From contig JAKAZQ010000003.1 in the NCBI GenBank assembly GCA_021815805.1, positions 93,703 to 157,702 on the forward strand: DNA of 64,000 bases, in the 5' to 3' direction. The notes beneath the pieces were generated by a model that saw only the letters and a list, made by a program, of their open reading frames with translations, made no database searches and was not told the origin of the DNA. Each line of letters starts with the position of its first letter. The stretch's first letter is position 1. Both the position numbers and the translations under genes were made by a program. Source of the stretch: Pseudomonadota bacterium (GTDB taxonomy: Bacteria > Pseudomonadota > Gammaproteobacteria > Burkholderiales > Burkholderiaceae_C). Shown here in pieces: positions 1 through 64,000 of the stretch.

Positions 1-2
1 GG

Positions 3-1193
3 AGACAGGTGCTTCATGGCATTCGTCACCAGTTCATTGATCACCAGCGCGATCGGCACGGCGTCGGGTTCGCGCAGCAGGATGCTGCCGGCCTCCTCGA
101 GGTCCACGGTCACGCGCACCGCTCCGGTGGCCGCCTGTGCCACCAGGTGGACGATGCGGGCGAGGTCGATGCCGCGTTGCGAGCTGCGGCCGGTGAGCCC
201 GTACACCCCGGCGATGGCGCGAACCTGAGCCATCGCCTCGGCGATGGGCGCGGCGAGTTCCGGCGACTGCCCGAGGCGCAGGCGCAGCAGGCCGAGCACG
301 CCCTGCAGGTGGTTCTTGATGCGGTGGTGCACCTCGCGCACCAGCAGGTCGCGCTGCCGGCGCATCGCCGCCAGGCGCGCGGCCTCCTGCTGCGCGCGCG
401 CGGTGATGTCGCGCGCGATGCCGAGCAGTCCCACGACCTCGCCTGCGGCATCCCGGATCGGCACGCGCAGCGTGAGGCGGTTGCGCGCCTGGCGGCCGCG
501 TCCGACACGCTCCTCGACGCTGGAGGACTCGCCGCTGGCCATTGCACGTTCGCTGTTCTCGCGGTAGCTGCGGCTCAGCTCGGTGTTGCCGAGGACGTCC
601 CATACCCGGCGCCCGAGCATTTGCTCCAGCGTGAGCTCCGGCAGATCGAGCAGTCCGCGCAGCCACTCCAGAGTGGCCGGGTTGAGGTACTTGATGCCGT
701 GGGCGCGGTCGATGAAAAAAATGCCGTCCAGTGCGTGCTCGGCAATGACGCGCAGTTGTTCCTCGCTGGCGCGCAGCGCCGCCTCGGCGCGCTTGCGCTC
801 GCCGATGTCCCGATGGATGCCCAGGCACACGGTTCCCCAACCCGGCAGATCGTGGGTGCTGATCGCGCCGAGCGTCCACAGCGTTCCGCCGTCCTTGCGC
901 CGATGCAGGATTTCGCCGTCCCATCGGCCGCTGCGTCGCGCCTCGTTCATGAGTTTTTCGGCAACCGCCTCCGGCGAACCCGCGTCCGCCGCGTGGACGC
1001 GGGCGATCGGCATGCCCAGCAGTTCGCCTGCGGCGTAGCCGAGCAGGCGCTCGAACGCGGCATTGTTGTAGACGATGCACGCGTCGCGCACCGACACCAC
1101 GACCACCGCATCGCTGACGTTGGCGAGAATCGCCGCCTGGCGTTGCGCCAGATCCTGGGCGTCCGACCCTGCCGCGGCCCGATCCCGATTCAC
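3..1193 (-). CDS. PAS-domain sensor histidine kinase, HisKA_2 type (runs off the left edge)
   Basis: Not in the ORF track (GTG start overlapping the TGA of the ANTAR gene). Manual translation gives MNRDRAAAGSDAQDLAQRQAAILANVSDAVVVVSVRDACIVYNNAAFERLLGY (PAS) and later REVHHRIKNHLQG (HisKA_2 H-box). Confidence 0.85.
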   Translation of the reverse strand, partial: MNRDRAAAGSDAQDLAQRQAAILANVSDAVVVVSVRDACIVYNNAAFERLLGYAAGELLGMPIARVHAADAGSPEAVAEKLMNEARRSGRWDGEILHRRKDGGTLWTLGAISTHDLPGWGTVCLGIHRDIGERKRAEAALRASEEQLRVIAEHALDGIFFIDRAHGIKYLNPATLEWLRGLLDLPELTLEQMLGRRVWDVLGNTELSRSYRENSERAMASGESSSVEERVGRGRQARNRLTLRVPIRDAAGEVVGLLGIARDITARAQQEAARLAAMRRQRDLLVREVHHRIKNHLQGVLGLLRLRLGQSPELAAPIAEAMAQVRAIAGVYGLTGRSSQRGIDLARIVHLVAQAATGAVRVTVDLEEAGSILLREPDAVPIALVINELVTNAMKHLS

Positions 1194-1780
1194 CGCGCGG
1201 CGCCTGACTTGCGCTGCAACGCGGCGATCACGTCGTCGCAATGTTGCGCGAGCTTGCGGCGCTCTCGGCGTGCCTCGTCGCGCAGGGTCGCGAACGCGGC
1301 AGGCTCGGACAGGCCGCGCTGTGCCATCACGATGCCGATCGCCATGCTGGTGCGTCGCGCGTCGCCGAGCGCCTGCTCGAGCTGGCGTCGGGTCTCGGCG
1401 AGCCCGTCGAGGTCGCGCGCGCGCGCCAGCGCGGTCTCGATGGCCGGGATCAGCTGGCCGGGCTCGATCGGCTTGACCAGGTAGCCCAGGCCTCCCTCGC
1501 GAATCGCCTCGGCCACCTCGCCGCGCTCGCCGTGGGCGCTCAGGAACAGGCTGCGCAGGCCGTGCCGGCGCTCCAGCAGATGGGCCAGTTCGATGCCGTT
1601 GAGGCCGTTCATGCGGATGTCCAGGATGGCCAGGTCGTGCCCGCGCTGCGCGGCGAGCGCGAGGGCCTGCTCGGCACCATCGGCCGCGTCGGCGCGGTAC
1701 CCCGCTTCGCGCAGGCCCTGCAGCAGCGTGGCGAGGGCGAGTCGATCGTCGTCGACGAGCAGGAGATCGGGAGCAGGCAT
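1190..1780 (-). CDS. REC-ANTAR response regulator (RNA-binding antiterminator)
   Basis: Receiver motifs LLLVDDD, AILDIRM, YLVKP; C-terminal ANTAR-like MAIGIVMAQRGLSEPAAFATLRDEARRERRKL. Confidence 0.9.
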   Translation of the reverse strand: MPAPDLLLVDDDRLALATLLQGLREAGYRADAADGAEQALALAAQRGHDLAILDIRMNGLNGIELAHLLERRHGLRSLFLSAHGERGEVAEAIREGGLGYLVKPIEPGQLIPAIETALARARDLDGLAETRRQLEQALGDARRTSMAIGIVMAQRGLSEPAAFATLRDEARRERRKLAQHCDDVIAALQRKSGAAR

Positions 1781-2099
1781 GCGCAGGGGATTTGCGTGTG
1801 CAAAAATTGACCGGAAGGTAAGTTATATTTCTTGTAATACTTGAATATTGTCATTAAAAACCAAAAATGGTGACTGGTGCAAAGTTTTGTGCGAGACTTT
1901 GACCAGAAGACCTTTTGCACGCGGCGTGGTGCCTGCGGCCCGAATCCGCCCACCGCTGCCGCACGTGGCCCGAGCCCCCGGCCGCCCGTTCCGATCCGCA
2001 CGTCGTGCTTCGCGGCCGCGTCGGATCCCATGGAGACCCAGCCCCCGTCTCCGGCTCTGTCGGCGCGATCCGGCCGCGCCGCGCTGGGAGCGTGTGGTC

Positions 2100-2327
2100 A
2101 TGACTCTTCGCATCAATGAACTCGCCGCGGCCGATCTGCGCGCGTCGCTGCTCGACAACGCGGCGCCTGACGGCGTGGCCTGCGGCGTGCTGCACGGCTG
2201 GCTGCGCCTGCACCGTCTCGGGCGTCTGAGCTTCAACAGCGAGGCGCTGCGCATCCTCGGGCCGTTCCTGGCGCGTGCGCTGGAGCTGGAGTCGGCGCGG
2301 GACATGTCGCGCCGAGTCGATTGCTGA
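2100..2327 (+). CDS. hypothetical protein (75 aa)
   Basis: ATG-started MTLRINELAAADLRASLLD... in a gap divergent from the ANTAR gene; no recognisable motif. Confidence 0.3.
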   Translation: MTLRINELAAADLRASLLDNAAPDGVACGVLHGWLRLHRLGRLSFNSEALRILGPFLARALELESARDMSRRVDC

Positions 2328-2348
2328 CGGCGGCGGCGATGCCTCGCT

Positions 2349-2876
2349 TCAGCGGCGCACCCGGCGCCGCGGCTCGCTGACCCAGTGCAGCAGCGTGGTG
2401 AGCAACGCCCCGATCAGGACCTCGCCGCCGCGGTAAAGCGCCACCTGGCGCAGCGGCAGCGCGGGTTGCGCGCCGAGCAGCACGATGAGAAAGGTCCGCA
2501 TGCACACGCGCAGCGCCGGGGCGGCCAGCGCGACGAGCGCGCACAGCGCCGTGCCGATCGCGATTTGCGCCGGCACGCCGATGCCGCCCAGGCGAGCCAC
2601 AAGCTCGTGCACCGCGACGGCCGCGACCATGCCGATCACCGTGCCCGCGGTTCGCGCCAGCAGGTTGAAGCGGGTGTCGCGATAGCGTTCCTGCGACACG
2701 ATGGTCGCCGAGATCGCGGCCCACACCGGAAAGGGCAGTCCGACGCGCTGTGCGATCAGGTAGGACAACGTCGCCGCCGCGGAACTGCGCAGCACGAACG
2801 CCGCGCGGCGCGGCGTGCACAGCCCGCGCAAACAGGCCAGCGGGCGATCGAGCGCGGGGGGGCGTGGCTCAGGCAT
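2349..2876 (-). CDS. FUSC-family (aromatic acid exporter-like) membrane protein
   Basis: LRSSAAATLSYLIAQRVGLPFPVWAAISATIVSQ...RTAGTVIG pattern; hydrophobic helices. Confidence 0.75.
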   Translation of the reverse strand: MPEPRPPALDRPLACLRGLCTPRRAAFVLRSSAAATLSYLIAQRVGLPFPVWAAISATIVSQERYRDTRFNLLARTAGTVIGMVAAVAVHELVARLGGIGVPAQIAIGTALCALVALAAPALRVCMRTFLIVLLGAQPALPLRQVALYRGGEVLIGALLTTLLHWVSEPRRRVRR

Positions 2877-3042
2877 GGGCGGCTCGCTGCCGCGAATCGG
2901 CTCGCGGACTGCCCAGCATAGACACGGCTTGCGGCCCCTGTGCGGCGTGCGGGCACCGCTGACCCGACGGTCATGCCCGCCTCATCCGGCCGGCGCGCAT
3001 GCCGGGTGGCGCCGCGGTCGCGGGCACAGGGTACGGCCAGGA

Positions 3043-3090
3043 GTTTCGCAGCCGGCAGGTTTCGCAGCCGGCAGGTTTCGCAGCCGGCAG
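3043..3090. repeat. 16-bp tandem repeat, 3 exact copies (GTTTCGCAGCCGGCAG)
   Basis: Read directly: copies at 3043-3058, 3059-3074, 3075-3090, no spacers. Confidence 0.95.
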
Positions 3091-3140
3091 ATCCGGCCGA
3101 GCCGAGGCGCAACGACGAGGCGCATGCCGTCGTGGCACGA

Positions 3141-3345
3141 CAGGCTGCTCGGGGTTGGTGCGCGCGCACCCCGCGGTGCGGCCGGCGCCCGATTCCGCGC
3201 CAACCCTTCGGGCGCAGGCGCTGCGCGCGATCTGCGGCGTTGCCCGGGCAGGCCAGGTGCCCAGCCTCGGCTTGGATTGGACGCCTCGCAGTTCACCCCG
3301 CAGCGCCTGCGCGCGGCCCCCTGGGGTATTGCAGCAGCCTGCTAG
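3141..3345. mobile_element. ~200-bp non-coding MITE-like element, copy 1
   Basis: High similarity to the reverse complement of ~30801-31005; 9-bp terminal inverted repeat CAGGCTGCT...AGCAGCCTG followed by CTAG. Confidence 0.65.
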
Positions 3346-3587
3346 CGCGACGGCGGCGCGTTGCGGCGCTCGAGGTGACGGAAGGTGATGCGGCCCTTCG
3401 ACAGGTCGTAGGGCGAGAGTTCCAGCGACACGTTGTCACCGGCCAGGATGCGGATGTGGTGCTTGCGCATCTTGCCGGCGCTGTAGGCGATCAGCACGTG
3501 GCCGTTCTCGAGGGTCACGCGGTAACGCGAGTCCGGCAGGACCTCGTTGACCACGCCGCGCATTTCGATCAGTTCTTCCTTGGACAT
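3342..3587 (-). CDS. infA: translation initiation factor IF-1 (stand-alone paralog)
   Basis: [30 protein letters not shown]...[36 protein letters not shown]. Confidence 0.97.
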
Positions 3588-4204
3588 GGGGCTCCTTGGG
3601 AATGAAGGGGGAAGGGGGCGAACCGGGCTCGCGGCAGCAGCGCCGCGGCGCCGGCAGAGGTCGACACCTGCTCCCCGCCCACGCGCACCACCCGCTCACG
3701 GGTTCCAAACACCGGCACGAAGCGCATTACGCGGTCGTGGCTCACGCTCCCAGGACCTTCGCGCGTCGACACCGAAAGCCTGGCGCCGCCGTCGGAAGGA
3801 CGGCGGGACGGTGGCCAGACTCGGTACTTGTCGACATGGACGGCGGAACGAATAAGCAATCTTCGGTGAACGACGGGCAGACAGGGGACACGCCACCCGT
3901 CCGTGCCGCGAACCCGGACTCCGCCCGGACTCCGAAAGATCGGGCATGGGAACCGGCTATTTCAACAATTGTAGCACAGCACGCGGCATTTGTCGCAGCT
4001 TTACCACAGCCAACTGTTTGCACGAAAGACTGGCGAGCGACGCGCCGGCAACGGTGGTTTATCCATTTGCATGGCGAGGTTACTCGGGTTATTTGGAGAC
4101 CATCCAAAGTGCAGGGCTACGCAAGGAATAATGCCGGAACAGCCGATAGGAGCTGCGGAATGCTGGCTGGGCTTGGTTTCCCGGCCCCATCATCTCGAAA
4201 TATT

Positions 4205-5599
4205 ATGTTCCATAACAATTCGGAGTCGCAGGGCCTCAATCCGGCCTTGCGCAATCGTCACATCCAGTTCCTCGCCCTCGGCGGCACCATCGGCACCGGG
4301 CTTTTCCTGGGCTCCGCCGGGGTGCTCGAGAGCGCCGGCCCATCGATGCTGCTCGGCTACGTGGTGGCGGGCTTGATCGTCTTCCTGATCATGCGTTTCC
4401 TGGGTGAAATGCTGGTGGAAAATCCTGTATCCCATTCGTTCAGTTATTTTGCCGATCGATATTGGGGGTCATTTGCCGGGTTTTTCGCCGGCTGGAATTC
4501 GATTGCGCTTTATGTGCTCGCCGGCATGCTCGAAATCAGCGCGGTGGGTCGTTTCGTGCAGTTCTGGTGGCCGTGGATGCCGACCTGGATCAGCGCCGCC
4601 ACCTGCCTGCTCGCGGTCAGCGGCCTGAACCTGATCAGCGTGCGCCTGTTCGGGGAAGCCGAATTCTGGTTCGCCTTGCTGAAGGTGTGCGCGGTGCTGG
4701 CGATGATCGGCTTCGGCGCCTACCTGGTGGTGGCGCGCTACGGCGAGCCGCAGATCGGCGTGTCCAACCTGTGGCGCCACGGCGGCCTGTTTCCGACCGG
4801 CCTGCGCGGCCTGCTGATGTCCATGGCGCTGATCGTCTTCGCCTACGGCGGCATCGAGGTCATGGGCTATGCGGCGGCGGAGACCGACGACCCGCGGCGC
4901 GTGATCCCGCGCGCGATCAACCGCATCGTCTACCGCGTGCTCATCTTCTACGTCGGCTCCTCCCTCGTGCTGCTGGTGCTGTTTCCCTGGAACCGCCTGG
5001 TGGAGGTCATGGAGCACGGCCGCGGCACCTACGGTGCGAGTCCGTTCACGCTGATCTTTTCCGTGCTCGGGGATCGCTTCGCGGCGAATGCGCTGAACCT
5101 GGTGATCATGATCGCCGCGCTGTCGGTGTACAACGGCTTGACCTTCGCTGCCAGCCGCATGCTCTTCGGCATGGCCCGCCAGGGCAGCGCGCCGCGCTTT
5201 CTCGGACAGGCCGACCGCCGCGGCGTGCCGGTGCGCGCGATCGGATGCACCGCCGCGATGACCGCGCTGTGCGTGCTTCTCAACTACCTGATGCCGCGCC
5301 AGGTGATCGAGATCCTGCTGTCCCTGGTGACCAGCGCGCTGGTGCTGATCTGGGCCACGATCGTCGCCACCCACCTGAAATTCCGTGCGCGCATGCGCGC
5401 AGGCGGACGCGTCAGCGCGTTCCCGGCGTTGTTCGCGCCGTGGAGCAACTACCTGTGTCTGGCCTTTCTCGGCATGGTCGTGGTGGTGCTGTGGATCGCT
5501 CCGGACACGCGGCATTCGGTCTATGCCATCCCCCTGTGGATCATCATGGTGTACGCGGCATGGCGCCTGCGTCCCGCGGCGCGCCTGCGAAGCGCCTGA
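4205..5599 (+). CDS. APC-family amino acid permease (AroP/PheP-like)
   Basis: LRNRHIQFLALGGTIGTGLFLGS, FGEAEFWFALLKV, FAYGGIE motifs; about 12 TM segments; start set at the MFHNN ATG. Confidence 0.92.
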   Translation: MFHNNSESQGLNPALRNRHIQFLALGGTIGTGLFLGSAGVLESAGPSMLLGYVVAGLIVFLIMRFLGEMLVENPVSHSFSYFADRYWGSFAGFFAGWNSIALYVLAGMLEISAVGRFVQFWWPWMPTWISAATCLLAVSGLNLISVRLFGEAEFWFALLKVCAVLAMIGFGAYLVVARYGEPQIGVSNLWRHGGLFPTGLRGLLMSMALIVFAYGGIEVMGYAAAETDDPRRVIPRAINRIVYRVLIFYVGSSLVLLVLFPWNRLVEVMEHGRGTYGASPFTLIFSVLGDRFAANALNLVIMIAALSVYNGLTFAASRMLFGMARQGSAPRFLGQADRRGVPVRAIGCTAAMTALCVLLNYLMPRQVIEILLSLVTSALVLIWATIVATHLKFRARMRAGGRVSAFPALFAPWSNYLCLAFLGMVVVVLWIAPDTRHSVYAIPLWIIMVYAAWRLRPAARLRSA

Positions 5600-5633
5600 G
5601 GTGCCGGGCCCGTGCGGCGGGTATGCTCGGTGC

Positions 5634-5942
5634 ATGCGACGCGTCGACTCCGCGCCCAACCTGGTCATCGCCACGCTGTGGGCGGATGCGCTGACCTCCG
5701 CCGGCATCGAGGCGCGGGTGTTCTCGCGCTACCTGTCGAGCATCGCCGGAGAGATTCCGCCCAACGAGGCGGAACCCACGGTCTGGGTGCTCGACGACGC
5801 CGATCTCGATCGCGCCCGCGCGTTGCTGCGGGAACTGCGCCGCCCGCTGCGCGGGCCCGGCTGGAACTGCCTCGAATGCGGCGAGCACCACGGGCCGCAG
5901 TTCGCGCAATGCTGGAACTGCGGCGCGGCGCGTCCGCGTTGA
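5634..5942 (+). CDS. DUF2007-like putative signal-transducing protein with C-terminal zinc ribbon
   Basis: APNLVIATLWADALTSAGIE...SSIAGEIP...; WNCLECGE...FAQCWNCG (RanBP2-like Zn finger). Confidence 0.75.
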   Translation: MRRVDSAPNLVIATLWADALTSAGIEARVFSRYLSSIAGEIPPNEAEPTVWVLDDADLDRARALLRELRRPLRGPGWNCLECGEHHGPQFAQCWNCGAARPR

Positions 5943-5963
5943 CGCCGCGCAGGCTCGCGTTGC

Positions 5964-7058
5964 TCAGGCCTGGGTCGGCGCCCGCCCCGCCGCGATGACG
6001 CCGCGGCGCACCTGGTCGCGCTCGATGGACTCGAACAGGGCCTTGAAGTTGCCCTCGCCGAAACCTTCGTCGGCCTTGCGCTGGATGAACTCGAAGAACA
6101 CGGGTCCGAGCGCAGGGCGCGAGAAAATCTGCAGCAGCAGGCGCCTCTCGCCACCCGCCGTGGATCCGTCGAGCAGGATGCCGCGGGTGCGCAACTGCTC
6201 CACCGGTTCGCCGTGCCCCGGCAGGCGTTCCTCGAGCATCTCGTAGTAGACGTCGTTGGGCGCGCTCATCAATTCCACGCCGGCGGCGCGCAAGGCATCG
6301 ACGCTGGCGATCAGGTCGTCGGTGAGCAGCGCCACGTGCTGGATGCCCTCGCCGTTGAACTGCATCAGGAACTCCTCGATCTGACCGCTGCCGCCGGCGG
6401 CCTCCTCGTTCAGCGGGATGCGGATGCGTCCGTCGGGCGCCGACATCGCGCGGCTGGTCAGCCCGGTGTACTCGCCCTTGATGTCGAAGTAGCGGATCTC
6501 GCGGAAGTTGAACAGGCGTTCGTAGAAATCGGCCCAGAAGCCCATGCGTCCACGGTAGACATTGTGGGTCAGGTGGTCGATGAGCTTCAGGCCGTGGCCC
6601 TGCGGACGTCGCGGCACGCCTTCGAGCCACTCGAAGTCGATGTCGTAGATGCTCCTGCCGTCTTCGAAGCGGTCGATCAGGTACAGCGGGGCGCCGCCGA
6701 TGCCCTTGATCGCCGGCAGGCGAAGTTCCATCGGACCGGTGGGAATGTCGATCGGCTGCGCGCCGAGTTCCAGCGCGCGGGCGTAGGCCTTGTGCGCGTC
6801 GCGCACGCGGAACGCCAGGCCGCAGGCGCTGGGGCCGTGCTCGGCGGCGAAATACGCGGCAAGGCTGCGCGGCTCGCGATTCACGATGAAGCGGATGTCG
6901 CCCTGGCACCACAGCTCCACGTCCTTGCTGCGATGGCGGGCCACGCGTGCGAAACCGAGCTGCTGGAACAGCGGCTCGAGCACACCGGGGGTGGGCGAGG
7001 CGAATTCGACGAACTCGAATCCGCACAACCCCATGGGGTTTTCAAACAGGTCAGGCAT
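5964..7058 (-). CDS. hppD: 4-hydroxyphenylpyruvate dioxygenase
   Basis: [63 protein letters not shown]. Confidence 0.97.
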
Positions 7059-7344
7059 GTCGGACTCCTGCAGGGCATCAGGTGGGCAGCGGCGTGCGGC
7101 ATGCCGCTGCACGCCGCGCGCGTCGGGCAGGCTCAGGCCGCGCGCGGGGGCGCGCCGGGCCGGCCGCGCACGCTGCGCGCCAGGTGAATGCCGATGATCA
7201 GGGTCTGCATGTGGGGTGCGGTGGCCGCGGCGGGCCGCCGACAGGTTGCCATGCGCCGAAGGATACGCCTGCGCGCGCTTGCGCCGACCTGGCGCGCTCG
7301 CCCCTGCGCGACTCCGGGGCGCGGCGCCGGCATCCTGGCGGCGA

Positions 7345-8172
7345 TCAGGAAGCCGCGCCGGCGTCGATGCGCGCGGCATGGACGGCGCCGCCTTGCACGC
7401 CGTACCTGCGGAGGATCTTCAGGTAGCTACCGTCATCGATCACTTTCTGCAGTGCCACCTGCAGTTCCTCGCGCAGCTTCGGTCGATTCCTGGGCACGGC
7501 GATGCCCACCGGAACCGGCTGATATTCCGGGCCCGCGAGCGCGAACAGGTGCCCGCCGTCGGTGTTGTGCGCGAGATACAGCATGGCCGGCGAGTCGCCG
7601 AGAAGCGCGACCACGTGTCCGGCGCGCAACTGCCTGCGCGCCTGCGCGACGCGTGCGAACTGCAGGACGGTCAGCGGCGGCTTGCGGCGCGCCGTGCACC
7701 ACTCGCTGGCCCGCGTGACGAGGTCGAGTTGCGTCGATCCCCGCAGCGTCGCCACCGCCTTGCCGCACAGGCTGTGCAGATCCTTCACGTGCTGCGGGTT
7801 GCCATGGCGTACCAGCAGACGCGTGCCGAGGTGGAAAAAATCGATGAAATCCACGCGTTGTTCGCGCGCGGAGGTGTCGTGCATCAACGTGAAGGCGACG
7901 TCGATCCGGTGCGAATGCAGCGCCGCGAGCAGGCCGGCCGAGGCCTGCGGCCTGAATTCGATCGGAGCCGGCAGGTATCGGCTCATCGCCGCGGCCAGAT
8001 CGACGAGCACGCCCCGCAGCGGCCTGCCGTGGCCGGCATCGGCGATCATCGGCGGGCTGTCGGCGAGGCTGCCGGCGACGATCGGTTGCGCGGCGCGCGC
8101 GCCGGGCCACAGCGCCGCCAGGCTCAGCAGGCAGGCCGTGGCGAGGTGGCGCAACGGGATGGGCTGGCGCAT
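7345..8172 (-). CDS. ABC transporter substrate-binding protein (family 3), orphan
   Basis: Signal peptide; [64 protein letters not shown]. Confidence 0.85.
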
Positions 8173-8428
8173 GGGTGTCTGCTCCTCGCGGTGGGCTCGC
8201 CGTATCTCCTGGCGCATGTCCGGCGGATTCTAGGCAGCGCGGCGCGCCGCTTCGACCGCGTGCCGCGCCAGGCGTCGCAACACCAGCAAAGTGGCGGCGC
8301 CAAGCCGGCAGGCCCGCGCCCGCGCAGGCTGGGGGTCGGCGAGCATGCGCCGTGCCTGCAGGTCGCGGCCGACGCAGCGCAGGCGCCGGGCGCGCGTCCA
8401 GCCAGCGGGCCGGCGCGCGCCGGGCGCG

Positions 8429-8983
8429 TCAGACGCGGCCCTTGTACTCGCCGGTGCGGGTGTCGATCTCGATCTTGTCGCCGATGGCCACGAAGATCGG
8501 CACCGGGATCTCGGCGCCGGTCGAGATCTTGGCCGGCTTGAGCACCTTGCCCGAGGTGTCGCCCTTGACGGCGGGCTCGGTGTAGATCACCTCGCGCACC
8601 ACCGTGGTCGGCATCTCCAGGGAGATCGCCTTGCCGTCGTAGAACACGACCTCGACGGGCATGCCGTCCTCGAGGTACAGCAGCGCGTCGCCCAGGTTGT
8701 CCTTCTCGACCTCGTACTGGTTGTACTCGGTGTCCATGAACACATACATGGGGTCGGCAAAGTAGGAGTAGGTGCACTCCTTGCGGTCGAGCACGATCGG
8801 GTCGAGCTTGTCGTCCGCCTTGTACACGAGCTCGGTGCCACCGCTGGTCAGCAGGTTCTTGAGCTTCATCTTGACCGTGGCGGCATTGCGCCCGCCGCGG
8901 CTGTACTCGGTCTTCTGCACGACCATCGGATCCTTGCCGACCATGATCACATTGCCGGCACGGATTTCTTGAGCGAGTTTCAT
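8429..8983 (-). CDS. efp: elongation factor P (Arg32, EarP-type)
   Basis: [21 protein letters not shown]; [10 protein letters not shown]; [10 protein letters not shown]. Confidence 0.98.
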
Positions 8984-9019
8984 AGACTTCGAAAAAGGGT
9001 TTCGGAGAGAATCAAGTCG

Positions 9020-10210
9020 TTATTTTAACGGCTCCGCACCGGGCATGGGCGCGGAAGCCTCGGCCGGCGCCGCGGGCGCGGCCTGCCAGGCACGCGCCAG
9101 CTGGCTCGCCAGGTCGGGCATCGCCGACAGCTGCTCGCACCACGCCTGCGCATGGCGCCGGATCTGCGGCAGTCGCGCGCAGAACTCCTGCCATGCATGG
9201 CGGAGCTCGCCGCCCTCGTTCCAGGCTTCCCACATCGCCGTCACCGCGTCGTGCACGGCCGGCTCGGCTGCCGCAAGGTAACGTCGCAGGAAGGCCTCGA
9301 GCTTGTCCAGGTGCGCCTGGTCGTGCTGCACGTAGGCATGCCAGATCATCGGCCGTGCGGCCCATTGCGCGCGCACGAAGGAGTCCTCGCCGCGCACCAC
9401 GCAGACGTCGGCTGCCCACAGCAACTCGTCGAAGCGCTCCTGCGGCACGAACGGCAGCGCGCACAGCGTCAGGCTGCCGCGCACCGTGCTCTGGCCCGTG
9501 GCCAGCTGCATGCTCAGCCAGTTGTCGACCTCCGCGCGCATCGGGCCCGGGCAGATCCACAACGTGGTCGGCCGGCTGGCCTCGGCCATCGCCTGCAGCC
9601 ACGGTGCCAGACCGCCGCGCGCATAGCTGAACAGCAACACGGTCAGCGCGTGCTCGGGAGGCGGCGGCAGGCCCAGCGAGCGCAGGGCGATGCGCCGCGC
9701 GCTCGGCAGGCGATCCCACGACGCGCGCCGCGCCAGCAGGTCGCTCTCGCGCAGCAGGCCTCCGGTGGCGGCTGTGAAGCCGGGAAAGAAGAACAGCTTG
9801 TCGATGCCGCCGGGTTGCGGCGATGCGCGCAGGTGCGCGCCCTCGACCCAGTCCTCGGCGCTGAGGTGTTCCAGGTTGAACCAGCGCACGCGCTTCGCCC
9901 CGAGTCGCTGGATGCGTTCGATGAACCCGGGCATCAGGTGGCAGCCGAACATTTCGACCACGACGTCACCAGGGTCGAGTTGCTGCTGCCGGGACCACGG
10001 CAGAATGTTCACCGAGTCCACGGTCTGCTGGCCCATGCGCGGCTGGATCTCCGGGCAGATGGCCGCGAAGGTGTTCAAATCGTCGACGAACAGGCGCACC
10101 ACGCAGCCGTGTTCGTGGGTCAGTTGCCGTGCCAGGCGCCACGCCACGCCCACGTCGCCGAAATTGTCCACGACATGGCACAACAGATCACAATTCAGAG
10201 GATGGCTCAT
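9020..10210 (-). CDS. earP: EF-P arginine rhamnosyltransferase EarP
   Basis: [57 protein letters not shown]; directly upstream of efp. Confidence 0.95.
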
Positions 10211-10282
10211 CGACAGCATTCGTGGCAGGAGGGCGCGCCCGCGCGGGCACCGGTCGAGCGCGCGCCGGGAATCCAGCATCCG

Positions 10283-10945
10283 GTGTACGACCCGGATTGT
10301 CGCCGCTGTTCGCGTCTTGCCGGGTTTCGCGACGCGGTTCGATTGCAGCATCCGCACTACGCCTGCCTTCCCGTGCCCTCTTTCGGGCCACGCGACGCGC
10401 GCCTGCTGGTCGTCGGGCTGGCGCCGGGACTGCACGGCGCGAACGCCACCAACCGCCCGTTCACCGGCGACGGCGCCGGCCCGCTGCTGTACGGAACCCT
10501 CGCCCGGCTGGGGCTCGCCGCGCGCGAGCCGGCGGTGCAGGTCGGCGATGCGGCCGCCAGCATCCGCGCCGCCGACGGCATGCGCCTGCTGGATTGCCGC
10601 ATCTGCAACGCCGTCAAGTGCCTGCCGCCCGCGAACAAGCCGAATCCGGCGGAGATCCGCGAGTGCAACGCCTATCTGCGCGCCGAGCTCGCGGCGATGC
10701 CGCGGCTGCGCGTCGTGCTGGCGCTGGGCACCGTGGCGCACGGCGCGGTGCTGCGCGCGCTCGGGTACAAGGCCTCGGCGGCGCGCTTCGGCCACGGCGC
10801 GCGGCATGCGCTGGACGGCCCGGTGCTGTACGACAGCTACCACTGCAGCCGCTACAACCAGAACACCGGCCGGCTCACCGCGGAGATGTTCCACGCCGTG
10901 CTGGCACGCGCCGCGGCCGAGGCCGCGGCCGGAGAGGCGCCGTGA
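10283..10945 (+). CDS. uracil-DNA glycosylase (family 5 / UdgB-like); start uncertain
   Basis: [59 protein letters not shown]. Confidence 0.9.
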
Positions 10946-12867
10946 GCACCCCGGGTCGCGATGCCCCGGATGGAGCAGCGGCCGCTGACGCGTCGGCCGA
11001 CGCCGCCGTGGACGCCGCGGCGCCGGCGCGCGAGGCGCTTGCGCGCCAGGTGGCGGCGCTGCCGCACCTGCCCGGCGTGTACCGCTATTTCGACGCCGCC
11101 GGCGTATTGCTGTACGTGGGCAAGGCGCGCGACCTGCGCAAGCGCGTGTCCAGCTATTTCCAGAAGGATCACGGCGGCACGCGCATCGGGCACATGGTGT
11201 CGCGCATCGAGCGCCTGGAGACCACGGTGACGGGCTCCGAGGCCGAGGCGCTGCTGCTCGAGAACAATCTCATCAAGACCCAGAACCCGCGGTTCAACAT
11301 CCTGTTCCGCGACGACAAGTCCTATCCTTACCTGAAGCTGGGAACCAGCCATGCATTCCCGCGCATGGCCTATTTCCGCGGTGCGGTGGATCGGCGCAAT
11401 CGCTATTTCGGGCCCTACCCGAGCGCGTGGGCGGTGAAGGAGAGCATCGCCGTGCTGCAGAAGGTGTTTCGCCTGCGCACCTGCGAGGACACGGTGTTCG
11501 CCAACCGCAGCCGGCCCTGCCTGCTGCACCAGATCCAGCGCTGCTCGGCGCCGTGCGTGGCGCGGATCTCGCAGGCCGACTACGCCGCCGACGTCGACGC
11601 CGCGACGCGTTTCCTTCGCGGCGAGCACGAGGTCGTGCTGGGCGAGCTGCAGCAGCGCATGCAGGAGCTCTCGGAGCAGCTGCGCTTCGAGGAGGCGGCG
11701 GTGCTGCGCGATCAGATCGGCGCGCTTTCGCGCGTGCTGCAGCAGCAGAGCATGGAGGTCGACGCCGACCAGGATGCCGACATCGTCGCGGTGGCGGTGC
11801 AGGGCGCGCGCGCCTGCGTCAACCTGGCCATGGTGCGCGGCGGACGCCATCTCGGCGACCGCGCCTACTTCCCCAGCCAGCTCGGAGGGCTGGACGAGGT
11901 GGCTGCGGGCATGGCGCCCGAGCAGGCGGTGCTCGAGGCCTTCGTCTCGCAGCACTACCTGGAACTGCCGCTGCCGGCGGTGCTGATCGCCTCCAGCGAA
12001 CTCCCCGCCGATCTGCTGCAGGTGCTGGAGCAGCATCGCGGGCAGCGTTGCCGCCTGGTCAGCAATCCGCGCGGCACGCGGCGGCGCTGGCTGGAGCTGG
12101 CCGAGCAGGGGGCGCGCCTGGCGCTGGCACGCCTGCTCGCCGACGAGGGGTCGCAGCATCGTCGCACCGATGCCCTGGTGCAGGCGCTCGGCCTGCCCGG
12201 CGACGATCCCGACGCGCTGTGCGTGGAGTGCTTCGACATCAGCCACACCGCGGGCGAGGCCACGCAGGCCTCCTGCGTGGTGTTCCAGCACCACGCCATG
12301 CAGCCTTCGCGGTATCGCCGATACGGCATCGAGGGCATCACGCCCGGCGACGACTACGCGGCGATGCGCCAGGTGCTGCATCGGCGCTACGCCAGGGTGG
12401 CCGAGAACAGCGGCGAGGGCCTGCCGGACGTCGTGCTGATCGACGGCGGGCGCGGCCAGGTGGCGGCCGCGCGCGCCGTGTTCGAGGAACTCGGGCTCGA
12501 CATCGGGCGCCTCGTCGGCGTCGAGAAGGGCGAGGGGCGCAAGGTCGGCCTGGAGGAGCTGGTGTTCGCCGACGGCCGTCCCAAGCTGGCGCTGGCGCCC
12601 GACAGCCCGGCGCTGCTGCTGGTGGCGCAGATCCGCGACGAGGCGCACCGTTTCGCCATCACCGGCATGCGCGCGCGGCGCGCCAAGGCGCGCACCGGGG
12701 GTTCGCGCCTGGAAGACATCGCCGGCGTCGGTCCGAAGCGCAGGGCGCGCCTGCTCGCCCGCTTCGGCGGTCTGCGCGGCGTCGCGCAGGCCAGCGTGGA
12801 GGATCTGATGAGCGTCCAGGGCATTTCGCGCGAGCTGGCGCAGGCGATCCACGCCGCGCTGCGCTGA
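10942..12867 (+). CDS. uvrC: excinuclease ABC subunit C
   Basis: [12 protein letters not shown]...[44 protein letters not shown]-terminal HhH. Confidence 0.97.
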
Positions 12868-12922
12868 TTCCCGGCGCGCCGCGGGGCGCTGCCCCTGGGC
12901 CGGCGCCGTGGGCGATGGAATA

Positions 12923-13501
12923 ATGGCCCGCACCATGAACGTGCCGACCCTGCTCACCTGGCTGCGCGTGGCTGCCATTCCCCTGGTCATCGGCGTGTAC
13001 GCGCTGCCGTCGGCCTGGATGGACCTGCCCACGCGCAACCTGATCGCCGCCCTGCTGTTCGTGCTGGCCGGACTGACCGACTGGTTCGACGGATTCCTGG
13101 CGCGGCGCTGGAACCAGGTCTCGGCCTTCGGCTCCTTTCTCGACCCGGTGGCCGACAAGCTGATGGTCTCGGCGGCGTTGCTGGTGCTGCTGCAGCTCGG
13201 GCGCATCGACGCGCTGGTGGCACTGGTCATCATCGGGCGCGAGATCGCCATCTCGGCGCTGCGCGAGTGGATGGCGCGCATCGGACGCTCGCGCGCGGTG
13301 GCCGTGAACTGGCTGGGCAAGGTCAAGACCGCCACGCAGATGGTGGCGATTCCGCTGCTGCTGTTCGACGGGCGTCCGTTCGGGCTGCTGTCGGCGGCGT
13401 GGTGGGGCGGCTGGCTGCTCGACATCGCCGCCGTGCTCACGCTGTGGTCCATGCTGTATTACTTCAAGCTCGCGCTGGCGGGCGTCAAATTGTCCGACTG
13501 A
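12923..13501 (+). CDS. pgsA: CDP-diacylglycerol--glycerol-3-phosphate 3-phosphatidyltransferase
   Basis: TDWFDGFLARRWNQVSAFGSFLDPVADKL motif; follows uvrC. Confidence 0.96.
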   Translation: MARTMNVPTLLTWLRVAAIPLVIGVYALPSAWMDLPTRNLIAALLFVLAGLTDWFDGFLARRWNQVSAFGSFLDPVADKLMVSAALLVLLQLGRIDALVALVIIGREIAISALREWMARIGRSRAVAVNWLGKVKTATQMVAIPLLLFDGRPFGLLSAAWWGGWLLDIAAVLTLWSMLYYFKLALAGVKLSD

Positions 13502-13509
13502 CCCTTCCC

Positions 13510-14643
13510 ATGAACCCTTCGTCCGACATCTCCCGAGTTTCGTCGCCGGCCGGCGCCGGCTCCCGCGCCTGGCGCATCGCCGTGATCCCCGGCGACGGCA
13601 TCGGCCTCGAGGTCATGCCCGAGGGCCTGCGCGTGCTGCAGGCCGCGGCCACCCGGTTCGGCATCGCGCTGCAGATCGAGGAATTCGAGTTCGCCTCGTG
13701 CGACTACTACCTGCGCCACGGCCGCATGCTGCCCGAAGGCTGGGAGCAGCTGCTGGGCGGCTTCGACGCCATTCTGTTCGGGGCCGTCGGCTGGCCCGAC
13801 AAGGTTCCCGACCACGTTTCGCTGTGGGGCTCGCTGCTGCAATTCCGCCGCGTGTTCGACCAGTACGTGAACCTGCGTCCGGCGCGCCTGATGCCCGGGG
13901 TGCGTTCGCCATTGGCCGGGCGCTCGGCGGGCGATATCGACCTGTTGATCGTGCGCGAGAACACCGAGGGCGAATACTCGGACTGCGGCGGGCGCATGTT
14001 CGCGGGCACCGAGCGCGAGATGGTGGTGCAGGACACCATCATGACCCGCATCGGCGTGGATCGCGTGCTGCAGCACGGCTTCCAGGAGGCCGCGCGCCGG
14101 CCGCGGCGCCTGCTCACGTCGGCCACCAAATCCAACGGGATCTCGCGCACCATGCCGTTCTGGGACGAGCGCGTGCGCGCCGTCGCGCAGGGCCATCCGC
14201 AGGTGCGCTGGAACCAGTTCCACATCGATGCCCTGTGCGCCCGGCTGGTGCAGCGCCCGGAGGATTTCGATGTCATCGTCGGCTCCAATCTATTCGGCGA
14301 CATCCTCAGCGATCTCGCTCCGGCCTTGTGCGGAACCCTGGGTATCGCGCCATCGGCGAACCTGAACCCGCAGCGCAGTGCTCCGTCATTGTTCGAGCCG
14401 GTGCACGGTTCGGCGCCCGACATCGCCGGCAAGGGCGTGGCCAATCCGATCGGCCAGATCTGGAGTGCGGCGATGATGCTGGACTTTCTCGGCCATCGCG
14501 ATGCGCATGACGCCATCGTGGCGGCCATCGAGGCCGCCCTGGATCCGGCCGCGCAGGGCCCGCGCACCCCCGACCTCGGCGGCAACGCCGGCACGCGCGA
14601 CCTCGGGCGGGCCATCGCCGAACAGGTGGCGCGCGGCGCCTGA
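13510..14643 (+). CDS. tartrate / D-malate dehydrogenase (isocitrate/isopropylmalate DH family)
   Basis: IAVIPGDGIGLEV, PDHVSLWGSLLQFRRVFDQYVNLRP, SATKSNGI, FEPVHGSAPDIAGKG. Confidence 0.88.
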   Translation: MNPSSDISRVSSPAGAGSRAWRIAVIPGDGIGLEVMPEGLRVLQAAATRFGIALQIEEFEFASCDYYLRHGRMLPEGWEQLLGGFDAILFGAVGWPDKVPDHVSLWGSLLQFRRVFDQYVNLRPARLMPGVRSPLAGRSAGDIDLLIVRENTEGEYSDCGGRMFAGTEREMVVQDTIMTRIGVDRVLQHGFQEAARRPRRLLTSATKSNGISRTMPFWDERVRAVAQGHPQVRWNQFHIDALCARLVQRPEDFDVIVGSNLFGDILSDLAPALCGTLGIAPSANLNPQRSAPSLFEPVHGSAPDIAGKGVANPIGQIWSAAMMLDFLGHRDAHDAIVAAIEAALDPAAQGPRTPDLGGNAGTRDLGRAIAEQVARGA

Positions 14644-15031
14644 GGCGCCGTGCGGCGGCAGCCCTCGCGGCGTGCGCGCCACGCCGCCCGCATGCCCGCA
14701 GTTCCCTTGATTGACACGCGCTGTCGCGCTCGCTCTAATGCGTGGGCTGGCGCCGCGGGCCTTGAAAAGCGCGGCGTTGGGCGCAATCGCCGTGGTGCGG
14801 GCAGCGTGCTTCCAGGTACCCTTTCCAGTATGGAGGTCGGGAAGCCGGAGGGCCGCGCGGCGTTGCGGGATCTTGCCCAACCGGGTACGGGCGCGCTGGG
14901 TGTCGGTCGCCCGGGGCGCGTGCGCAGTTTCGGGAGGCATCACGACAGCGGTCCGCGAGCCTGCGCAGGCGCCGTGGCAGCGCATCGTCGATTCGTCGTT
15001 CAACCACACCATCCTCATTCAGGGGGCCAGA

Positions 15032-15304
15032 GTGAATAAAACAGAACTGATCGAACACATCGCCAAGAAGAGCGACATTTCCAAGGCGGCTGCCGCGCGC
15101 GCACTGGATTCGATGATCGAGGGCATCAAGGTCACGCTGAAGAAGGGCAACAGCGTCACCCTCATCGGCTTCGGCACCTTCGCCGTGACCAAGCGCCCGG
15201 CGCGTACGGGTCGCAACCCGCGCACCGGCGCGACCATCAAGATCAAGGCGGCCAAGGTGCCCAAGTTCCGCGCGGGCAAGGGCCTGAAGGACGCGCTGAA
15301 TTAA
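15032..15304 (+). CDS. hupB: DNA-binding protein HU
   Basis: GTG start; [11 protein letters not shown]...[21 protein letters not shown]...[14 protein letters not shown]. Confidence 0.93.
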
Positions 15305-15344
15305 ACTTGCGCGCCAGGCTCGCGCGGTCCGGAAGCACGCACAC

Positions 15345-15420
15345 GGGTGCTTAGCTCAGTTGGTAGAGCGGCGCCCTTACAAGGCGTAGGTCGGGGGTTC
15401 GAACCCCTCAGCACCCACCA
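15345..15420 (+). tRNA. tRNA-Val(TAC)
   Basis: GGGTGCTTAGCTCAGTTGGTAGAGC...CCTTACAAGG...GGTTCGAACCCC...CACCCACCA; 76 nt, encoded CCA. Confidence 0.97.
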
Positions 15421-15452
15421 TCTCCCGTCCGCGCCCTTCGCTGGGGCACACG

Positions 15453-15481
15453 AAGGCGAACCTCGGTTCGCCTTTTGTTTT
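15453..15481 (+). terminator. intrinsic terminator after tRNA-Val
   Basis: AAGGCGAACC-tc-GGTTCGCCTT stem followed by a T-rich tail. Confidence 0.7.
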
Positions 15482-15542
15482 GGTGCCTCTTGTCTCGAGG
15501 TTCCCCACGGCAGGCTGCTTCGCGGCGCCGCCCTTCGTCGCC

Positions 15543-17471
15543 ATGTTCGAGTTCGTCCGCAAGCACAACAAGTTTCTGCAGGTCGTGCTGTTCCTGCTGA
15601 TCTTCCCGTCCTTCGTGCTGTTCGGCATCCAGGGCTACAACCACTTCACGGGCGACGGCAACCTGGCAGCCAAGGTCGACGGCATTCCGATCACGCGGGA
15701 ACAACTCGACGAGGCGCAGCGCGAGCAGGTCGCGCGCCTGGAGCAGCAACTGGGTCCGAACGTCGACTTGCGCTCGCTCGACACGCCGCAGATGCGCCTG
15801 CGCACGCTGGATGCGCTGGTGCGCGAGGTGCTGCTGCAGGTGGCCGCACGCAAGCAGCACCTGAGCGTGGACGCGTCGGCGCTGCAGCATGCCATCCTGC
15901 AGATCCCGCAGATCGCCGCGTTGCACGACAAGAAGGGCGACTTCGACGTGCAGGCCTATCGCAGGCTGCTGGCAGAGCAGGGCATGACCCCCGCGCAGTT
16001 CGAGGCCAGCGTGGGTGCGCGCCTGCTGCAGCAGCAGGCGCTGGGCGGCATCGGCGACAACGCGCTCGCCAGCCGCGACGTGGCGCGCCAGCTCGTCGAG
16101 TGGCGCATGCAGACGCGCAGCGTGCGCGTGGCGCGCTTCGACGCGTCGAGCTATTCCGCGGACGTGCAGCCGGGCAATGCTCAGATCGAGGCCTACTACA
16201 AGGCGCACCTGTCGCAGTTTCAGGTGCCCGAGAAGGCCACCGTGCAGTACGTGGTCTTCGGCGTCGGCAGCCTGGGTGACGGCGCGCAGATCACCCCGGC
16301 GCAGGAGCAGGCCTATTACGACGCGCACAAGAGCCTGTTCCAGACCGCCGCGCAGCGTCGCGCCAGCCACATCCTGATCACGCTGCCGGCCCACGCCACG
16401 CCGGCGCAGGTGGCGGCGGCCAAGGCCCGGGCGAACGCCATCGCGCAGCAGGCGCGCCAGCACCCGGGGGACTTCGCCGCGCTGGCGCGCAAGGACTCGC
16501 AGGATCCCGGCACGGCCGCATCCGGCGGAGACCTCGGCTGGTTCACGTCGGATGCCATGGTCAAGCCGGTGGCGACGGCGGTATTCGGCCTGCACAAGGT
16601 CGGGGAGATCGCCGGTCCGGTACGCTCGCAGTTCGGCTTCCACATCGTCGAGCTCACCGGGATCCGCCCGGCCGAACACAAGACCCTGGCGCAGGCCAGG
16701 GCCCAGATCGACGAGGCGCTGCGCAAGCAGGCCGCGCAAAAGCTGTTCCAGCAGGAATCGGACAAATTCAGTTCGATGGTCTATGAAGACAGCCGCAGCT
16801 TCGACAAGGTGGCCAACCAACTGCACCTGCAGGTCTACACGGCCAGCGACGTGACGCCGCAGCCGCGCAGCGGGGATCCGCGCTTCGATCCGCTGGCCAG
16901 CCCGGCGTTCCTGCAGGCGCTGTTCGGCAAGCTCAGCGTGCGCGACAAGCGCAACATTGCCGCGGTCCAGGTGGCCCCGTCGACCCTCGCTTCGGGGCGC
17001 ATCGTCAGCCTGCAGCCGGCGACCACCCTCAGTTTCGCGCAGGCCCGCGATCGCGCGCGCGCGCTGCTGGTGCATGAACTGGCCGTGCAGCAGGCGGTGA
17101 AGGCGGGCGAGCAGGCCCTGGCGCAGGCGCGCGCCGGCAAGCTGCAGCCGGCCTGGGGGCCGACGCAGCAGGTTTCCCTGGCGCAGGAGTCGGCCAGTGC
17201 GCTGCCCGCGCCGGTGGTCGACGCGGTGTTCCGCACCGACACCGACAAGCTGCCGCGGGTGCTGGGGGTGCGTCTGCCGCACGAGGGATACATGCTGGTT
17301 TCCCTGGATGCCGTGCGCCATGCCCAGCCGAGCCCCGAGGACGTCCGCTCCCAGCAAGGCGTGATCGAACAGATCCTGGGCCAGGCTGCGGTGCAGGCCT
17401 ACATCGAGTCACTGAAGAAGCAGTACGGGGTGAAGATCCTCTACAACCCCACCAAGCAGGCGCAGGGTTGA
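15543..17471 (+). CDS. ppiD: periplasmic chaperone / peptidyl-prolyl isomerase D
   Basis: MFEFVRKH N-terminal anchor, SurA-like domain, parvulin motifs RASHILI, SQDPGTAASGGDLGWF, SQFGFHIV; synteny after hupB. Confidence 0.92.
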   Translation: MFEFVRKHNKFLQVVLFLLIFPSFVLFGIQGYNHFTGDGNLAAKVDGIPITREQLDEAQREQVARLEQQLGPNVDLRSLDTPQMRLRTLDALVREVLLQVAARKQHLSVDASALQHAILQIPQIAALHDKKGDFDVQAYRRLLAEQGMTPAQFEASVGARLLQQQALGGIGDNALASRDVARQLVEWRMQTRSVRVARFDASSYSADVQPGNAQIEAYYKAHLSQFQVPEKATVQYVVFGVGSLGDGAQITPAQEQAYYDAHKSLFQTAAQRRASHILITLPAHATPAQVAAAKARANAIAQQARQHPGDFAALARKDSQDPGTAASGGDLGWFTSDAMVKPVATAVFGLHKVGEIAGPVRSQFGFHIVELTGIRPAEHKTLAQARAQIDEALRKQAAQKLFQQESDKFSSMVYEDSRSFDKVANQLHLQVYTASDVTPQPRSGDPRFDPLASPAFLQALFGKLSVRDKRNIAAVQVAPSTLASGRIVSLQPATTLSFAQARDRARALLVHELAVQQAVKAGEQALAQARAGKLQPAWGPTQQVSLAQESASALPAPVVDAVFRTDTDKLPRVLGVRLPHEGYMLVSLDAVRHAQPSPEDVRSQQGVIEQILGQAAVQAYIESLKKQYGVKILYNPTKQAQG

Positions 17472-17531
17472 CGCGGCGAAAGAATCTTGCCGTGGCAGCG
17501 GCGAACATGCCTATAATGGCGGGTTTCCGGC

Positions 17532-17608
17532 GGTGGCTGTAGCTCAGTTGGTAGAGTCCAGGATTGTGATTCCTGTTGTCGTGGGTTCGAGTCCCATCAG
17601 CCACCCCA
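17532..17608 (+). tRNA. tRNA-His(GTG)
   Basis: GGTGGCTGTAGCTCAG...GGATTGTGATTCC...GGTTCGAGTCCCATCAGCCACCCCA; 77 nt with G-1. Confidence 0.97.
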
Positions 17609-17652
17609 AGCATTGGGCGACGAAGCCCGGCCAAGTGCCGGGCTTCGTCGTT
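17602..17652. repeat. direct repeat copy 1 (tRNA-His 3' end plus terminator hairpin), att-like
   Basis: CACCCCAaGCaTTGggCGACGAAGCCCGGCCAAGtGCCGGGCTTCGTCGTT; second copy at 22047-22097 with 5 mismatches. Confidence 0.85.
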
Positions 17653-17689
17653 GGGTTCCGGCCTGTTTCAGGGAGCTGGCGTCGCGTGA

Positions 17690-18124
17690 TCACGCCTTCA
17701 AGTGCGTGAACCGCGAACGCGACAACAGTTTCCTGAAGTCGCGGTCGAAGCTCACCAGATGTTCGCCCAGCTGCTCCACGGCGGCGGCCAGCCAGGCATC
17801 GGGAAGATCGTTGCCGGATAGCTGCTTGTCCAGGCACAACTGTCGCAGCCTCACCCATTCCGGGCCGAGGGGTGCCAGCTCGACACCGGGGGCTGCCAGC
17901 ATGGCGTCCACGAAAGCGACCGCATCGGCCGTGGGGGTCGGTTGAAGGAAGATCTTCGCGCTCGTGACCAGCCGCAGCAGGCTGGACAGAACCATCGGCA
18001 TCAAGGTCAACGTGCCACCGCTCTGCGCAGTCGCAAGCGCCTGCTCCAGCCACGCGCGTGCCACCCGATGATGCGGATGGTCGCTGCGCGAGGCTGCGAC
18101 GAGAACGTTGACGTCAGGCGTCAT
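17690..18124 (-). CDS. VapC PIN-domain ribonuclease toxin
   Basis: MTPDVNVLVAA...HPHH...; NDLPDAWLAA; LVSFDRDF acidic PIN motifs intact. Confidence 0.92.
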   Translation of the reverse strand: MTPDVNVLVAASRSDHPHHRVARAWLEQALATAQSGGTLTLMPMVLSSLLRLVTSAKIFLQPTPTADAVAFVDAMLAAPGVELAPLGPEWVRLRQLCLDKQLSGNDLPDAWLAAAVEQLGEHLVSFDRDFRKLLSRSRFTHLKA

Positions 18125-18359
18125 CTCCGAGTGCCTCCAGAAGCGCCTTGTTGCTTGTCGGATCGATGCCTTCGACGAGGCCGCCGCGCCCGTGGAATAC
18201 CGGCAGCTTCTTCCCTGGGCTGTCGGCGCCAGGGACCTTGGCGCGCAGCCGCAGCTGCAGCCCTTCCTCGATGATGCGGGTCAGGCTGGTGCGCTGTCGA
18301 GCCGCCAGCGCCTTCGCATTGGCGAGAAGCTGGTCGTTGAGATCGAGCGTGGTTTTCAT
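18114..18359 (-). CDS. VapB-like RHH antitoxin
   Basis: MKTTLDLNDQLLANAKALAARQRTSLTRIIEEGL; overlaps the start of the toxin. Confidence 0.88.
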   Translation of the reverse strand: MKTTLDLNDQLLANAKALAARQRTSLTRIIEEGLQLRLRAKVPGADSPGKKLPVFHGRGGLVEGIDPTSNKALLEALGDDA

Positions 18360-18366
18360 GCGTCAA

Positions 18367-18386
18367 TCATACAGAATTCTGTATGA
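18367..18386. promoter_or_regulatory. perfect 20-bp palindrome, probable VapBC operator
   Basis: TCATACAGAATTCTGTATGA is its own reverse complement and lies just upstream of the antitoxin ATG. Confidence 0.7.
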
Positions 18387-18419
18387 AGCACATGGCGCCA
18401 GCGTCTCGCCGCGACTTGC

Positions 18420-18488
18420 CTACGCATCCCACGGGTTGATGACCTTGAGGCCGGCCGCCTGAAACGGCGTCACGTCGCGCGTGGCGAT
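18420..18488 (-). pseudogene. C-terminal fragment of a FitB/VapC PIN toxin
   Basis: Translates IATRDVTPFQAAGLKVINPWDA*, the typical FitB-type C-terminus; no matching N-terminus nearby. Confidence 0.75.
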
Positions 18489-18898
18489 GCGCGCATTCAG
18501 ATCGCAGGGCTCTGGCGCGAAGGCCTCGACGCACACGAGCGCGCTGGCTCGACGAGTGGGAGCTTCAGCCTTTTCCACTATAGGGGTGACCAGCTCCAAT
18601 GTGTGGAATCAGTTAACGCGCCGATAGATCATATGATGGCGCGCAAACTACTGGCCGCCTCTGCTTCACCATCCCCGGAAACTGTGTGCGACGCGTCCGT
18701 GCCGCTCAAGTCCCTACTTTGACGACGACTGCGGTCTCCCCAGTCGTTGCCCAAGCTGACCGCGTTCATCGCCGACAGCTGGTTGGGCGAGAGCGATTCG
18801 AGCAGGGACGCCATGCCGCAGACCACGCGCCGCGGGCTGTTGCTTGCAGCTTCGTCGTTTACGGCCAACCGCTGTGCGAGGTTGCAACGGCGGGGTGA

Positions 18899-19405
<507 letters not shown>

Positions 19406-19696
19406 TCAGGCGGATTTCCAGGGAGCCTTCGCGCGCATGGTCTTCCGAAGGCGTTCGTTGGGCTGCGCCGGCTGATCGAGACGTGCGAGGAACTGCGCGT
19501 AAGCCTCCGGGCTGACGACTGTCAGCGCGCGGTCGAGCAAAATTTCTTCGGCCGCGCGCCGGGCAGCCTCGAGGATGAAGTCGGTGCGCGTCTTGCCGGT
19601 CGACGCGGCTGCGCGGTCGATGAGGTTGCGCTCGGCTGCCGGAATGCGCAGGTTCAGCGTGTCCCGACGCGGTTTGTCGGTGGTGGCTGCGGTCAT
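19406..19696 (-). CDS. DUF1778 (TacA/AtaR-like) antitoxin
   Basis: RRDTLNLRI...LIDRAAASTGKTRTDFILEAARRAAEEILLD...FLARLDQPAQPNERL. Confidence 0.93.
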   Translation of the reverse strand: MTAATTDKPRRDTLNLRIPAAERNLIDRAAASTGKTRTDFILEAARRAAEEILLDRALTVVSPEAYAQFLARLDQPAQPNERLRKTMRAKAPWKSA

Positions 19697-19746
19697 GTCG
19701 TGCGCTCCGATCCTGTGGAGGAAAACATGCAGGAGACTATCAGGTT

Positions 19747-19765
19747 GTAACGACTCTGTCATTAC
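19747..19765. promoter_or_regulatory. imperfect inverted repeat, probable DUF1778-GNAT operator
   Basis: GTAACGAC-tct-GTCATTAC about 50 bp upstream of the antitoxin start. Confidence 0.5.
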
Positions 19766-19974
19766 GGAGGATGGCGGCCTGGAAGGAGGGATGGATCGTG
19801 AAGCGTCGTCTCCAGGGTCACGAGAAGGTCGCGGAGCAGGACGGTGTCGGCTGCGGGGTCGACGGGCTGGTTCACGGTCTTGATGCCATGGAGCTGCAAT
19901 GCGCTGTGTTCGCGATGGCCGGCGGCCAAGGCTTCGAGGCCTTCTGCGATTTCTCCGAGCAAGTGGCGTTTCAT
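19762..19974 (-). pseudogene. probable N-terminal relic of an HTH (HigA/YiaG-like) antitoxin
   Basis: MKRHLLGEIAEGLEALAAGH resembles the N-terminus of such regulators; no HTH follows. Confidence 0.35.
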
Positions 19975-19992
19975 CGGGGGGCGTAGCGGTGG

Positions 19993-20292
19993 TCAGGCCG
20001 GCGACTGAACGTCGTGCTGCGTGACCAGGTCGACACCCAGTGCCCGGCAGACGCGCAGGATGGTGTCGAATCGCGGCTTGGCTCCGGGCTTCGGCGCGTT
20101 GTAGAGGTTCTCACGACCGAGTCCGCTGTCGGCTGCCAGCTTCGCCATTCCGCGCGCACGTGCGACATGACCCAGGGCGCGGAGGATCTCGTCGGAGTCC
20201 CCGTCGGTGAACACCTGGCGCAGGTACTCCGCGATGGCTTCGTCCGAGTCGAGCTCCGCGACGATGTCGAAGGGGATGAAGTTCTTGTGCAT
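19993..20292 (-). CDS. addiction-module antidote protein (HTH, HI1420-like)
   Basis: FDIVAELDSDEAIAEYL...ILRALGHVARARGMAKLAADSGLGRENLY...KPRFDTILRVCRALG. Confidence 0.9.
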   Translation of the reverse strand: MHKNFIPFDIVAELDSDEAIAEYLRQVFTDGDSDEILRALGHVARARGMAKLAADSGLGRENLYNAPKPGAKPRFDTILRVCRALGVDLVTQHDVQSPA

Positions 20293-20295
20293 GAT

Positions 20296-20590
20296 TCAGA
20301 TCTCCTTGGACATTCTCACGGCGCGCCGTATATCGGCACTCTGCGTGGACTTGTCCCCACCGATCAACAGAAACACCCCCATCCTCTCCCGGATCGTGAA
20401 GTACAAGCGGTAGCCCGGTCCGATGTCGACGCGCATTTCGGAGACGTCGCCGCGAACCGGCTTGACGTCTCCCGGATGGCCTGCCCGCTCGTCGGCGGCG
20501 CTGCGCTGCTGACGGATGGCCAACGAGTACACCGCCCGCATCTCACGAAAGCTGGTGAGACCGTCAAAAAGCGGCAAAAGCGAAGACGCT
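20296..20590 (-). pseudogene. addiction-module killer (RelE-like, HI1419-like), N-terminus degenerate
   Basis: GHPGDVKPVRGDVSEMRVDIGPGYRLYF...FLLIGGDKSTQSADI is intact, but no clean start or N-terminal consensus. Confidence 0.7.
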
Positions 20591-20621
20591 TGCCATGAAG
20601 CCAGCCACACCGAGACGCGGT

Positions 20622-20854
20622 GACCATCAAGGCTCGCGAGGCGTCGGTCGCGGCGATGTAGCCGTTCGCCGTGCTGATGGCCTTGCCCTCGCGTCGCGCC
20701 CGGGCCATCAGAGTCGCGTAGGTCTGCGACGCATCGAGATCGAAGGGCAGAACGCGCCCCCCTGCGGTATTTCAACAGCCTGTTAAGACCTCGCGTTCAA
20801 ATCGGGCGCGTTGGGCCACAGTTCGGAAAGGACGTTGGTGTCGACGAGGATCAT
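20622..20854 (-). pseudogene. FitB/VapC PIN toxin, interrupted and internally deleted
   Basis: MILVDTNVLSELWPNAPDLNARS* then an IS-end-like scar, then RVLPFDLDASQTYATLMARARREGKAISTANGYIAATDASRALMV. Confidence 0.85.
20757..20786. mobile_element. isolated terminus of the MITE/IS-like element inside the vapC pseudogene
   Basis: CCCCCTGCGGTATTTCAACAGCCTG-TTAA versus CCCCCTGGGGTATTGCAGCAGCCTG-CTAG at the end of copy 1. Confidence 0.7.
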
Positions 20855-21108
20855 TCGATGCTCGGTGGCAAAGCAGGCGTCTTGTCGCGGAGCTGGCTGA
20901 ACTGCTCGAATTCGGCGTCGGCCAAGCCGCCGGCTTCCCGAGCGATCGAGGCAAGCAGCAAGCCGAGTTTGAGTCGACCTTCGGGCCTTGCTGCCTGCTC
21001 CAGGATGTCACGAACTTCGGCCTCGGTGCTGCGGCCGTGCTGCGCCGCGCGCACCCGCAGTGCGCGATGGACCTCGTCCGGGAGATTTCGAACCGTCAGA
21101 ATGGCCAT
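20851..21108 (-). CDS. FitA/StbC-like Arc-family antitoxin
   Basis: MAILTVRNLPDEVHRALRVRAAQHGRSTEAEVRDIL; ATGA overlap with the vapC start. Confidence 0.92.
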   Translation of the reverse strand: MAILTVRNLPDEVHRALRVRAAQHGRSTEAEVRDILEQAARPEGRLKLGLLLASIAREAGGLADAEFEQFSQLRDKTPALPPSIE

Positions 21109-21120
21109 GGCAGCAAACGG

Positions 21121-21396
21121 TCAGCCCTCGATGCGAACCACGGCACGGCCGCCGACGGCGTGGGCGTAGCGTTGCACGGTGCGTAGCGACGGCGGGCGGC
21201 GGCCGCTCTCCAGGCGGGCGACCACGCTTTGGGTCGTGCCCATGCGCTGCGCGACCTCGGCCTGGGACAGCCCGGCGCGAGCGCGGGCAGCGGTCAGCTC
21301 GCGCGCGATGGCGAATTCCTCGGCCAGTGCGTCGTACGCTGCCTTGGTTTCCGGGGTGGCCAGCAACTCGGCCTTCATCTGCTTCAAGGACTTCAT
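21121..21396 (-). CDS. XRE-family HTH antitoxin (HigA-like)
   Basis: AYDALAEEFAIAREL..ARARAGLSQAEVAQRMGTTQSVVARLESG. Confidence 0.9.
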   Translation of the reverse strand: MKSLKQMKAELLATPETKAAYDALAEEFAIARELTAARARAGLSQAEVAQRMGTTQSVVARLESGRRPPSLRTVQRYAHAVGGRAVVRIEG

Positions 21397-21716
21397 CGCA
21401 TGGCCTCCAGGCGTTTGCGCGCGATCTCGATGGCGGCGCGCGGGGTAGTCTGCGTCTTCTTCACGAACAGATGCAGCACGGTCAGGGTGCGGTCGTGCTG
21501 GGCAACGTAGACGGCGCGTGCGATGCCGTCACGACCCTTCGCTCGCATCTCCCATAGCTTGTCCTCCAGCGGGCGAACATGGGGCATCCCGACGCGCTGC
21601 GGCCCGAAGGTCTCCAGCATGTCAGCCACTCGCAGCAAGCGCGCCTGCATGTCCGCCGGAAGCGCCCGCAGCTCGGGCTCGGAAGCGGGATGAAACTGCA
21701 CCTTCCATGGTCGCAT
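21393..21716 (-). CDS. RelE/HigB-family toxin (Gp49-like)
   Basis: GMPHVRPLEDKLWEMRAKGRDGIARAVY...LHLFVKKTQTTP; toxin-first order. Confidence 0.92.
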   Translation of the reverse strand: MRPWKVQFHPASEPELRALPADMQARLLRVADMLETFGPQRVGMPHVRPLEDKLWEMRAKGRDGIARAVYVAQHDRTLTVLHLFVKKTQTTPRAAIEIARKRLEAMR

Positions 21717-21731
21717 GGTATCGCCTTTTTG

Positions 21732-21854
21732 CTATTGCCCGACAAGTCGCGAGGCCGGCTCGTCCTCGGCAGCCGGTGTGAACTCGATGCCGGCTTGCTC
21801 CAGCATCCAGGCTTCGATGCGATCATGGTGCAGGCGCAGCAGGCCCAGCGGGCA
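21732..21854 (-). pseudogene. probable C-terminal relic of a tyrosine integrase
   Basis: CPLGLLRLHHDRIEAWMLEQAGIEF resembles, from recall, the tail (..RPLDLLRxHHERIEAWILEQAGI.F) of a betaproteobacterial tRNA-targeting integrase family; located next to the distal direct repeat. Confidence 0.5.
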
Positions 21855-22046
21855 GCGTGGGACTTGCTCGGTGTCGCCAGCACCATGCGTCCTTCGGACT
21901 TCGCGGCCTTGAGGCGCGACGCGAACGCCCAGGCCACGCCGCGTGGCAGCGGTTTCAGCAGGCATCAGGTGGCGTGTCGGTCTCGTCGCATCAGACTCCT
22001 CGGAGCGTCAGGGTGCTCGTCCAGTTCCCGTCTTCGTCTCGCCCCG

Positions 22047-22097
22047 CACCCCACGCTTTGAACGACGAAGCCCGGCCAAGCGCCGGGCTTCGTCGTT
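22047..22097. repeat. direct repeat copy 2 (att-like, includes terminator hairpin)
   Basis: CACCCCAcGCtTTGaaCGACGAAGCCCGGCCAAGcGCCGGGCTTCGTCGTT. Confidence 0.85.
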
Positions 22098-22402
22098 TAT
22101 GGCGGGCCTCTGTGCGGCTTGTAGTCGGCCTCGCGCTGCGCGCGGATGGCGAGCACGAAAGCCACATCGATTTGCGGCACGAAACGGTAGAGCGCGACAT
22201 CTCCGTGCGAACCATGACCGATGACCAACTCGCGCATGCCAGCCTTGAGCTTGCGGCCGATCTCGGGGCTGTGTCGCAGGATCTGGATCGCCTCCAGGAT
22301 TTCCGCGATGCGGCCGCGGACATCGTCAGCAAACTGCGTGAGGTGGTCGAGCAAACGATCGAAATCTTGCACAGCCTCGGATGCCAACTCGATGCGTGCC
22401 AT
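22097..22402 (-). CDS. ParE/RelE-family toxin, apparently orphan
   Basis: MARIELASEAVQDFDRLLDHL...LRHSPEIGR...RELVIG...ALYRFVPQIDVAFVLAIRAQRE (tail of the 2085-aa shadow ORF). Confidence 0.8.
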   Translation of the reverse strand: MARIELASEAVQDFDRLLDHLTQFADDVRGRIAEILEAIQILRHSPEIGRKLKAGMRELVIGHGSHGDVALYRFVPQIDVAFVLAIRAQREADYKPHRGPP

Positions 22403-22600
22403 CGGTGTCGTCAACGCTTGAGTCGACGCGCCGCCGGCTTGCGGGGCGCCGCTGTGCGCTGTGAACAGGAAGCTTCGCGTGCTGGAGCGGCGCTCGGCCT
22501 TGGGCCCGGAGCCATCGGGACACCGGGAGTTTCGGTATGCTGGCCGCCGTGCTGACCCGGCGCCCGCGCCTTGCAGGTGGCGTGCAGACCCGTTCCGAGG

Positions 22601-25600
22601 ATGATCGTGAGACGACCGCGTGGGTGTTGGGCCGCAGGCCGGGTGGCCACGGTGCTGCTGGCTCTGGCGTTGGGAGCCTGCGGGCGGCATGAGACCGGCC
22701 TGAAGCGCGCGCTGCTGGGTGCGCCGCGACAGGCCCGGCCCGCGCGGAGTGTCTCCGCGGGGGGCGACGCGCTGCAGGTGCGCCGCATCTCCCCGTCCGG
22801 CCAGGCGATCGAGCCCGGCCGGGAACTGGTGATCCAGTTCGATCGCGCGATGGTGGCGCTGGGCGCGATGGCGCGCAAGCCCCAGCCGCTCGACGTCTCG
22901 GTGAGGCCCGATCCCGGCTGCCAGTGGCGCTGGCTGGACACCAGCGAACTGGCCTGCCGCCTGCCCGGCAAGCAGCGTTTCGCTCCCGCCACGAACTACA
23001 CGGTGCGCGTGGGAACCGGCCTGCGCGCGCTGGATGGAAACCATCTTGCGCGGCCCGTGACCGGCTCGTTCAGCACCTGGCGCCCGCAGATTCAGTGGGT
23101 GGAGTTCCAGCGCTGGGAGTCCCCGGTGACGCCGCTGTACCTGCTGCACTTCAACGTGCCGGTGACCGCGCAGGCAGCGCAGCGCAGCGTGTTCTTCAGC
23201 GACGGCCACGGCGATGGCGTCGCGGCACGCATCGAGCCGTTCACACGCCGGCGCGAAGGTCCGTTGTGGCTGCCGGTGCCGGGGGCCCCGGGCGCGGTGC
23301 TCGAAGTCGTCTCGCCCCGGCCGGATCGACCACTCGACGCGAAGGCCGCGGCCGCCGCCGGGCGGCGCGTGTGGCTGGCTCGGCCCGCCCGGGCGCTGCA
23401 GGGCGGGCGCAACTATGCACTGCGGCTGCGCGCGGGCCTGCTGTCTGCGCTGGGGCCGCTGCCCGGCGTGGCGGCCGACCTGTACACGACCGCGAGCACC
23501 TATGGGGAGTTCAGTTTCCAGGGTGTGTCCTGCGGCGACGGCCACGGCGACCACTTCCAGTGGCTGCCGGGCGCCGTCCAGTCGCGGCGCTGTCGCCCGG
23601 GCAGCGTGAACCTGCTGTTCAGCGCGCCGGTCCCGCGTGCCACGCTGGCGGCCATCGGCTGGCAACCCGACCCGCTGGCGCCGGGCCAGCTGGCGCGGCA
23701 CTGGGCCGACTACCCCGACTGGTTCCTGCGCCCGCGCAACAGCGATGCCGACGCGACGCAACCCGATTCCTACCCGCTGACCTTCAGGCTCCAGCCGATG
23801 CACGACTACGTGCTGCGTGTGCCGGCCGGCGTGAGGGATCGCTTCGGGCGCAGGCTCGCCAGGTCCGTGGAACTGCGCTTCCAGACCGGGCACGATGGGC
23901 CGTTTCTCGACCCGCCGCCGGCGCTGGCCGTGCTCGAGTCCGGCTTGCACACGATCGTGCCGCTGCGTTTCACCAACCTGCAAAGCCTGACGCTGCACGA
24001 GCGCCGTCTGTTCGCCGCGGATCTGGAGCACGATCGTGCGGCCGCGCCCGAGCGCGCGCAGGATCTCCTGCAACGCAAGGACCTGGCACCGCGCCTGGAC
24101 AAGCAGGTGCGCGGCTCCCTGGGCGTGCGCCGCCTGCTCGACGGGCGTTCCGGGGTGCTGTGGGGCCGCCTGCGCGCCGTGCCGCCGCTCGGCGGTGCGT
24201 CCACCCGGCTGATGGCCGAGGTCACGCCCTATCAGGTGCTGGCCAAGATCGGCCATTACGACAGTCTGATCTGGCTCAGCCGGCTGGCCGACGGCCGGCC
24301 CGTGGCCGGTGCCCGCGTGGCGCTGTACACCACGCCGCGCGCCGACCCGGGCAGGCCGACGCGCGTGGGCCCCCCTGCGGTGCTCACCGACGCGCAGGGC
24401 CTGGCCCGACTGCCGGGCTCGGCCACGCTGCCGAAGGACTGGTTCGACCCCTGGCAGCGCAAGCGCGAGTACTTCGTCGGAGTCACCCGCGGCCGTCAGC
24501 TGGCGCTGCTGCCACTGAACGATGCTTTCACGCGCACCGTGCTGGACGCCAGCCACTACAGCCTGCAGGCCGACAACCAGGCGGCCCACGGCCACATGCG
24601 GGCCTGGGCGGTGACCGGACAGGGCATCTACAAGCCGGGCAGCGAGGTGCGCTACATCGCCTTCGTGCGCGCCGAGGGGCCGACCGAGCTGCGGGCGCCG
24701 CCGCGCCTGGACTATGCCCTGCGCATCACCGACGCCACCGGCAAGGTGGTGCTGCGGCGCCAGCATGTGCGGCTGTCGGAGTTCGGCTCGGTGTCGGGCG
24801 AACTGCATGTGGGGCGCAACGCGGCCAGCGGCCAGTACTCGATCAGCCTGAGCTGGCCGACCGCCAACGGCACCGTCACGCGCGACGCCGGCGGCTTCCT
24901 GGTCACCGACTTCGTGCCCGCGTCCTACCAGGTGCATACGTCGCTGCGCCAGAAGGTGGTGGGCCCGGGCAGCCTGATCGGCGCCCAGGCGAGTGCCACG
25001 CTGCAGGCCGGCGGCCCCTATGCCGACGCCGCGGTCAAGTTCACCACCACGCTGGTGGCGGCCCCCTTCGCGCCGGACAACCCGCTGGCCGCCGGGTTCC
25101 AGTTCGGCGGCAGCGATGGCGACACCGACACCTTGTCGACACGCACGGTGTCGATGCAGCAACTGCGCCTGGACCACGCCGGGCGCGCGAGCATGCACCT
25201 GCGCCTGCCCGCGGTCTCCGGCACGGTGTACGGCCAGGTGGTCGTGGAGGCGGCGGTGGAGTCGGCGCGTGCCACCTGGGTGGCGCGCAGTGCGCAGGCC
25301 GTCTACGCCGCGCGCGACCGTTTCATCGGCCTGCGCACCGACAACTGGCTGCAGACCGCCGGCCAGCCCTTCAGCGTGCAGTACCTGGTGGTCGACCCCC
25401 AGGGCACGCCGCGCGCCGGCAGCCGCGTGCGCCTGCTGCTGCAGCGCCAGCGCATCGACCGCGTGCAACTCAAGAACGGCGCCGGCGACTTCGCGCCGGA
25501 CGACCATGTCTCCTGGGTCACCGAGGACCGCTGCGCGGCGACGGCGTCGGCGGCCCCGGGCCATTGCTCGCTGACCCCCAGGCATGCGGGGGACTACCGC

Positions 25601-28498
25601 ATCGAGGCCGAGGTCGACGACACGCGCGGCCGCGTCGATCGCGCCGCGCTGGAAACCTGGGTCACCGGCCCCGGCGAGGTGTTGTGGAGCCAGGGCAGGG
25701 GCGTGACCATCGTGCCCGACCGCAAGGCCTACCACGTGGGCGACACGGCGCACCTGCTGATCCAGAATCCCTTCCCCGGCGCCCGCGCGCTGGTCACGGT
25801 CGAACGCTATGGCGTGCTGTGGAAAAAGCTGCTGACCCTGCACGGCGGCGCCCCGGTGGTGAACCTTCCGATCCGGGCCGACTTCTTTCCCGGGGCCTAT
25901 GTCTCGGTGGCCGTCTTTTCGCCGCGCGTGGCGCCGCCGGCCGATCCCGACCTGGGCAAGCCCGCGCTGGCGCTGGGCTACATGGCGCTGCCGGTGCTCG
26001 GCCCTGGCGGCGCGCTGCAGGTGCAGGTCAGCCCCGACGCGCCGCAGCACAAGCCGCGCCAGCAGGTCGACGTGGCGGTGCGGGTGCGCCACGCGGGCGG
26101 CGCGGTCGCGCCGGGCACGCGACTGGTCGCGGTGGTGGTCGACCAGTCGGTGGTGGATCTGCTGCAGCAAGGCCTGGGGTACTACGACCCGTCGAGCACC
26201 TTCCAGGCGCCGCCCCAGGGCCCGGACATCACGAACTACAGCCTGGCCGAGCAACTGGTCACGCGGCTTCAACCCAGGGCCGGCAAGGGCGAAAGTCCCG
26301 GCGGCGATGGTGGCGCAAGCGTCGGGCCGAACATGCGCAGCGACTTCCGCTACGCGGTCTACTGGAACGACCAGCTGCGCACCGATGCGCGTGGGCGCGC
26401 GCATTTCCGCTTCACGCTGCCCGACAACCTGACCCGTTGGCGCATCGTGGTCATCGCCATGGGCCGCGGCGACGCGATGGGCCTGGGCAAGTCCAGCGTG
26501 CGCGTGGACCTGCCGCTGGAGTTGCGTCAGGCGCTGCCCAACCAGGTGCGCGTGGGCGATGCATTCGACGCCGGCTTCAGCGTGACCAACCGCACCCAGG
26601 GGGCGTTGCGGGTGCTCACGCACCTGCAGGCCCGCGGGCCGATCGCCGGCGCCAGCGCGGCGGCCGACTCGACGCTGCAACTGGGCAGCTTCGCGCATGG
26701 CCTGAGCTGGCTGCGCCTGCACGCCGACGCGCCCGGCAGCATCGAGCTGCAGGCCGATGCCCGCGCGGGCGCGCTGTCCGACGCGATGCGCGCACGGGTT
26801 GCGGTGGCGCAGGCGCAGGCGCGCGTCGTGGCCGCCGAGTACGGCAGCACGATCGGGCCGGCCGCGCAGATTGCGCTGCAGGCGCCAGCCGCGGCCCTGC
26901 CCGGCAGTGCCCGCGTGCAGCTGCAACTGGCGCCGACCCTGGTCGGCGGACTCGACGGTGCCTTCGAGGTGCTGCGCGACGACCTGCTGCAGACCTGGGA
27001 GATCCGGCTCAGCCGCGGCGTGCTGGCCAGCGACTACCTGCGTCTCGGTCGCGCGCTGGGCGCGACGCTGGCGTGGCCCGACGCGGCCGGGGAGGTGCAG
27101 CGCACGCTGGAGGCCGCCGGCGACTTCCAGGCGCCCGACGGAGGCATGGCCTTCTGGATCCCCAACGATCGTTTCGTCAGTCCCTACCTGAGCGTGTACA
27201 CGGCGCTGGCCTTCCACTGGCTGCATCAGGCCGGGCACGCGATCCCGCAGGACGTGCAGGCCGCTCTGCAGGGCTACCTGCGCAGGCACGTGCTGGACGC
27301 CGCCCATACGGACCCGGTGCTGCGCGCCGGCGCGCTGGCCGCGCTGGCCCCCGCGGGCGGCGTGCGGCCCGGCGAGGTGGCGGGCATGCTGCCGCAGCTG
27401 CCGCAGCTCGGACTGTTCGGACGCGCACTGCTGCTCGATGCTGCGCTGGACACCGACGACCGCGCCAGCGCCCGCGCCATCGTGCGCTCGCTGCTGTCCA
27501 GCGCCGAGGAGTCTGCCGGGGAGATTTCCTTCAACGAACAGCGCAGCGACGCGTACGCCTCGCTGCTGGCCACGCCGCTGAGGGACAACTGTGCCGTGCT
27601 CGACGCGCTGTCGCTGTACAAACGACGCTTCGGCGACCAGGGCCTGCTGGGCACGACCCCGCAAAAAGCCATGCGCTGGATCACCGCGCGCCGACGCAAT
27701 TCGGGGGGCTGGCCGAACAGCCAGGAGAACGTGTTCTGCACCACGGCCGTCGTGCACTACGCCGACGCCTATGAACCCCCGGTGCGCGACCTGGGCGCGC
27801 GCGTGACGGGCAGCGCAGCGCCGGCCCGGCACGCGCGCTTCGCTTCCCGCGGCTCGGCGCCGGTCTCCCTGCGGCTGCCGGCGCCCGCGCCGGGGAGCAC
27901 GGCGAGCATCCGCATCGCCCGCTCCGGGCACGGGCGCCTGTACTACCAGCTGCGCCTGAGCTACGCGATGCCCCCCGATGCGCTGGCCCCGGCCGACGCC
28001 GGCTTCAGCATCCGGCGCAGCTACGCGGTGCAGCGGGGCCTGCGCTGGGTGCCGGTGGTGCCGGGCACGGTTCTGCTGCGCGGCGACGTGGTGCGCGTGG
28101 AGCTCGACGTCGACGCGCCCACCGAGCGCCATTACGTGGTGGTCAGCGACCCGCTGCCCGGCGGCTTCGAGGCCGTGAACCGGCAGTTGGCCACCGCGAT
28201 GGACAGCAGCCCGGCCGACCTGGCAGGGCGCTCGGTGCTGATGTTCGACGCCGGTGCGTGGCCCGGCATGTCCATGGTCAGCGGCGGCTTCTACCACCGC
28301 GAGACCAGCTTCGACGCCGTGCGCTTCTACGCCGACACCCTGCCGGCCGGGCATTACCGTCTGGTGTATGCGGCGCAGGTCATCGCCCCGGGGCGATTCA
28401 TCGCGCCGGCGCCGACGGTGCGCGAGATCTACGAGCCCGACGTGTTCGGGCGCGGCGCATCGCAGACCGTGGACGTGCGCCTGCGCGGTTCGCGATGA
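22601..28498 (+). CDS. bacterial alpha-2-macroglobulin family lipoprotein (~1965 aa)
   Basis: Lipobox LALGAC; MG-domain motifs IYKPGSEVRY, FLVTDFVP, YHVGDTAHLLIQNPF, FTLPDNLTRWR, VVSDPLPGGFE; followed by pbpC. Confidence 0.93.
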   Translation: MIVRRPRGCWAAGRVATVLLALALGACGRHETGLKRALLGAPRQARPARSVSAGGDALQVRRISPSGQAIEPGRELVIQFDRAMVALGAMARKPQPLDVSVRPDPGCQWRWLDTSELACRLPGKQRFAPATNYTVRVGTGLRALDGNHLARPVTGSFSTWRPQIQWVEFQRWESPVTPLYLLHFNVPVTAQAAQRSVFFSDGHGDGVAARIEPFTRRREGPLWLPVPGAPGAVLEVVSPRPDRPLDAKAAAAAGRRVWLARPARALQGGRNYALRLRAGLLSALGPLPGVAADLYTTASTYGEFSFQGVSCGDGHGDHFQWLPGAVQSRRCRPGSVNLLFSAPVPRATLAAIGWQPDPLAPGQLARHWADYPDWFLRPRNSDADATQPDSYPLTFRLQPMHDYVLRVPAGVRDRFGRRLARSVELRFQTGHDGPFLDPPPALAVLESGLHTIVPLRFTNLQSLTLHERRLFAADLEHDRAAAPERAQDLLQRKDLAPRLDKQVRGSLGVRRLLDGRSGVLWGRLRAVPPLGGASTRLMAEVTPYQVLAKIGHYDSLIWLSRLADGRPVAGARVALYTTPRADPGRPTRVGPPAVLTDAQGLARLPGSATLPKDWFDPWQRKREYFVGVTRGRQLALLPLNDAFTRTVLDASHYSLQADNQAAHGHMRAWAVTGQGIYKPGSEVRYIAFVRAEGPTELRAPPRLDYALRITDATGKVVLRRQHVRLSEFGSVSGELHVGRNAASGQYSISLSWPTANGTVTRDAGGFLVTDFVPASYQVHTSLRQKVVGPGSLIGAQASATLQAGGPYADAAVKFTTTLVAAPFAPDNPLAAGFQFGGSDGDTDTLSTRTVSMQQLRLDHAGRASMHLRLPAVSGTVYGQVVVEAAVESARATWVARSAQAVYAARDRFIGLRTDNWLQTAGQPFSVQYLVVDPQGTPRAGSRVRLLLQRQRIDRVQLKNGAGDFAPDDHVSWVTEDRCAATASAAPGHCSLTPRHAGDYRIEAEVDDTRGRVDRAALETWVTGPGEVLWSQGRGVTIVPDRKAYHVGDTAHLLIQNPFPGARALVTVERYGVLWKKLLTLHGGAPVVNLPIRADFFPGAYVSVAVFSPRVAPPADPDLGKPALALGYMALPVLGPGGALQVQVSPDAPQHKPRQQVDVAVRVRHAGGAVAPGTRLVAVVVDQSVVDLLQQGLGYYDPSSTFQAPPQGPDITNYSLAEQLVTRLQPRAGKGESPGGDGGASVGPNMRSDFRYAVYWNDQLRTDARGRAHFRFTLPDNLTRWRIVVIAMGRGDAMGLGKSSVRVDLPLELRQALPNQVRVGDAFDAGFSVTNRTQGALRVLTHLQARGPIAGASAAADSTLQLGSFAHGLSWLRLHADAPGSIELQADARAGALSDAMRARVAVAQAQARVVAAEYGSTIGPAAQIALQAPAAALPGSARVQLQLAPTLVGGLDGAFEVLRDDLLQTWEIRLSRGVLASDYLRLGRALGATLAWPDAAGEVQRTLEAAGDFQAPDGGMAFWIPNDRFVSPYLSVYTALAFHWLHQAGHAIPQDVQAALQGYLRRHVLDAAHTDPVLRAGALAALAPAGGVRPGEVAGMLPQLPQLGLFGRALLLDAALDTDDRASARAIVRSLLSSAEESAGEISFNEQRSDAYASLLATPLRDNCAVLDALSLYKRRFGDQGLLGTTPQKAMRWITARRRNSGGWPNSQENVFCTTAVVHYADAYEPPVRDLGARVTGSAAPARHARFASRGSAPVSLRLPAPAPGSTASIRIARSGHGRLYYQLRLSYAMPPDALAPADAGFSIRRSYAVQRGLRWVPVVPGTVLLRGDVVRVELDVDAPTERHYVVVSDPLPGGFEAVNRQLATAMDSSPADLAGRSVLMFDAGAWPGMSMVSGGFYHRETSFDAVRFYADTLPAGHYRLVYAAQVIAPGRFIAPAPTVREIYEPDVFGRGASQTVDVRLRGSR

Positions 28499-30708
28499 GC
28501 CCGCGCCTGCGTCGCCGCGTCGGCGCCGCCGCGTCCGTGGCGGTCGCCGCCGCGGTCGTGCTGGGCGTGGCGACCTGGCGCTCGAGCATGCCGCTGCCGC
28601 GCTCGCTGCGGCCGCCGGCAGCGGCGGTGGCGCCGCAGTTCCTCGCCGCCGACGGCACGCCGTTGAGCTACAGCTACCGCGGCGCGCTCAACGCCAACGC
28701 CACGCTGGCGCTGTGGCAGGTGCCGCCGCTGCTGCGCGACGCCTTCGTCGACTCCGAGGACAAGCGCTACTGGCGGCATGGCGGGGCGGACTGGATCGCG
28801 CGCTTCGACGCGCTGTGGGCCAACCTGCGCGCGGGCCGCGTGGTGCGCGGGGCCAGCACCATCGGCGAGCAGGTCGTGCGCATCCTGCACCCCCGCCCGC
28901 GCAGCTACTGGAGCCACTGGATCGCGGGCTTCGATGCCGCGCGCCTGCTGCGCCGCTTCGGGCACGCGCAGGTGCTGGAGTTCTACCTGAACCAGGTCCC
29001 GTACGGCGCGCGCCGCCGCGGCGTGGTGCAGGCCGCGCGCTACTACTTCGGCCGCGATCCGCAGGCGCTGGATCCGGCCGAGCAGCTCGCGCTGGCCGTG
29101 CTGGTGCGTTCGCCGACGCGCTATGACCCGCGCCGCCACCCCCGGGCATTGCGCCGCGCGGTGGATCAGCTGGCCGGGCGCATGCAGGCCGCGGGCAGCA
29201 TGGCGCAGCTTCAGGCCGATGCGGTGCGTCGCGCCCCGATCACCCCGGGCCGGCAGACCCTGGCGCTCGACGCGGGGACTTTCGTGGTGCATGCCGCGGC
29301 GCGCGCCCGCGCGCTGGGACGCCAGGCCCCCATCCAGCGCACCACGCTGGACGCGCCGCTGCAGCGCTTCGTGCAGGCCGCGCTGACGCGCCGCCAGCGC
29401 CTGCTGGCCGCGCGCGGCGTCGCCGATGCCGCCGCGCTGGTCGTGGACAACCGCAGCGGCGCGGTACTGGCGTGGGCCGTGGCGCCGCAGCATGGATCGT
29501 TCGCCGTCGACCCGGTGCTCAGCCCGCGCCAGCCCGGCTCGGCGCTCAAACCCTTTGTCTACGGACTGGCGATGCAGGATCTGGGCTGGCAGCCCGACAC
29601 GGTGCTGCGCGACACGCCGCTGGCCGAGACCGTCGGACCGGGGGTGCACCGCTACCGCAACTACAGCGGGCGCCATTACGGCCGGGCCAGCCTGCGCTAT
29701 GCGCTGGCCAACTCGCTGAACATTCCGGCCGTGCGCACGGCGCAGGCGGTGGGCATCGCCCGCATCGTCGGGTTGCTGCAGCAGCTGGGTTTTCACAGCC
29801 TGCGGCAGGGCTCCGACTACTACGGCCCGGCCATCGTGCTGGGCGATGGCGCGGTCAGCCTGTACGAACTCGTCCAGGGCTACGCCACCCTGGCGCGCCG
29901 CGGCCGCTGGCTGCCGCTGCATGTGCTGGCTGGTCTGCCGCGGCCGCAGCCGCGGCGGCTGCTGTCGCCCGAGGTCACCTCGGTGCTGGCCAGCATCCTG
30001 TCCGACCCCGATGCGCGAGCCGCCGAGTTCGGCGCCGGCAGCGTGCTCGACCTGCCGTACCCGACCGCGCTGAAGACCGGCACCTCCAGCGACTACCGCG
30101 ACACCTGGAGCGTGGGCTTCGACAACCGCTACACCGTCGGCGTGTGGATGGGGCGCCTGGGCGGCGGATCCACCGACGGCCTGACCGGCTCGAGCGGCCC
30201 TGCGCCGGTGCTGCGCGAGATTTTCGCGCGCCTGCGGCGCGATGCGCCCTATGCCGGGCTGTGGCAGGATCCGCGACTGCACCGGGTAGCCACCTGCGAG
30301 TGGATCGGCCCGCCGCCCTGCGTGCGGCGCCAGGACTGGCGCCTGCCGGCAGCGCGGCCCGGCGCGTCAGCGCCAGCGCAAGCGCAAGTGCGCGCGCTGG
30401 CCATCGCGCGCCCGCTGCCCGGCGAGACCCTGGCGCTGGATCCGCGCCTGCCACGCCGGGTTCAGGTCTACCGCTTCACGCTCGACACCGTGGGACGCGT
30501 GCCGCGTCGCGTCGAGTGGCTACTCGACGGACGCAAGCTGCGCGGCGGCGGCGCCGATGGTGTCGACTGGCCCATCACCGCGGGCGCGCATCGCCTGCAG
30601 GCACGGGTGTGGCTGCGCGGGGCGGCAGCGCCGCTGCGGCTCGGACCGGTGCCCTTCGAGGTGCTGGGCGGAGTGCCGCCGCCCAGCGCGGCCTTGCCTG
30701 CACGCTGA
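28495..30708 (+). CDS. pbpC: penicillin-binding protein 1C
   Basis: Transglycosylase SEDKRYWRHGG, GASTIGEQ, EFYLNQVPYG; transpeptidase RQPGSALKPF, SLN, KTGTS; ATGA overlap with the A2M gene. Confidence 0.93.
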   Translation: MSPRLRRRVGAAASVAVAAAVVLGVATWRSSMPLPRSLRPPAAAVAPQFLAADGTPLSYSYRGALNANATLALWQVPPLLRDAFVDSEDKRYWRHGGADWIARFDALWANLRAGRVVRGASTIGEQVVRILHPRPRSYWSHWIAGFDAARLLRRFGHAQVLEFYLNQVPYGARRRGVVQAARYYFGRDPQALDPAEQLALAVLVRSPTRYDPRRHPRALRRAVDQLAGRMQAAGSMAQLQADAVRRAPITPGRQTLALDAGTFVVHAAARARALGRQAPIQRTTLDAPLQRFVQAALTRRQRLLAARGVADAAALVVDNRSGAVLAWAVAPQHGSFAVDPVLSPRQPGSALKPFVYGLAMQDLGWQPDTVLRDTPLAETVGPGVHRYRNYSGRHYGRASLRYALANSLNIPAVRTAQAVGIARIVGLLQQLGFHSLRQGSDYYGPAIVLGDGAVSLYELVQGYATLARRGRWLPLHVLAGLPRPQPRRLLSPEVTSVLASILSDPDARAAEFGAGSVLDLPYPTALKTGTSSDYRDTWSVGFDNRYTVGVWMGRLGGGSTDGLTGSSGPAPVLREIFARLRRDAPYAGLWQDPRLHRVATCEWIGPPPCVRRQDWRLPAARPGASAPAQAQVRALAIARPLPGETLALDPRLPRRVQVYRFTLDTVGRVPRRVEWLLDGRKLRGGGADGVDWPITAGAHRLQARVWLRGAAAPLRLGPVPFEVLGGVPPPSAALPAR

Positions 30709-30800
30709 GCACGGAAACCGCCGGCCGAGGCCCTCGCATGCCGGCCGCAGGAGGTCGCGCGCAACAGGCCGTGCCCGCGGCCTCAGGCTCGGCGGCTCGC

Positions 30801-31005
30801 CTGACAGGCTGTTGCAATACCCCAGGGGGCCGCGCGCAGGCGCTGCGGGATGAGCTGCAAGGCGCCCAGGCCAAGGCCAGGCTGGGCGCCTGGCCTGCCT
30901 GGGCAACGCCGCAGATCGCCCGCAGCGCCTGCGCCCGAAGGCTTGGTGCGGAATCGGGCGCTGGCCGCACCCCGGATCTTGCGCGGGCGCCCAGCCCGCG
31001 CTGCG
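30801..31005. mobile_element. ~200-bp MITE-like element, copy 2 (inverted relative to copy 1)
   Basis: Reverse complement aligns to 3141-3345, e.g. GCGCCCGATTCCGC...CCTTCGGGCGCAGGCGCTGCG...GCAGCGCCTGCGCGCGGCCCCCTGGGGTATTGCA.CAGCCTG; distal end more diverged. Confidence 0.7.
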
Positions 31006-31029
31006 ATCCGGCGCACGCCCGTCATCCCG

Positions 31030-31176
31030 ATGCTGCACCAACGCGGCTTGGCCTGGCCGCACGACGAGGCGGCCACGGTGCGACTGAGCGCCCGGCAATG
31101 GGAGTGGCTCGTGGCCGGCCTGCCGTGGCAGCGCATGACGGCGGCCGCGCGGGCCCGGGCGATCCGGGTGATCTGA
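31030..31176 (+). pseudogene. IS66-family TnpB (Orf2) C-terminal relic
   Basis: LHQRGLAWP...VRLSARQWEWLVAGLPWQRM resembles the IS66 TnpB tail. Confidence 0.6.
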
Positions 31177-31206
31177 AGGCTGTCCATCAAGGGGATCGCA
31201 GGACGC

Positions 31207-31266
31207 TTGCTCGACAACTACGGCAGCCACAAACATCCCAAGGTCAAGGCCTGGCTGGCTGGCTGA
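31207..31266 (+). pseudogene. IS630-family transposase relic
   Basis: LLDNYGSHKHPKVKAWLA is the characteristic IS630 DDE motif. Confidence 0.7.
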
Positions 31267-31839
31267 CCCATCGGCTTCGGCGACGCTCGCAAGGCGCGGG
31301 CGTGCTCAGACAAGGCACTCAGCGTCGCCCCCTGCAGCCTGGCCCGCTTCGCGGGTCGCGACCCCGGGCGTTCGGGCGCGGCCGGGTAACGCCCGGACAC
31401 AGATGCGCCTGGCCTTGCGACGAAATGTCACGGTTCGGTCATCGTGTTCCCCTGAAATACGCCGTTGCCACCATGGCGGCCGCGGTTCTGGGCAGCCTCT
31501 ATGCCTGCAGACTCCCCGCCCGCGACCTTGCCATGCACCACCACCTTGCGCGCGCGCGCCGCCCGAGGGCCTCGCCCGCCCGGGCCGCCGGCGGCACGGC
31601 GATGTCGCATGCCGCGCGCCGGACCTCGAGGGCGCAAGCGCGCGCCGCGCGGATTCCCCTGCGGATCGCTGCGCACCAGCGCCTCGGCCGGCACGTGCCC
31701 ACCGGTTCCTGCAGCGGCGCTGCTCAGGGAGCCAGCCCAGGCCCACAAACCGGGGCCCGATCCCGGGCCCCTATGCGTCGGCACCGCGTACCCGGTGCCA
31801 TTTCAACTTGTCTTGACCTCAATCCAGGAGCTTTTCGCA

Positions 31840-32229
31840 ATGAATCCTTGGTTTTCGACTTCTCTGGGGGCCTTGGCTCTGGCCGTTCTGGCGCCCATGG
31901 CGGGCGCCGCGATGCCTTCGCATGATGCGGCGCGACAGATCGAGCTCGGCCACCACCTGTACGACGAGCACTGCGCGTCGTGCCACCGCGCCGACGGACG
32001 GGGTGGTGTGCACTTCGCGCACGCCGTATCGGCCGACCTGCAGGCCCCCGGGCTTGAGCGCGACTACCACCACAGCGATGCGCTGATCGTGCGCGCGATC
32101 CTCGAGGCACGCGACGAGGACGGGGAGCGGCTCGACCAGCCGATGCCGGCGTGGCGCGGGCGGCTCAGCCCGACACAGGCGCGTGCGATCGTGGCCTATC
32201 TGCACACGCTGCACGGGCCGGCGCGCTGA
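31840..32229 (+). CDS. periplasmic c-type cytochrome
   Basis: AGGAG RBS, signal peptide, CASCH heme motif, distal QPMPAW Met. Confidence 0.88.
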   Translation: MNPWFSTSLGALALAVLAPMAGAAMPSHDAARQIELGHHLYDEHCASCHRADGRGGVHFAHAVSADLQAPGLERDYHHSDALIVRAILEARDEDGERLDQPMPAWRGRLSPTQARAIVAYLHTLHGPAR

Positions 32230-32257
32230 GGCACCGCGGCGCGCGCGACGCCGCCGC

Positions 32258-35200
32258 TCAGGTCCCGGCCGCGCAGGCCGGCAGGTCCTGCATCGCGCCG
32301 CCGTCGGGCACGCCGCGCGCGGGCTGGCCCGGCGGCACGCGCCCGGCCAGCCAATGCATCAGGCGGCGCGAGGCCTCGCTCGCGTCGGCGCCTGCGTCAT
32401 GCACCTGCGCGTGCCAGCGCTGGACGTCGTCGTGCTCGCCGGCCACGCCGTGCAGGAAGCCGTGCAGCGGGCACTGCGCCGGCTCGAGCGGATGGCGGCC
32501 CGCGCCGAAGCCGGTGTGTTGCCATTGGAAGGCCAGCGCGCCCAGGCTGGTCTGCAGCTTCCCGGCGCGAACGTCGATGGGCAGGCGGTAGTGCCTGACC
32601 CACTCCGGCACGTCATGCGCGGGCATCGGGCGCGCGATGGCGTAGCCCTGGCCGAAGCGCGCGCCCAGCACGGCCGCGGCCTCCATGGAGTCCAGGTGCT
32701 CGAGGCCCTCGACGGTGACATCGCGCCCGAGTTCGCGCACCAGCCGGATCAGGGTTCCGAGCATGGTCGTGGTCTCCAGCGGACTCTGCCGGAACTGCCG
32801 CGTCAGGTTCTGGTCGATCTTGATGGCCTCGAAGCGGATGCTGGAGAGCCGGTGGATGTTGCTGTAGCCGGCGCCGAAGTCGTCCATCGCCAGATGCACG
32901 CCGAGGGCGCGCAGCCGATCCATCTCCTCGGCCTGCGCCACGTCGTCGTCGAGCTGCACCTCGAGCAGCTCGAGGGTCAGGCGTCGCGGCTCGATGGCGT
33001 GCGCGCGCAGTGCCTGGTCGATCCATGCCGCGCAGTCGACATCCGACAGCACCGACGGCGGCAGGTTCAGCGCCACGCCCAGTTGCAGCCCCTGCTCGCT
33101 CCACCTGCGCAGGTCGGCCAGCGACTGGCGCAGCCCTTCGCGGAACACCCGCCCGAGTTCGTTGCCGCCGAGCAGCGGGATGAACCCGGCCGGCCCGATG
33201 ATCGTGCCGTCCGGCATCTTCAGGCGCGCCAGCGCTTCGAGCTTGGCGACCTGTCCCGTCTGCAGGTCGACGATCGGCTGGTAGAACATTTCCAGGCCGC
33301 CCGAGAACAGGATCTCGCGGAAGGCCACGGCGCGGGCCTGGCTGATGGCCATGTGCTGCACGCTGGTGGATCCGAGCCAGATCGACTCCATGCGCCGCTG
33401 CACGGCGCCGGCCCACTGCTGCACCCATTCCGATGCGAACTGGCGCGGATAGGCGCCGTACAGGGTCAGCACGCCCTCGACATGCCGGTCGCGCCCGACG
33501 AACGGAATCGACACGTTGGAGTGGATCGCGCAAGCCTCGGCCATCTCGCGCCAGGCCTGCATCTGCGGATGCTGCATGCGCGGGTCGTGCAGGCAGGAGT
33601 CGACACGATGAATCTCCTGGGTGCGCCACGCGACGGCCGTCGGCGTCTGGCCGCCGGGCGCGTTGGGATCGATGGACGCGCGCAGGTCGCCGTGGCTCAG
33701 ACGCTGGCCGAGCTCCAGGCTCAGCACCCCGGCACTGTGCTCGACGATGATCTCGCCCTCCAGGTTCAGGCGACTCAGCGTGACCATGACGATTCCGGGC
33801 AGCGTGTCCAGCGCTTGCAATTCGGCGTGCGCGGCGTCGGCCCACAGCGACTGTCGATCCGAGCCCGGCCGTGACAGGTAGGCCATGTAGGCCCGGTTGG
33901 TCTCCTCGAGCATGCTGACCTGCTGCTCCAGGTCGTCCTGCAGGCGTGCATCGATGATCTGGAACATGCGAAGCCGTCGTCTGGCGACCAGGCGTTCGCC
34001 GGCGATCTTGCTGGAGAGGATGGAGCGGAACAGCGAGGACGACTTGACCAGCATGCGCGTGTTGACGCCGACCAGCGCATGCGCGCGCCCGATGCGTCGG
34101 GAGGCCTCGCGCAGCGTCTGCCGGTCCAGCTCCGGGTCGGCGAGCCGGCGCAGGTGCGCGGCCTGCGCACCGCGCAGGCGCTCGGTGCCGGTTTCGCCGA
34201 GGGATCGGAGGATCGACAGCGCTTCGGCGTCGTCGGCCAGCATCGCATAGAAGGCACTGATGAAGTCGTCGCTGATGCGCTCGAACACCGGGCCGAGCTG
34301 GGTCATGCGCAGCGCCGCTTCCGCGCCGTAGGGATCGACCGGCTGCTCGACCTCCGCGGCGCCCACCTGGCGCACGCCGAGTTGCCACCAGCTGGCGCGT
34401 TCGCCCTTGCGGCGCTTGACCTGGTACATCGCGGCATCGGCGGTGCGCAGCAGTCCGTCGGCGTCGTTGGCCTGGCTCGGGTACAGCGCCACGCCCATGG
34501 TCATGTCGATGCGCAGGGTGTGGCCGCCGTCGAGATGGAAGGGCTCCTCGACGGCGCGATGCAGGCGCTCGAACACCGTGTCCAGGGTCACCTGCAGGTA
34601 GTCGGCGTCGAGGCGAGGCAGCACGACGACGAATTCGTCGCCGGAAATGCGCGCCGCCTCGCCGTCGCCGCCGAGGTGCTGGCGCAGGCGCTGCCCGAGT
34701 GCGCGCAGGATCTGGTCGCCCGCGGCGTGGCCGTGCTGGTCGTTGACCGGCTTGAAGTCGTCGAGGTCGATGTATCCCACCGCGAGCAGACCGCCTCGCG
34801 CGGCGGCGCGGGCGATGGTTTCGCGCAGCAACTGGTTCAGTCCGCTGCGGTTGCGCAGGCCGGTGATTTCGTCGATGTGGATGCGCTCGGCGGCCTTCGC
34901 CCGCAGGTAGGCGATGTGCAGGAAGATGCGCTCGGTCTTTTGCGCCGACTTGACCAGGTACAGGCCGAACACGGCGCCCATGACCCCGAGTGCCTGGATT
35001 CCGGGCACCGCGGAGCCAAGCAGGCGCACGAGCAACGCCACGAGCGTGGGCACCACGAACAGGCTGGCCGAGCGCGCGTCGGAGGCCAGCTCGCTGGCGC
35101 CCGCGCCGCAGATCGCCGCGATGATGGTGGCCAGTTGCAGCTGGCCCACGACGGAGCGCGGAAACATGAACAGCGGCAGCGCGGTCCAGGCGAGGGCGGT

Positions 35201-35650
35201 GAGCAGCACCCCCGCGCGCAGGCGCCGCAGACATCCGTGCAGGTCCGGCGCGCGTCCCGGCCTGCGCATGTCGTGCCAGCCGATGAGTCGCACGACATGC
35301 GCCAGCCCGAGAAACGCGAGCCAGGTCACGAGTTTCCACGCCGGGATCAGGGTGTGCAGCAGCCACGCCGTCATGCCCGCCGACAGGTAGCTCGACAGCA
35401 GGGCCAGCGGGATCGGGCTGAGCAGCAGCGCGACCCGGTTGCGCAGCACCTCGCCGTCGGTGAGCTGGAAGGCGCGCAGATTCTCGGGCATGGCGCGCCA
35501 GGGCAGCGCCGGGATCGGCGGCATGGACGCGTCCGGGGCATGCGGATCCGGCGTGGCGGCAGCGTCTGCGGCGAAGCGCCGCGCGACGTCGGCCGGCGCG
35601 CCGGCCGACGCCTGCTTCGGCGCCTCGCCGTGGGGGAGGGAAGTGCTCAT
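32258..35650 (-). CDS. membrane-bound GGDEF-globin-GAF-EAL protein
   Basis: N-terminal TM bundle; DEITGLRNR...YIDLDDFKPVNDQHGHAAGD...ARISGDEF; globin FYAML...IGRAHALVGV; GAF; KLEALARL...DDFGAGYS. Confidence 0.9.
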   Translation of the reverse strand: MSTSLPHGEAPKQASAGAPADVARRFAADAAATPDPHAPDASMPPIPALPWRAMPENLRAFQLTDGEVLRNRVALLLSPIPLALLSSYLSAGMTAWLLHTLIPAWKLVTWLAFLGLAHVVRLIGWHDMRRPGRAPDLHGCLRRLRAGVLLTALAWTALPLFMFPRSVVGQLQLATIIAAICGAGASELASDARSASLFVVPTLVALLVRLLGSAVPGIQALGVMGAVFGLYLVKSAQKTERIFLHIAYLRAKAAERIHIDEITGLRNRSGLNQLLRETIARAAARGGLLAVGYIDLDDFKPVNDQHGHAAGDQILRALGQRLRQHLGGDGEAARISGDEFVVVLPRLDADYLQVTLDTVFERLHRAVEEPFHLDGGHTLRIDMTMGVALYPSQANDADGLLRTADAAMYQVKRRKGERASWWQLGVRQVGAAEVEQPVDPYGAEAALRMTQLGPVFERISDDFISAFYAMLADDAEALSILRSLGETGTERLRGAQAAHLRRLADPELDRQTLREASRRIGRAHALVGVNTRMLVKSSSLFRSILSSKIAGERLVARRRLRMFQIIDARLQDDLEQQVSMLEETNRAYMAYLSRPGSDRQSLWADAAHAELQALDTLPGIVMVTLSRLNLEGEIIVEHSAGVLSLELGQRLSHGDLRASIDPNAPGGQTPTAVAWRTQEIHRVDSCLHDPRMQHPQMQAWREMAEACAIHSNVSIPFVGRDRHVEGVLTLYGAYPRQFASEWVQQWAGAVQRRMESIWLGSTSVQHMAISQARAVAFREILFSGGLEMFYQPIVDLQTGQVAKLEALARLKMPDGTIIGPAGFIPLLGGNELGRVFREGLRQSLADLRRWSEQGLQLGVALNLPPSVLSDVDCAAWIDQALRAHAIEPRRLTLELLEVQLDDDVAQAEEMDRLRALGVHLAMDDFGAGYSNIHRLSSIRFEAIKIDQNLTRQFRQSPLETTTMLGTLIRLVRELGRDVTVEGLEHLDSMEAAAVLGARFGQGYAIARPMPAHDVPEWVRHYRLPIDVRAGKLQTSLGALAFQWQHTGFGAGRHPLEPAQCPLHGFLHGVAGEHDDVQRWHAQVHDAGADASEASRRLMHWLAGRVPPGQPARGVPDGGAMQDLPACAAGT

Positions 35651-36049
35651 CGCGAAAATTGCATCGGCCCGGCGGGGCGCCGTGGAATCCACACCCTGCC
35701 CGAGACGACGAACAGGCGATGCGGGAAGTTCGGGAAAGCGCAGTCGCTGCGCAGCCACCTCGGTTTTGTACAGGCGCGGACTGGCACGGCCAAGGAAGGA
35801 TTTCACGAAGCGGCGCCGCTTCCGCGCATTCGGAGCTGAACCTCGCCAAAGCGTCGCGTTCATGCCACCGCGCGCCGGCCCCTGCGCCGGGCCGCTCCGG
35901 CACGCCGCAAGCCGCAAGCCACGCCTGAACGGTCCGCTGGTTGCACAACGTTACATTCGTGATCGGCCCCTGCGGGACTTGCGACAGCCCAGGCCGGCAT
36001 GCTTTGTGTCATCCTCGGGGCTGCGGCGAGACACGCCTGAGCCCCTGCC

Positions 36050-39000
36050 ATGCGCCCATTCCGGTGTCTTTGCGAACCCGCCTTGCGCGACGGCCGCGCC
36101 GCCGCGCCGGCCGCGGACCGTCCGCGACGCGCCCGGGCGACCCGTCGCGCAGCATCGCTGCGCGCGCTGCGCGGCTTGCTGTGCGCGCTGCTGGCCGGCC
36201 TGGGCCTGATGACCGCCAGCGCGCATGCGCGCGCCCTGCGCGTGGTCACCGACAACAACTATCCGCCCTACCTGTTCCTCGGCAGCGACGGCCGTGCGCA
36301 GGGCTACCTGGTCGATCTGTGGAAGCTCTGGCAGGCCAGGACGGGCGTGCGTGTCGACCTCGAGCCCATGCGCTGGGCGGCCGCGCAGCGCGCCATGCGC
36401 GACGGCAAGGCCGACGTCATCGACATGCTGTTCCGCACTCCCGCGCGCGAGCGCCTGTACGAATTCTCCAGACCGTACTCCACGCAGAGCGTGGGCATCT
36501 ACGTCGACCACGACATCCAGGGCATCACCGGCCCACGCTCGTTGCGTGGCTTCACCATCGGCGTGGAGCGCGGCGATGCCTGCATCGACAAGCTGGCCAG
36601 CCTGGGATTGACGCGCCTTGCCCTCTATGCGGACTATCGCGACATTCTGCGGGCCGCGAACCAAGGCGCGATAAAGATGTTCTGCATGGACGACGACCCA
36701 GCGAACTACTACCTGTACCTGTTGCGCGATCAACTGCGCTTCGCCAAGGCTTTCACGCTGTACCAGGGCCATTTCCACTGGGCCGTGCGTCGTGGCGATG
36801 CGGCCACCTTCGCGCTGGTCAGCCGGGGCATGGCGATGATCACGCCGGCCGAGCGCGCGGCGCTGCGGCGCAAGTGGTTCTCCCACCCGCCGCAGTTCCA
36901 GCCCTACCTGCGCATGGCCGCGCTGGCGGTCGGCGCGGCGCTGGCGGCGCTGGTCGCCGCGGCGGTCTGGATCGGCATGCTGCACCGCGCGGTGCGTGCG
37001 AAGACGACCGAGCTCAGCCAGGATCGCGCGCAGTTGCGCACGCTGCTGGAGAGCAGTCCCGATGCGATGTGGCTGAAGGACGACCAGGGGCGCTATCTGG
37101 AGTGCAACGCGCGTGCGGTCGACGTCATCGGACAGCCGCGCGAGCGCATCCTGGGGCGCACCGACGCCGAGTTGCACGGCAATCCCGCGTTGGTCGAGGC
37201 GGTGCGCGCGGTCGACCGGGAGGTCGCGCGCACCGGCGCCGAGCAGCGCGTCGAATTGCAGATCCAGCGTGCCGACGGTGTTTCCGGCACGCTCGAGATC
37301 CTCAAGGTGCCGGTGCGTTCGCCGGCAGGCGACCGCATCGGCCTGCTCGGGGTCGGGCGCGACATCACGGCGCGCCGCCACGCCGAGCGCGAGACACGGC
37401 TGGCCGCCGCGGCGTTCGAGGGACAGGACGCGATGATCGTGACCGATGCCGACAATGTCATCGAGCGCGTCAACGCCGCCTTCACCCGCATCACCGGGTA
37501 CACGGCGGGCGAGGCCATCGGCAGGACCCCGGCCCTGCTGCGCTCGGGCAGCCATGACCGCTCCTTCTACGAACGCCTGTGGGCGGAGCTCAAGGCGAAC
37601 GGACGCTGGTCGGGGGAGTTCGTGAATCGGCGCAGGAACGGAGAGTTGTTCAGCGCGCGCTGCGGGATCAGCATGGTGACCGACGCGCAGGGCCGGCTGC
37701 TGCACTATGTGGCGGCGTTCCAGGACATCAGCGCCGAACGCCAGGCGCGGCAGGAGGCCGAGCATCTCAAGTTGTTCGATCCCCTGACCCACCTGCCCAA
37801 TCGCAGTCTGCTGGACGACCGCATCGCGCACGCGCAGGCCGCCAGCGAGGAGTCGCGCCAGTTCGGCGCGGTGCTGGTGATCGAGCTCGATGCCTTCCAG
37901 CGCGTGAACGACGCGCTCGGGCACGGCGCGGGCGACGAGTTGCTGGTCGAGATCGCGCGGCGCATCCAGTGGGTCGTGCGGGACGGCGACACCCTGGCTC
38001 GCTTCGGCGGTGCGAGCTTCGCCGTCGTCACCGAGGACCTCGGCACCGCGCCGGCCCAGGCGGTGACGCGCGCCATGAAGGTCGCCGAGAAGATCCGCCG
38101 CGCCATCGAGCAGCCGCTCGGCCTGGCCGGCCAGAACCGGGTCTGCACGGCGTCCATCGGCGCCACCGTGTTCCTGGGCAGCGACGCAAGGCGCGGGGTG
38201 CTGTTGCGCGAGGCCGAGCTCGCCATGCACAAGAGCCAGCAGCGCGGCGGCAATGCCGCCCGCCTGTTCGAGGACGCGATGCAGGCCGAGGTGGAGGCGC
38301 GCGCGCGCCTGGAGGCGGAGTTGCGCGAGGCCATCGAGCGGCGCCAGTTCGTGCTGCACTATCAGGCGCAGGTCGACGCCTCCGGCGGCGTGATCGGCGC
38401 CGAGGCGCTGCTGCGCTGGCAGCACCCGCAGCGCGGCCTGGTGAGCCCGGGCGAGTTCATCGCGCTGGCCGAGGACACCGGGCTGATCCGGCCGATCGGG
38501 CAATGGGTGCTGCAGCAGGCATGCCGCCAGCTGGCACGCTGGTCGACGCGCAGCGAATGCCGCGACCTGACGCTGTCGGTGAATGTCAGCACGCGCCAAT
38601 TCCGCGCGCCGCAGTTCGTCGACGAGGTGCTCGGCGAGGTCGCGCGATGCGGCGCCCAGCCCGAGCGACTCAAGCTCGAGATCACCGAGAGCCTGGCCAT
38701 CGACGACTTCGAGACCTCGGTCGCAAAACTGCAGGCCCTGCGCGACGCCGGGATCCTGCTGTCGATCGACGACTTCGGCACCGGCAACTCCTCGCTCACC
38801 TACCTCACGCGCCTGCCGCTGAACCAGTTGAAGATCGACAAGTCCTTCGTCGACCAGCTGCCCGCCAGCCACAGCGCCGCGATGGTCGCGCAGACCATCA
38901 TCGCCATGGGCGGCGGCCTCGGCCTGCACGTCATCGCCGAGGGCGTGGAGACGCTCGAGCAGCGCGAGTTCCTGGCCTTGCACGGCTGCCATGCGTTCCA

Positions 39001-39085
39001 GGGCTACCTGTTCGGCAGGCCGGTTCCGCTGGCGGTGTTCGAGCACGCCGCGGGCGCCGCACCGGATCGTCGGTCGCGCGCCTGA
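36050..39085 (+). CDS. SBP3-PAS-PAS-GGDEF(degenerate)-EAL phosphodiesterase; start uncertain
   Basis: DNNYPPYLF periplasmic binding domain, TM helix, two PAS, ARFGGASF, GAEALLRW, DDFGTGNSSL. Confidence 0.9.
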   Translation: MRPFRCLCEPALRDGRAAAPAADRPRRARATRRAASLRALRGLLCALLAGLGLMTASAHARALRVVTDNNYPPYLFLGSDGRAQGYLVDLWKLWQARTGVRVDLEPMRWAAAQRAMRDGKADVIDMLFRTPARERLYEFSRPYSTQSVGIYVDHDIQGITGPRSLRGFTIGVERGDACIDKLASLGLTRLALYADYRDILRAANQGAIKMFCMDDDPANYYLYLLRDQLRFAKAFTLYQGHFHWAVRRGDAATFALVSRGMAMITPAERAALRRKWFSHPPQFQPYLRMAALAVGAALAALVAAAVWIGMLHRAVRAKTTELSQDRAQLRTLLESSPDAMWLKDDQGRYLECNARAVDVIGQPRERILGRTDAELHGNPALVEAVRAVDREVARTGAEQRVELQIQRADGVSGTLEILKVPVRSPAGDRIGLLGVGRDITARRHAERETRLAAAAFEGQDAMIVTDADNVIERVNAAFTRITGYTAGEAIGRTPALLRSGSHDRSFYERLWAELKANGRWSGEFVNRRRNGELFSARCGISMVTDAQGRLLHYVAAFQDISAERQARQEAEHLKLFDPLTHLPNRSLLDDRIAHAQAASEESRQFGAVLVIELDAFQRVNDALGHGAGDELLVEIARRIQWVVRDGDTLARFGGASFAVVTEDLGTAPAQAVTRAMKVAEKIRRAIEQPLGLAGQNRVCTASIGATVFLGSDARRGVLLREAELAMHKSQQRGGNAARLFEDAMQAEVEARARLEAELREAIERRQFVLHYQAQVDASGGVIGAEALLRWQHPQRGLVSPGEFIALAEDTGLIRPIGQWVLQQACRQLARWSTRSECRDLTLSVNVSTRQFRAPQFVDEVLGEVARCGAQPERLKLEITESLAIDDFETSVAKLQALRDAGILLSIDDFGTGNSSLTYLTRLPLNQLKIDKSFVDQLPASHSAAMVAQTIIAMGGGLGLHVIAEGVETLEQREFLALHGCHAFQGYLFGRPVPLAVFEHAAGAAPDRRSRA

Positions 39086-39256
39086 GCATCGGCCGGATGC
39101 GCGGCGGGCTGCCCGGCGCCGGCGTCTGCCGTGCTTGCCCGGCTGCGCCAGTCGGGGCGCTGCCACGGCCGGCCGCCAGGCTGCGCTGGCAATTGCTCGA
39201 CAATTGCGCAAAAACCCCGCGTCAAGGCACAATCGTTCGCAGGGCGAGCAAAAATC

Positions 39257-41323
39257 ATGACACGCCACTCCGCAGCTGGAACTTCGTCGACGACAGCGGG
39301 CGCCTCGCGGTTGCATGCGCCACGCCTGCAGGTTCGCGCCGGCCTGCTCGACGAAGGCGACGACGCGACGCGCGACGGCCTGCGGGCCGTGCTGGACGCG
39401 GCCGGCCTGGAGGTATGCGAGGTGGCACCCGACGACGCGCTGGCGCGCGCCGGATCGGCCAAGGCCCTGACGCAGCTGCGATCCTGCGATTTCGTCGTCG
39501 CGCGTCTGGGCTGCGCGCGTGCGGCGGCCACGCTGCTGGCGCGCCTGCAGCGCCGCCCCGATGCGCCGCCGCTGCTGCTGCTGCTGGGCGAGGTCGAGCC
39601 GGCGCAGGAGCTCGAACTGCTCGACAAGGGCTGTGCCTGGGTGCTCGGCGGCGCTCGCCACGACCTGTTGCCGCACGCCGTTCGCCGCATGCGCGACGCC
39701 GCCGCGCAGTTGCGCGCGCTGGGTGACGCCGGTACCCAGCTGCGACGTGTCGGGGAGCGTTTCGAAGCCGTGTTCGCGCATGCCCCGACCTCGGTGCTGG
39801 TGTTCGAGCTCGACGCGTATCGCCTGCTCGAAGCCAACCCGGTGGCCTGCCGCATGTTCGATCTGCCGCAGGCGGGGCTGGACGAGGTCTCGCTGCCTTC
39901 GCTGGTGCATGCGCAGGATCTGGGCGCGCTGCACGCGGCGGTGCGGCAGTTGCGCGATGGCGTGGACACGCGCGTGCGTCTGGAGTTGCGCATGTGCCGG
40001 CGCGACGGTAACGATTTCTGGGGCGACCTCAGCCTGGCCTGCCTGGGCGCGGTCGGCGGGGTTCCCGGAAGCCTGATCGCGCATGTGCTGAACATCAGCC
40101 TGCGCAAGCAGGCCGAGGCCAGCGCCGCGGACACCCAGGCCGAACTCGAGCGCAGGGTGCGCGAGAAGACCGCCGATCTGGTGGTGCAGCGCCGGCGCGT
40201 GGAGTCCCTGTACGCGATCAGCTCGCAGGTCGCGGCGGCGCAGACCATGGCGCAGATGGGCGACGAGTTCGTCGTGGCGCTGCGCCGTCTCGCCGCGGCC
40301 GACGCCGTGGTGTTGCGGCGCTGCGACCCGCAGCAAGGCTTCGGCGAGGTGCTCGCCGCGGCGGGAGTGCCGCGCGAGGAGTGCCTGCTTCCGGGGAACT
40401 GCGATCCGAGCGGCGCCCCGGACGGCGCCTGCGGCATCGACGCGGGCGGCGCGTGGCCGCGCTGCCTGCCGGCGCACGCGCGCCGCATGCTGCGCATGCC
40501 GGTGGTCTCGCAGGGACGCAGGCTCGCCGTGCTGGACCTCGCCTACGCCGGCGACGCGCGCTTGCCGGGCGCCGATGAACTGCCCCTGCTGGAGGCCGCC
40601 GTCGGGCATCTGGCCTCCGGCATGGAGGCGCTGCGCAGTGCGGCCCTCGAGCGCGAGGCGGCCGTCGCCGCCGAGCGCGGGCTGCTGGCGCGTGAATTGC
40701 ACGATTCCATCGCCCAGGCGCTGGCGTTCATGAACATCCAGCTGGAAATCCTGCGCTCCGCCTTGCAGGCCGCGGACGCAGCGCGCACCGCCCACGCGCT
40801 CGAGGAACTCGACGCCGGTTTGCGCGAGAGCTCGGAGGACGTGCGGGAACTGCTGCTGCACTTCCGCACTCGCACCACGGCCGAGGACATCGCGCCGGCG
40901 ATTCGCAGCACGCTGCAGAAGTTCGAGTTGCAGTGCGCCGTGCCGGTGCAACTGGATCTGGACACCCGCGGCCGCAGTCTGGACGCCGATGTGCAGGTGC
41001 AGCTGTTGCACATCCTGCAGGAGGCGCTGTCGAACGTTCGCAAGCACGCCTGCGCCACGCGCGTGCACGTGGTCGTGCGCAGCATCCCGCACTGGCGCAT
41101 CGAGGTGCGCGACGATGGCCGCGGTTTCGACCCGGCGGCGCGCGCGCGCGACGCGCAGGCCCATGTCGGGCTGCAGATCATGCGCGAGCGCGCGGCGCAG
41201 ATCGGCGCCACCGTGCGCCTGCGCTCGCGGCCCGGCGAAGGCACCGAGGTGGTGGTGGAGCGCGCGCCGCCGCATGCGGCGGCCGGCGCCGGCGAACGGA
41301 GGCTGCATGTCGGGGGTGCCTGA
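39257..41323 (+). CDS. NarX-like cytoplasmic histidine kinase (pseudo-receiver, PAS, GAF, HisKA_3, HATPase)
   Basis: ERGLLARELHDSIAQAL H-box, QEALSNVRKHA, DDGRGF, HVGLQIMRERA; no TM segments. Confidence 0.9.
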   Translation: MTRHSAAGTSSTTAGASRLHAPRLQVRAGLLDEGDDATRDGLRAVLDAAGLEVCEVAPDDALARAGSAKALTQLRSCDFVVARLGCARAAATLLARLQRRPDAPPLLLLLGEVEPAQELELLDKGCAWVLGGARHDLLPHAVRRMRDAAAQLRALGDAGTQLRRVGERFEAVFAHAPTSVLVFELDAYRLLEANPVACRMFDLPQAGLDEVSLPSLVHAQDLGALHAAVRQLRDGVDTRVRLELRMCRRDGNDFWGDLSLACLGAVGGVPGSLIAHVLNISLRKQAEASAADTQAELERRVREKTADLVVQRRRVESLYAISSQVAAAQTMAQMGDEFVVALRRLAAADAVVLRRCDPQQGFGEVLAAAGVPREECLLPGNCDPSGAPDGACGIDAGGAWPRCLPAHARRMLRMPVVSQGRRLAVLDLAYAGDARLPGADELPLLEAAVGHLASGMEALRSAALEREAAVAAERGLLARELHDSIAQALAFMNIQLEILRSALQAADAARTAHALEELDAGLRESSEDVRELLLHFRTRTTAEDIAPAIRSTLQKFELQCAVPVQLDLDTRGRSLDADVQVQLLHILQEALSNVRKHACATRVHVVVRSIPHWRIEVRDDGRGFDPAARARDAQAHVGLQIMRERAAQIGATVRLRSRPGEGTEVVVERAPPHAAAGAGERRLHVGGA

Positions 41324-41999
41324 GGCGCGCGTGCTGCTGGTCGACGACCATGCGCTGTTCCGGCGCGGGCTCGCGGCGCTGCTGGCGGAGCAGCCGGACC
41401 TGAGCCTGGTCGGCGAGGCCGGCGACGTCAACGAGGCGCTGCGCCTGGCCCATGCGCTGCAGCCGGAGCTGGTGCTGCTCGACAACCACCTGCCGGGGGT
41501 GCCCGGGGTGCAGGCGATCGAGCCGCTGCGCGGCTGCGCGCCCGCCGCGCGCGTGCTCATGCTCACGGTGAGCGAGTCGGTGGAGGACCTGCGCACCGCG
41601 CTGCGCAGCGGCGCCGCCGGCTATGTGCTCAAGAGCTGCGCCCCCGCCGAACTGCTCGGGGCGATGCGCCGTGCCCTGCTCGGCGAGACCGTGATCGGCA
41701 GCGGGCTGTCGACCAAGGTGATGCAGGCCTTCGCGCCCGAGCCGGCGCCGGCGCCGGCTTCGGAGCATCGCGCGCTGGCTGTCGACGACGTGTTCGCCTG
41801 CCTGAGCGCGCGCGAGCACGCCGTCGCGCAGGCCATCGCGCGCGGCGCGAGCAACAAGCGCATCGCACTCGACCTCGACATGGCGGAGGCCACCGTGAAG
41901 GCCCATGTGCGGGTGATCCTGCGCAAGCTCGGGCTGCGCTCGAGGGTGCAGATCGCGGTGCTCGCCAGCGGCGCGGCAGGCGGTATCCGAAAGGACTAG
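41307..41999 (+). CDS. NarL/FixJ-family response regulator
   Basis: VLLVDDHALFRRGL, LLDNHLPG, YVLKS, LuxR HTH LSAREHAV..GASNKRIA...TVKAHV. Confidence 0.92.
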   Translation: MSGVPEARVLLVDDHALFRRGLAALLAEQPDLSLVGEAGDVNEALRLAHALQPELVLLDNHLPGVPGVQAIEPLRGCAPAARVLMLTVSESVEDLRTALRSGAAGYVLKSCAPAELLGAMRRALLGETVIGSGLSTKVMQAFAPEPAPAPASEHRALAVDDVFACLSAREHAVAQAIARGASNKRIALDLDMAEATVKAHVRVILRKLGLRSRVQIAVLASGAAGGIRKD

Positions 42000-42114
42000 T
42001 CCCTGCGCGCCGTGGCGAACGGCCGTGCGGTGGATGGTCCGGGAGCAGCTGCCCGCCTAGAGTGAGGGCGTCGGTCGGGCGTCGTGCAGCCGGGCCGCCT
42101 CCGAGTCCCTGCCC

Positions 42115-42960
42115 GTGTCCCTCCTGCCCGTCCCCATCGCCATCGAAGCCGCTCGCTTCGCGAGTTCCGAGCGCGACTTCCAGCGTGTGTGCGACTGGCT
42201 GCGCCAGCAGTGCGGCATGGACTACCGCGAGAACAAGCGCGAGCTGCTGGAGCATCGCATGCGGCGCGTCTGCGAGCGCGAGCAACTGGCTTCGATGGGC
42301 GAGCTGGCCGAGCGCCTGGAGCGCGGCGGCGACACCGCGCTGCAGCTTTCGGTGCTGCACGCGGCGTCGACCAACCACACCTATTTCTACCGCGAGCCGC
42401 AGGTGCTGCAGTTTTTCGCGCAGGTCATCCTGCCGGCGCTGCGACCGGGCGACCTGCGCATGTGGAGCGCCGCGGCATCGTCGGGCGACGAGGCCTACAC
42501 CGCGGCCATGCTCGCGGCGCAGGCCTACGGCCTCGACGCCGCGTCCTGCGGGGTATCGATTCTCGGCACCGACATCAGCGCCGTGATGATCGAGGCCGCC
42601 GAGCAGGCGGTGTATCCGGCGTCGCGCCTGAGCGCGCTGCCGGCGCCGTTGCGCGAGCGCTACCTCGAGGAGTTGCCGCAGGCGCGACTGCGCGTGGCGG
42701 CGCCGATTCGCGCCATGTGCACCTTCCGGCGCCTGAACCTGAAGAGCATGCCGCTGCCGTTCCAGCGCAACTTCCATGTCGTGTTCTGCCGCAACGTGCT
42801 GTACTACTTCGACCGGCAGCAGCAGCGCGCCACGGTGGAGGCCATCTACGACGTCACCGAACGCGGCGGCTGGCTGCTGACCAGCGTCACCGAGCCGCTG
42901 CGCGACCTGAACTCGCGCTGGACCCAGGTGCAAAGCGGCGTGTATCGCCGGCTGGACTGA
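42115..42960 (+). CDS. cheR: chemotaxis methyltransferase CheR
   Basis: TNHTYFYRE, WSAAASSGDEAYT, GTDIS, VFCRNVLYYFD. Confidence 0.93.
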   Translation: MSLLPVPIAIEAARFASSERDFQRVCDWLRQQCGMDYRENKRELLEHRMRRVCEREQLASMGELAERLERGGDTALQLSVLHAASTNHTYFYREPQVLQFFAQVILPALRPGDLRMWSAAASSGDEAYTAAMLAAQAYGLDAASCGVSILGTDISAVMIEAAEQAVYPASRLSALPAPLRERYLEELPQARLRVAAPIRAMCTFRRLNLKSMPLPFQRNFHVVFCRNVLYYFDRQQQRATVEAIYDVTERGGWLLTSVTEPLRDLNSRWTQVQSGVYRRLD

Positions 42961-42961
42961 C

Positions 42962-44065
42962 ATGAAGCCGCCGCGGATCCTGCGCGTGCTCGTGGTCGAC
43001 GCCTCGCCGACCCGCAGGCGCCTGATGTGCCGGGCGATCGCCGCCGATGCCGGGCTCGAGGTGCTGGCGCAAGCCGCCGACGCGTGGGCCGCGCGCGACG
43101 CCCTGGTGCTGCAGGAACCCGATGTCGTGGTGCTCGACCTGGAACTGCCGGGCATCGACGGGCTCGCGCTGCTCGGGCGCTACATGCCGACGCTGCCGAC
43201 TCCGACGGTGGTGCTCGACGCGGGCCGTGCCGCCGACAAGGCGCGCCTGGCGCAGGCGCTTGCCGCCGGCGCCGCCGGCGTCGCGCCGCGGCCCTGCGCG
43301 GACGATCCGACACGCCGGCAGCGTCAGCTCGACCTGCTGCTGTCGCGCATCAAGGCGGCCGCGCGCGGCCGCCCCGGCGCGGCGCCGGCCGACCCCGCGC
43401 GCACCGACGACACCACGCAGCGCGCCAGCGAGCGACTGATCGCGGTGGGATCGTCCACCGGCGGCGTCGAGGCGCTGCACCAACTGTTGCCGGCGTTCGA
43501 CGAGCAGACGCCGGGCATGGTCATCGTGCAGCACATGCCGGCCGGCTTCACGGGCTCGCTGGCGCGTCGCCTCGACGGCCTCGGGCGCCTGCGCGTGCGC
43601 GAGGCGAGCGACGGCGATCGCGTATTGCGCGGCCACGCGCTGCTGGCCCCCGGCGGCACGCGGCACATGGTGCTGGTGCGCGCCGGAGCGCAATTCCGCG
43701 TGCGCCTGGTCGAAGGCGCGCCGGTGAACTACAGCCGCCCGTCGGTGGACGTGCTGTTCGAGTCCGTCGCCGCGCAGGCGGGGGCGCGCGCCGCGGCCAT
43801 CCTGCTCACCGGCATGGGACGCGACGGCGCCGCCGGGATGCTGGCGATCCGGCGCAGCGGCGGCCATACGGTGGCGCAGGACGAGGCCACGTCGGTCGTG
43901 TTCGGCATGCCGCAGATGGCGCGCCGCATGGGCGCCGCCGAGGCGGTGGCGCCGCTGTCGTCGATTCCGGCGACCCTCGCAAGACTCATGGCGTCGCAGC
44001 GTCCTGCCGCGGCGCGCCCCCCCACGAACGCAGGAGAACTCCATGACGCAAAACCAGGAATTTGA
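42962..44065 (+). CDS. cheB: chemotaxis methylesterase CheB with atypical receiver domain
   Basis: Catalytic GSSTGG, VQHMP, YSRPSVDVLF, LTGMGRDG intact. Confidence 0.93.
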   Translation: MKPPRILRVLVVDASPTRRRLMCRAIAADAGLEVLAQAADAWAARDALVLQEPDVVVLDLELPGIDGLALLGRYMPTLPTPTVVLDAGRAADKARLAQALAAGAAGVAPRPCADDPTRRQRQLDLLLSRIKAAARGRPGAAPADPARTDDTTQRASERLIAVGSSTGGVEALHQLLPAFDEQTPGMVIVQHMPAGFTGSLARRLDGLGRLRVREASDGDRVLRGHALLAPGGTRHMVLVRAGAQFRVRLVEGAPVNYSRPSVDVLFESVAAQAGARAAAILLTGMGRDGAAGMLAIRRSGGHTVAQDEATSVVFGMPQMARRMGAAEAVAPLSSIPATLARLMASQRPAAARPPTNAGELHDAKPGI

Positions 44066-44579
44066 GCGAAGCAGCGACCGGCTCGATGCCGAACCGGGCG
44101 ATGAATACACCGAACTGGTGTTTCGCGACGACGACAACGTCGACGACATGTACCTGACCTTCGGCGTCGCCACGGAGGAATACGGCATCGGCATCGGCTA
44201 CGTCACCGAGATCGTCAGCATGCAGCACATCGTGCAGATCCCGGAGTCGGCCCCGTCGATCAAGGGAATCATCAATCTGCGGGGCAAGGTGATTCCGGTG
44301 ATGGACCTGCGCCTGCGCTTCGGCCTGGAGACCAAGGAATACACCGAGCGCACGGTGATCATCGTGCTGTCGGTCAACGAAGTACCGGTCGGCCTGGTGG
44401 TCGACCATGTCAGCGAGGTGCTGGAGATTCCTCCGGCGCATATCGATACCGCCGTGCAGACCGGCGGCCGCGGCGCGTCCATGATCCGCGGCTTCGGCAA
44501 GCAGGCCAACCGTTTTGCCGCGATCGTCGACGTCGAGCGCATGCTCGAGGGCCAGTTGTCGGCGCCGCAATTGCATTGA
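44043..44579 (+). CDS. cheW: chemotaxis coupling protein CheW
   Basis: [46 protein letters not shown]. Confidence 0.95.
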
Positions 44580-44601
44580 ACCGCGAACCAAGGAGTCCAC
44601 C

Positions 44602-47016
44602 GTGAACGCCGTAGTCCAGTCTCCCTTCGATGGCGCCGTCGCCTGCCTGCGGGCCATGACCCAGCCGCTCATGCTGGCGGATGCCGATCTCACCATCCGC
44701 ATGGTCAACCAGGCCGCGAACCAGATGTTCCAGCGCCTCGAGCCCGAGATCCGCAAGGATCGCCCCGGCTTCGACGCCTCCCGCCTGGTCGGCCAGTCGA
44801 TCGACAGCTTCCACGCCCGCGGCGCGACCACGCGCCGCTCGGTGGAGAATCTGACGCAGCCGATGAGCGCCGAATTCCAGCTCGGCGACGCCCACCTGTG
44901 CTGCAGCATCGATCCGGTGTTCGACGAGCATGGCGAGCGCATCGCCACCATCGTCGAGTGGCGGGAGCAGCGCGCCGACGAGCAGACCGCGCGTCTGCTC
45001 GAGGATCTCGAGACCGTCTCGCGCCTGCACCAGCAGGGCGAGATCGACGCGGTCGTGGACAGCTCGCGCCACCGCGGCGCGTTCGCCAGCGTGGCCGAAG
45101 CCGTGAACACCATGGTCGGCGGCCACATCGCCGTGAAGCGCGCAGCCATGGCCTGCGTGGCGCAGATCGCCGACGGCAACTTCGATGCGCCGCTGGAGCG
45201 CTTCCCCGGCAAGAAGGCCTTCATCAACGACACCATCGAGAAGCTGCGCGCCAACCTGCGCGGGATGATCGACGCGATGAACCAGATGTCCCGCGAGCAC
45301 GACAAGGGCGACATCGATGTGTTCATCGACGCCGCGCGCTTCGGCGGCGCCTTCGGCACCATGGCCACCGGCATCAACAACATGGTGGCCGGGCACATCG
45401 CCGTGAAACGGAAGGCGATGGCCTGCGTGGCCGGCTTCGCGCATGGCGATTTCGACGCCGAACTGGAGCGCTTCCCGGGCAAGAAGGCCTTCATCAACGA
45501 CACCATCGAGACCCTGCGCGGCAACCTCAAGCAGCTGGTCGCCGAACTGCAGCGCCTGATCACCGCGTCCGGCGAGGGCAAGCTCGGCGAACGCGCCCGC
45601 ACCGGCAGCCTGGAAGGCGATTTCGCCGGGCTGGTCGGCGGCATCAACCGCATGCTCGACGAGATCCTGCTGCCGATCGCCGAGGGCAATCGCATCCTGC
45701 GCCAGATCCGCGGCGGCAACCTGCGCGAGAAGGTCGAGATCGCCTGCAAGGGCGACCACGAGCAGATGAAAAACGCCGTGAACGGCGTGCATGCCTGGCT
45801 CGAGAAGCTGATCAGCTTTGTCACGCATGTCGCCAACGGCGACCTCGAGGTCGAGATGGCCAAGGCCTCCGACGACGACCAGATCCACGAGTGGCTGATG
45901 CTGCTGAAGACCAACATCGCGAACATCGCGCGCGACACCGCCGACCTGTCGCAGGCGATCGTCGACGGCCAGCTCGATCGCAGCGTGGACGCCAGCGCCT
46001 ATGCCGGCGAGTATCGCAGGATCATCGAAGCCTTCGGGCGCGCCTTCGACGGCCTGAACGCCACGTTCGCGCAGGTCGTGGATGCGGTGGAGCAGGTCAG
46101 CGAGGCGTCGCAGCAACTGAGCGCGGCGTCGCAGGACATGGCATCCTCGTCCGAGGAGCAGTCGTCGGCGGTGGAGGAGGTGACCGCCAGCCTGGAGCAG
46201 ACCGACAGCCAGGTGAAGGCCAACACCGACAACGCCAACAGCGCCAACAAGCTGGTCAATGAAGCTTCCCAGTTCGCCTCCAACGGACAGGAGAAGATGG
46301 CGTCGATGAGCGAGTCCATGGCATCGATCAACGCATCGTCGCAGAACATCGCCAAGATCATCAAGGTCATCGACGAGATCGCGTTCCAGACCAATATCCT
46401 GGCGCTGAACGCCGCCGTGGAGGCGGCGCGCGCCGGGCAGCACGGCCGCGGCTTCGCGGTGGTCGCGCAGGAGGTGCGCAACCTGGCCGGGCGCAGCGCC
46501 AAGGCGGCGCGCGAGACCGCCGAGTTGATCGACGACTCGTCGAAGCGCGTCACCCAGGGGGTGGCGATCGCGGCCGAGACGAGCAGCGCGCTGCAGGCGA
46601 TCGTCGGCAACGTGATGCAGGTGCGCGAACTGGTGGGTGAGATCGCCACGGCGAGCGCCGAGCAGTCACGCGGCGTGTCGCAGATCAACACCGCAATGGG
46701 CCAGGTGGCGACGGCGGCGCAGCAGGGCAGCCAGCAGGCCGAGGAGCTGGCCTCCTCGTCGTCGCAGCTGAGCAGCGTGTCGGCGCAGCTGCGCGAGGAG
46801 ATGGCGCGCTTCAAGCTGCGCCCGCGCCAGCTCGCCGCACTCCAGGTGCCTGGGCTGGGCGAACTCAGCCCGGAGCAGCTGCGCCAGCTCAAGGCATTGC
46901 TCGGCCTGCAGGAGGCGCCGGCGCCGCGCGCCGCCGCGCGCCCGGCGGCACGCTCGCGGGTGCCCGGAAGGGTGCTGCCGCTGGACGCCGACGAACGCGG
47001 CTTCAAGCACTTCTGA
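44602..47016 (+). CDS. soluble Aer2-like chemoreceptor (PAS, poly-HAMP, MA, C-terminal pentapeptide)
   Basis: AGGAG RBS and GTG start; PAS SIDSFH...IVEW; repeated HAMP units; [37 protein letters not shown]; ends GFKHF. Confidence 0.93.
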
Positions 47017-47068
47017 CACGGCGCGGAGCAGCAGCGTGGCGCAGGCGGGCGCAAGCGGCGGGGCGGCC

Positions 47069-48103
47069 ATGACTGCGCAGTCGGCCATGGGCGCCTTGTA
47101 CCGCGCACTGGTGTTCGATGCCGATGCGCTGCTCGCGCCGCCGAGCGCGGATCACGCGCTGCACGCGGTATGCCGCATCATGCTCTGCGGCTCGGTGTTC
47201 GGGCAGGCCGCGCTGCTCAGGCCGGGCAGCGGCGTGCTGCGCTGGGAGAGCGTGCATGTGCAGGGCGACGACGACGCGCTGACGCAGCGCGCCGAGGTGT
47301 GCGAAGCGGCAGCGCGCAGCTGGGAGCGTGGCAGCGTGGAGCAGGCGCGCCGGCCGGGCGAGCCGGCGCGCTTCCTCGTCGCGCCGGTGCGTCGCGCCGG
47401 CAAGGCCCATCTGTTGCTGGCGCTGCGCGGCGTCGGCGCGGCCGAGATGCCCGCCGAAGCCCCCGCGCTGGTCGGCTGGGTCGCCGAGTTGCTCGGCCGC
47501 GCGCTCGACGACATCGACCTGAAGGCTTCGCTGATGCTCGACTGCGCGCGACAGGGCTATGCGGCACGCCATGACGCGGTGACCGCGCTGCCCAATGCGC
47601 GCGCCTTCACGGAACGCGTGCAGCGCGAGGCCGCGCTGGCGCAGGAGCGTGGCGCCTGCTTCGCCGTGGCGCTGCTGCGTCGCGGCCGGCGTGTGGCCGT
47701 TGCGGGCGCCGACGACGCGGCCGTGCGTGCGCTCGCGCAGCGTCTGCGTGGGCGCTTGCGCCGTGGCGACTATCTCGCGCGCATCGGCGACGATCTGTTC
47801 GGCGTGCTGCTGCGCGGGCTCGACGCGCGCCAGCCGCGCCAGGAGCTGGAGCGCCTGCTGCCGGTGCTGCTGCAGGACCGCGGTGCCGGCGCGCCGGCGT
47901 CGCGCGGGAGTGGCATGCTGCGCGCCGGACTCGCGCTGGCCGGCGCCGCGGGTACGCCGCAGGGAGACCTGCTGACGCTGGCGCGCCAGGCGCTGGCGGC
48001 CGCCGAGACAGCCTCCGGCCGGGGGCCGCGCTGGCGTGTGCTGCAGCCGGCACCGGTGGCGCCGCTGGCCGCCGCCGCAGCGGCTCGCGGGGGCCTGCCG
48101 TGA
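47069..48103 (+). CDS. GAF plus degenerate GGDEF protein
   Basis: RHDAVTALPNARAF...GDYLARIGDDLFGVLL; active-site motif degenerate. Confidence 0.65.
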   Translation: MTAQSAMGALYRALVFDADALLAPPSADHALHAVCRIMLCGSVFGQAALLRPGSGVLRWESVHVQGDDDALTQRAEVCEAAARSWERGSVEQARRPGEPARFLVAPVRRAGKAHLLLALRGVGAAEMPAEAPALVGWVAELLGRALDDIDLKASLMLDCARQGYAARHDAVTALPNARAFTERVQREAALAQERGACFAVALLRRGRRVAVAGADDAAVRALAQRLRGRLRRGDYLARIGDDLFGVLLRGLDARQPRQELERLLPVLLQDRGAGAPASRGSGMLRAGLALAGAAGTPQGDLLTLARQALAAAETASGRGPRWRVLQPAPVAPLAAAAAARGGLP

Positions 48104-48128
48104 GCGCGGCCCGGACGCCGGCGCCGGT

Positions 48129-48842
48129 TCAGCGTGCGGCGCGGTCGTCGGCCGGCGCGCCGGGCGCCTGCAGCAGCGCCGGGAGTTCGGCCAGGCTGCG
48201 GATTTCGTGATCCGGAGAGCCCGGCAGGCACTCGCGACGCTGGCCGTAGCGGTTGCACCAGACCACGCGCATGCCGAAGTCCGACGCGGCGAACGCGTCC
48301 CACGCGTTGGAGGACTGGAACGACACCTGGTCCGCCGCCAGCCCGAGCTGCTGCAGGCCGTACTCGTAGACCCGCGGGTGGGTCTTGAACACCTTCACGG
48401 CGTCGGCCGAGAGCACCGCATCGAGCAGGCCGTGCAGCCCGGCGCCGCGCACCGCGGCGTCGAGCATGGCGGGCGAGCCGTTCGACAGGATGGCGGTGAC
48501 GAATCCTGCCTCGCGCAGCCGGCGCAGGGTATCGGCCACTTCGGGGAAGGCCGACAGCGTGCCGTACAGATCCATCAGGCGCTGGCGCAGCGCCGGCGTC
48601 GCGATGCCGAGACTGTCCAGCGCGAAGTCCAGCGCCTCCCCGGTGACTTGCCAGAAGTCGGCGTAGCGCCCCTGCAGCGAACGCAGCCAGGTGTATTGCA
48701 GCTGCTTGTCGCGCCAGGTGGCGGTGAGCGCGGCGCGCTTGTCGTCGGGAATGTCGGGACAGCGCGCGGCGGCCGAGGCGAAATCGAAGATCGTGCCGTA
48801 GGCGTCGAACACGCAGGCACGGATTCCCTGGAGCTGCGTCAT
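48129..48842 (-). CDS. haloacid dehalogenase type II (HAD superfamily)
   Basis: VFDAYGTIFD, WRDKQLQYTWLRSL, ILSNGS, FKTHPRVY, FQSSNAWD. Confidence 0.92.
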   Translation of the reverse strand: MTQLQGIRACVFDAYGTIFDFASAAARCPDIPDDKRAALTATWRDKQLQYTWLRSLQGRYADFWQVTGEALDFALDSLGIATPALRQRLMDLYGTLSAFPEVADTLRRLREAGFVTAILSNGSPAMLDAAVRGAGLHGLLDAVLSADAVKVFKTHPRVYEYGLQQLGLAADQVSFQSSNAWDAFAASDFGMRVVWCNRYGQRRECLPGSPDHEIRSLAELPALLQAPGAPADDRAAR

Positions 48843-49357
48843 ACCGTCCCCCGGATCGGGTAGTTGTTCTCGATCACGAAACGCAGGCCGCGCAGCAGCA
48901 GGTCGATGCCCGGGCGCAGGAAGGGCGCGTTCGCCACGTCCACGAGCTGCAGCACGCCCTGCGGATTGACCACGAACAGAGCAGGCTCGGCGAAGCGGTG
49001 ATCGGTCTCCTGCGCCGAGCGCGGCTCGGAGATGTACAGCCCGAGGCGCTGCATGGTGGCTTCGTCGAGCCCGTAGAGCAGCGGGAAACCCGGCTTCGCG
49101 GCGTCCGCGATGGCGCGTGTCTGCGTCTCGTTGTCGCACGACACGGCCGCCACCGATACGCCGAGCCGGTCGAATTCCTCGCGGCGCTGCTCGATCTCGC
49201 TCAGGTACGACTTGCAGATCGGGCAGTGCTGGCCGCGGACCACGAACAGCGCCTGCCACGCGCCGGGCGCGCCGAAGGTGAAGTCGGCGCCGTCGAGACG
49301 GCGCAGCGTGATCGGGTGGAACGGCTGGCCGGGATGCAGTTTGGGGCTGGTTTGCAT
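48839..49357 (-). CDS. peroxiredoxin-like AhpC/TSA redoxin
   Basis: FVVRGQHCPICKSYL CxxC, FAEPALFVV; ATGA overlap with the dehalogenase gene. Confidence 0.85.
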   Translation of the reverse strand: MQTSPKLHPGQPFHPITLRRLDGADFTFGAPGAWQALFVVRGQHCPICKSYLSEIEQRREEFDRLGVSVAAVSCDNETQTRAIADAAKPGFPLLYGLDEATMQRLGLYISEPRSAQETDHRFAEPALFVVNPQGVLQLVDVANAPFLRPGIDLLLRGLRFVIENNYPIRGTV

Positions 49358-49404
49358 GGGATGGACTCCGTCGGGAGGGCAGCTCAGGGGTTGCGTCGCG
49401 CGCG

Positions 49405-50109
49405 TCAGGCCGCGTACGCCAGGCGGGCGCGGCGCGCGAGTCCGCCGTAGGCGTCGAGCATGCGATCGACCCAGGCCGCGACCGGGTCGTCGGGCGCGAC
49501 CAGTGCGAGCGGGGTGATGATGCGCGCCCATTGAAAGGCGCCGAACACGGCGTGGTCGGCATAGGCCGGCGCGGCGCCCGCCACGTACGGCTGGTGCTGC
49601 AGCAGGTTGCGCAGCGGCGTCACGGTCTGGCGCAGCGCCGCCAGCGCCGGCTCGCGCTCGCCGGCGATGGTCTCGAAGCTGCGCCCGAAGGCCGCCTCGC
49701 GCGTCGTGCGGAAATATTCCTGGTCCTTGGCGTGCAGCGCCGCCGGGATGTCCGGCACGACGACGCGCGCGATCGCCGGATGCAGCACGTCGCTGGCCCA
49801 CTGGTTGACGAAGCGCGCCGTGGCGCGACCGTTGGCGCAGCCGAACAGGGACGGGCCTTCGGGGTGGTGATCCTCGAGATACTCGGCGATGTCCCAGCTC
49901 TCATGCAGCCACTGCTCTCCCGCCACCAGCACGGGCACCTTGCCCTGGCCGCTGCGCGCGATGGCGTCCTTCTCGGTGAATCGCCACGCTACGGTCTGCA
50001 CCGGCAGGCCCTTGTGGGCCAGCGCCAGGCGCGTGCGCCAGCAGTTGGGGCTGAAGCGCACGTCCTCGTGCGCGCCGGCCAGATCGAACATGCGCAGGGT
50101 TTGCTTCAT
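49405..50109 (-). CDS. glutathione S-transferase (beta-etherase-like group)
   Basis: FDLAG...RFSPNCWRTRLALAHKGL, GKVPVL, ESWDIAEYLE, PAYADHAVFG. Confidence 0.88.
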   Translation of the reverse strand: MKQTLRMFDLAGAHEDVRFSPNCWRTRLALAHKGLPVQTVAWRFTEKDAIARSGQGKVPVLVAGEQWLHESWDIAEYLEDHHPEGPSLFGCANGRATARFVNQWASDVLHPAIARVVVPDIPAALHAKDQEYFRTTREAAFGRSFETIAGEREPALAALRQTVTPLRNLLQHQPYVAGAAPAYADHAVFGAFQWARIITPLALVAPDDPVAAWVDRMLDAYGGLARRARLAYAA

Positions 50110-50191
50110 GGCTCGGTGGTCTCCGGGGTGATGGTGTGGCGCATGCGCGCGGGCGCGCCACGGTAAGGGATGGTTGGAACGCGTCGGCGGT

Positions 50192-50809
50192 TCATGCGCG
50201 GGGCACCGGTCGGGCGTCCGCGGCGGTGCGCTGCAGGCCGGCCAGCGCCTGCGTGACCACCGCCTGCATGCGCGTGGCGTCGTCGTCGAGACGCGCCAGC
50301 ACGCGCACGGCGAGCACCGCGCCGAGCAGGGCCGAGGCGCGGCCGTCGGTGTCGGTATCGGGCGCGAGCAGGCCCATGGCGACGGCCTGGCGCAGGCGTT
50401 GCGCGAAAAACACCTCGATCTCGCCCAGCCGGGCGCGCGCGACCTCGCGCGCCGCCTCCGACATCGGCGCTCCGTCGAGCACGGTGTTGACCAACAGGCA
50501 GCCGCGCCGTTGCGCATCCTGCGCGGACGCCCGGGCCAGCTGCTCGAGCAGGCTGGCGATGGCCTGCAGCGGATCGGTGGTCGCCGCAAGGCCGGCCAGG
50601 CGTTGCCGCAGGCCGTCGTCGGCATAGCGCTGCAGCGCCTCGACGAACAGCCCGTCCTTGTCGCGGAAGCGGTGATAGAGGGCGGAGGCGCTGAGCCCGG
50701 TGGCCTGCGTCAGGTCGCGCAGCGAGGTCGCGGCATAGCCGTTGCGCCAGAACACGTCTGCTGCGCGTTCCAGCACGGCATGGTCGGACAGGCTGCGGGC
50801 ACGGGGCAT
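50192..50809 (-). CDS. TetR-family regulator
   Basis: VFWRNGYAATSLRDL...SALYHRF; RGCLLVN. Confidence 0.92.
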   Translation of the reverse strand: MPRARSLSDHAVLERAADVFWRNGYAATSLRDLTQATGLSASALYHRFRDKDGLFVEALQRYADDGLRQRLAGLAATTDPLQAIASLLEQLARASAQDAQRRGCLLVNTVLDGAPMSEAAREVARARLGEIEVFFAQRLRQAVAMGLLAPDTDTDGRASALLGAVLAVRVLARLDDDATRMQAVVTQALAGLQRTAADARPVPRA

Positions 50810-50919
50810 CGCGGTTGCTTGCAGGAAACTTTTCCGGGAGAATAATGGAACGATCGATGCAGATCAAGCATCTCCAGTCTCCAGGGCCCCGCGGCCCCTG
50901 AATCTGAAGGAACCTGAAC

Positions 50920-51597
50920 GTGCAAGGCCCCCATCTCGTGTATTTCGCGGATCCGATGTGTTCCTGGTGCTGGGGCTTCTCCCCGGTGATCGAGCAGATC
51001 TCCCGGGAGTTCGGCGCGTCGTTGCCGGTGCGCCTGGTTCTCGGCGGCCTGCGCCCGTGGACGCGCGAGCCGATGGATGCCGCCCAGCGCAGCGACGTGC
51101 GCGGCCACTGGGAGCATGTGCACGAGGCCTCCGGCCAGCCTTTCGACTTCGACTTTTTCGAGCGCGAACATTTCGTCTACGACACGGAGCCGGCATGCAG
51201 GGCGGTGGTCGTGATGCGGCGCCGCGGCATGCACACCGCGCTGGCGGGCCTGCGGCGCATCCAGCAGGCGTTCTACGCCGAGAACCAGGACGTGACCCGG
51301 CTGGATACGCTGGCCGCGCTGGCCGCCGATGTCGGCGTGGACCAGCAGGCCTTCCGCGACGAATTCGTCGCCGATGCCGCCCTGCAGGAAACCCGCGCCG
51401 ATTTCGCCATGACCCAGGGCGCGGGCATCCAGGGCTTTCCCACGCTGATCGCCGGGACCGCAGAGGGCCAGCCGTACAGTCTCGTGACCCACGGTTTCCA
51501 GCCGGCCGCGCGCGTCCTCCCGGCGCTCGGACAATGGTTGCAGCGCAGCGCGCCCGGCACCTCCGACGCCCAGGGGCAGGCCTGCGCGCTGCCCTGA
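50920..51597 (+). CDS. DsbA-family thioredoxin-fold protein
   Basis: YFADPMCSWCWGF; GIQGFPTL cis-Pro loop. Confidence 0.88.
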   Translation: MQGPHLVYFADPMCSWCWGFSPVIEQISREFGASLPVRLVLGGLRPWTREPMDAAQRSDVRGHWEHVHEASGQPFDFDFFEREHFVYDTEPACRAVVVMRRRGMHTALAGLRRIQQAFYAENQDVTRLDTLAALAADVGVDQQAFRDEFVADAALQETRADFAMTQGAGIQGFPTLIAGTAEGQPYSLVTHGFQPAARVLPALGQWLQRSAPGTSDAQGQACALP

Positions 51598-51601
51598 GCG
51601 G

Positions 51602-52219
51602 ATGCGCCGGGGCGGCGCGCGACGGGGTAGCATGCGCAGGCTGCGTATCGCCGCGTCGCCCATGAACCGAGCCCGCCCCTTTGATCAGCAGTCCGTCGTC
51701 GAGGCCGCCATGCAGGCGTTCTGGGACGACGGGCTGATGGCCACCAGCGTCGACGACCTGCTGCGTGCCAGCGGCCTGGCGCGCTCCGCTCTGTACAACC
51801 GTTTCGGCAGTCGGGAGCAGCTGGCCCGACTCGCGCTGCAGCGCTATGCCGAGCGGCAAGGCGCGGGCATACGCGAGTTGTTCGCGCGGCGCGGCCTGGG
51901 CGCCGTGCGCGACATGCTGCTGGAGGCCGCGCTGGACAACGCGGGCGGGCGCGGCTGCCTGCTGGTGAATGCGCTGCACCAACTGCGCGCCGCCGACGCC
52001 GCCAGCGCCGCCAGCGCCCGGCGTGCGTTCGCCGCGCTGGCGCAGGCGCTGCGCGATGCGATCGCGCAGGTCGTGCCGGCGGGACAGGATGCCGAAGGAT
52101 TGTGTGCGGCGACGATGGCCGCCATCGCCGGCCTGCGCACCTTGCAGCGAGCTGCGGTTGCGCTGCCGCTACGTCGCGCCGCGGCCGAGCGCTTCGCCGA
52201 CATGCTGGCGCCGGTGTGA
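51602..52219 (+). CDS. TetR-family regulator (start may be 51662)
   Basis: MNRARPFD...FWDDGLMATSVDDL...SALYNRFG; RGCLLVN. Confidence 0.85.
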   Translation: MRRGGARRGSMRRLRIAASPMNRARPFDQQSVVEAAMQAFWDDGLMATSVDDLLRASGLARSALYNRFGSREQLARLALQRYAERQGAGIRELFARRGLGAVRDMLLEAALDNAGGRGCLLVNALHQLRAADAASAASARRAFAALAQALRDAIAQVVPAGQDAEGLCAATMAAIAGLRTLQRAAVALPLRRAAAERFADMLAPV

Positions 52220-52281
52220 GCGCGGCGGGCGCTGGTGCGGGGGATCGGCATGCGACGCGGGATGCCGCCGGGGGACACCGC

Positions 52282-53043
52282 GTGAGTGCCATCGCGCTGG
52301 ATCGCCTGCTGCAGTCGCAGGGCTTCGGAACCCGCCGGCAGTGTCGTGCGCTGGTCGCCGCCGGACATGTGTGTGTGGGCGGCGAAACCGTGCTGGATGC
52401 GCAACGGCCATTCGACACCGCTGCACTGCAGTTCACGGTTCGGGGTGAGGCGTGGACATACCGCGAGCGTGTCTACGTGGCCCTGAACAAGCCGCCCGGC
52501 CATGAATGTTCGCGGCGTCCCAGCCACCACCCATCCGTGCTCGAACTGCTGCCGCAGCCGTTGCGCGAGCGCGGCGTGCAACCGGTGGGCCGGCTGGACC
52601 ACGACACCACCGGCCTGCTGCTGCTGTCCGACGACGGCGGCTTCGTCCATGCCCAGTCGTCGCCGCGGCGCAAGGTGCCCAAGCGCTATCTCGCGACCAC
52701 CCACGACGCGGTCGATGCGCAACTCGTCGCCAGGCTGCTCGCCGGCGTGTGCCTGCGCGACGAGCCGCAGCCGCTGGCGGCGCTCGCCTGCGAAGCCGTG
52801 GGGACGCACCGGATCATGATCGCCGTGGACCAGGGCAAATACCATCAGGTCAAGCGCATGCTGGCGGCGGCCGGGCACCACTGCGTGGCATTGCAGCGCG
52901 TCGCCATCGGCGGACTGTGCCTGCGCAGTCTGGCGCTGGAGCAGGGCGCCTGGTGCTACCTGGGCGAGTCCGAGCGCGCCTTGCTGGGCGGCGCCGTGGC
53001 GGCCGGCGCGCTATCGCCGGGGCCTGCCGGCACGCAAGCCTGA
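52282..53043 (+). CDS. rsuA: 16S rRNA pseudouridine synthase
   Basis: LDRLLQSQGFG (S4), LNKPPG, VGRLDHDTTGLLLLSDDG, QGKYHQVKRM. Confidence 0.88.
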   Translation: MSAIALDRLLQSQGFGTRRQCRALVAAGHVCVGGETVLDAQRPFDTAALQFTVRGEAWTYRERVYVALNKPPGHECSRRPSHHPSVLELLPQPLRERGVQPVGRLDHDTTGLLLLSDDGGFVHAQSSPRRKVPKRYLATTHDAVDAQLVARLLAGVCLRDEPQPLAALACEAVGTHRIMIAVDQGKYHQVKRMLAAAGHHCVALQRVAIGGLCLRSLALEQGAWCYLGESERALLGGAVAAGALSPGPAGTQA

Positions 53044-53466
53044 GCAGGCCTGCCGAGCGTCGGGCGGGTCGCCGCGCCGGCGTGTCGCAGCGGCGGTGCC
53101 GCACACCCACCGCGGGCGCCGCGTTGCGCTCGCCCATCGGCACCCATCTGTCACCATCGGCCACCATCGGCCTGCCTCGACCTGCGATGGCCGCCGACGG
53201 GGCGATGCCCGCATGCCTCGCCGCGGCGGCTGCGCAAAGCCGCGGAACCAGCGCGCGGCGGCGCGTCGCGCCGCGTCGGTCGCGCACCTCCGCCGGCTGG
53301 CGCCGCGGTCGCCGGCGCGTTGCGGGTTCACCCTGATTTCGTGCGTGATCCGCACTTGATGCAACGCAATGCCCGCCGTACGGCGTGCGCTAAGGTTGTA
53401 TCAAACAGTGTGCAGCCGAGCCGGGCATGACCTTGCCCCCCTCGGCGACGAGACTTGGAGGTGGCG

Positions 53467-53730
53467 ATGTTCTTCCGGCAACGAATCGACGAACAGCCTT
53501 TGTGGCGCCTCGGCGTGCGCATCGACACGCCCGAGGATCTCGAGCAGCTGGCCTGGCTGGTGCAGTGCCGAGGAGCCGCGCGTGTGCGTGCCGCGGCGCT
53601 GCGGCGCACCGCGCTGCTTGCCCCGCGTCCGCCGGCCGTGGCCGACGAGTTGCACCTCACGCTGCCGGCGCAGGCGCCGCGGGCGCAGCGATCGCGGCCG
53701 CTGCCGGGCCTGCAGGTCGCGCTGTTCTAG
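53467..53730 (+). CDS. hypothetical protein (87 aa)
   Basis: Strong GGAGG RBS before ATG; no recognised motif. Confidence 0.45.
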   Translation: MFFRQRIDEQPLWRLGVRIDTPEDLEQLAWLVQCRGAARVRAAALRRTALLAPRPPAVADELHLTLPAQAPRAQRSRPLPGLQVALF

Positions 53731-53937
53731 TGTCCTGTCGCGTAACTACCTGTCATTTCGCTGGGCCGTATCGGGTTCGGCGCCTGCGGGGCCCTCGCCG
53801 GCCGCCCGCACGGGGTCAGGACTGGGCGTCCGGCCCCGGCAAGGGCGGCCTGCGAATGTCGCGACGACGGCACTGCAGCCCCGCGGCACCGGCCGTCGCC
53901 GACCCTGTCGGGCGCTCCGGCCGCGGGGCGCGCGGAT

Positions 53938-54141
53938 CTACCAACGCGGGCGCATGTGCGCGCCGAACGCGTCGGATGGCGCGTAATCGGCGCTGATGCC
54001 GTGGTGCACATGGGTCTCGAGTTCCAGCATGCGGCGTTCGAGATCGCTGATGTCGCTGGCCTGGGCGAGATAGGCCTCGTCCATGCGCTGCTGGGGGTCG
54101 AAGTGGATCAGTTGGTCGAGGAACTTGACGGGATTGAACAT
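53938..54141 (-). CDS. DUF3563-like small protein
   Basis: EAYLAQASDISDLERRMLELE pattern; GAGG RBS. Confidence 0.7.
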   Translation of the reverse strand: MFNPVKFLDQLIHFDPQQRMDEAYLAQASDISDLERRMLELETHVHHGISADYAPSDAFGAHMRPRW

Positions 54142-54338
54142 GATGAACTCCCTCGTGGGGATGAAGCGCCCTTCGTTGGGCATCGGGTTAACCCTAATAT
54201 AGGACGAGTTTGCGATTTTGCAAAACGAAATCGCATCGCACGTTGTGAAATTGCATCGTGTGCAATGCGCGCGGGCGAAACAGCCGCCAGGCGCCGCGTC
54301 GGGCGCGCCGGATCGCCCGCCGGCGCACAATGCGCGGC

Positions 54339-55145
54339 ATGAACCTCCAGCTTGCCTCCGATCTGCACCTCGAGCATCTGGCAGCACGCTTTCCGGGCGA
54401 AACCCTGATCCGTCCCGCCGCGGCCGCCGACCTGCTGGTGCTCGCCGGCGACATCGCACCGACCACCGATGCCGTGCGCCTGTTCGCCGACTGGCCGGTG
54501 CCGGTGGTCTACGTGCCGGGCAACCACGAGTTCTTCGACGCCGACTGGCAGGCGACGCGTCGCGCGCTGCGGCGCGCGGCCGAAGGCACGCGCGTGGTCG
54601 TGCTCGACAGCGACGCCTGGGTCTGGCGCGGCGTGCGGTTTCTCGGCTGTACGCTGTGGACCGACTACGGCCTGGAGCCCGACGTGCCGCAGGCCGACCA
54701 GATGCGGCGCTGCGCCGGACGCATCCGCGACCATGCCGTGATCCGCGTCGACGACGCCTGGTTCACGCCGTCGCACGCGCTCGCCGAGCACCGGCGCAAC
54801 CGCGCCTGGCTGCAGGCACAGCTGGAGCAGCCCTTCGACGGCCCCACGGTGGTCGTCAGCCATCACGCGCCGAGCGCCCGCTCGATTCATCCGCGGTTCT
54901 CCGGGCACGCATCGAATCCGGCCTTCGCCAGCCGGCTCGACGCGCTGGTGGCGCGTGCCGATGTCTGGCTGCACGGCCACGTGCACGACAGCTTCGACTA
55001 CCGGATCGCCGACGCCGGCGGGCGCTGCTGCCGCGTGGTGGCGAATCCGCGCGGCTACGCGCGCGGGCGCGACCAGGCAGGCAGCGTGGCGGACCTGGCC
55101 TTCGAGAACACGGCCTTTGTCCCGGAGTGCGTCATCGCCGTCTGA
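54339..55145 (+). CDS. calcineurin-like metallophosphoesterase
   Basis: SDLHLE, LAGDI, VPGNHE, SHHAP, HGHVH motifs. Confidence 0.92.
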   Translation: MNLQLASDLHLEHLAARFPGETLIRPAAAADLLVLAGDIAPTTDAVRLFADWPVPVVYVPGNHEFFDADWQATRRALRRAAEGTRVVVLDSDAWVWRGVRFLGCTLWTDYGLEPDVPQADQMRRCAGRIRDHAVIRVDDAWFTPSHALAEHRRNRAWLQAQLEQPFDGPTVVVSHHAPSARSIHPRFSGHASNPAFASRLDALVARADVWLHGHVHDSFDYRIADAGGRCCRVVANPRGYARGRDQAGSVADLAFENTAFVPECVIAV

Positions 55146-55400
55146 GCCGCACGCGCAGCGCGGCGCGGCCAGGGGGTGGCGTGGCGCGCGGCGTGCGCAC
55201 CGCTTGCGCGCCGCCCGGGCCGTGGCCCGCGCGGCTCAAGTCCGGGCCCGGACGTGCCGTTAGCCGGTCAAGGCACGCGTGCATGCCGAGGTGCCGCGAG
55301 CCGCCCCAGGGTTGGCTCGATTCCGCGGGCGCCGGGGCATGCGCTACCCTCGGGCCAGGCCCGTCGGCGCATCCAGACCAGAGCACATTCCAGGCATTCC

Positions 55401-57278
55401 ATGGCCACGTCCACACTTCACCCCGCCGCGTTGCGTGCGCTGCGCCAGGCGCTGGCGTCCCGGCCGAGTTGCGAGATGCTGGTCGAGGCGGCAGATCCCG
55501 CGCTCGACGGACGCATCGTGCTGTTGAACCTGCAGGCGCAGCGCCTGCTGCAGCCGCTCGCGGTGCAGGAGGGCGCCACGCTGGGTGCCTGGATCGAGGC
55601 CTGCGGGCTCGATGCCGCGCGCGTCCAGCAGGCGCTGCATGGGCTCGGCGGCGGCGAGCCCGAAACCGCCCAGCTGCCGTGCCCGCGCAGCGACGGCGAC
55701 TGGCTGCTGGCCTTGCGGCCGCTGCACGACGAGCAGGGCCTGGTCGAGGCCTGGCAGCTGTCGTGGCAGGGCGCCGACGCGGCGGCGGCCGGCACGTCGG
55801 CGCAGCGTCTGGTCGAGCACCTGTCGCAGCGTCCGCTGGCGATCAGCGCCGAGCAGATCGCCGGCTTCGACGGCGCCGAGCGCTCGATCCTGGCGTTCCT
55901 GCGCGAGCGCGCGCTGGCATGGGAAAACGGGTCCACCAAGGTCGGACTGGCCTCGGCGCGCGGGTATTTCTCCCCCAAGGGCTCGGTGCAGGTGTTCAAG
56001 GAACGCCAGGCCGAGCAGGACGCGCTGATCGCCCATGTTGGCCGAAGCGTGCAGCAGGTGGTGCAGGCCAACCAGGCCATGGAGCACAACATCGCGCAGG
56101 CGGCCGACCGCGCCCTCGGGATTTTCCGCGTCGCCGAAGCGCGCCAGCGCGACGTGCACGGCGCGCGCGAGCAGTTCCAGGCGCTCACCGAGGAAGCCGC
56201 GCGCAATGGCGAGCATCTGGATCGCATTCACGAACACGCCCAGGGCATCACGCGCGTGCTCCAGGTGATCCGCGACATCTCCGGGCAGACCAACCTGCTC
56301 GCGCTCAACGCGGCCATCGAGGCCGCGCGCGCGGGCGAGGCCGGGCGTGGCTTCGCCGTGGTCGCCGACGAGGTGCGGCGCCTGGCCACCAAGGCCGCGC
56401 AGACGGTGGTCAGCGCGGGCGAGTCCATCGAGGCCATCCAGGAATCCGTCACGGTGGCGCACCAGGCCGCGCGCAATCTGGGCGACGCCGTCGGGCGCAG
56501 TTCGGAGCAGATGGCCGGCGTGCTGCGCGGCTTCACGGAAATCCGCGAGGGCATCGAGCAGAACCAGGCCACCTTCGAGGAGACCACGAGTCTCGGGCGC
56601 ACCGCGCAGAAGGCGATCGGCGAGTTGTCGACGAGCTTCGAGCAGATGGCCGCGGGCATCCGCCAGGCGAACGAGGAAGGCATCCAGGGCGCGGCCGAGA
56701 TGTCCGCCCAGTTGCTCGAGACCCTGAACGAGAACAAGGTGCTGCTCGAGATGAACCTGGATTTCGACACCGGCTCGGAACTGAGCGTGGCATCACGCGC
56801 CGCCTACGCCGGCGCCGCCGAAATCGGGCAGGCGCTGAAGCAGGCGCTCGACCAGGGGCTGATCAGCGAGGATGCGCTGTTCGACGAGCAGTACGTGCCG
56901 ATCCCGGGCAGCCGGCCGCCCAAGTTCCGCACCCGCGCCAGCGATCTGTTCAAGCAGCGCGTGCAACCTCTGCTCGATCGCACGCTGGGGCGCGGCAAGG
57001 GCCTGCGCTTCGCGTTCGCGGTGGATCGCAACGGCTACACGCCGACCCACAACACCATCTACGACAAGCCCCTGACCGGCGATCCGCAGAAGGACCTGGT
57101 GGGCAACCGCGCCATGCGCATCTTCGACGACTCGGCGGGGCTCGAGGCGGCGCACAACAGCAAGCCGATCCACCTGATGATCTACGCTCGCGACACCGGC
57201 GAGGTGCTGCGCGAACTGGACGTGCCGATCTATGTCGGCGCGCGCCAGTGGGGCAACCTGCGCGTGGGCTTTCCCTGA
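55401..57278 (+). CDS. soluble methyl-accepting chemotaxis protein with extra C-terminal domain
   Basis: [34 protein letters not shown]; no TM; C-terminal [12 protein letters not shown]...YARDTGE...WGNLRVGF domain. Confidence 0.9.
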
Positions 57279-57297
57279 TCGATCGGCGCGCCAGCGC

Positions 57298-57331
57298 AAG
57301 GGGGCCGGCTGCGTGCAGCCGGCCCCCTTTT
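57298..57331. terminator. bidirectional terminator-like hairpin between convergent genes
   Basis: AAGGGGGCCGGCTGC-gt-GCAGCCGGCCCCCTT(TT). Confidence 0.75.
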
Positions 57332-57365
57332 GCATGCTGCGGGCCGCGCGGCCCGCAGCGCGCGC

Positions 57366-59000
57366 TCAGAACAGCGCGGCGGCCTTCTGCAGCGCGATGT
57401 ACACGCCGATCAGGAACGGGATGCCGATCGCCAGCCACGACACCAGGCCGAGCGAACCGAACGAGCCGCGTGCCGCGGTATGCGCTCCCTCGCCGCCCTG
57501 GCGCTCGTGCTGCAGCGCCTTTTCGCGCGCCAGGTGCTCGTCGTCCATGTGGTGCTTCTCGTGCACCGGACGCACCATCGCGTTGAGCAGCAGCCCGATC
57601 AGCAGCAGCCCCGCCAGGATGTACAGGGTGCGGTCGTAGACCAGGTTGTGCGGCACGCCGGCCTTGATCTGCGCCTGGCGCAGGTGGGCGATCAGGAACG
57701 GTCCGGCGATGCCGGCGGCCGACCACGCGGTGAGCAGCCGGCCATGGATGGCGCCGACCATCTGCGTGCCGAAGATGTCGGCCAGGTAGGCCGGCACCGT
57801 GGAGAAGCCGCCGCCGTACATCGACAGGATCAGGCAGATCGCGACGAGGAAGGCGCCGGCCATGCCGAGGTGACCGAAGGTCGGCAGGCTGACGTACAGC
57901 GCCATGCCGAGGATGAAGAACAGCGCATAGGTGGTCTTGCGCCCGATGCGGTCGGAGATGCTGGCCCAGAAAAACCGCCCCAGGCTGTTGAACAGGCTGA
58001 TCAGCCCCACCAGCCCGGCCGCCGACGCGGCGATCGCCGCCTTCTGCGCCGCGCTCAGCGCGGTGGCGCCGTCGAGCCCGATCAGGTGACCGCCGAACAC
58101 ATCCTGCAGCATCGGGCTGGCCATCGAGATCACGCCGATGCCGGCCGTCACGTTGAGGAACAGCACGCCCCAGATCAGCCAGAACTGCGGGGTCTTCCAG
58201 GCAACGTCGAGGTGCACGTGCTTGCTGGTCACCATCGCCTTGGCCGTCGCCGGCTCGGTCCAGCCTTCGGGCTTCCAGCCGCTGGGCGGCACGCGCATCC
58301 CGAAGGCGCCCAGCGACATCACGACGATGTACAGGATGCCCATGCTGATGAGGGTGGCCGCGACCCCCGCCGAGGCGTTGCCGCTGCCGAAGTGCTTCAT
58401 CAGCGCCACGGCGATCGGCGCGCCGATCATCGCGCCGCCGCCGTAGCCCATGATGGCCATGCCGGTGGCCATGCCGCGACGATCCGGGAACCACTTGATG
58501 AGCGTGGACACGGGAGTGATGTATCCGAGGCCCTGGCCGACGCCGCCGATGACGCCGCAGCCCAGCCAGAGCAGCCACAGCTGGTGCATGGACACGCCGA
58601 TGCCGCCGAGCGCCATGCCGCCGCCCCAGCAGAGCGCGGCGATGAACCCGGCCTTGCGCGGACCGGCATGCTCGAGCCAGCCGCCCCACACGGCGGCGGC
58701 CACGCCGAGCACGGCGATGAACATTTCGAAGGTCGAGGTGACCAGCGGCACGGTCCAGTTGCAGCTGGTGGAGAACATCAGCGTGCCGATGCCGGCGCCC
58801 GTGCAGGTGGCATCGGGCCCCGCCAGCAGTCGGCTCAGCGGCAGCCAGAACACGGAGAACCCGTAGGCCATGCCGATGCACAGGTGGATCGCCAGCGCCG
58901 CGGGAGGAACCAGCCAGCGGTTGAAGCCCGGGCCCGCCACGATGCGCTCGCGCGCCAGCAGTCCCGGGTTGGCAACGGGTTGTGTCAATACCTCGGACAT
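57366..59000 (-). CDS. OFA-family MFS transporter (oxalate/formate antiporter-like)
   Basis: GFNRWLVPPAALAIHLCIGMAYGFSVFW, KWFPDRRGMATGMAIMGYGGG, YLADIFGTQMVGAIHGRLLTAWS. Confidence 0.92.
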   Translation of the reverse strand: MSEVLTQPVANPGLLARERIVAGPGFNRWLVPPAALAIHLCIGMAYGFSVFWLPLSRLLAGPDATCTGAGIGTLMFSTSCNWTVPLVTSTFEMFIAVLGVAAAVWGGWLEHAGPRKAGFIAALCWGGGMALGGIGVSMHQLWLLWLGCGVIGGVGQGLGYITPVSTLIKWFPDRRGMATGMAIMGYGGGAMIGAPIAVALMKHFGSGNASAGVAATLISMGILYIVVMSLGAFGMRVPPSGWKPEGWTEPATAKAMVTSKHVHLDVAWKTPQFWLIWGVLFLNVTAGIGVISMASPMLQDVFGGHLIGLDGATALSAAQKAAIAASAAGLVGLISLFNSLGRFFWASISDRIGRKTTYALFFILGMALYVSLPTFGHLGMAGAFLVAICLILSMYGGGFSTVPAYLADIFGTQMVGAIHGRLLTAWSAAGIAGPFLIAHLRQAQIKAGVPHNLVYDRTLYILAGLLLIGLLLNAMVRPVHEKHHMDDEHLAREKALQHERQGGEGAHTAARGSFGSLGLVSWLAIGIPFLIGVYIALQKAAALF

Positions 59001-59197
59001 CTCGTCTCCTCGAAAACAAATGGTCATGCAATGGATCACGGCCCTACGGTCCGTGACTTCTCGACGCATGTTTATAACCGCATGCGACCAAATGCTTCTC
59101 ATGGTCGACCCTTGGTTCGGGAGCCGCAAGCGTGAAAAATTTCGAACGCGCATTCGGCCGCGGCGTACGCGGCGGGCGCGACCCGGCGGCGCCGGGC

Positions 59198-60169
59198 TCA
59201 GGCGCGGGCGCGGCGCGCGCCGGCGCGCCCGCGGGCCGCCGGCAATGCCGCCACGCCGGCAGGCAGCGGGGTGGCGCGCGGCATCCCCCGCACCACCTCG
59301 GCGGCCGCCGCGCGCAGCAGTTCCACGCCGACAGGCAGGGGATTGCGCGCCAGCGTGATCAGCCCGGTCTCCCAGGCCACCTCGGGCTGCACCAGGCGCA
59401 CCACCCTGACGTCGCCCGGCGTGCCGACGACGTCGAGCACGCTCAGCGGCAGGATCGAGCACCACGCGCCGCTGGCGACATGCGACAGCAGGCTGACGAT
59501 GGAGTTGGTCTCCAGGCCGGGTTGCGCGCACACGCCGAGGCTGTCGAACACCCGATCGATGGTCTTGCGGCTGTGCATGTCGGCGGTGAGCAGGCACAGC
59601 GGCTGCTGCGCCGCCTGTGCCCAGGTCGCGCAGTCGAGCTGCGCCGCCGTGGTGTCGCCGCCGGCGACCAGCACATGGTGCTCGTGCCAGATGGGCAGGT
59701 AGTGCACGCCGTCGAGCCGGCTCGACTCCGTGTACACGATGCCGCCGTCGAGTTCGAAGCCCTGGACCCCGCGCACGATGGCGTCGGTGGTCATGGACAG
59801 GATCTCCAGGGTCAGCGTGCGGTTGCGCAGACGCAAGGCCGCCGACAGTTCCGCCACCACCGGCAGCGCGGTGGGAATGACCCCGATGCGCAGGCGACCG
59901 TCGAGTCCACCGGTCATCTTGCTCAGGTGCATGCGGAAATCGGCTTCGACGGCCGCCATGCGGCGTGCGTAGTCGAGCACCGTGAGGCCTTCGGTGGTCA
60001 GGCCGGCGAAGCTCTGGCCGCGCTCCACGATGGCCACGCCGAGTTCCTGCTCGAGGTCGCGGATGGCCGCCGACAGGGTCGAAGGCGAGACATGGCAGGC
60101 CGCCGCGGCGCGCCCGAAATGGCGCTCGTTGGCGAGCGCGATCAGATAGCGGTACTTGCGCGAGAGCAT
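59198..60169 (-). CDS. LysR-family regulator
   Basis: ERHFGRAAAACHVSPSTLSAAIRDLEQELG; LRIGVIPT. Confidence 0.92.
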   Translation of the reverse strand: MLSRKYRYLIALANERHFGRAAAACHVSPSTLSAAIRDLEQELGVAIVERGQSFAGLTTEGLTVLDYARRMAAVEADFRMHLSKMTGGLDGRLRIGVIPTALPVVAELSAALRLRNRTLTLEILSMTTDAIVRGVQGFELDGGIVYTESSRLDGVHYLPIWHEHHVLVAGGDTTAAQLDCATWAQAAQQPLCLLTADMHSRKTIDRVFDSLGVCAQPGLETNSIVSLLSHVASGAWCSILPLSVLDVVGTPGDVRVVRLVQPEVAWETGLITLARNPLPVGVELLRAAAAEVVRGMPRATPLPAGVAALPAARGRAGARRARA

Positions 60170-60206
60170 GTACGGGCGCGGCGCGCTTGCGCCGCTTCCG
60201 GCACGA

Positions 60207-60674
60207 TCAAAGGCCGAGCTCGCTCAGCCCCGGGTGGTCGTCCGGACGTCGGCCGAGGGGCCAGAAGAACTTGCGCTCCGATTCGGCGATCGGCTGATCG
60301 TTGATGCTGGCGTGTCGCGCCTGCATCAGCCCCTGCGCGGTGAACTCCCAGTTTTCGTTGCCATGGCTGCGGAACCATTGTCCGGAGTCGTCGTGCCACT
60401 CGTACACGAAGCGCACGGCGATGCGCGACCCGGCGCAGGCCCACAGTTCCTTGATCAGGCGGTAATCGAGTTCACGCGCCCACTTGCGGCGCAGGAACTC
60501 GGCCACCTGCTGGCGCCCGACCGGAAATTCGGCGCGATTGCGCCAGCGCGTGTCCGGGGTGTAGACCAGCACCACGCGCTCGGGATCGCGCGAATTCCAG
60601 GCATCCTCGGCCATGCGCACCTTCTGCGTGGCGCTCTCCACGGTGAACGGCGGCAGCGGCGGGCGGGTTTCCAT
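60207..60674 (-). CDS. NTF2-like DUF1348 protein
   Basis: [26 protein letters not shown]...WRNRAEF...[11 protein letters not shown]...GNENWEF. Confidence 0.88.
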
Positions 60675-60776
60675 GTCCTGACTCCTCGTTGCGTCGCGGC
60701 CTGCGGTGGGCGCGGCGTCCTTGTGCGTTGTTATGCAGCCATGTTGCCACAGAAATACCATGACCGCGTCGCCGGT

Positions 60777-61892
60777 TCATCCGGAGCGTGAGGCGCGGCG
60801 CCGCGCTCGCCCCGGGGACTCGAGCAGCGTGGGGAATACCTCGCCCAGGCGGAACACGCTGCCCGAGTGGTCGGCCTGGTAGCCGGGCAGTTGATCCACC
60901 GACTGGCGGAATTCCGCGCTGCGCAGCGTGCGCAGCATCTGCTGGATGGCCGGATCGGCGAGGTGCTGTTCATGGCACAGGAGGAAATACCGTTCGACCA
61001 GCAGCGGCACGAAGTCGAGGTTGAAGCGTCGCGCCGGGGTTTCGACGCCGATGCCCACGTCCGCCATGTCGCTGGCCACGTAGGCCGCCACCGCGGCGTG
61101 CGTGAGCTCGCATTGCTCGTAGCCGTGCACGCGTGCCGGCTCGATGCCCGCGCGACGCAACAACAGGTCGAGCAGGAAGCGCGTGCCCGAGCCCGGCTGG
61201 CGGTTGATGAAGCGCAGGTCGTCGCGCGCCAGGTCGTCGATGCCGAAAATCTTCTTCGGGTCGCCGCGCGCGATGATCAGCCCGACGCGCCGCGTGGCCA
61301 GGCCGATCAGGCGCTGCGACTCCGGCTGCAGCCAGGCGCGGTAATGTTCCAGCGCATGCTGCTCGAAGTCTCCCCCCGGGATGTGAAAGCCGGCGAGTTC
61401 GCAATTGCCCAGCGCCAGCGAGGCCACGGCGTCGGTGGTGCTGCAGTAGCGCAGTTCGTTGAGCACGCCTTCGCGGGTCAGGAAGTGATGCAGCGACTCC
61501 ACCGCGAAGCCGTGGCTGGCGCGAATGCGCAGCATCGGGTCGTGGTCGCGCTGCACGCGGGAAATCTCCGCCTCGAGCTCCGAGGCCAGCGAATCCAGCG
61601 TCGGCGACAGGCGCGCGGCGATGCGCCGGTCGGCCCACACGAGCTTTTCCGACAACGGGCTGAGGCGCGAACCCTTGCCGCGCTCCATGATCAGCAACGG
61701 CATGCCCAGGCGCGCCTCGCCCTCGCGGATCAGCGCCCAGCCGTGGCGATACGACATGCCCACGCCGGCGCAGGCGCGCAACAGGCTGCCGTGCTCGGCC
61801 ACCGCCAGCAGCAGTTCGATGGTGCGCTCGGAAAGCGCTTCCCCGGCATTCAGGCGCAGCGACCAGCGGGGTTGGATCGAGACCTCGAACAT
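60777..61892 (-). CDS. fdsR: ModE-type HTH plus PBP-like regulator of formate dehydrogenase
   Basis: HGSLLRACAGVGMSYRHGW HTH; RFINRQPGSGTR, ELTHAAVAAYV; divergent from fdsG. Confidence 0.8.
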   Translation of the reverse strand: MFEVSIQPRWSLRLNAGEALSERTIELLLAVAEHGSLLRACAGVGMSYRHGWALIREGEARLGMPLLIMERGKGSRLSPLSEKLVWADRRIAARLSPTLDSLASELEAEISRVQRDHDPMLRIRASHGFAVESLHHFLTREGVLNELRYCSTTDAVASLALGNCELAGFHIPGGDFEQHALEHYRAWLQPESQRLIGLATRRVGLIIARGDPKKIFGIDDLARDDLRFINRQPGSGTRFLLDLLLRRAGIEPARVHGYEQCELTHAAVAAYVASDMADVGIGVETPARRFNLDFVPLLVERYFLLCHEQHLADPAIQQMLRTLRSAEFRQSVDQLPGYQADHSGSVFRLGEVFPTLLESPGRARRRASRSG

Positions 61893-61903
61893 CGGGTTTG
61901 ACC

Positions 61904-61946
61904 TTATGACATGCAGATCTTATGGAATACGCCCCTCGGAGCATAT
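61904..61946. promoter_or_regulatory. two tandem FdsR-type dyad sites
   Basis: ATACG-N10-CATAT at 61927-61946 and TTATG-N10-CTTAT at 61904-61923; compared with ATANG-N10-CNTAT, which I recall for Cupriavidus FdsR. Confidence 0.6.
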
Positions 61947-62064
61947 TGCGTGATGCATGGCTGGATCCTAAAGTGAAAGAACAACACACGCAGTCCGGCC
62001 GCGGGGCGCAGCGCACCTGTATGGACCGGAACCACTGTTCCCGCAGTTCCTGCACGGAGACACC

Positions 62065-62577
62065 ATGCGCGAAACCTCACCAAGCGCGGAAGAATCGAGC
62101 GCGCGCGACGTGGCCGACCAGGCCTTGTCGCGCTGGGCCCACGAGCCGGGGCCGCTGCTGCCCATCCTGCACCAGATCCAGGAGACCCTCGGTTACATTC
62201 CCGGCGAGGTCGTGCCGCAGATCGCCAAGGGTCTCAACCTGTCGCGCGCCGAAGTGCATGGCGTGATCACCTACTACCACCACTTCCGCAGCGAAGCCCC
62301 GGCGGGGCATGTGCTGCAGGTCTGCCGCGCCGAGTCCTGCCAGGCGATGGGCGCCGACGCGCTGTATCGCCAGGCCGTGCAGCGCACGGGCTGCCAAGCC
62401 CATGGCAGCGCTGCGCATGCCTGTCGCAGCGCCGACGGCAGCCTGCAGGTCGAGGCGGTGTATTGCCTCGGCCTGTGCGCGGCGTCGCCCGCGGTGATGC
62501 TCGACGGCAAGCTGCACGCGCGCATGACCCCGGCGCGCCTGGATGCCCTGGTGGACGGCCTGGAGGACAAGTCATGA
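62065..62577 (+). CDS. fdsG: NAD-dependent formate dehydrogenase gamma subunit
   Basis: LLPILHQIQETLGYIP, SRAEVHGVITYYHHFR, CRAESCQ, VYCLGLCAASP. Confidence 0.93.
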   Translation: MRETSPSAEESSARDVADQALSRWAHEPGPLLPILHQIQETLGYIPGEVVPQIAKGLNLSRAEVHGVITYYHHFRSEAPAGHVLQVCRAESCQAMGADALYRQAVQRTGCQAHGSAAHACRSADGSLQVEAVYCLGLCAASPAVMLDGKLHARMTPARLDALVDGLEDKS

Positions 62578-64000
62578 GTGCAGTCACCGTCTACGTTCCT
62601 CGAGACTCGGCGGCGCGCGCCTGCGGCGCCGACGAGGTGGCGCAGGCCTTGCGCGACGAGTGCGCGCGCCGCGGCCTGGCCCTGAACCTGCTGCGCAACG
62701 GCTCGCGCGGTCTGTTCTGGCTCGAGCCGATGGTCGAGGTGCTGACGCCGGCCGGGCGCGTCGCCTACGGGCCGGTGCAGGCGGCCGATGTCGCCGGCCT
62801 GCTCGACGCCGGCATGCTGCAGGGCGGCGCGCACGCGCTGTGCCACGGCCCGACCGACAAGATCGAGTACCTGGCGCGCCAGCAACGGCTGTGCTTCGCG
62901 CGCATGGGCATCACCGATCCGCTTTCGCTGGCCGACTACGAAGCGCACGAAGGCTGGGCCGGCCTGCGCGCGGCGCTGAAGCTGCAACCGCAGCAGATCG
63001 TCGAGCAGGTCATGGAATCGGGTCTGCGCGGGCGCGGCGGCGCGGCGTTCCCGACCGCCATCAAGTGGCGCACCGTGCTGAACACGCCGGCGCCGCAGAA
63101 ATACGTGGTGTGCAACGCCGACGAGGGCGATTCCGGTACGTACTCGGATCGCATGACCATGGAGGGCGATCCCTTCATGCTCATCGAGGGCATGACCATC
63201 GCCGCGCTGGCCGCCGGCGCCACGCGCGGCTTCGTCTACATTCGTTCGGAATACCCGGATGCCATGGCCACGATGTGCGAGGCCATCGCCGCCGCGCAGG
63301 CCGCCGGCTTCCTCGGCGACGACATCCTCGGCTCGGGGCGCGCATTCCACCTGGAGGCGCGCCTGGGCGCCGGCTCCTATGTGTGCGGCGAGGAAACCGC
63401 GATGCTCGAAAGCCTCGAAGGCAAGCGCGGCATCGTGCGCGCCAAGCCGCCGCTGCCGGCGATCGAGGGACTGTTCGGCCGCCCGACGGTGATCAACAAC
63501 GTCATCAGCTTCGCCTCGGTGCCGCTGATCCTGGCGCGCGGCGCGGCGTTCTATCGCGACTACGGCATGGGCCGTTCGCGCGGCACCCTGCCGTTGCAGC
63601 TGGCCGGCAACCTCAAGCGGCCGGGCCTGGTCGAGGTGGCTTTCGGCATCACGCTGCGCGAACTGCTGTTCGACTTCGCCGGCGGCAGCGCCAGCGGGCG
63701 TCCGATCAAGGCGGTGCAGGTCGGCGGCCCGCTCGGCACCTACCTGCCCGAGTCGCAGTGGGATCTGCCGCTGGACTACGAGGCCTACGCGGCGGTCGGC
63801 GCGGTGGTCGGCCATGGCGGCATCGTGGCCCACGACGACAGCGCCGACATGGCCGGGCTGGCGCGCTATGCCATGGAGTTCTGCGCCATCGAGTCGTGCG
63901 GCAAGTGCACCCCCTGCCGCATCGGCTCGACGCGCGGCGTCGAGGTCATCGACCGCATCACCGCGGCGCGCGATGCGGCGCAGCGCACGCAGCAGGTGCA
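62574..64000 (+). CDS. fdsB: NAD-dependent formate dehydrogenase beta subunit (partial, runs off the right edge)
   Basis: VYVPRDSAA, NGSRGLFWLEP, GLRGRGGAAFP, CNADEGDSG, GAGSYVCGEETA, ESCGKCTPCRIG. Confidence 0.95.
   Translation, partial: MSAVTVYVPRDSAARACGADEVAQALRDECARRGLALNLLRNGSRGLFWLEPMVEVLTPAGRVAYGPVQAADVAGLLDAGMLQGGAHALCHGPTDKIEYLARQQRLCFARMGITDPLSLADYEAHEGWAGLRAALKLQPQQIVEQVMESGLRGRGGAAFPTAIKWRTVLNTPAPQKYVVCNADEGDSGTYSDRMTMEGDPFMLIEGMTIAALAAGATRGFVYIRSEYPDAMATMCEAIAAAQAAGFLGDDILGSGRAFHLEARLGAGSYVCGEETAMLESLEGKRGIVRAKPPLPAIEGLFGRPTVINNVISFASVPLILARGAAFYRDYGMGRSRGTLPLQLAGNLKRPGLVEVAFGITLRELLFDFAGGSASGRPIKAVQVGGPLGTYLPESQWDLPLDYEAYAAVGAVVGHGGIVAHDDSADMAGLARYAMEFCAIESCGKCTPCRIGSTRGVEVIDRITAARDAAQRTQQV

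Follow-up and report, generated by a model that had tools for sequence, protein, structure and literature searches.

A conserved seven-gene block joins a NarX-derived two-component pair to cheR, cheB, cheW, an Aer2-like receptor and a degenerate GGDEF protein

The locus described here lies in a 64-kb window, the whole stretch of DNA that was analyzed, and its gene set was established from third-codon-position GC content, Pfam, NCBIfam and the gene calls of an identical metagenome contig. A previous sequence-only reading had listed ten genes and proposed that they form one 16-kb cluster; all ten were found, at the positions and in the orientations it had given, and every gene from 36050 to 48103 does lie on the + strand. 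The junctions within this run measure, in order, +171, -17, +115, +1, -23, +22 and +19 nt, and no terminator-like site was found on the + strand at the locus. For comparison we used 15 related loci; they come from uncultured proteobacteria of mine drainage, represent five clades and reach down to 49% kinase identity, and together with the window they make 16 module loci. A seven-gene block (39257-48103) is perfectly syntenic in all 15 related loci found, in the order soluble NarX-derived kinase, NarL-type regulator, CheR, CheB, CheW, Aer2-like haem-PAS receptor, and GAF plus degenerate GGDEF protein. The conserved unit is 9 kb with seven genes, rather than 16 kb with ten. Because of this synteny, the arrangement is above chance for seven of the ten listed genes; neighborhood conservation, which had been suggested as a check, holds for these seven and fails for the cytochrome c and SBP-PAS-GGDEF-EAL genes, which lack counterparts. 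In 100% of the sample the kinase/regulator pair occurs together with the che genes, never apart from them, and every relative links the receptor to the two-component pair and to a GGDEF-family protein.

The first gene of the block (39257..41323, + strand) encodes a soluble histidine kinase of 688 aa in which Pfam and NCBIfam recognize PAS, HisKA_3 and HATPase domains. Its layout comprises a receiver-like (beta-alpha)5 domain without the acceptor Asp, a PAS domain, an S-helix, a GAF-like domain, HisKA_3 and HATPase. The AF2 model (mean pLDDT 74) finds PAS-GAF kinases as its fold matches, and neither Pfam nor the fold search detected a CheW/P5-like domain. The kinase motifs are intact, identity across clades is 49-67%, and the C-terminal half is ~50% identical to Burkholderiales NarX. 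The second gene (41307..41999, + strand) begins 17 nt before the kinase gene ends and encodes a NarL-family response regulator with REC and GerE HTH domains (Pfam, NCBIfam). It is canonical, with its phosphorylation residues intact and the DD, D59, T and K equivalents kept in all orthologs. Both proteins contain these domains but fall far short of the NarX/NarL equivalogs of NCBIfam, the kinase scoring 132-170 bits (cut-offs 553-578) and the regulator 178 (cut-off 250). Like NarX-NarL (nitrate) and DosS/DosT-DosR (hypoxia), the pair couples a NarL-family regulator to a HisKA_3 kinase that contains an S-helix and a GAF-like domain. Unlike NarX, however, the module kinase has a receiver-like domain and PAS in place of the periplasmic nitrate-binding domain, transmembrane segments and HAMP, and unlike DosS/DosT its GAF domain has no conserved haem ligand. 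A NarX nitrate sensor was rejected, since the kinase and nine orthologs have no periplasmic nitrate-sensing domain (PF13675-type), transmembrane segment or HAMP, all of which the NarX matches possess.

The sequence-only reading had also counted a Cys cluster in this kinase as a third sensing chemistry, beside the haems of a globin and a PAS domain. The cluster is present, as C-x5-C-x9-C-x11-C within the GAF-like domain. A C..CxC..C arrangement is a described NarX signature (PMC3519889), in a domain with no known sensing role (PMC8199190). The window kinase and two relatives retain three of the four NarX Cys positions; all of the positions are lost in 7/10 orthologous kinases. To judge from this distribution, the cluster is a partial, decaying remnant of the Burkholderiales NarX signature and no conserved sensor, and the proposed third chemistry falls away. 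An NreB-type Fe-S PAS kinase was likewise rejected, since the Cys residues belong to the GAF-like domain, without being conserved, and the PAS domain has no invariant Cys; among the orthologs, neither His nor Cys is invariant in the kinase PAS and GAF domains.

Across the regulator's stop codon lies a 10-bp palindrome, GGACTAGTCC (41993..42002), which is a candidate operator. Exactly one copy occurs at the same position in 16/16 module loci, where it is invariant, and in L004, L005 and L007 the symmetry reaches 14-16 bp; the palindrome is absent from the outgroups described below. The regulator codons that precede it vary, while the palindrome DNA is fixed. Approximately 50 bp before cheR, a conserved CCTAGAGTG box (42056..42064, + strand) that may serve as a -10 element is common to the window, L002, L004, L005 and L007, with TAAATTG at its position in L008 and L009. 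The kinase gene appears to have a promoter of its own: a putative TTGCGC-N18-CACAAT element, read from the letters, lies upstream of it (39204..39233, + strand), and TTGCGC-N18-CAGAAT precedes its ortholog in L002. The palindrome half-sites, GGACT/AGTCC, are similar to those of the DosR box TTSGGGACTWWAGTCCCSAA (PMC2275270), although the latter has a 2-nt spacer that GGACTAGTCC lacks; this likeness is a lead and not a test.

Downstream lie cheR (methyltransferase; 42115..42960, + strand; Pfam CheR_N and CheR), cheB (methylesterase; 42962..44065, + strand) and cheW (coupling protein; 44043..44579, + strand; Pfam CheW). Pfam scores for MCP, CheW, CheR and the CheB catalytic domain are well above cut-offs. 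CheR is 73-83% identical in the orthologous blocks and CheW 69-87%, the latter bearing an acidic N-terminal extension common to module and outgroup CheWs. CheB combines an intact catalytic domain, with the motifs GSSTGG, QHMP and GMGRDG, and a degenerate pseudo-receiver. In the latter, the K109 equivalent is Arg in every copy, the acid pair (D11) is gone, and two clades have replaced D56, by Gly in L007 and L014 and by Glu, with a 3-residue deletion, in L008, L009 and L016; outgroup CheB receivers are canonical. Judged by this loss of phosphorylation residues the module CheB receiver is non-functional, and its decay argues against a CheA phosphorylating CheB.

The receptor (804 aa; 44602..47016, + strand) comprises a PAS domain, poly-HAMP and an MCP signaling domain, and its sequence contains no transmembrane segment. 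The PAS domain matches the Aer2 PAS structures 3VOL, 4HI4 and 6CEQ in the PDB (E = 7e-20 to 3VOL). The equivalents of the haem-pocket His234 and ligand-contacting Trp283 of PaAer2 align as FH and VEW and are kept in all eight complete orthologs, which bears out the proposed Aer2-like haem-PAS receptor. Pfam resolves the HAMPs as two HAMP_N3, McpB_HAMP_2 and HAMP_2, and the signaling domain is of the 36H type, with a 296-residue ungapped alignment to Tsr. Identity across clades is 72-84%, and the receptor tip is canonical and identical among all orthologs. The methylation-site EQ/EE pairs are conserved, as is the tail ..LDADERGF(K/N)(H/G)F. The latter ends in GFKHF, or GFNGF in clade E, and matches the tether motif, x-[HFYW]-x2-[HFYW] (PMC7184735), in all orthologs. 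The best reading is a haem-type oxygen receptor, with haem and O2 binding predicted. Aer2/McpB of Pseudomonas aeruginosa, with its Che2 (F7) cluster, and Vibrio Aer2 share the soluble receptor, haem-binding PAS, several HAMPs, 36H-type domain and C-terminal tether (PMC7184735), and in Aer2/Che2 the receptor gene likewise adjoins its own cheR, cheB and cheW. The module differs in that the PAS is placed right at the receptor's N-terminus and a duplicated HAMP unit comes after it. It also lacks the cheA, cheY and cheD that the F7 cluster contains, its CheB has a dead receiver, and its che genes stand between a NarX-type kinase/regulator pair and a dead GGDEF protein.

The last gene of the block (47036..48103, + strand) encodes a 355-aa protein with a degenerate GGDEF domain (Pfam) and an N-terminal GAF fold recognized by AF2 and Foldseek, with a TM-score of about 0.6 on its targets. 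The GGDEF active site is dead, reading GDDLF here and DDGVF, GDCEF or GESEF in orthologs, and the DxD region is lost. An active diguanylate cyclase was rejected, there being no GG[DE]EF active site and no metal-binding Asp. An RxxD motif five residues before the degenerate motif is retained in all copies (RRGD, RHRD, RQRD or RPCD) and aligns to RESD of TpbB. PelD-type c-di-GMP receptors combine a GAF domain with a degenerate GGDEF domain and bind c-di-GMP at the RxxD site. The module protein has this same order of GAF fold and dead GGDEF with retained RxxD, and is probably a c-di-GMP receptor through this inhibitory site. It lacks the membrane anchor of PelD, however, and PDB searches with it returned no detectable sequence similarity to PelD. 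Among 5.8 billion proteins there are only four protein clusters of this kind, and one clade carries the dead GGDEF as a fusion with a hemerythrin. Pfam and fold comparison detected no CheW/P5-like domain in it. MCP, CheW, CheR and CheB are likewise genetically coupled to a GGDEF-family protein or c-di-GMP receptor in Wsp and other c-di-GMP-output chemosensory pathways, MapZ-CheR1 and PilZ-containing receptors. In Wsp, however, WspE serves as the CheA and WspR is an active REC-GGDEF cyclase, whereas the module has no CheA and an inactive, receiver-less GGDEF.

The three remaining genes lie upstream of the block. A membrane GGDEF(SGDEF)-globin-GAF-like-EAL protein of 1130 aa with a hydrophobic N-terminus and a GAF-like stretch left unassigned by Pfam (32258..35650, - strand) is an accessory neighbor transcribed divergently from the module. 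Its internal globin (residues 448-565) scores 32.6 bits as Protoglobin against a cut-off of 25. The proximal His (F8) aligns to His93 of GsGCS within an invariant HALVGV stretch; the distal Tyr (B10) is Tyr here and in L002, and Phe in L004 and L005. Globin-coupled sensors (DosC, BpeGReg, GsGCS) and DosP share the Protoglobin-family sensor-globin with its proximal His in ..IGRAHALVGV.. and its linkage to c-di-GMP turnover domains, but in the globin-coupled sensors the globin is N-terminal, whereas here it is internal (GGDEF-globin-GAF-EAL) and B10 becomes Phe in L004/L005. Homologs lie 2-4 kb upstream of the module, fused in L002 and split in L004, L005 and L011; the globin-containing protein, put forward as part of the cluster, is a neighbor in three of five clades and absent from two. 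Further c-di-GMP genes cluster around the module in L004 and L005, and O2-binding domains recur around it, as globin-EAL in three of five clades and as the hemerythrin-GGDEF fusion in one. The SBP_bac_3-TM-PAS-PAS-GGDEF(GGASF)-EAL protein (1011 aa; 36050..39085, + strand; Pfam, NCBIfam), whose degenerate GGDEF domain had been overlooked, is probably a phosphodiesterase; no related locus has a counterpart. Nor was the monohaem cytochrome c (128 aa, CASCH motif; 31843..32229, + strand; Pfam Cytochrom_C) found in related loci. Both genes are window-specific, and their inclusion in a single locus unit is not upheld.

Searches of the window, and of 10 kb around each of the 15 related blocks, found no cheA, cheY or cheD. 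Across the window and the related loci, Pfam and the gene calls likewise revealed neither Hpt nor H-kinase_dim, nor any protein of the CheA type. A second MCP gene is present in the window (55176-57278), which implies a CheA somewhere in the genome. The nearest outgroups (L018-L020) carry a CheA4-like short CheA of 409-415 aa, with dimerization, kinase and CheW-like domains only, where the module has the kinase/regulator pair. Their order is short CheA, CheR, CheB, CheW, (ParA) and soluble MCP; the module keeps the CheR-CheB-CheW-receptor order, and the outgroup receptors have the same tail. L018 additionally has CheY and a long Hpt-containing CheA. These outgroups match the published components of CheOp3 from Rhodobacter sphaeroides, namely a split CheA (CheA4 = P3-P5, CheA3 = P1+P5), PpfA and TlpT (PMC2829493, PMC10924463), a likeness drawn at the level of components. 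The module, by comparison, has neither of the CheA genes, no CheY and no ParA-like gene, having lost cheA, cheY and ppfA relative to the outgroups. At the level of sequence, these comparisons demonstrate that the module descends from a cytoplasmic chemosensory cluster of short CheA, CheR, CheB, CheW and soluble receptor. In its lineage the CheA gene was replaced by the soluble NarX-derived kinase and NarL-type regulator, the CheB receiver decayed, and the GAF/dead-GGDEF protein was added downstream.

We tentatively favor, as possible and short of probable, an accessory oxygen receptor: the two-component pair would induce it, c-di-GMP would modulate it, and it would signal via a CheA whose gene lies elsewhere. 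Sensing a cytoplasmic signal with its PAS or GAF domain, the kinase would phosphorylate the regulator, which in turn would bind the GGACTAGTCC palindrome and drive an internal promoter for cheR-cheB-cheW-receptor-GGDEF. The conserved His of the receptor would hold a b-type haem as the binding site for O2 (or NO/CO). Tethered to the xFxxF tail at the receptor's C-terminus, the module's CheR and CheB would methylate and demethylate the receptor, with CheB working without phospho-feedback. Coupled by CheW, the receptor would enter an array built on a CheA from another part of the genome and act as an inducible input for aerotaxis or energy taxis. At its RxxD site the GAF/dead-GGDEF protein would bind c-di-GMP and modulate the receptor complex or the kinase; the c-di-GMP pool may be set by locally recruited enzymes that vary between lineages, here the globin-EAL and SBP-PAS-EAL proteins. 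We favor this explanation because of the synteny in 15 loci, the short-CheA slot of the outgroups and the conserved haem, methylation and tether residues, together with the identical, canonical receptor tip and highly conserved CheW. The canonical regulator, intact kinase motifs, invariant palindrome and conserved -10-like box point the same way, as do the RxxD kept in all copies of the GAF-fold dead GGDEF protein and the lack, in that protein and the kinase, of a CheW/P5-like domain to dock on the receptor tip. It is weakened by the decayed CheB receiver and by the lack of any CheA in the 64 kb searched; on these grounds, and with no cheA or cheY near any related block, the aerotaxis of the sequence-only reading is not established. 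Metatranscriptome contigs, which gave two divergent fragments only, cheW and mcp of related strains, do not demonstrate co-transcription. The explanation is weakened, too, by the pair occupying the ancestral CheA slot and never separating from the che genes, neither of which a simple local-regulator model requires.

These last points would speak for a CheA-less hybrid pathway, in which receptor, CheW and CheR/CheB adaptation instead control the adjacent NarX-derived kinase, directly or via the GAF/dead-GGDEF protein. The kinase would then have replaced the short CheA, and output would be transcription via the NarL-type regulator, not motility. The pair sits exactly in the outgroup short-CheA position, cheA and cheY are missing from every neighborhood, the CheB receiver shows three kinds of decay, as it should if no CheA-type phosphodonor remained, and the kinase's N-terminal receiver-like domain could be a docking module. 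With no CheW/P5-like domain in kinase or GGDEF protein, however, there is no known docking mechanism, the palindrome and promoter-like box before cheR fit a plain regulator-target relationship, and literature searches found no precedent; we regard this alternative as doubtful. Its more specific form, a CheA-free array in which the haem-PAS receptor, CheW and methylation adaptation control the HisKA_3 kinase in the genomic and functional place of the split CheA, with the c-di-GMP-binding dead GGDEF as adaptor or co-input and transcription as output, is rather unlikely. If true, it would add a new class to the chemosensory pathways and provide a natural case of a chemoreceptor rewired onto a classical two-component kinase. 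The sequence-only model itself, one integrated 16-kb aerotaxis/biofilm switch uniting globin haem, PAS haem and Cys cluster in ten genes, is improbable. The ten genes all exist, nine encode signaling proteins, and c-di-GMP genes and O2-binding domains do recur nearby, with globin-EAL beside the module in three clades, other c-di-GMP genes around it in L004/L005 and the hemerythrin-GGDEF fusion in one clade. The neighborhood comparison nevertheless already contradicts three of its components. The Cys cluster is NarX-inherited (PMC3519889) and lost in 7/10 orthologs, the cytochrome c and SBP-PAS-GGDEF-EAL genes are unique to the window, and the globin gene is divergent and absent from two clades. 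Moreover, the kinase gene apparently has its own promoter. Very improbable is a decaying remnant, in which che genes left over after kinase loss no longer signal. That the outgroups have cheA, cheY and ppfA and the module has lost them would fit such decay, as would the degenerate CheB receiver, but the receptor (72-84%) and CheW (69-87%) are more conserved than the kinases (49-67%), ORFs are intact, and CheB catalytic residues, methylation sites, haem ligands and tether are all conserved. The evidence for purifying selection on the che genes is already strong, and the metatranscriptome contigs do include those related cheW and mcp fragments.

Because the window has a GC content of ~70%, its genes were chosen by third-position GC, and the choices were checked against Pfam, NCBIfam and the gene predictions for an identical metagenome contig from mine drainage. 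The sequence-only reading had proposed a 16-kb, ten-gene switch joining three oxygen/redox-sensing chemistries, and all the genes it named were confirmed: a 128-aa cytochrome c (31843-32229, +), a 1130-aa membrane GGDEF-globin-EAL protein (32258-35650, -), a 1011-aa SBP_bac_3-TM-PAS-PAS-GGDEF-EAL protein (36050-39085, +), a 688-aa PAS/HisKA_3 kinase (39257-41323, +), a REC-GerE regulator (41307-41999, +), cheR (42115-42960, +), cheB (42962-44065, +), cheW (44043-44579, +), an 804-aa PAS/poly-HAMP receptor (44602-47016, +) and a 355-aa degenerate GGDEF protein (47036-48103, +). The third of these had been described as SBP-PAS-EAL; the gene exists, but its GGDEF domain, with the degenerate motif GGASF, had been overlooked. 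The reported co-orientation, with overlapping or abutting ends, was borne out: from 36050 to 48103 every gene lies on the + strand, with junctions of +171, -17, +115, +1, -23, +22 and +19 nt, and no terminator-like sites were found on the + strand of the cluster.

Related loci were collected from the neighborhoods of kinase relatives, of which only ~10 are full-length among 5.8 billion protein clusters, and from a GTDB scan of one genome per species with a profile of the kinase-specific N-terminal half as query. The 15 related loci, every one from a MAG or a metagenome, fall into five clades, and each carries the same seven genes in identical order and orientation: kinase, regulator, CheR, CheB, CheW, receptor and dead GGDEF protein. 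Relative to the window proteins, the kinases are 49-67% identical, the regulators 64-80%, the receptors 72-84%, the CheW proteins 69-87% and the GGDEF proteins 38-54%. This comparison shows that the seven genes are one inherited unit, and the module is clearly under purifying selection in five clades. Neighborhood conservation therefore holds for seven of the ten genes but not throughout for the other three. A globin-EAL homolog lies 2-4 kb upstream of the module in three clades and is absent from the other two, and the SBP-PAS-GGDEF-EAL and cytochrome c genes have no counterparts in any related locus; two loci (L004 and L005) also feature a stand-alone EAL gene and a further GGDEF gene directly downstream. 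With seven genes syntenic and three variable, the unit is thus a module of seven genes and 9 kb, around which different lineages have recruited c-di-GMP genes of their own. The GTDB-representative scan matched MAGs only, with no cultured carrier; the sole isolate match (L017, Ideonella livida) proved to be an unrelated PAS protein. One MAG, ZJ1.bin68, holds two diverged copies of the whole module that belong to different clades (L011 and L015, on contigs JAKCDM010000002 and JAKCDM010000035), reflecting either paralogous modules in one genome or two strains binned together.

Chemosensory systems are generally considered to have CheA as their universal core. Neither cheA nor cheY was found in the 64-kb window or, among the relatives, at distances of up to 10 kb from the block. 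Beyond the module, the nearest receptors (52-66% identical) lie in three outgroup clusters (L018:591-11691, L019:4148-12454 and L020:4016-12553), two of them on Methylococcaceae-type contigs, with the order short CheA, CheR, CheB, CheW, (ParA or MCP), receptor. From this order it follows that the module's kinase/regulator pair occupies the position of the short CheA. The latter (409-415 aa) comprises only dimerization, kinase and CheW-like domains (P3-P4-P5) and lacks an Hpt domain, thereby resembling CheA4 of Rhodobacter sphaeroides, whose CheOp3 cluster (split CheA4/CheA3, PpfA) has the same components as the outgroup clusters (PMC2829493, PMC10924463). Hpt-less CheAs were called very rare in a published survey (PMC2829493), and in another all the CheAs examined had the four core domains (PMC10782961). 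L018 additionally encodes CheY and a long, Hpt-containing CheA; no Hpt partner was found within the 16-22 kb examined of L019 and L020. The outgroup CheBs are fully canonical. In every module copy, the Lys109 equivalent of the CheB receiver is Arg and the acid pair is lost, while the phospho-acceptor, Asp56, is replaced by Gly in one clade and by Glu, beside a three-residue deletion, in another; the methylesterase catalytic motifs are intact. We conclude from the sequences that the module CheB is under no phosphorylation control.

The first 125 residues of the receptor match the solved Aer2 PAS domains 3VOL, 4HI4 and 6CEQ, with E-values down to 7e-20, and the heme-ligating His and ligand-contacting Trp of Aer2 align and are kept in all complete orthologs. 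The protein has no membrane segment and features a duplicated HAMP unit with additional HAMPs. Its signaling domain aligns to Tsr without gaps, which indicates the 36H class, and EQ/EE methylation pairs are kept. The tail, ..LDADERGF(K/N)(H/G)F, is invariant and conforms to the x-[HFYW]-x2-[HFYW] tether that is a hallmark of Aer2-like receptors (Ortega et al., PMC7184735). By sequence, the receptor is thus of the Aer2 type, with a predicted heme pocket, methylation sites and tether. A second soluble MCP of ~700 aa, with a short signaling domain, is encoded at 55176-57278 (+). Gaps are required to align that domain with the Aer2-like receptor, so this MCP belongs to a different heptad class; its C-terminal extension of ~190 aa has no match in Pfam.

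Over its C-terminal half, the kinase is ~50% identical to canonical Burkholderiales NarX. Unlike NarX, which has a periplasmic nitrate domain, TM segments and a HAMP domain, the module kinase features a PAS domain and an N-terminal domain that AF2 models (mean pLDDT 74) as a (beta-alpha)5 receiver-like unit without the acceptor Asp; hhalign probabilities against receivers are below 4%, such that the likeness resides in AF2 topology only. The Cys cluster that had been counted as the third sensing chemistry sits in the GAF-like domain and corresponds to three of the four Cys of the NarX C..CxC..C motif, a described NarX signature (PMC3519889); a recent review reports no evidence of sensing by this domain (PMC8199190). 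Of the ten orthologous kinases, seven lack the cluster. As an unconserved inheritance from NarX, it is rejected as an Fe-S or redox sensor. Moreover, the PAS and GAF domains contain no invariant His or Cys that could serve as a heme or flavin ligand, and the kinase therefore bears no mark of an O2/redox sensor. Together with the SBP-PAS-GGDEF-EAL protein and cytochrome c, which lack counterparts, this contradicts three components of the ten-gene, three-chemistry switch.

All phosphorylation positions of the NarL-type regulator are canonical, and it should be phosphorylatable. A perfect palindrome, GGACTAGTCC, spans its stop codon at 41993-42002 and is present as one copy, in a constant place, in 16/16 module loci, and absent from the outgroups. 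The preceding codons vary between loci while the palindrome DNA is fixed, and in three loci the palindrome is longer (14-16 bp), reaching its maximum of 16 bp in L007. A -10-like box, CCTAGAGTG, is conserved approximately 55 bp further downstream and reads TAAATTG in the most distant clade. Promoter-like boxes were recognized from cross-locus conservation; a sigma-70 consensus scan of this 70% GC DNA returned no + strand promoter above threshold. We infer that the genes from cheR to the GGDEF gene are probably transcribed from an internal, activator-dependent promoter, the palindrome being a candidate operator of the adjacent GerE-type regulator. The half-sites of GGACTAGTCC resemble the mycobacterial DosR box TTSGGGACTWWAGTCCCSAA (PMC2275270), which has a 2-nt spacer where the module palindrome has none; we treat this resemblance as a lead only. 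Metatranscriptomes from the same mine-drainage study yielded mostly spurious 20-55-nt matches from conserved domains, uninformative on operon structure, and no contigs at least 99% identical to the window strain. Two fragments 90-92% identical to cheW and mcp of the module (44095-44369 and 45625-45824) were recovered, and related modules are therefore transcribed in situ.

In every copy of the last gene the GGDEF motif is degenerate (GDDLF, DDGVF, GDCEF or GESEF) and the metal-binding region is lost, while the RxxD inhibitory site, located five residues before the motif, persists throughout and lines up with the TpbB sequence RESD. Judged by these motifs, the protein would be unable to make c-di-GMP and retains a predicted c-di-GMP binding site. 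The N-terminal 150 residues adopt a GAF fold, the only part modeled with confidence. PelD-type c-di-GMP receptors are built in this way, from a GAF domain, a dead GGDEF domain and an RxxD site; similarity to PelD at the sequence level was not detected. The dead-GGDEF family is very small and amounts to four clusters in the protein database. Proteins of the most distant clade (L008:17653-19155 and L009:17099-18601) carry an N-terminally fused hemerythrin (46.8 bits) that has the customary His/Glu metal-binding motifs, a further O2/iron/NO-binding domain attached to the module.

The receptor, CheW and the adaptation enzymes have been kept while the CheA kinase gene was lost and the CheB receiver decayed, which raises the question of the receptor's signaling partner without a co-encoded CheA. 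We tentatively favor a reading in which the two-component pair turns on the che operon and the receptor would detect O2, NO or CO, signaling through CheW to an array whose CheA is encoded elsewhere; such a CheA-type kinase is implied by the second MCP gene at 55176-57278. Adaptation would proceed via tethered CheR and CheB without phospho-feedback, and the GAF/dead-GGDEF protein would report c-di-GMP, whose level would depend on enzymes recruited locally, the globin-EAL protein among them. The main rival, in which the receptor complex itself controls the NarX-derived kinase, draws on the presence of that kinase in the CheA slot, on the decay of the CheB receiver, and on the kinase/regulator pair and che genes never being found separately. 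However, neither the kinase nor the GGDEF protein has a recognizable docking domain (CheW/P5-like domains were sought with Pfam, AF2 and Foldseek), and we regard such direct control as less likely. That the che genes are a decaying remnant, as loss of CheA and degeneration of the CheB receiver might imply, is unlikely given the observed conservation of the module.

Each part of the module comes from a known family. The whole combination, comprising an Aer2-type receptor, CheW, CheR and a pseudo-receiver CheB with no CheA in the cluster, flanked by a soluble NarX-derived kinase and NarL-type regulator that take the place of CheA and by a PelD-like dead GGDEF protein, was not found in the literature searched, nor was any CheA-less Aer2 or HisKA_3-coupled chemosensory cluster. 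If the receptor does plug into an array elsewhere, the module would provide a transcriptionally inducible oxygen receptor with phosphorylation-independent adaptation; if it controls the adjacent kinase, a chemoreceptor would have been rewired onto a classical kinase. The module is also a compact case of putative c-di-GMP input into a receptor complex, and it supplies a putative operator of a DosR-like regulator. The carriers come from mine drainage, where steep O2/redox gradients make such sensing ecologically plausible.

Among the recruited neighbors, the globin protein (32258-35650) has a Protoglobin match that is weak, yet above the Pfam threshold. Its proximal His lies inside a HALVGV stretch invariant among homologs and corresponds in the alignment to His93 of the globin-coupled sensor from Geobacter, and the distal Tyr is present in the window and L002 and is Phe in the split L004/L005 versions. 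The globin is internal (GGDEF-globin-GAF-EAL) rather than N-terminal, which is unusual for the family. By eye, the SGDEF-type GGDEF and EAL motifs look competent. No Pfam family matches the ~120 C-terminal residues after the EAL domain or the 250 hydrophobic N-terminal residues. The gene is fused to GGDEF in the window and in L002:3949-7932 (both -); L004:5369-8398, and likewise L005 and L011, have the split form, with PAS-GGDEF and globin-GAF-EAL as separate parts. Elsewhere in the window, EF-P adjoins the EarP rhamnosyltransferase (8429-10894, -), a pairing typical of beta-proteobacteria; with the NarX matches from Burkholderiales, it points to a betaproteobacterial source of the window. Directly upstream of cytochrome c, a 1975-aa bacterial alpha-2-macroglobulin is followed by a PBP1C-type transglycosylase/transpeptidase (22571-30708, +), the usual A2M-PbpC gene pair.
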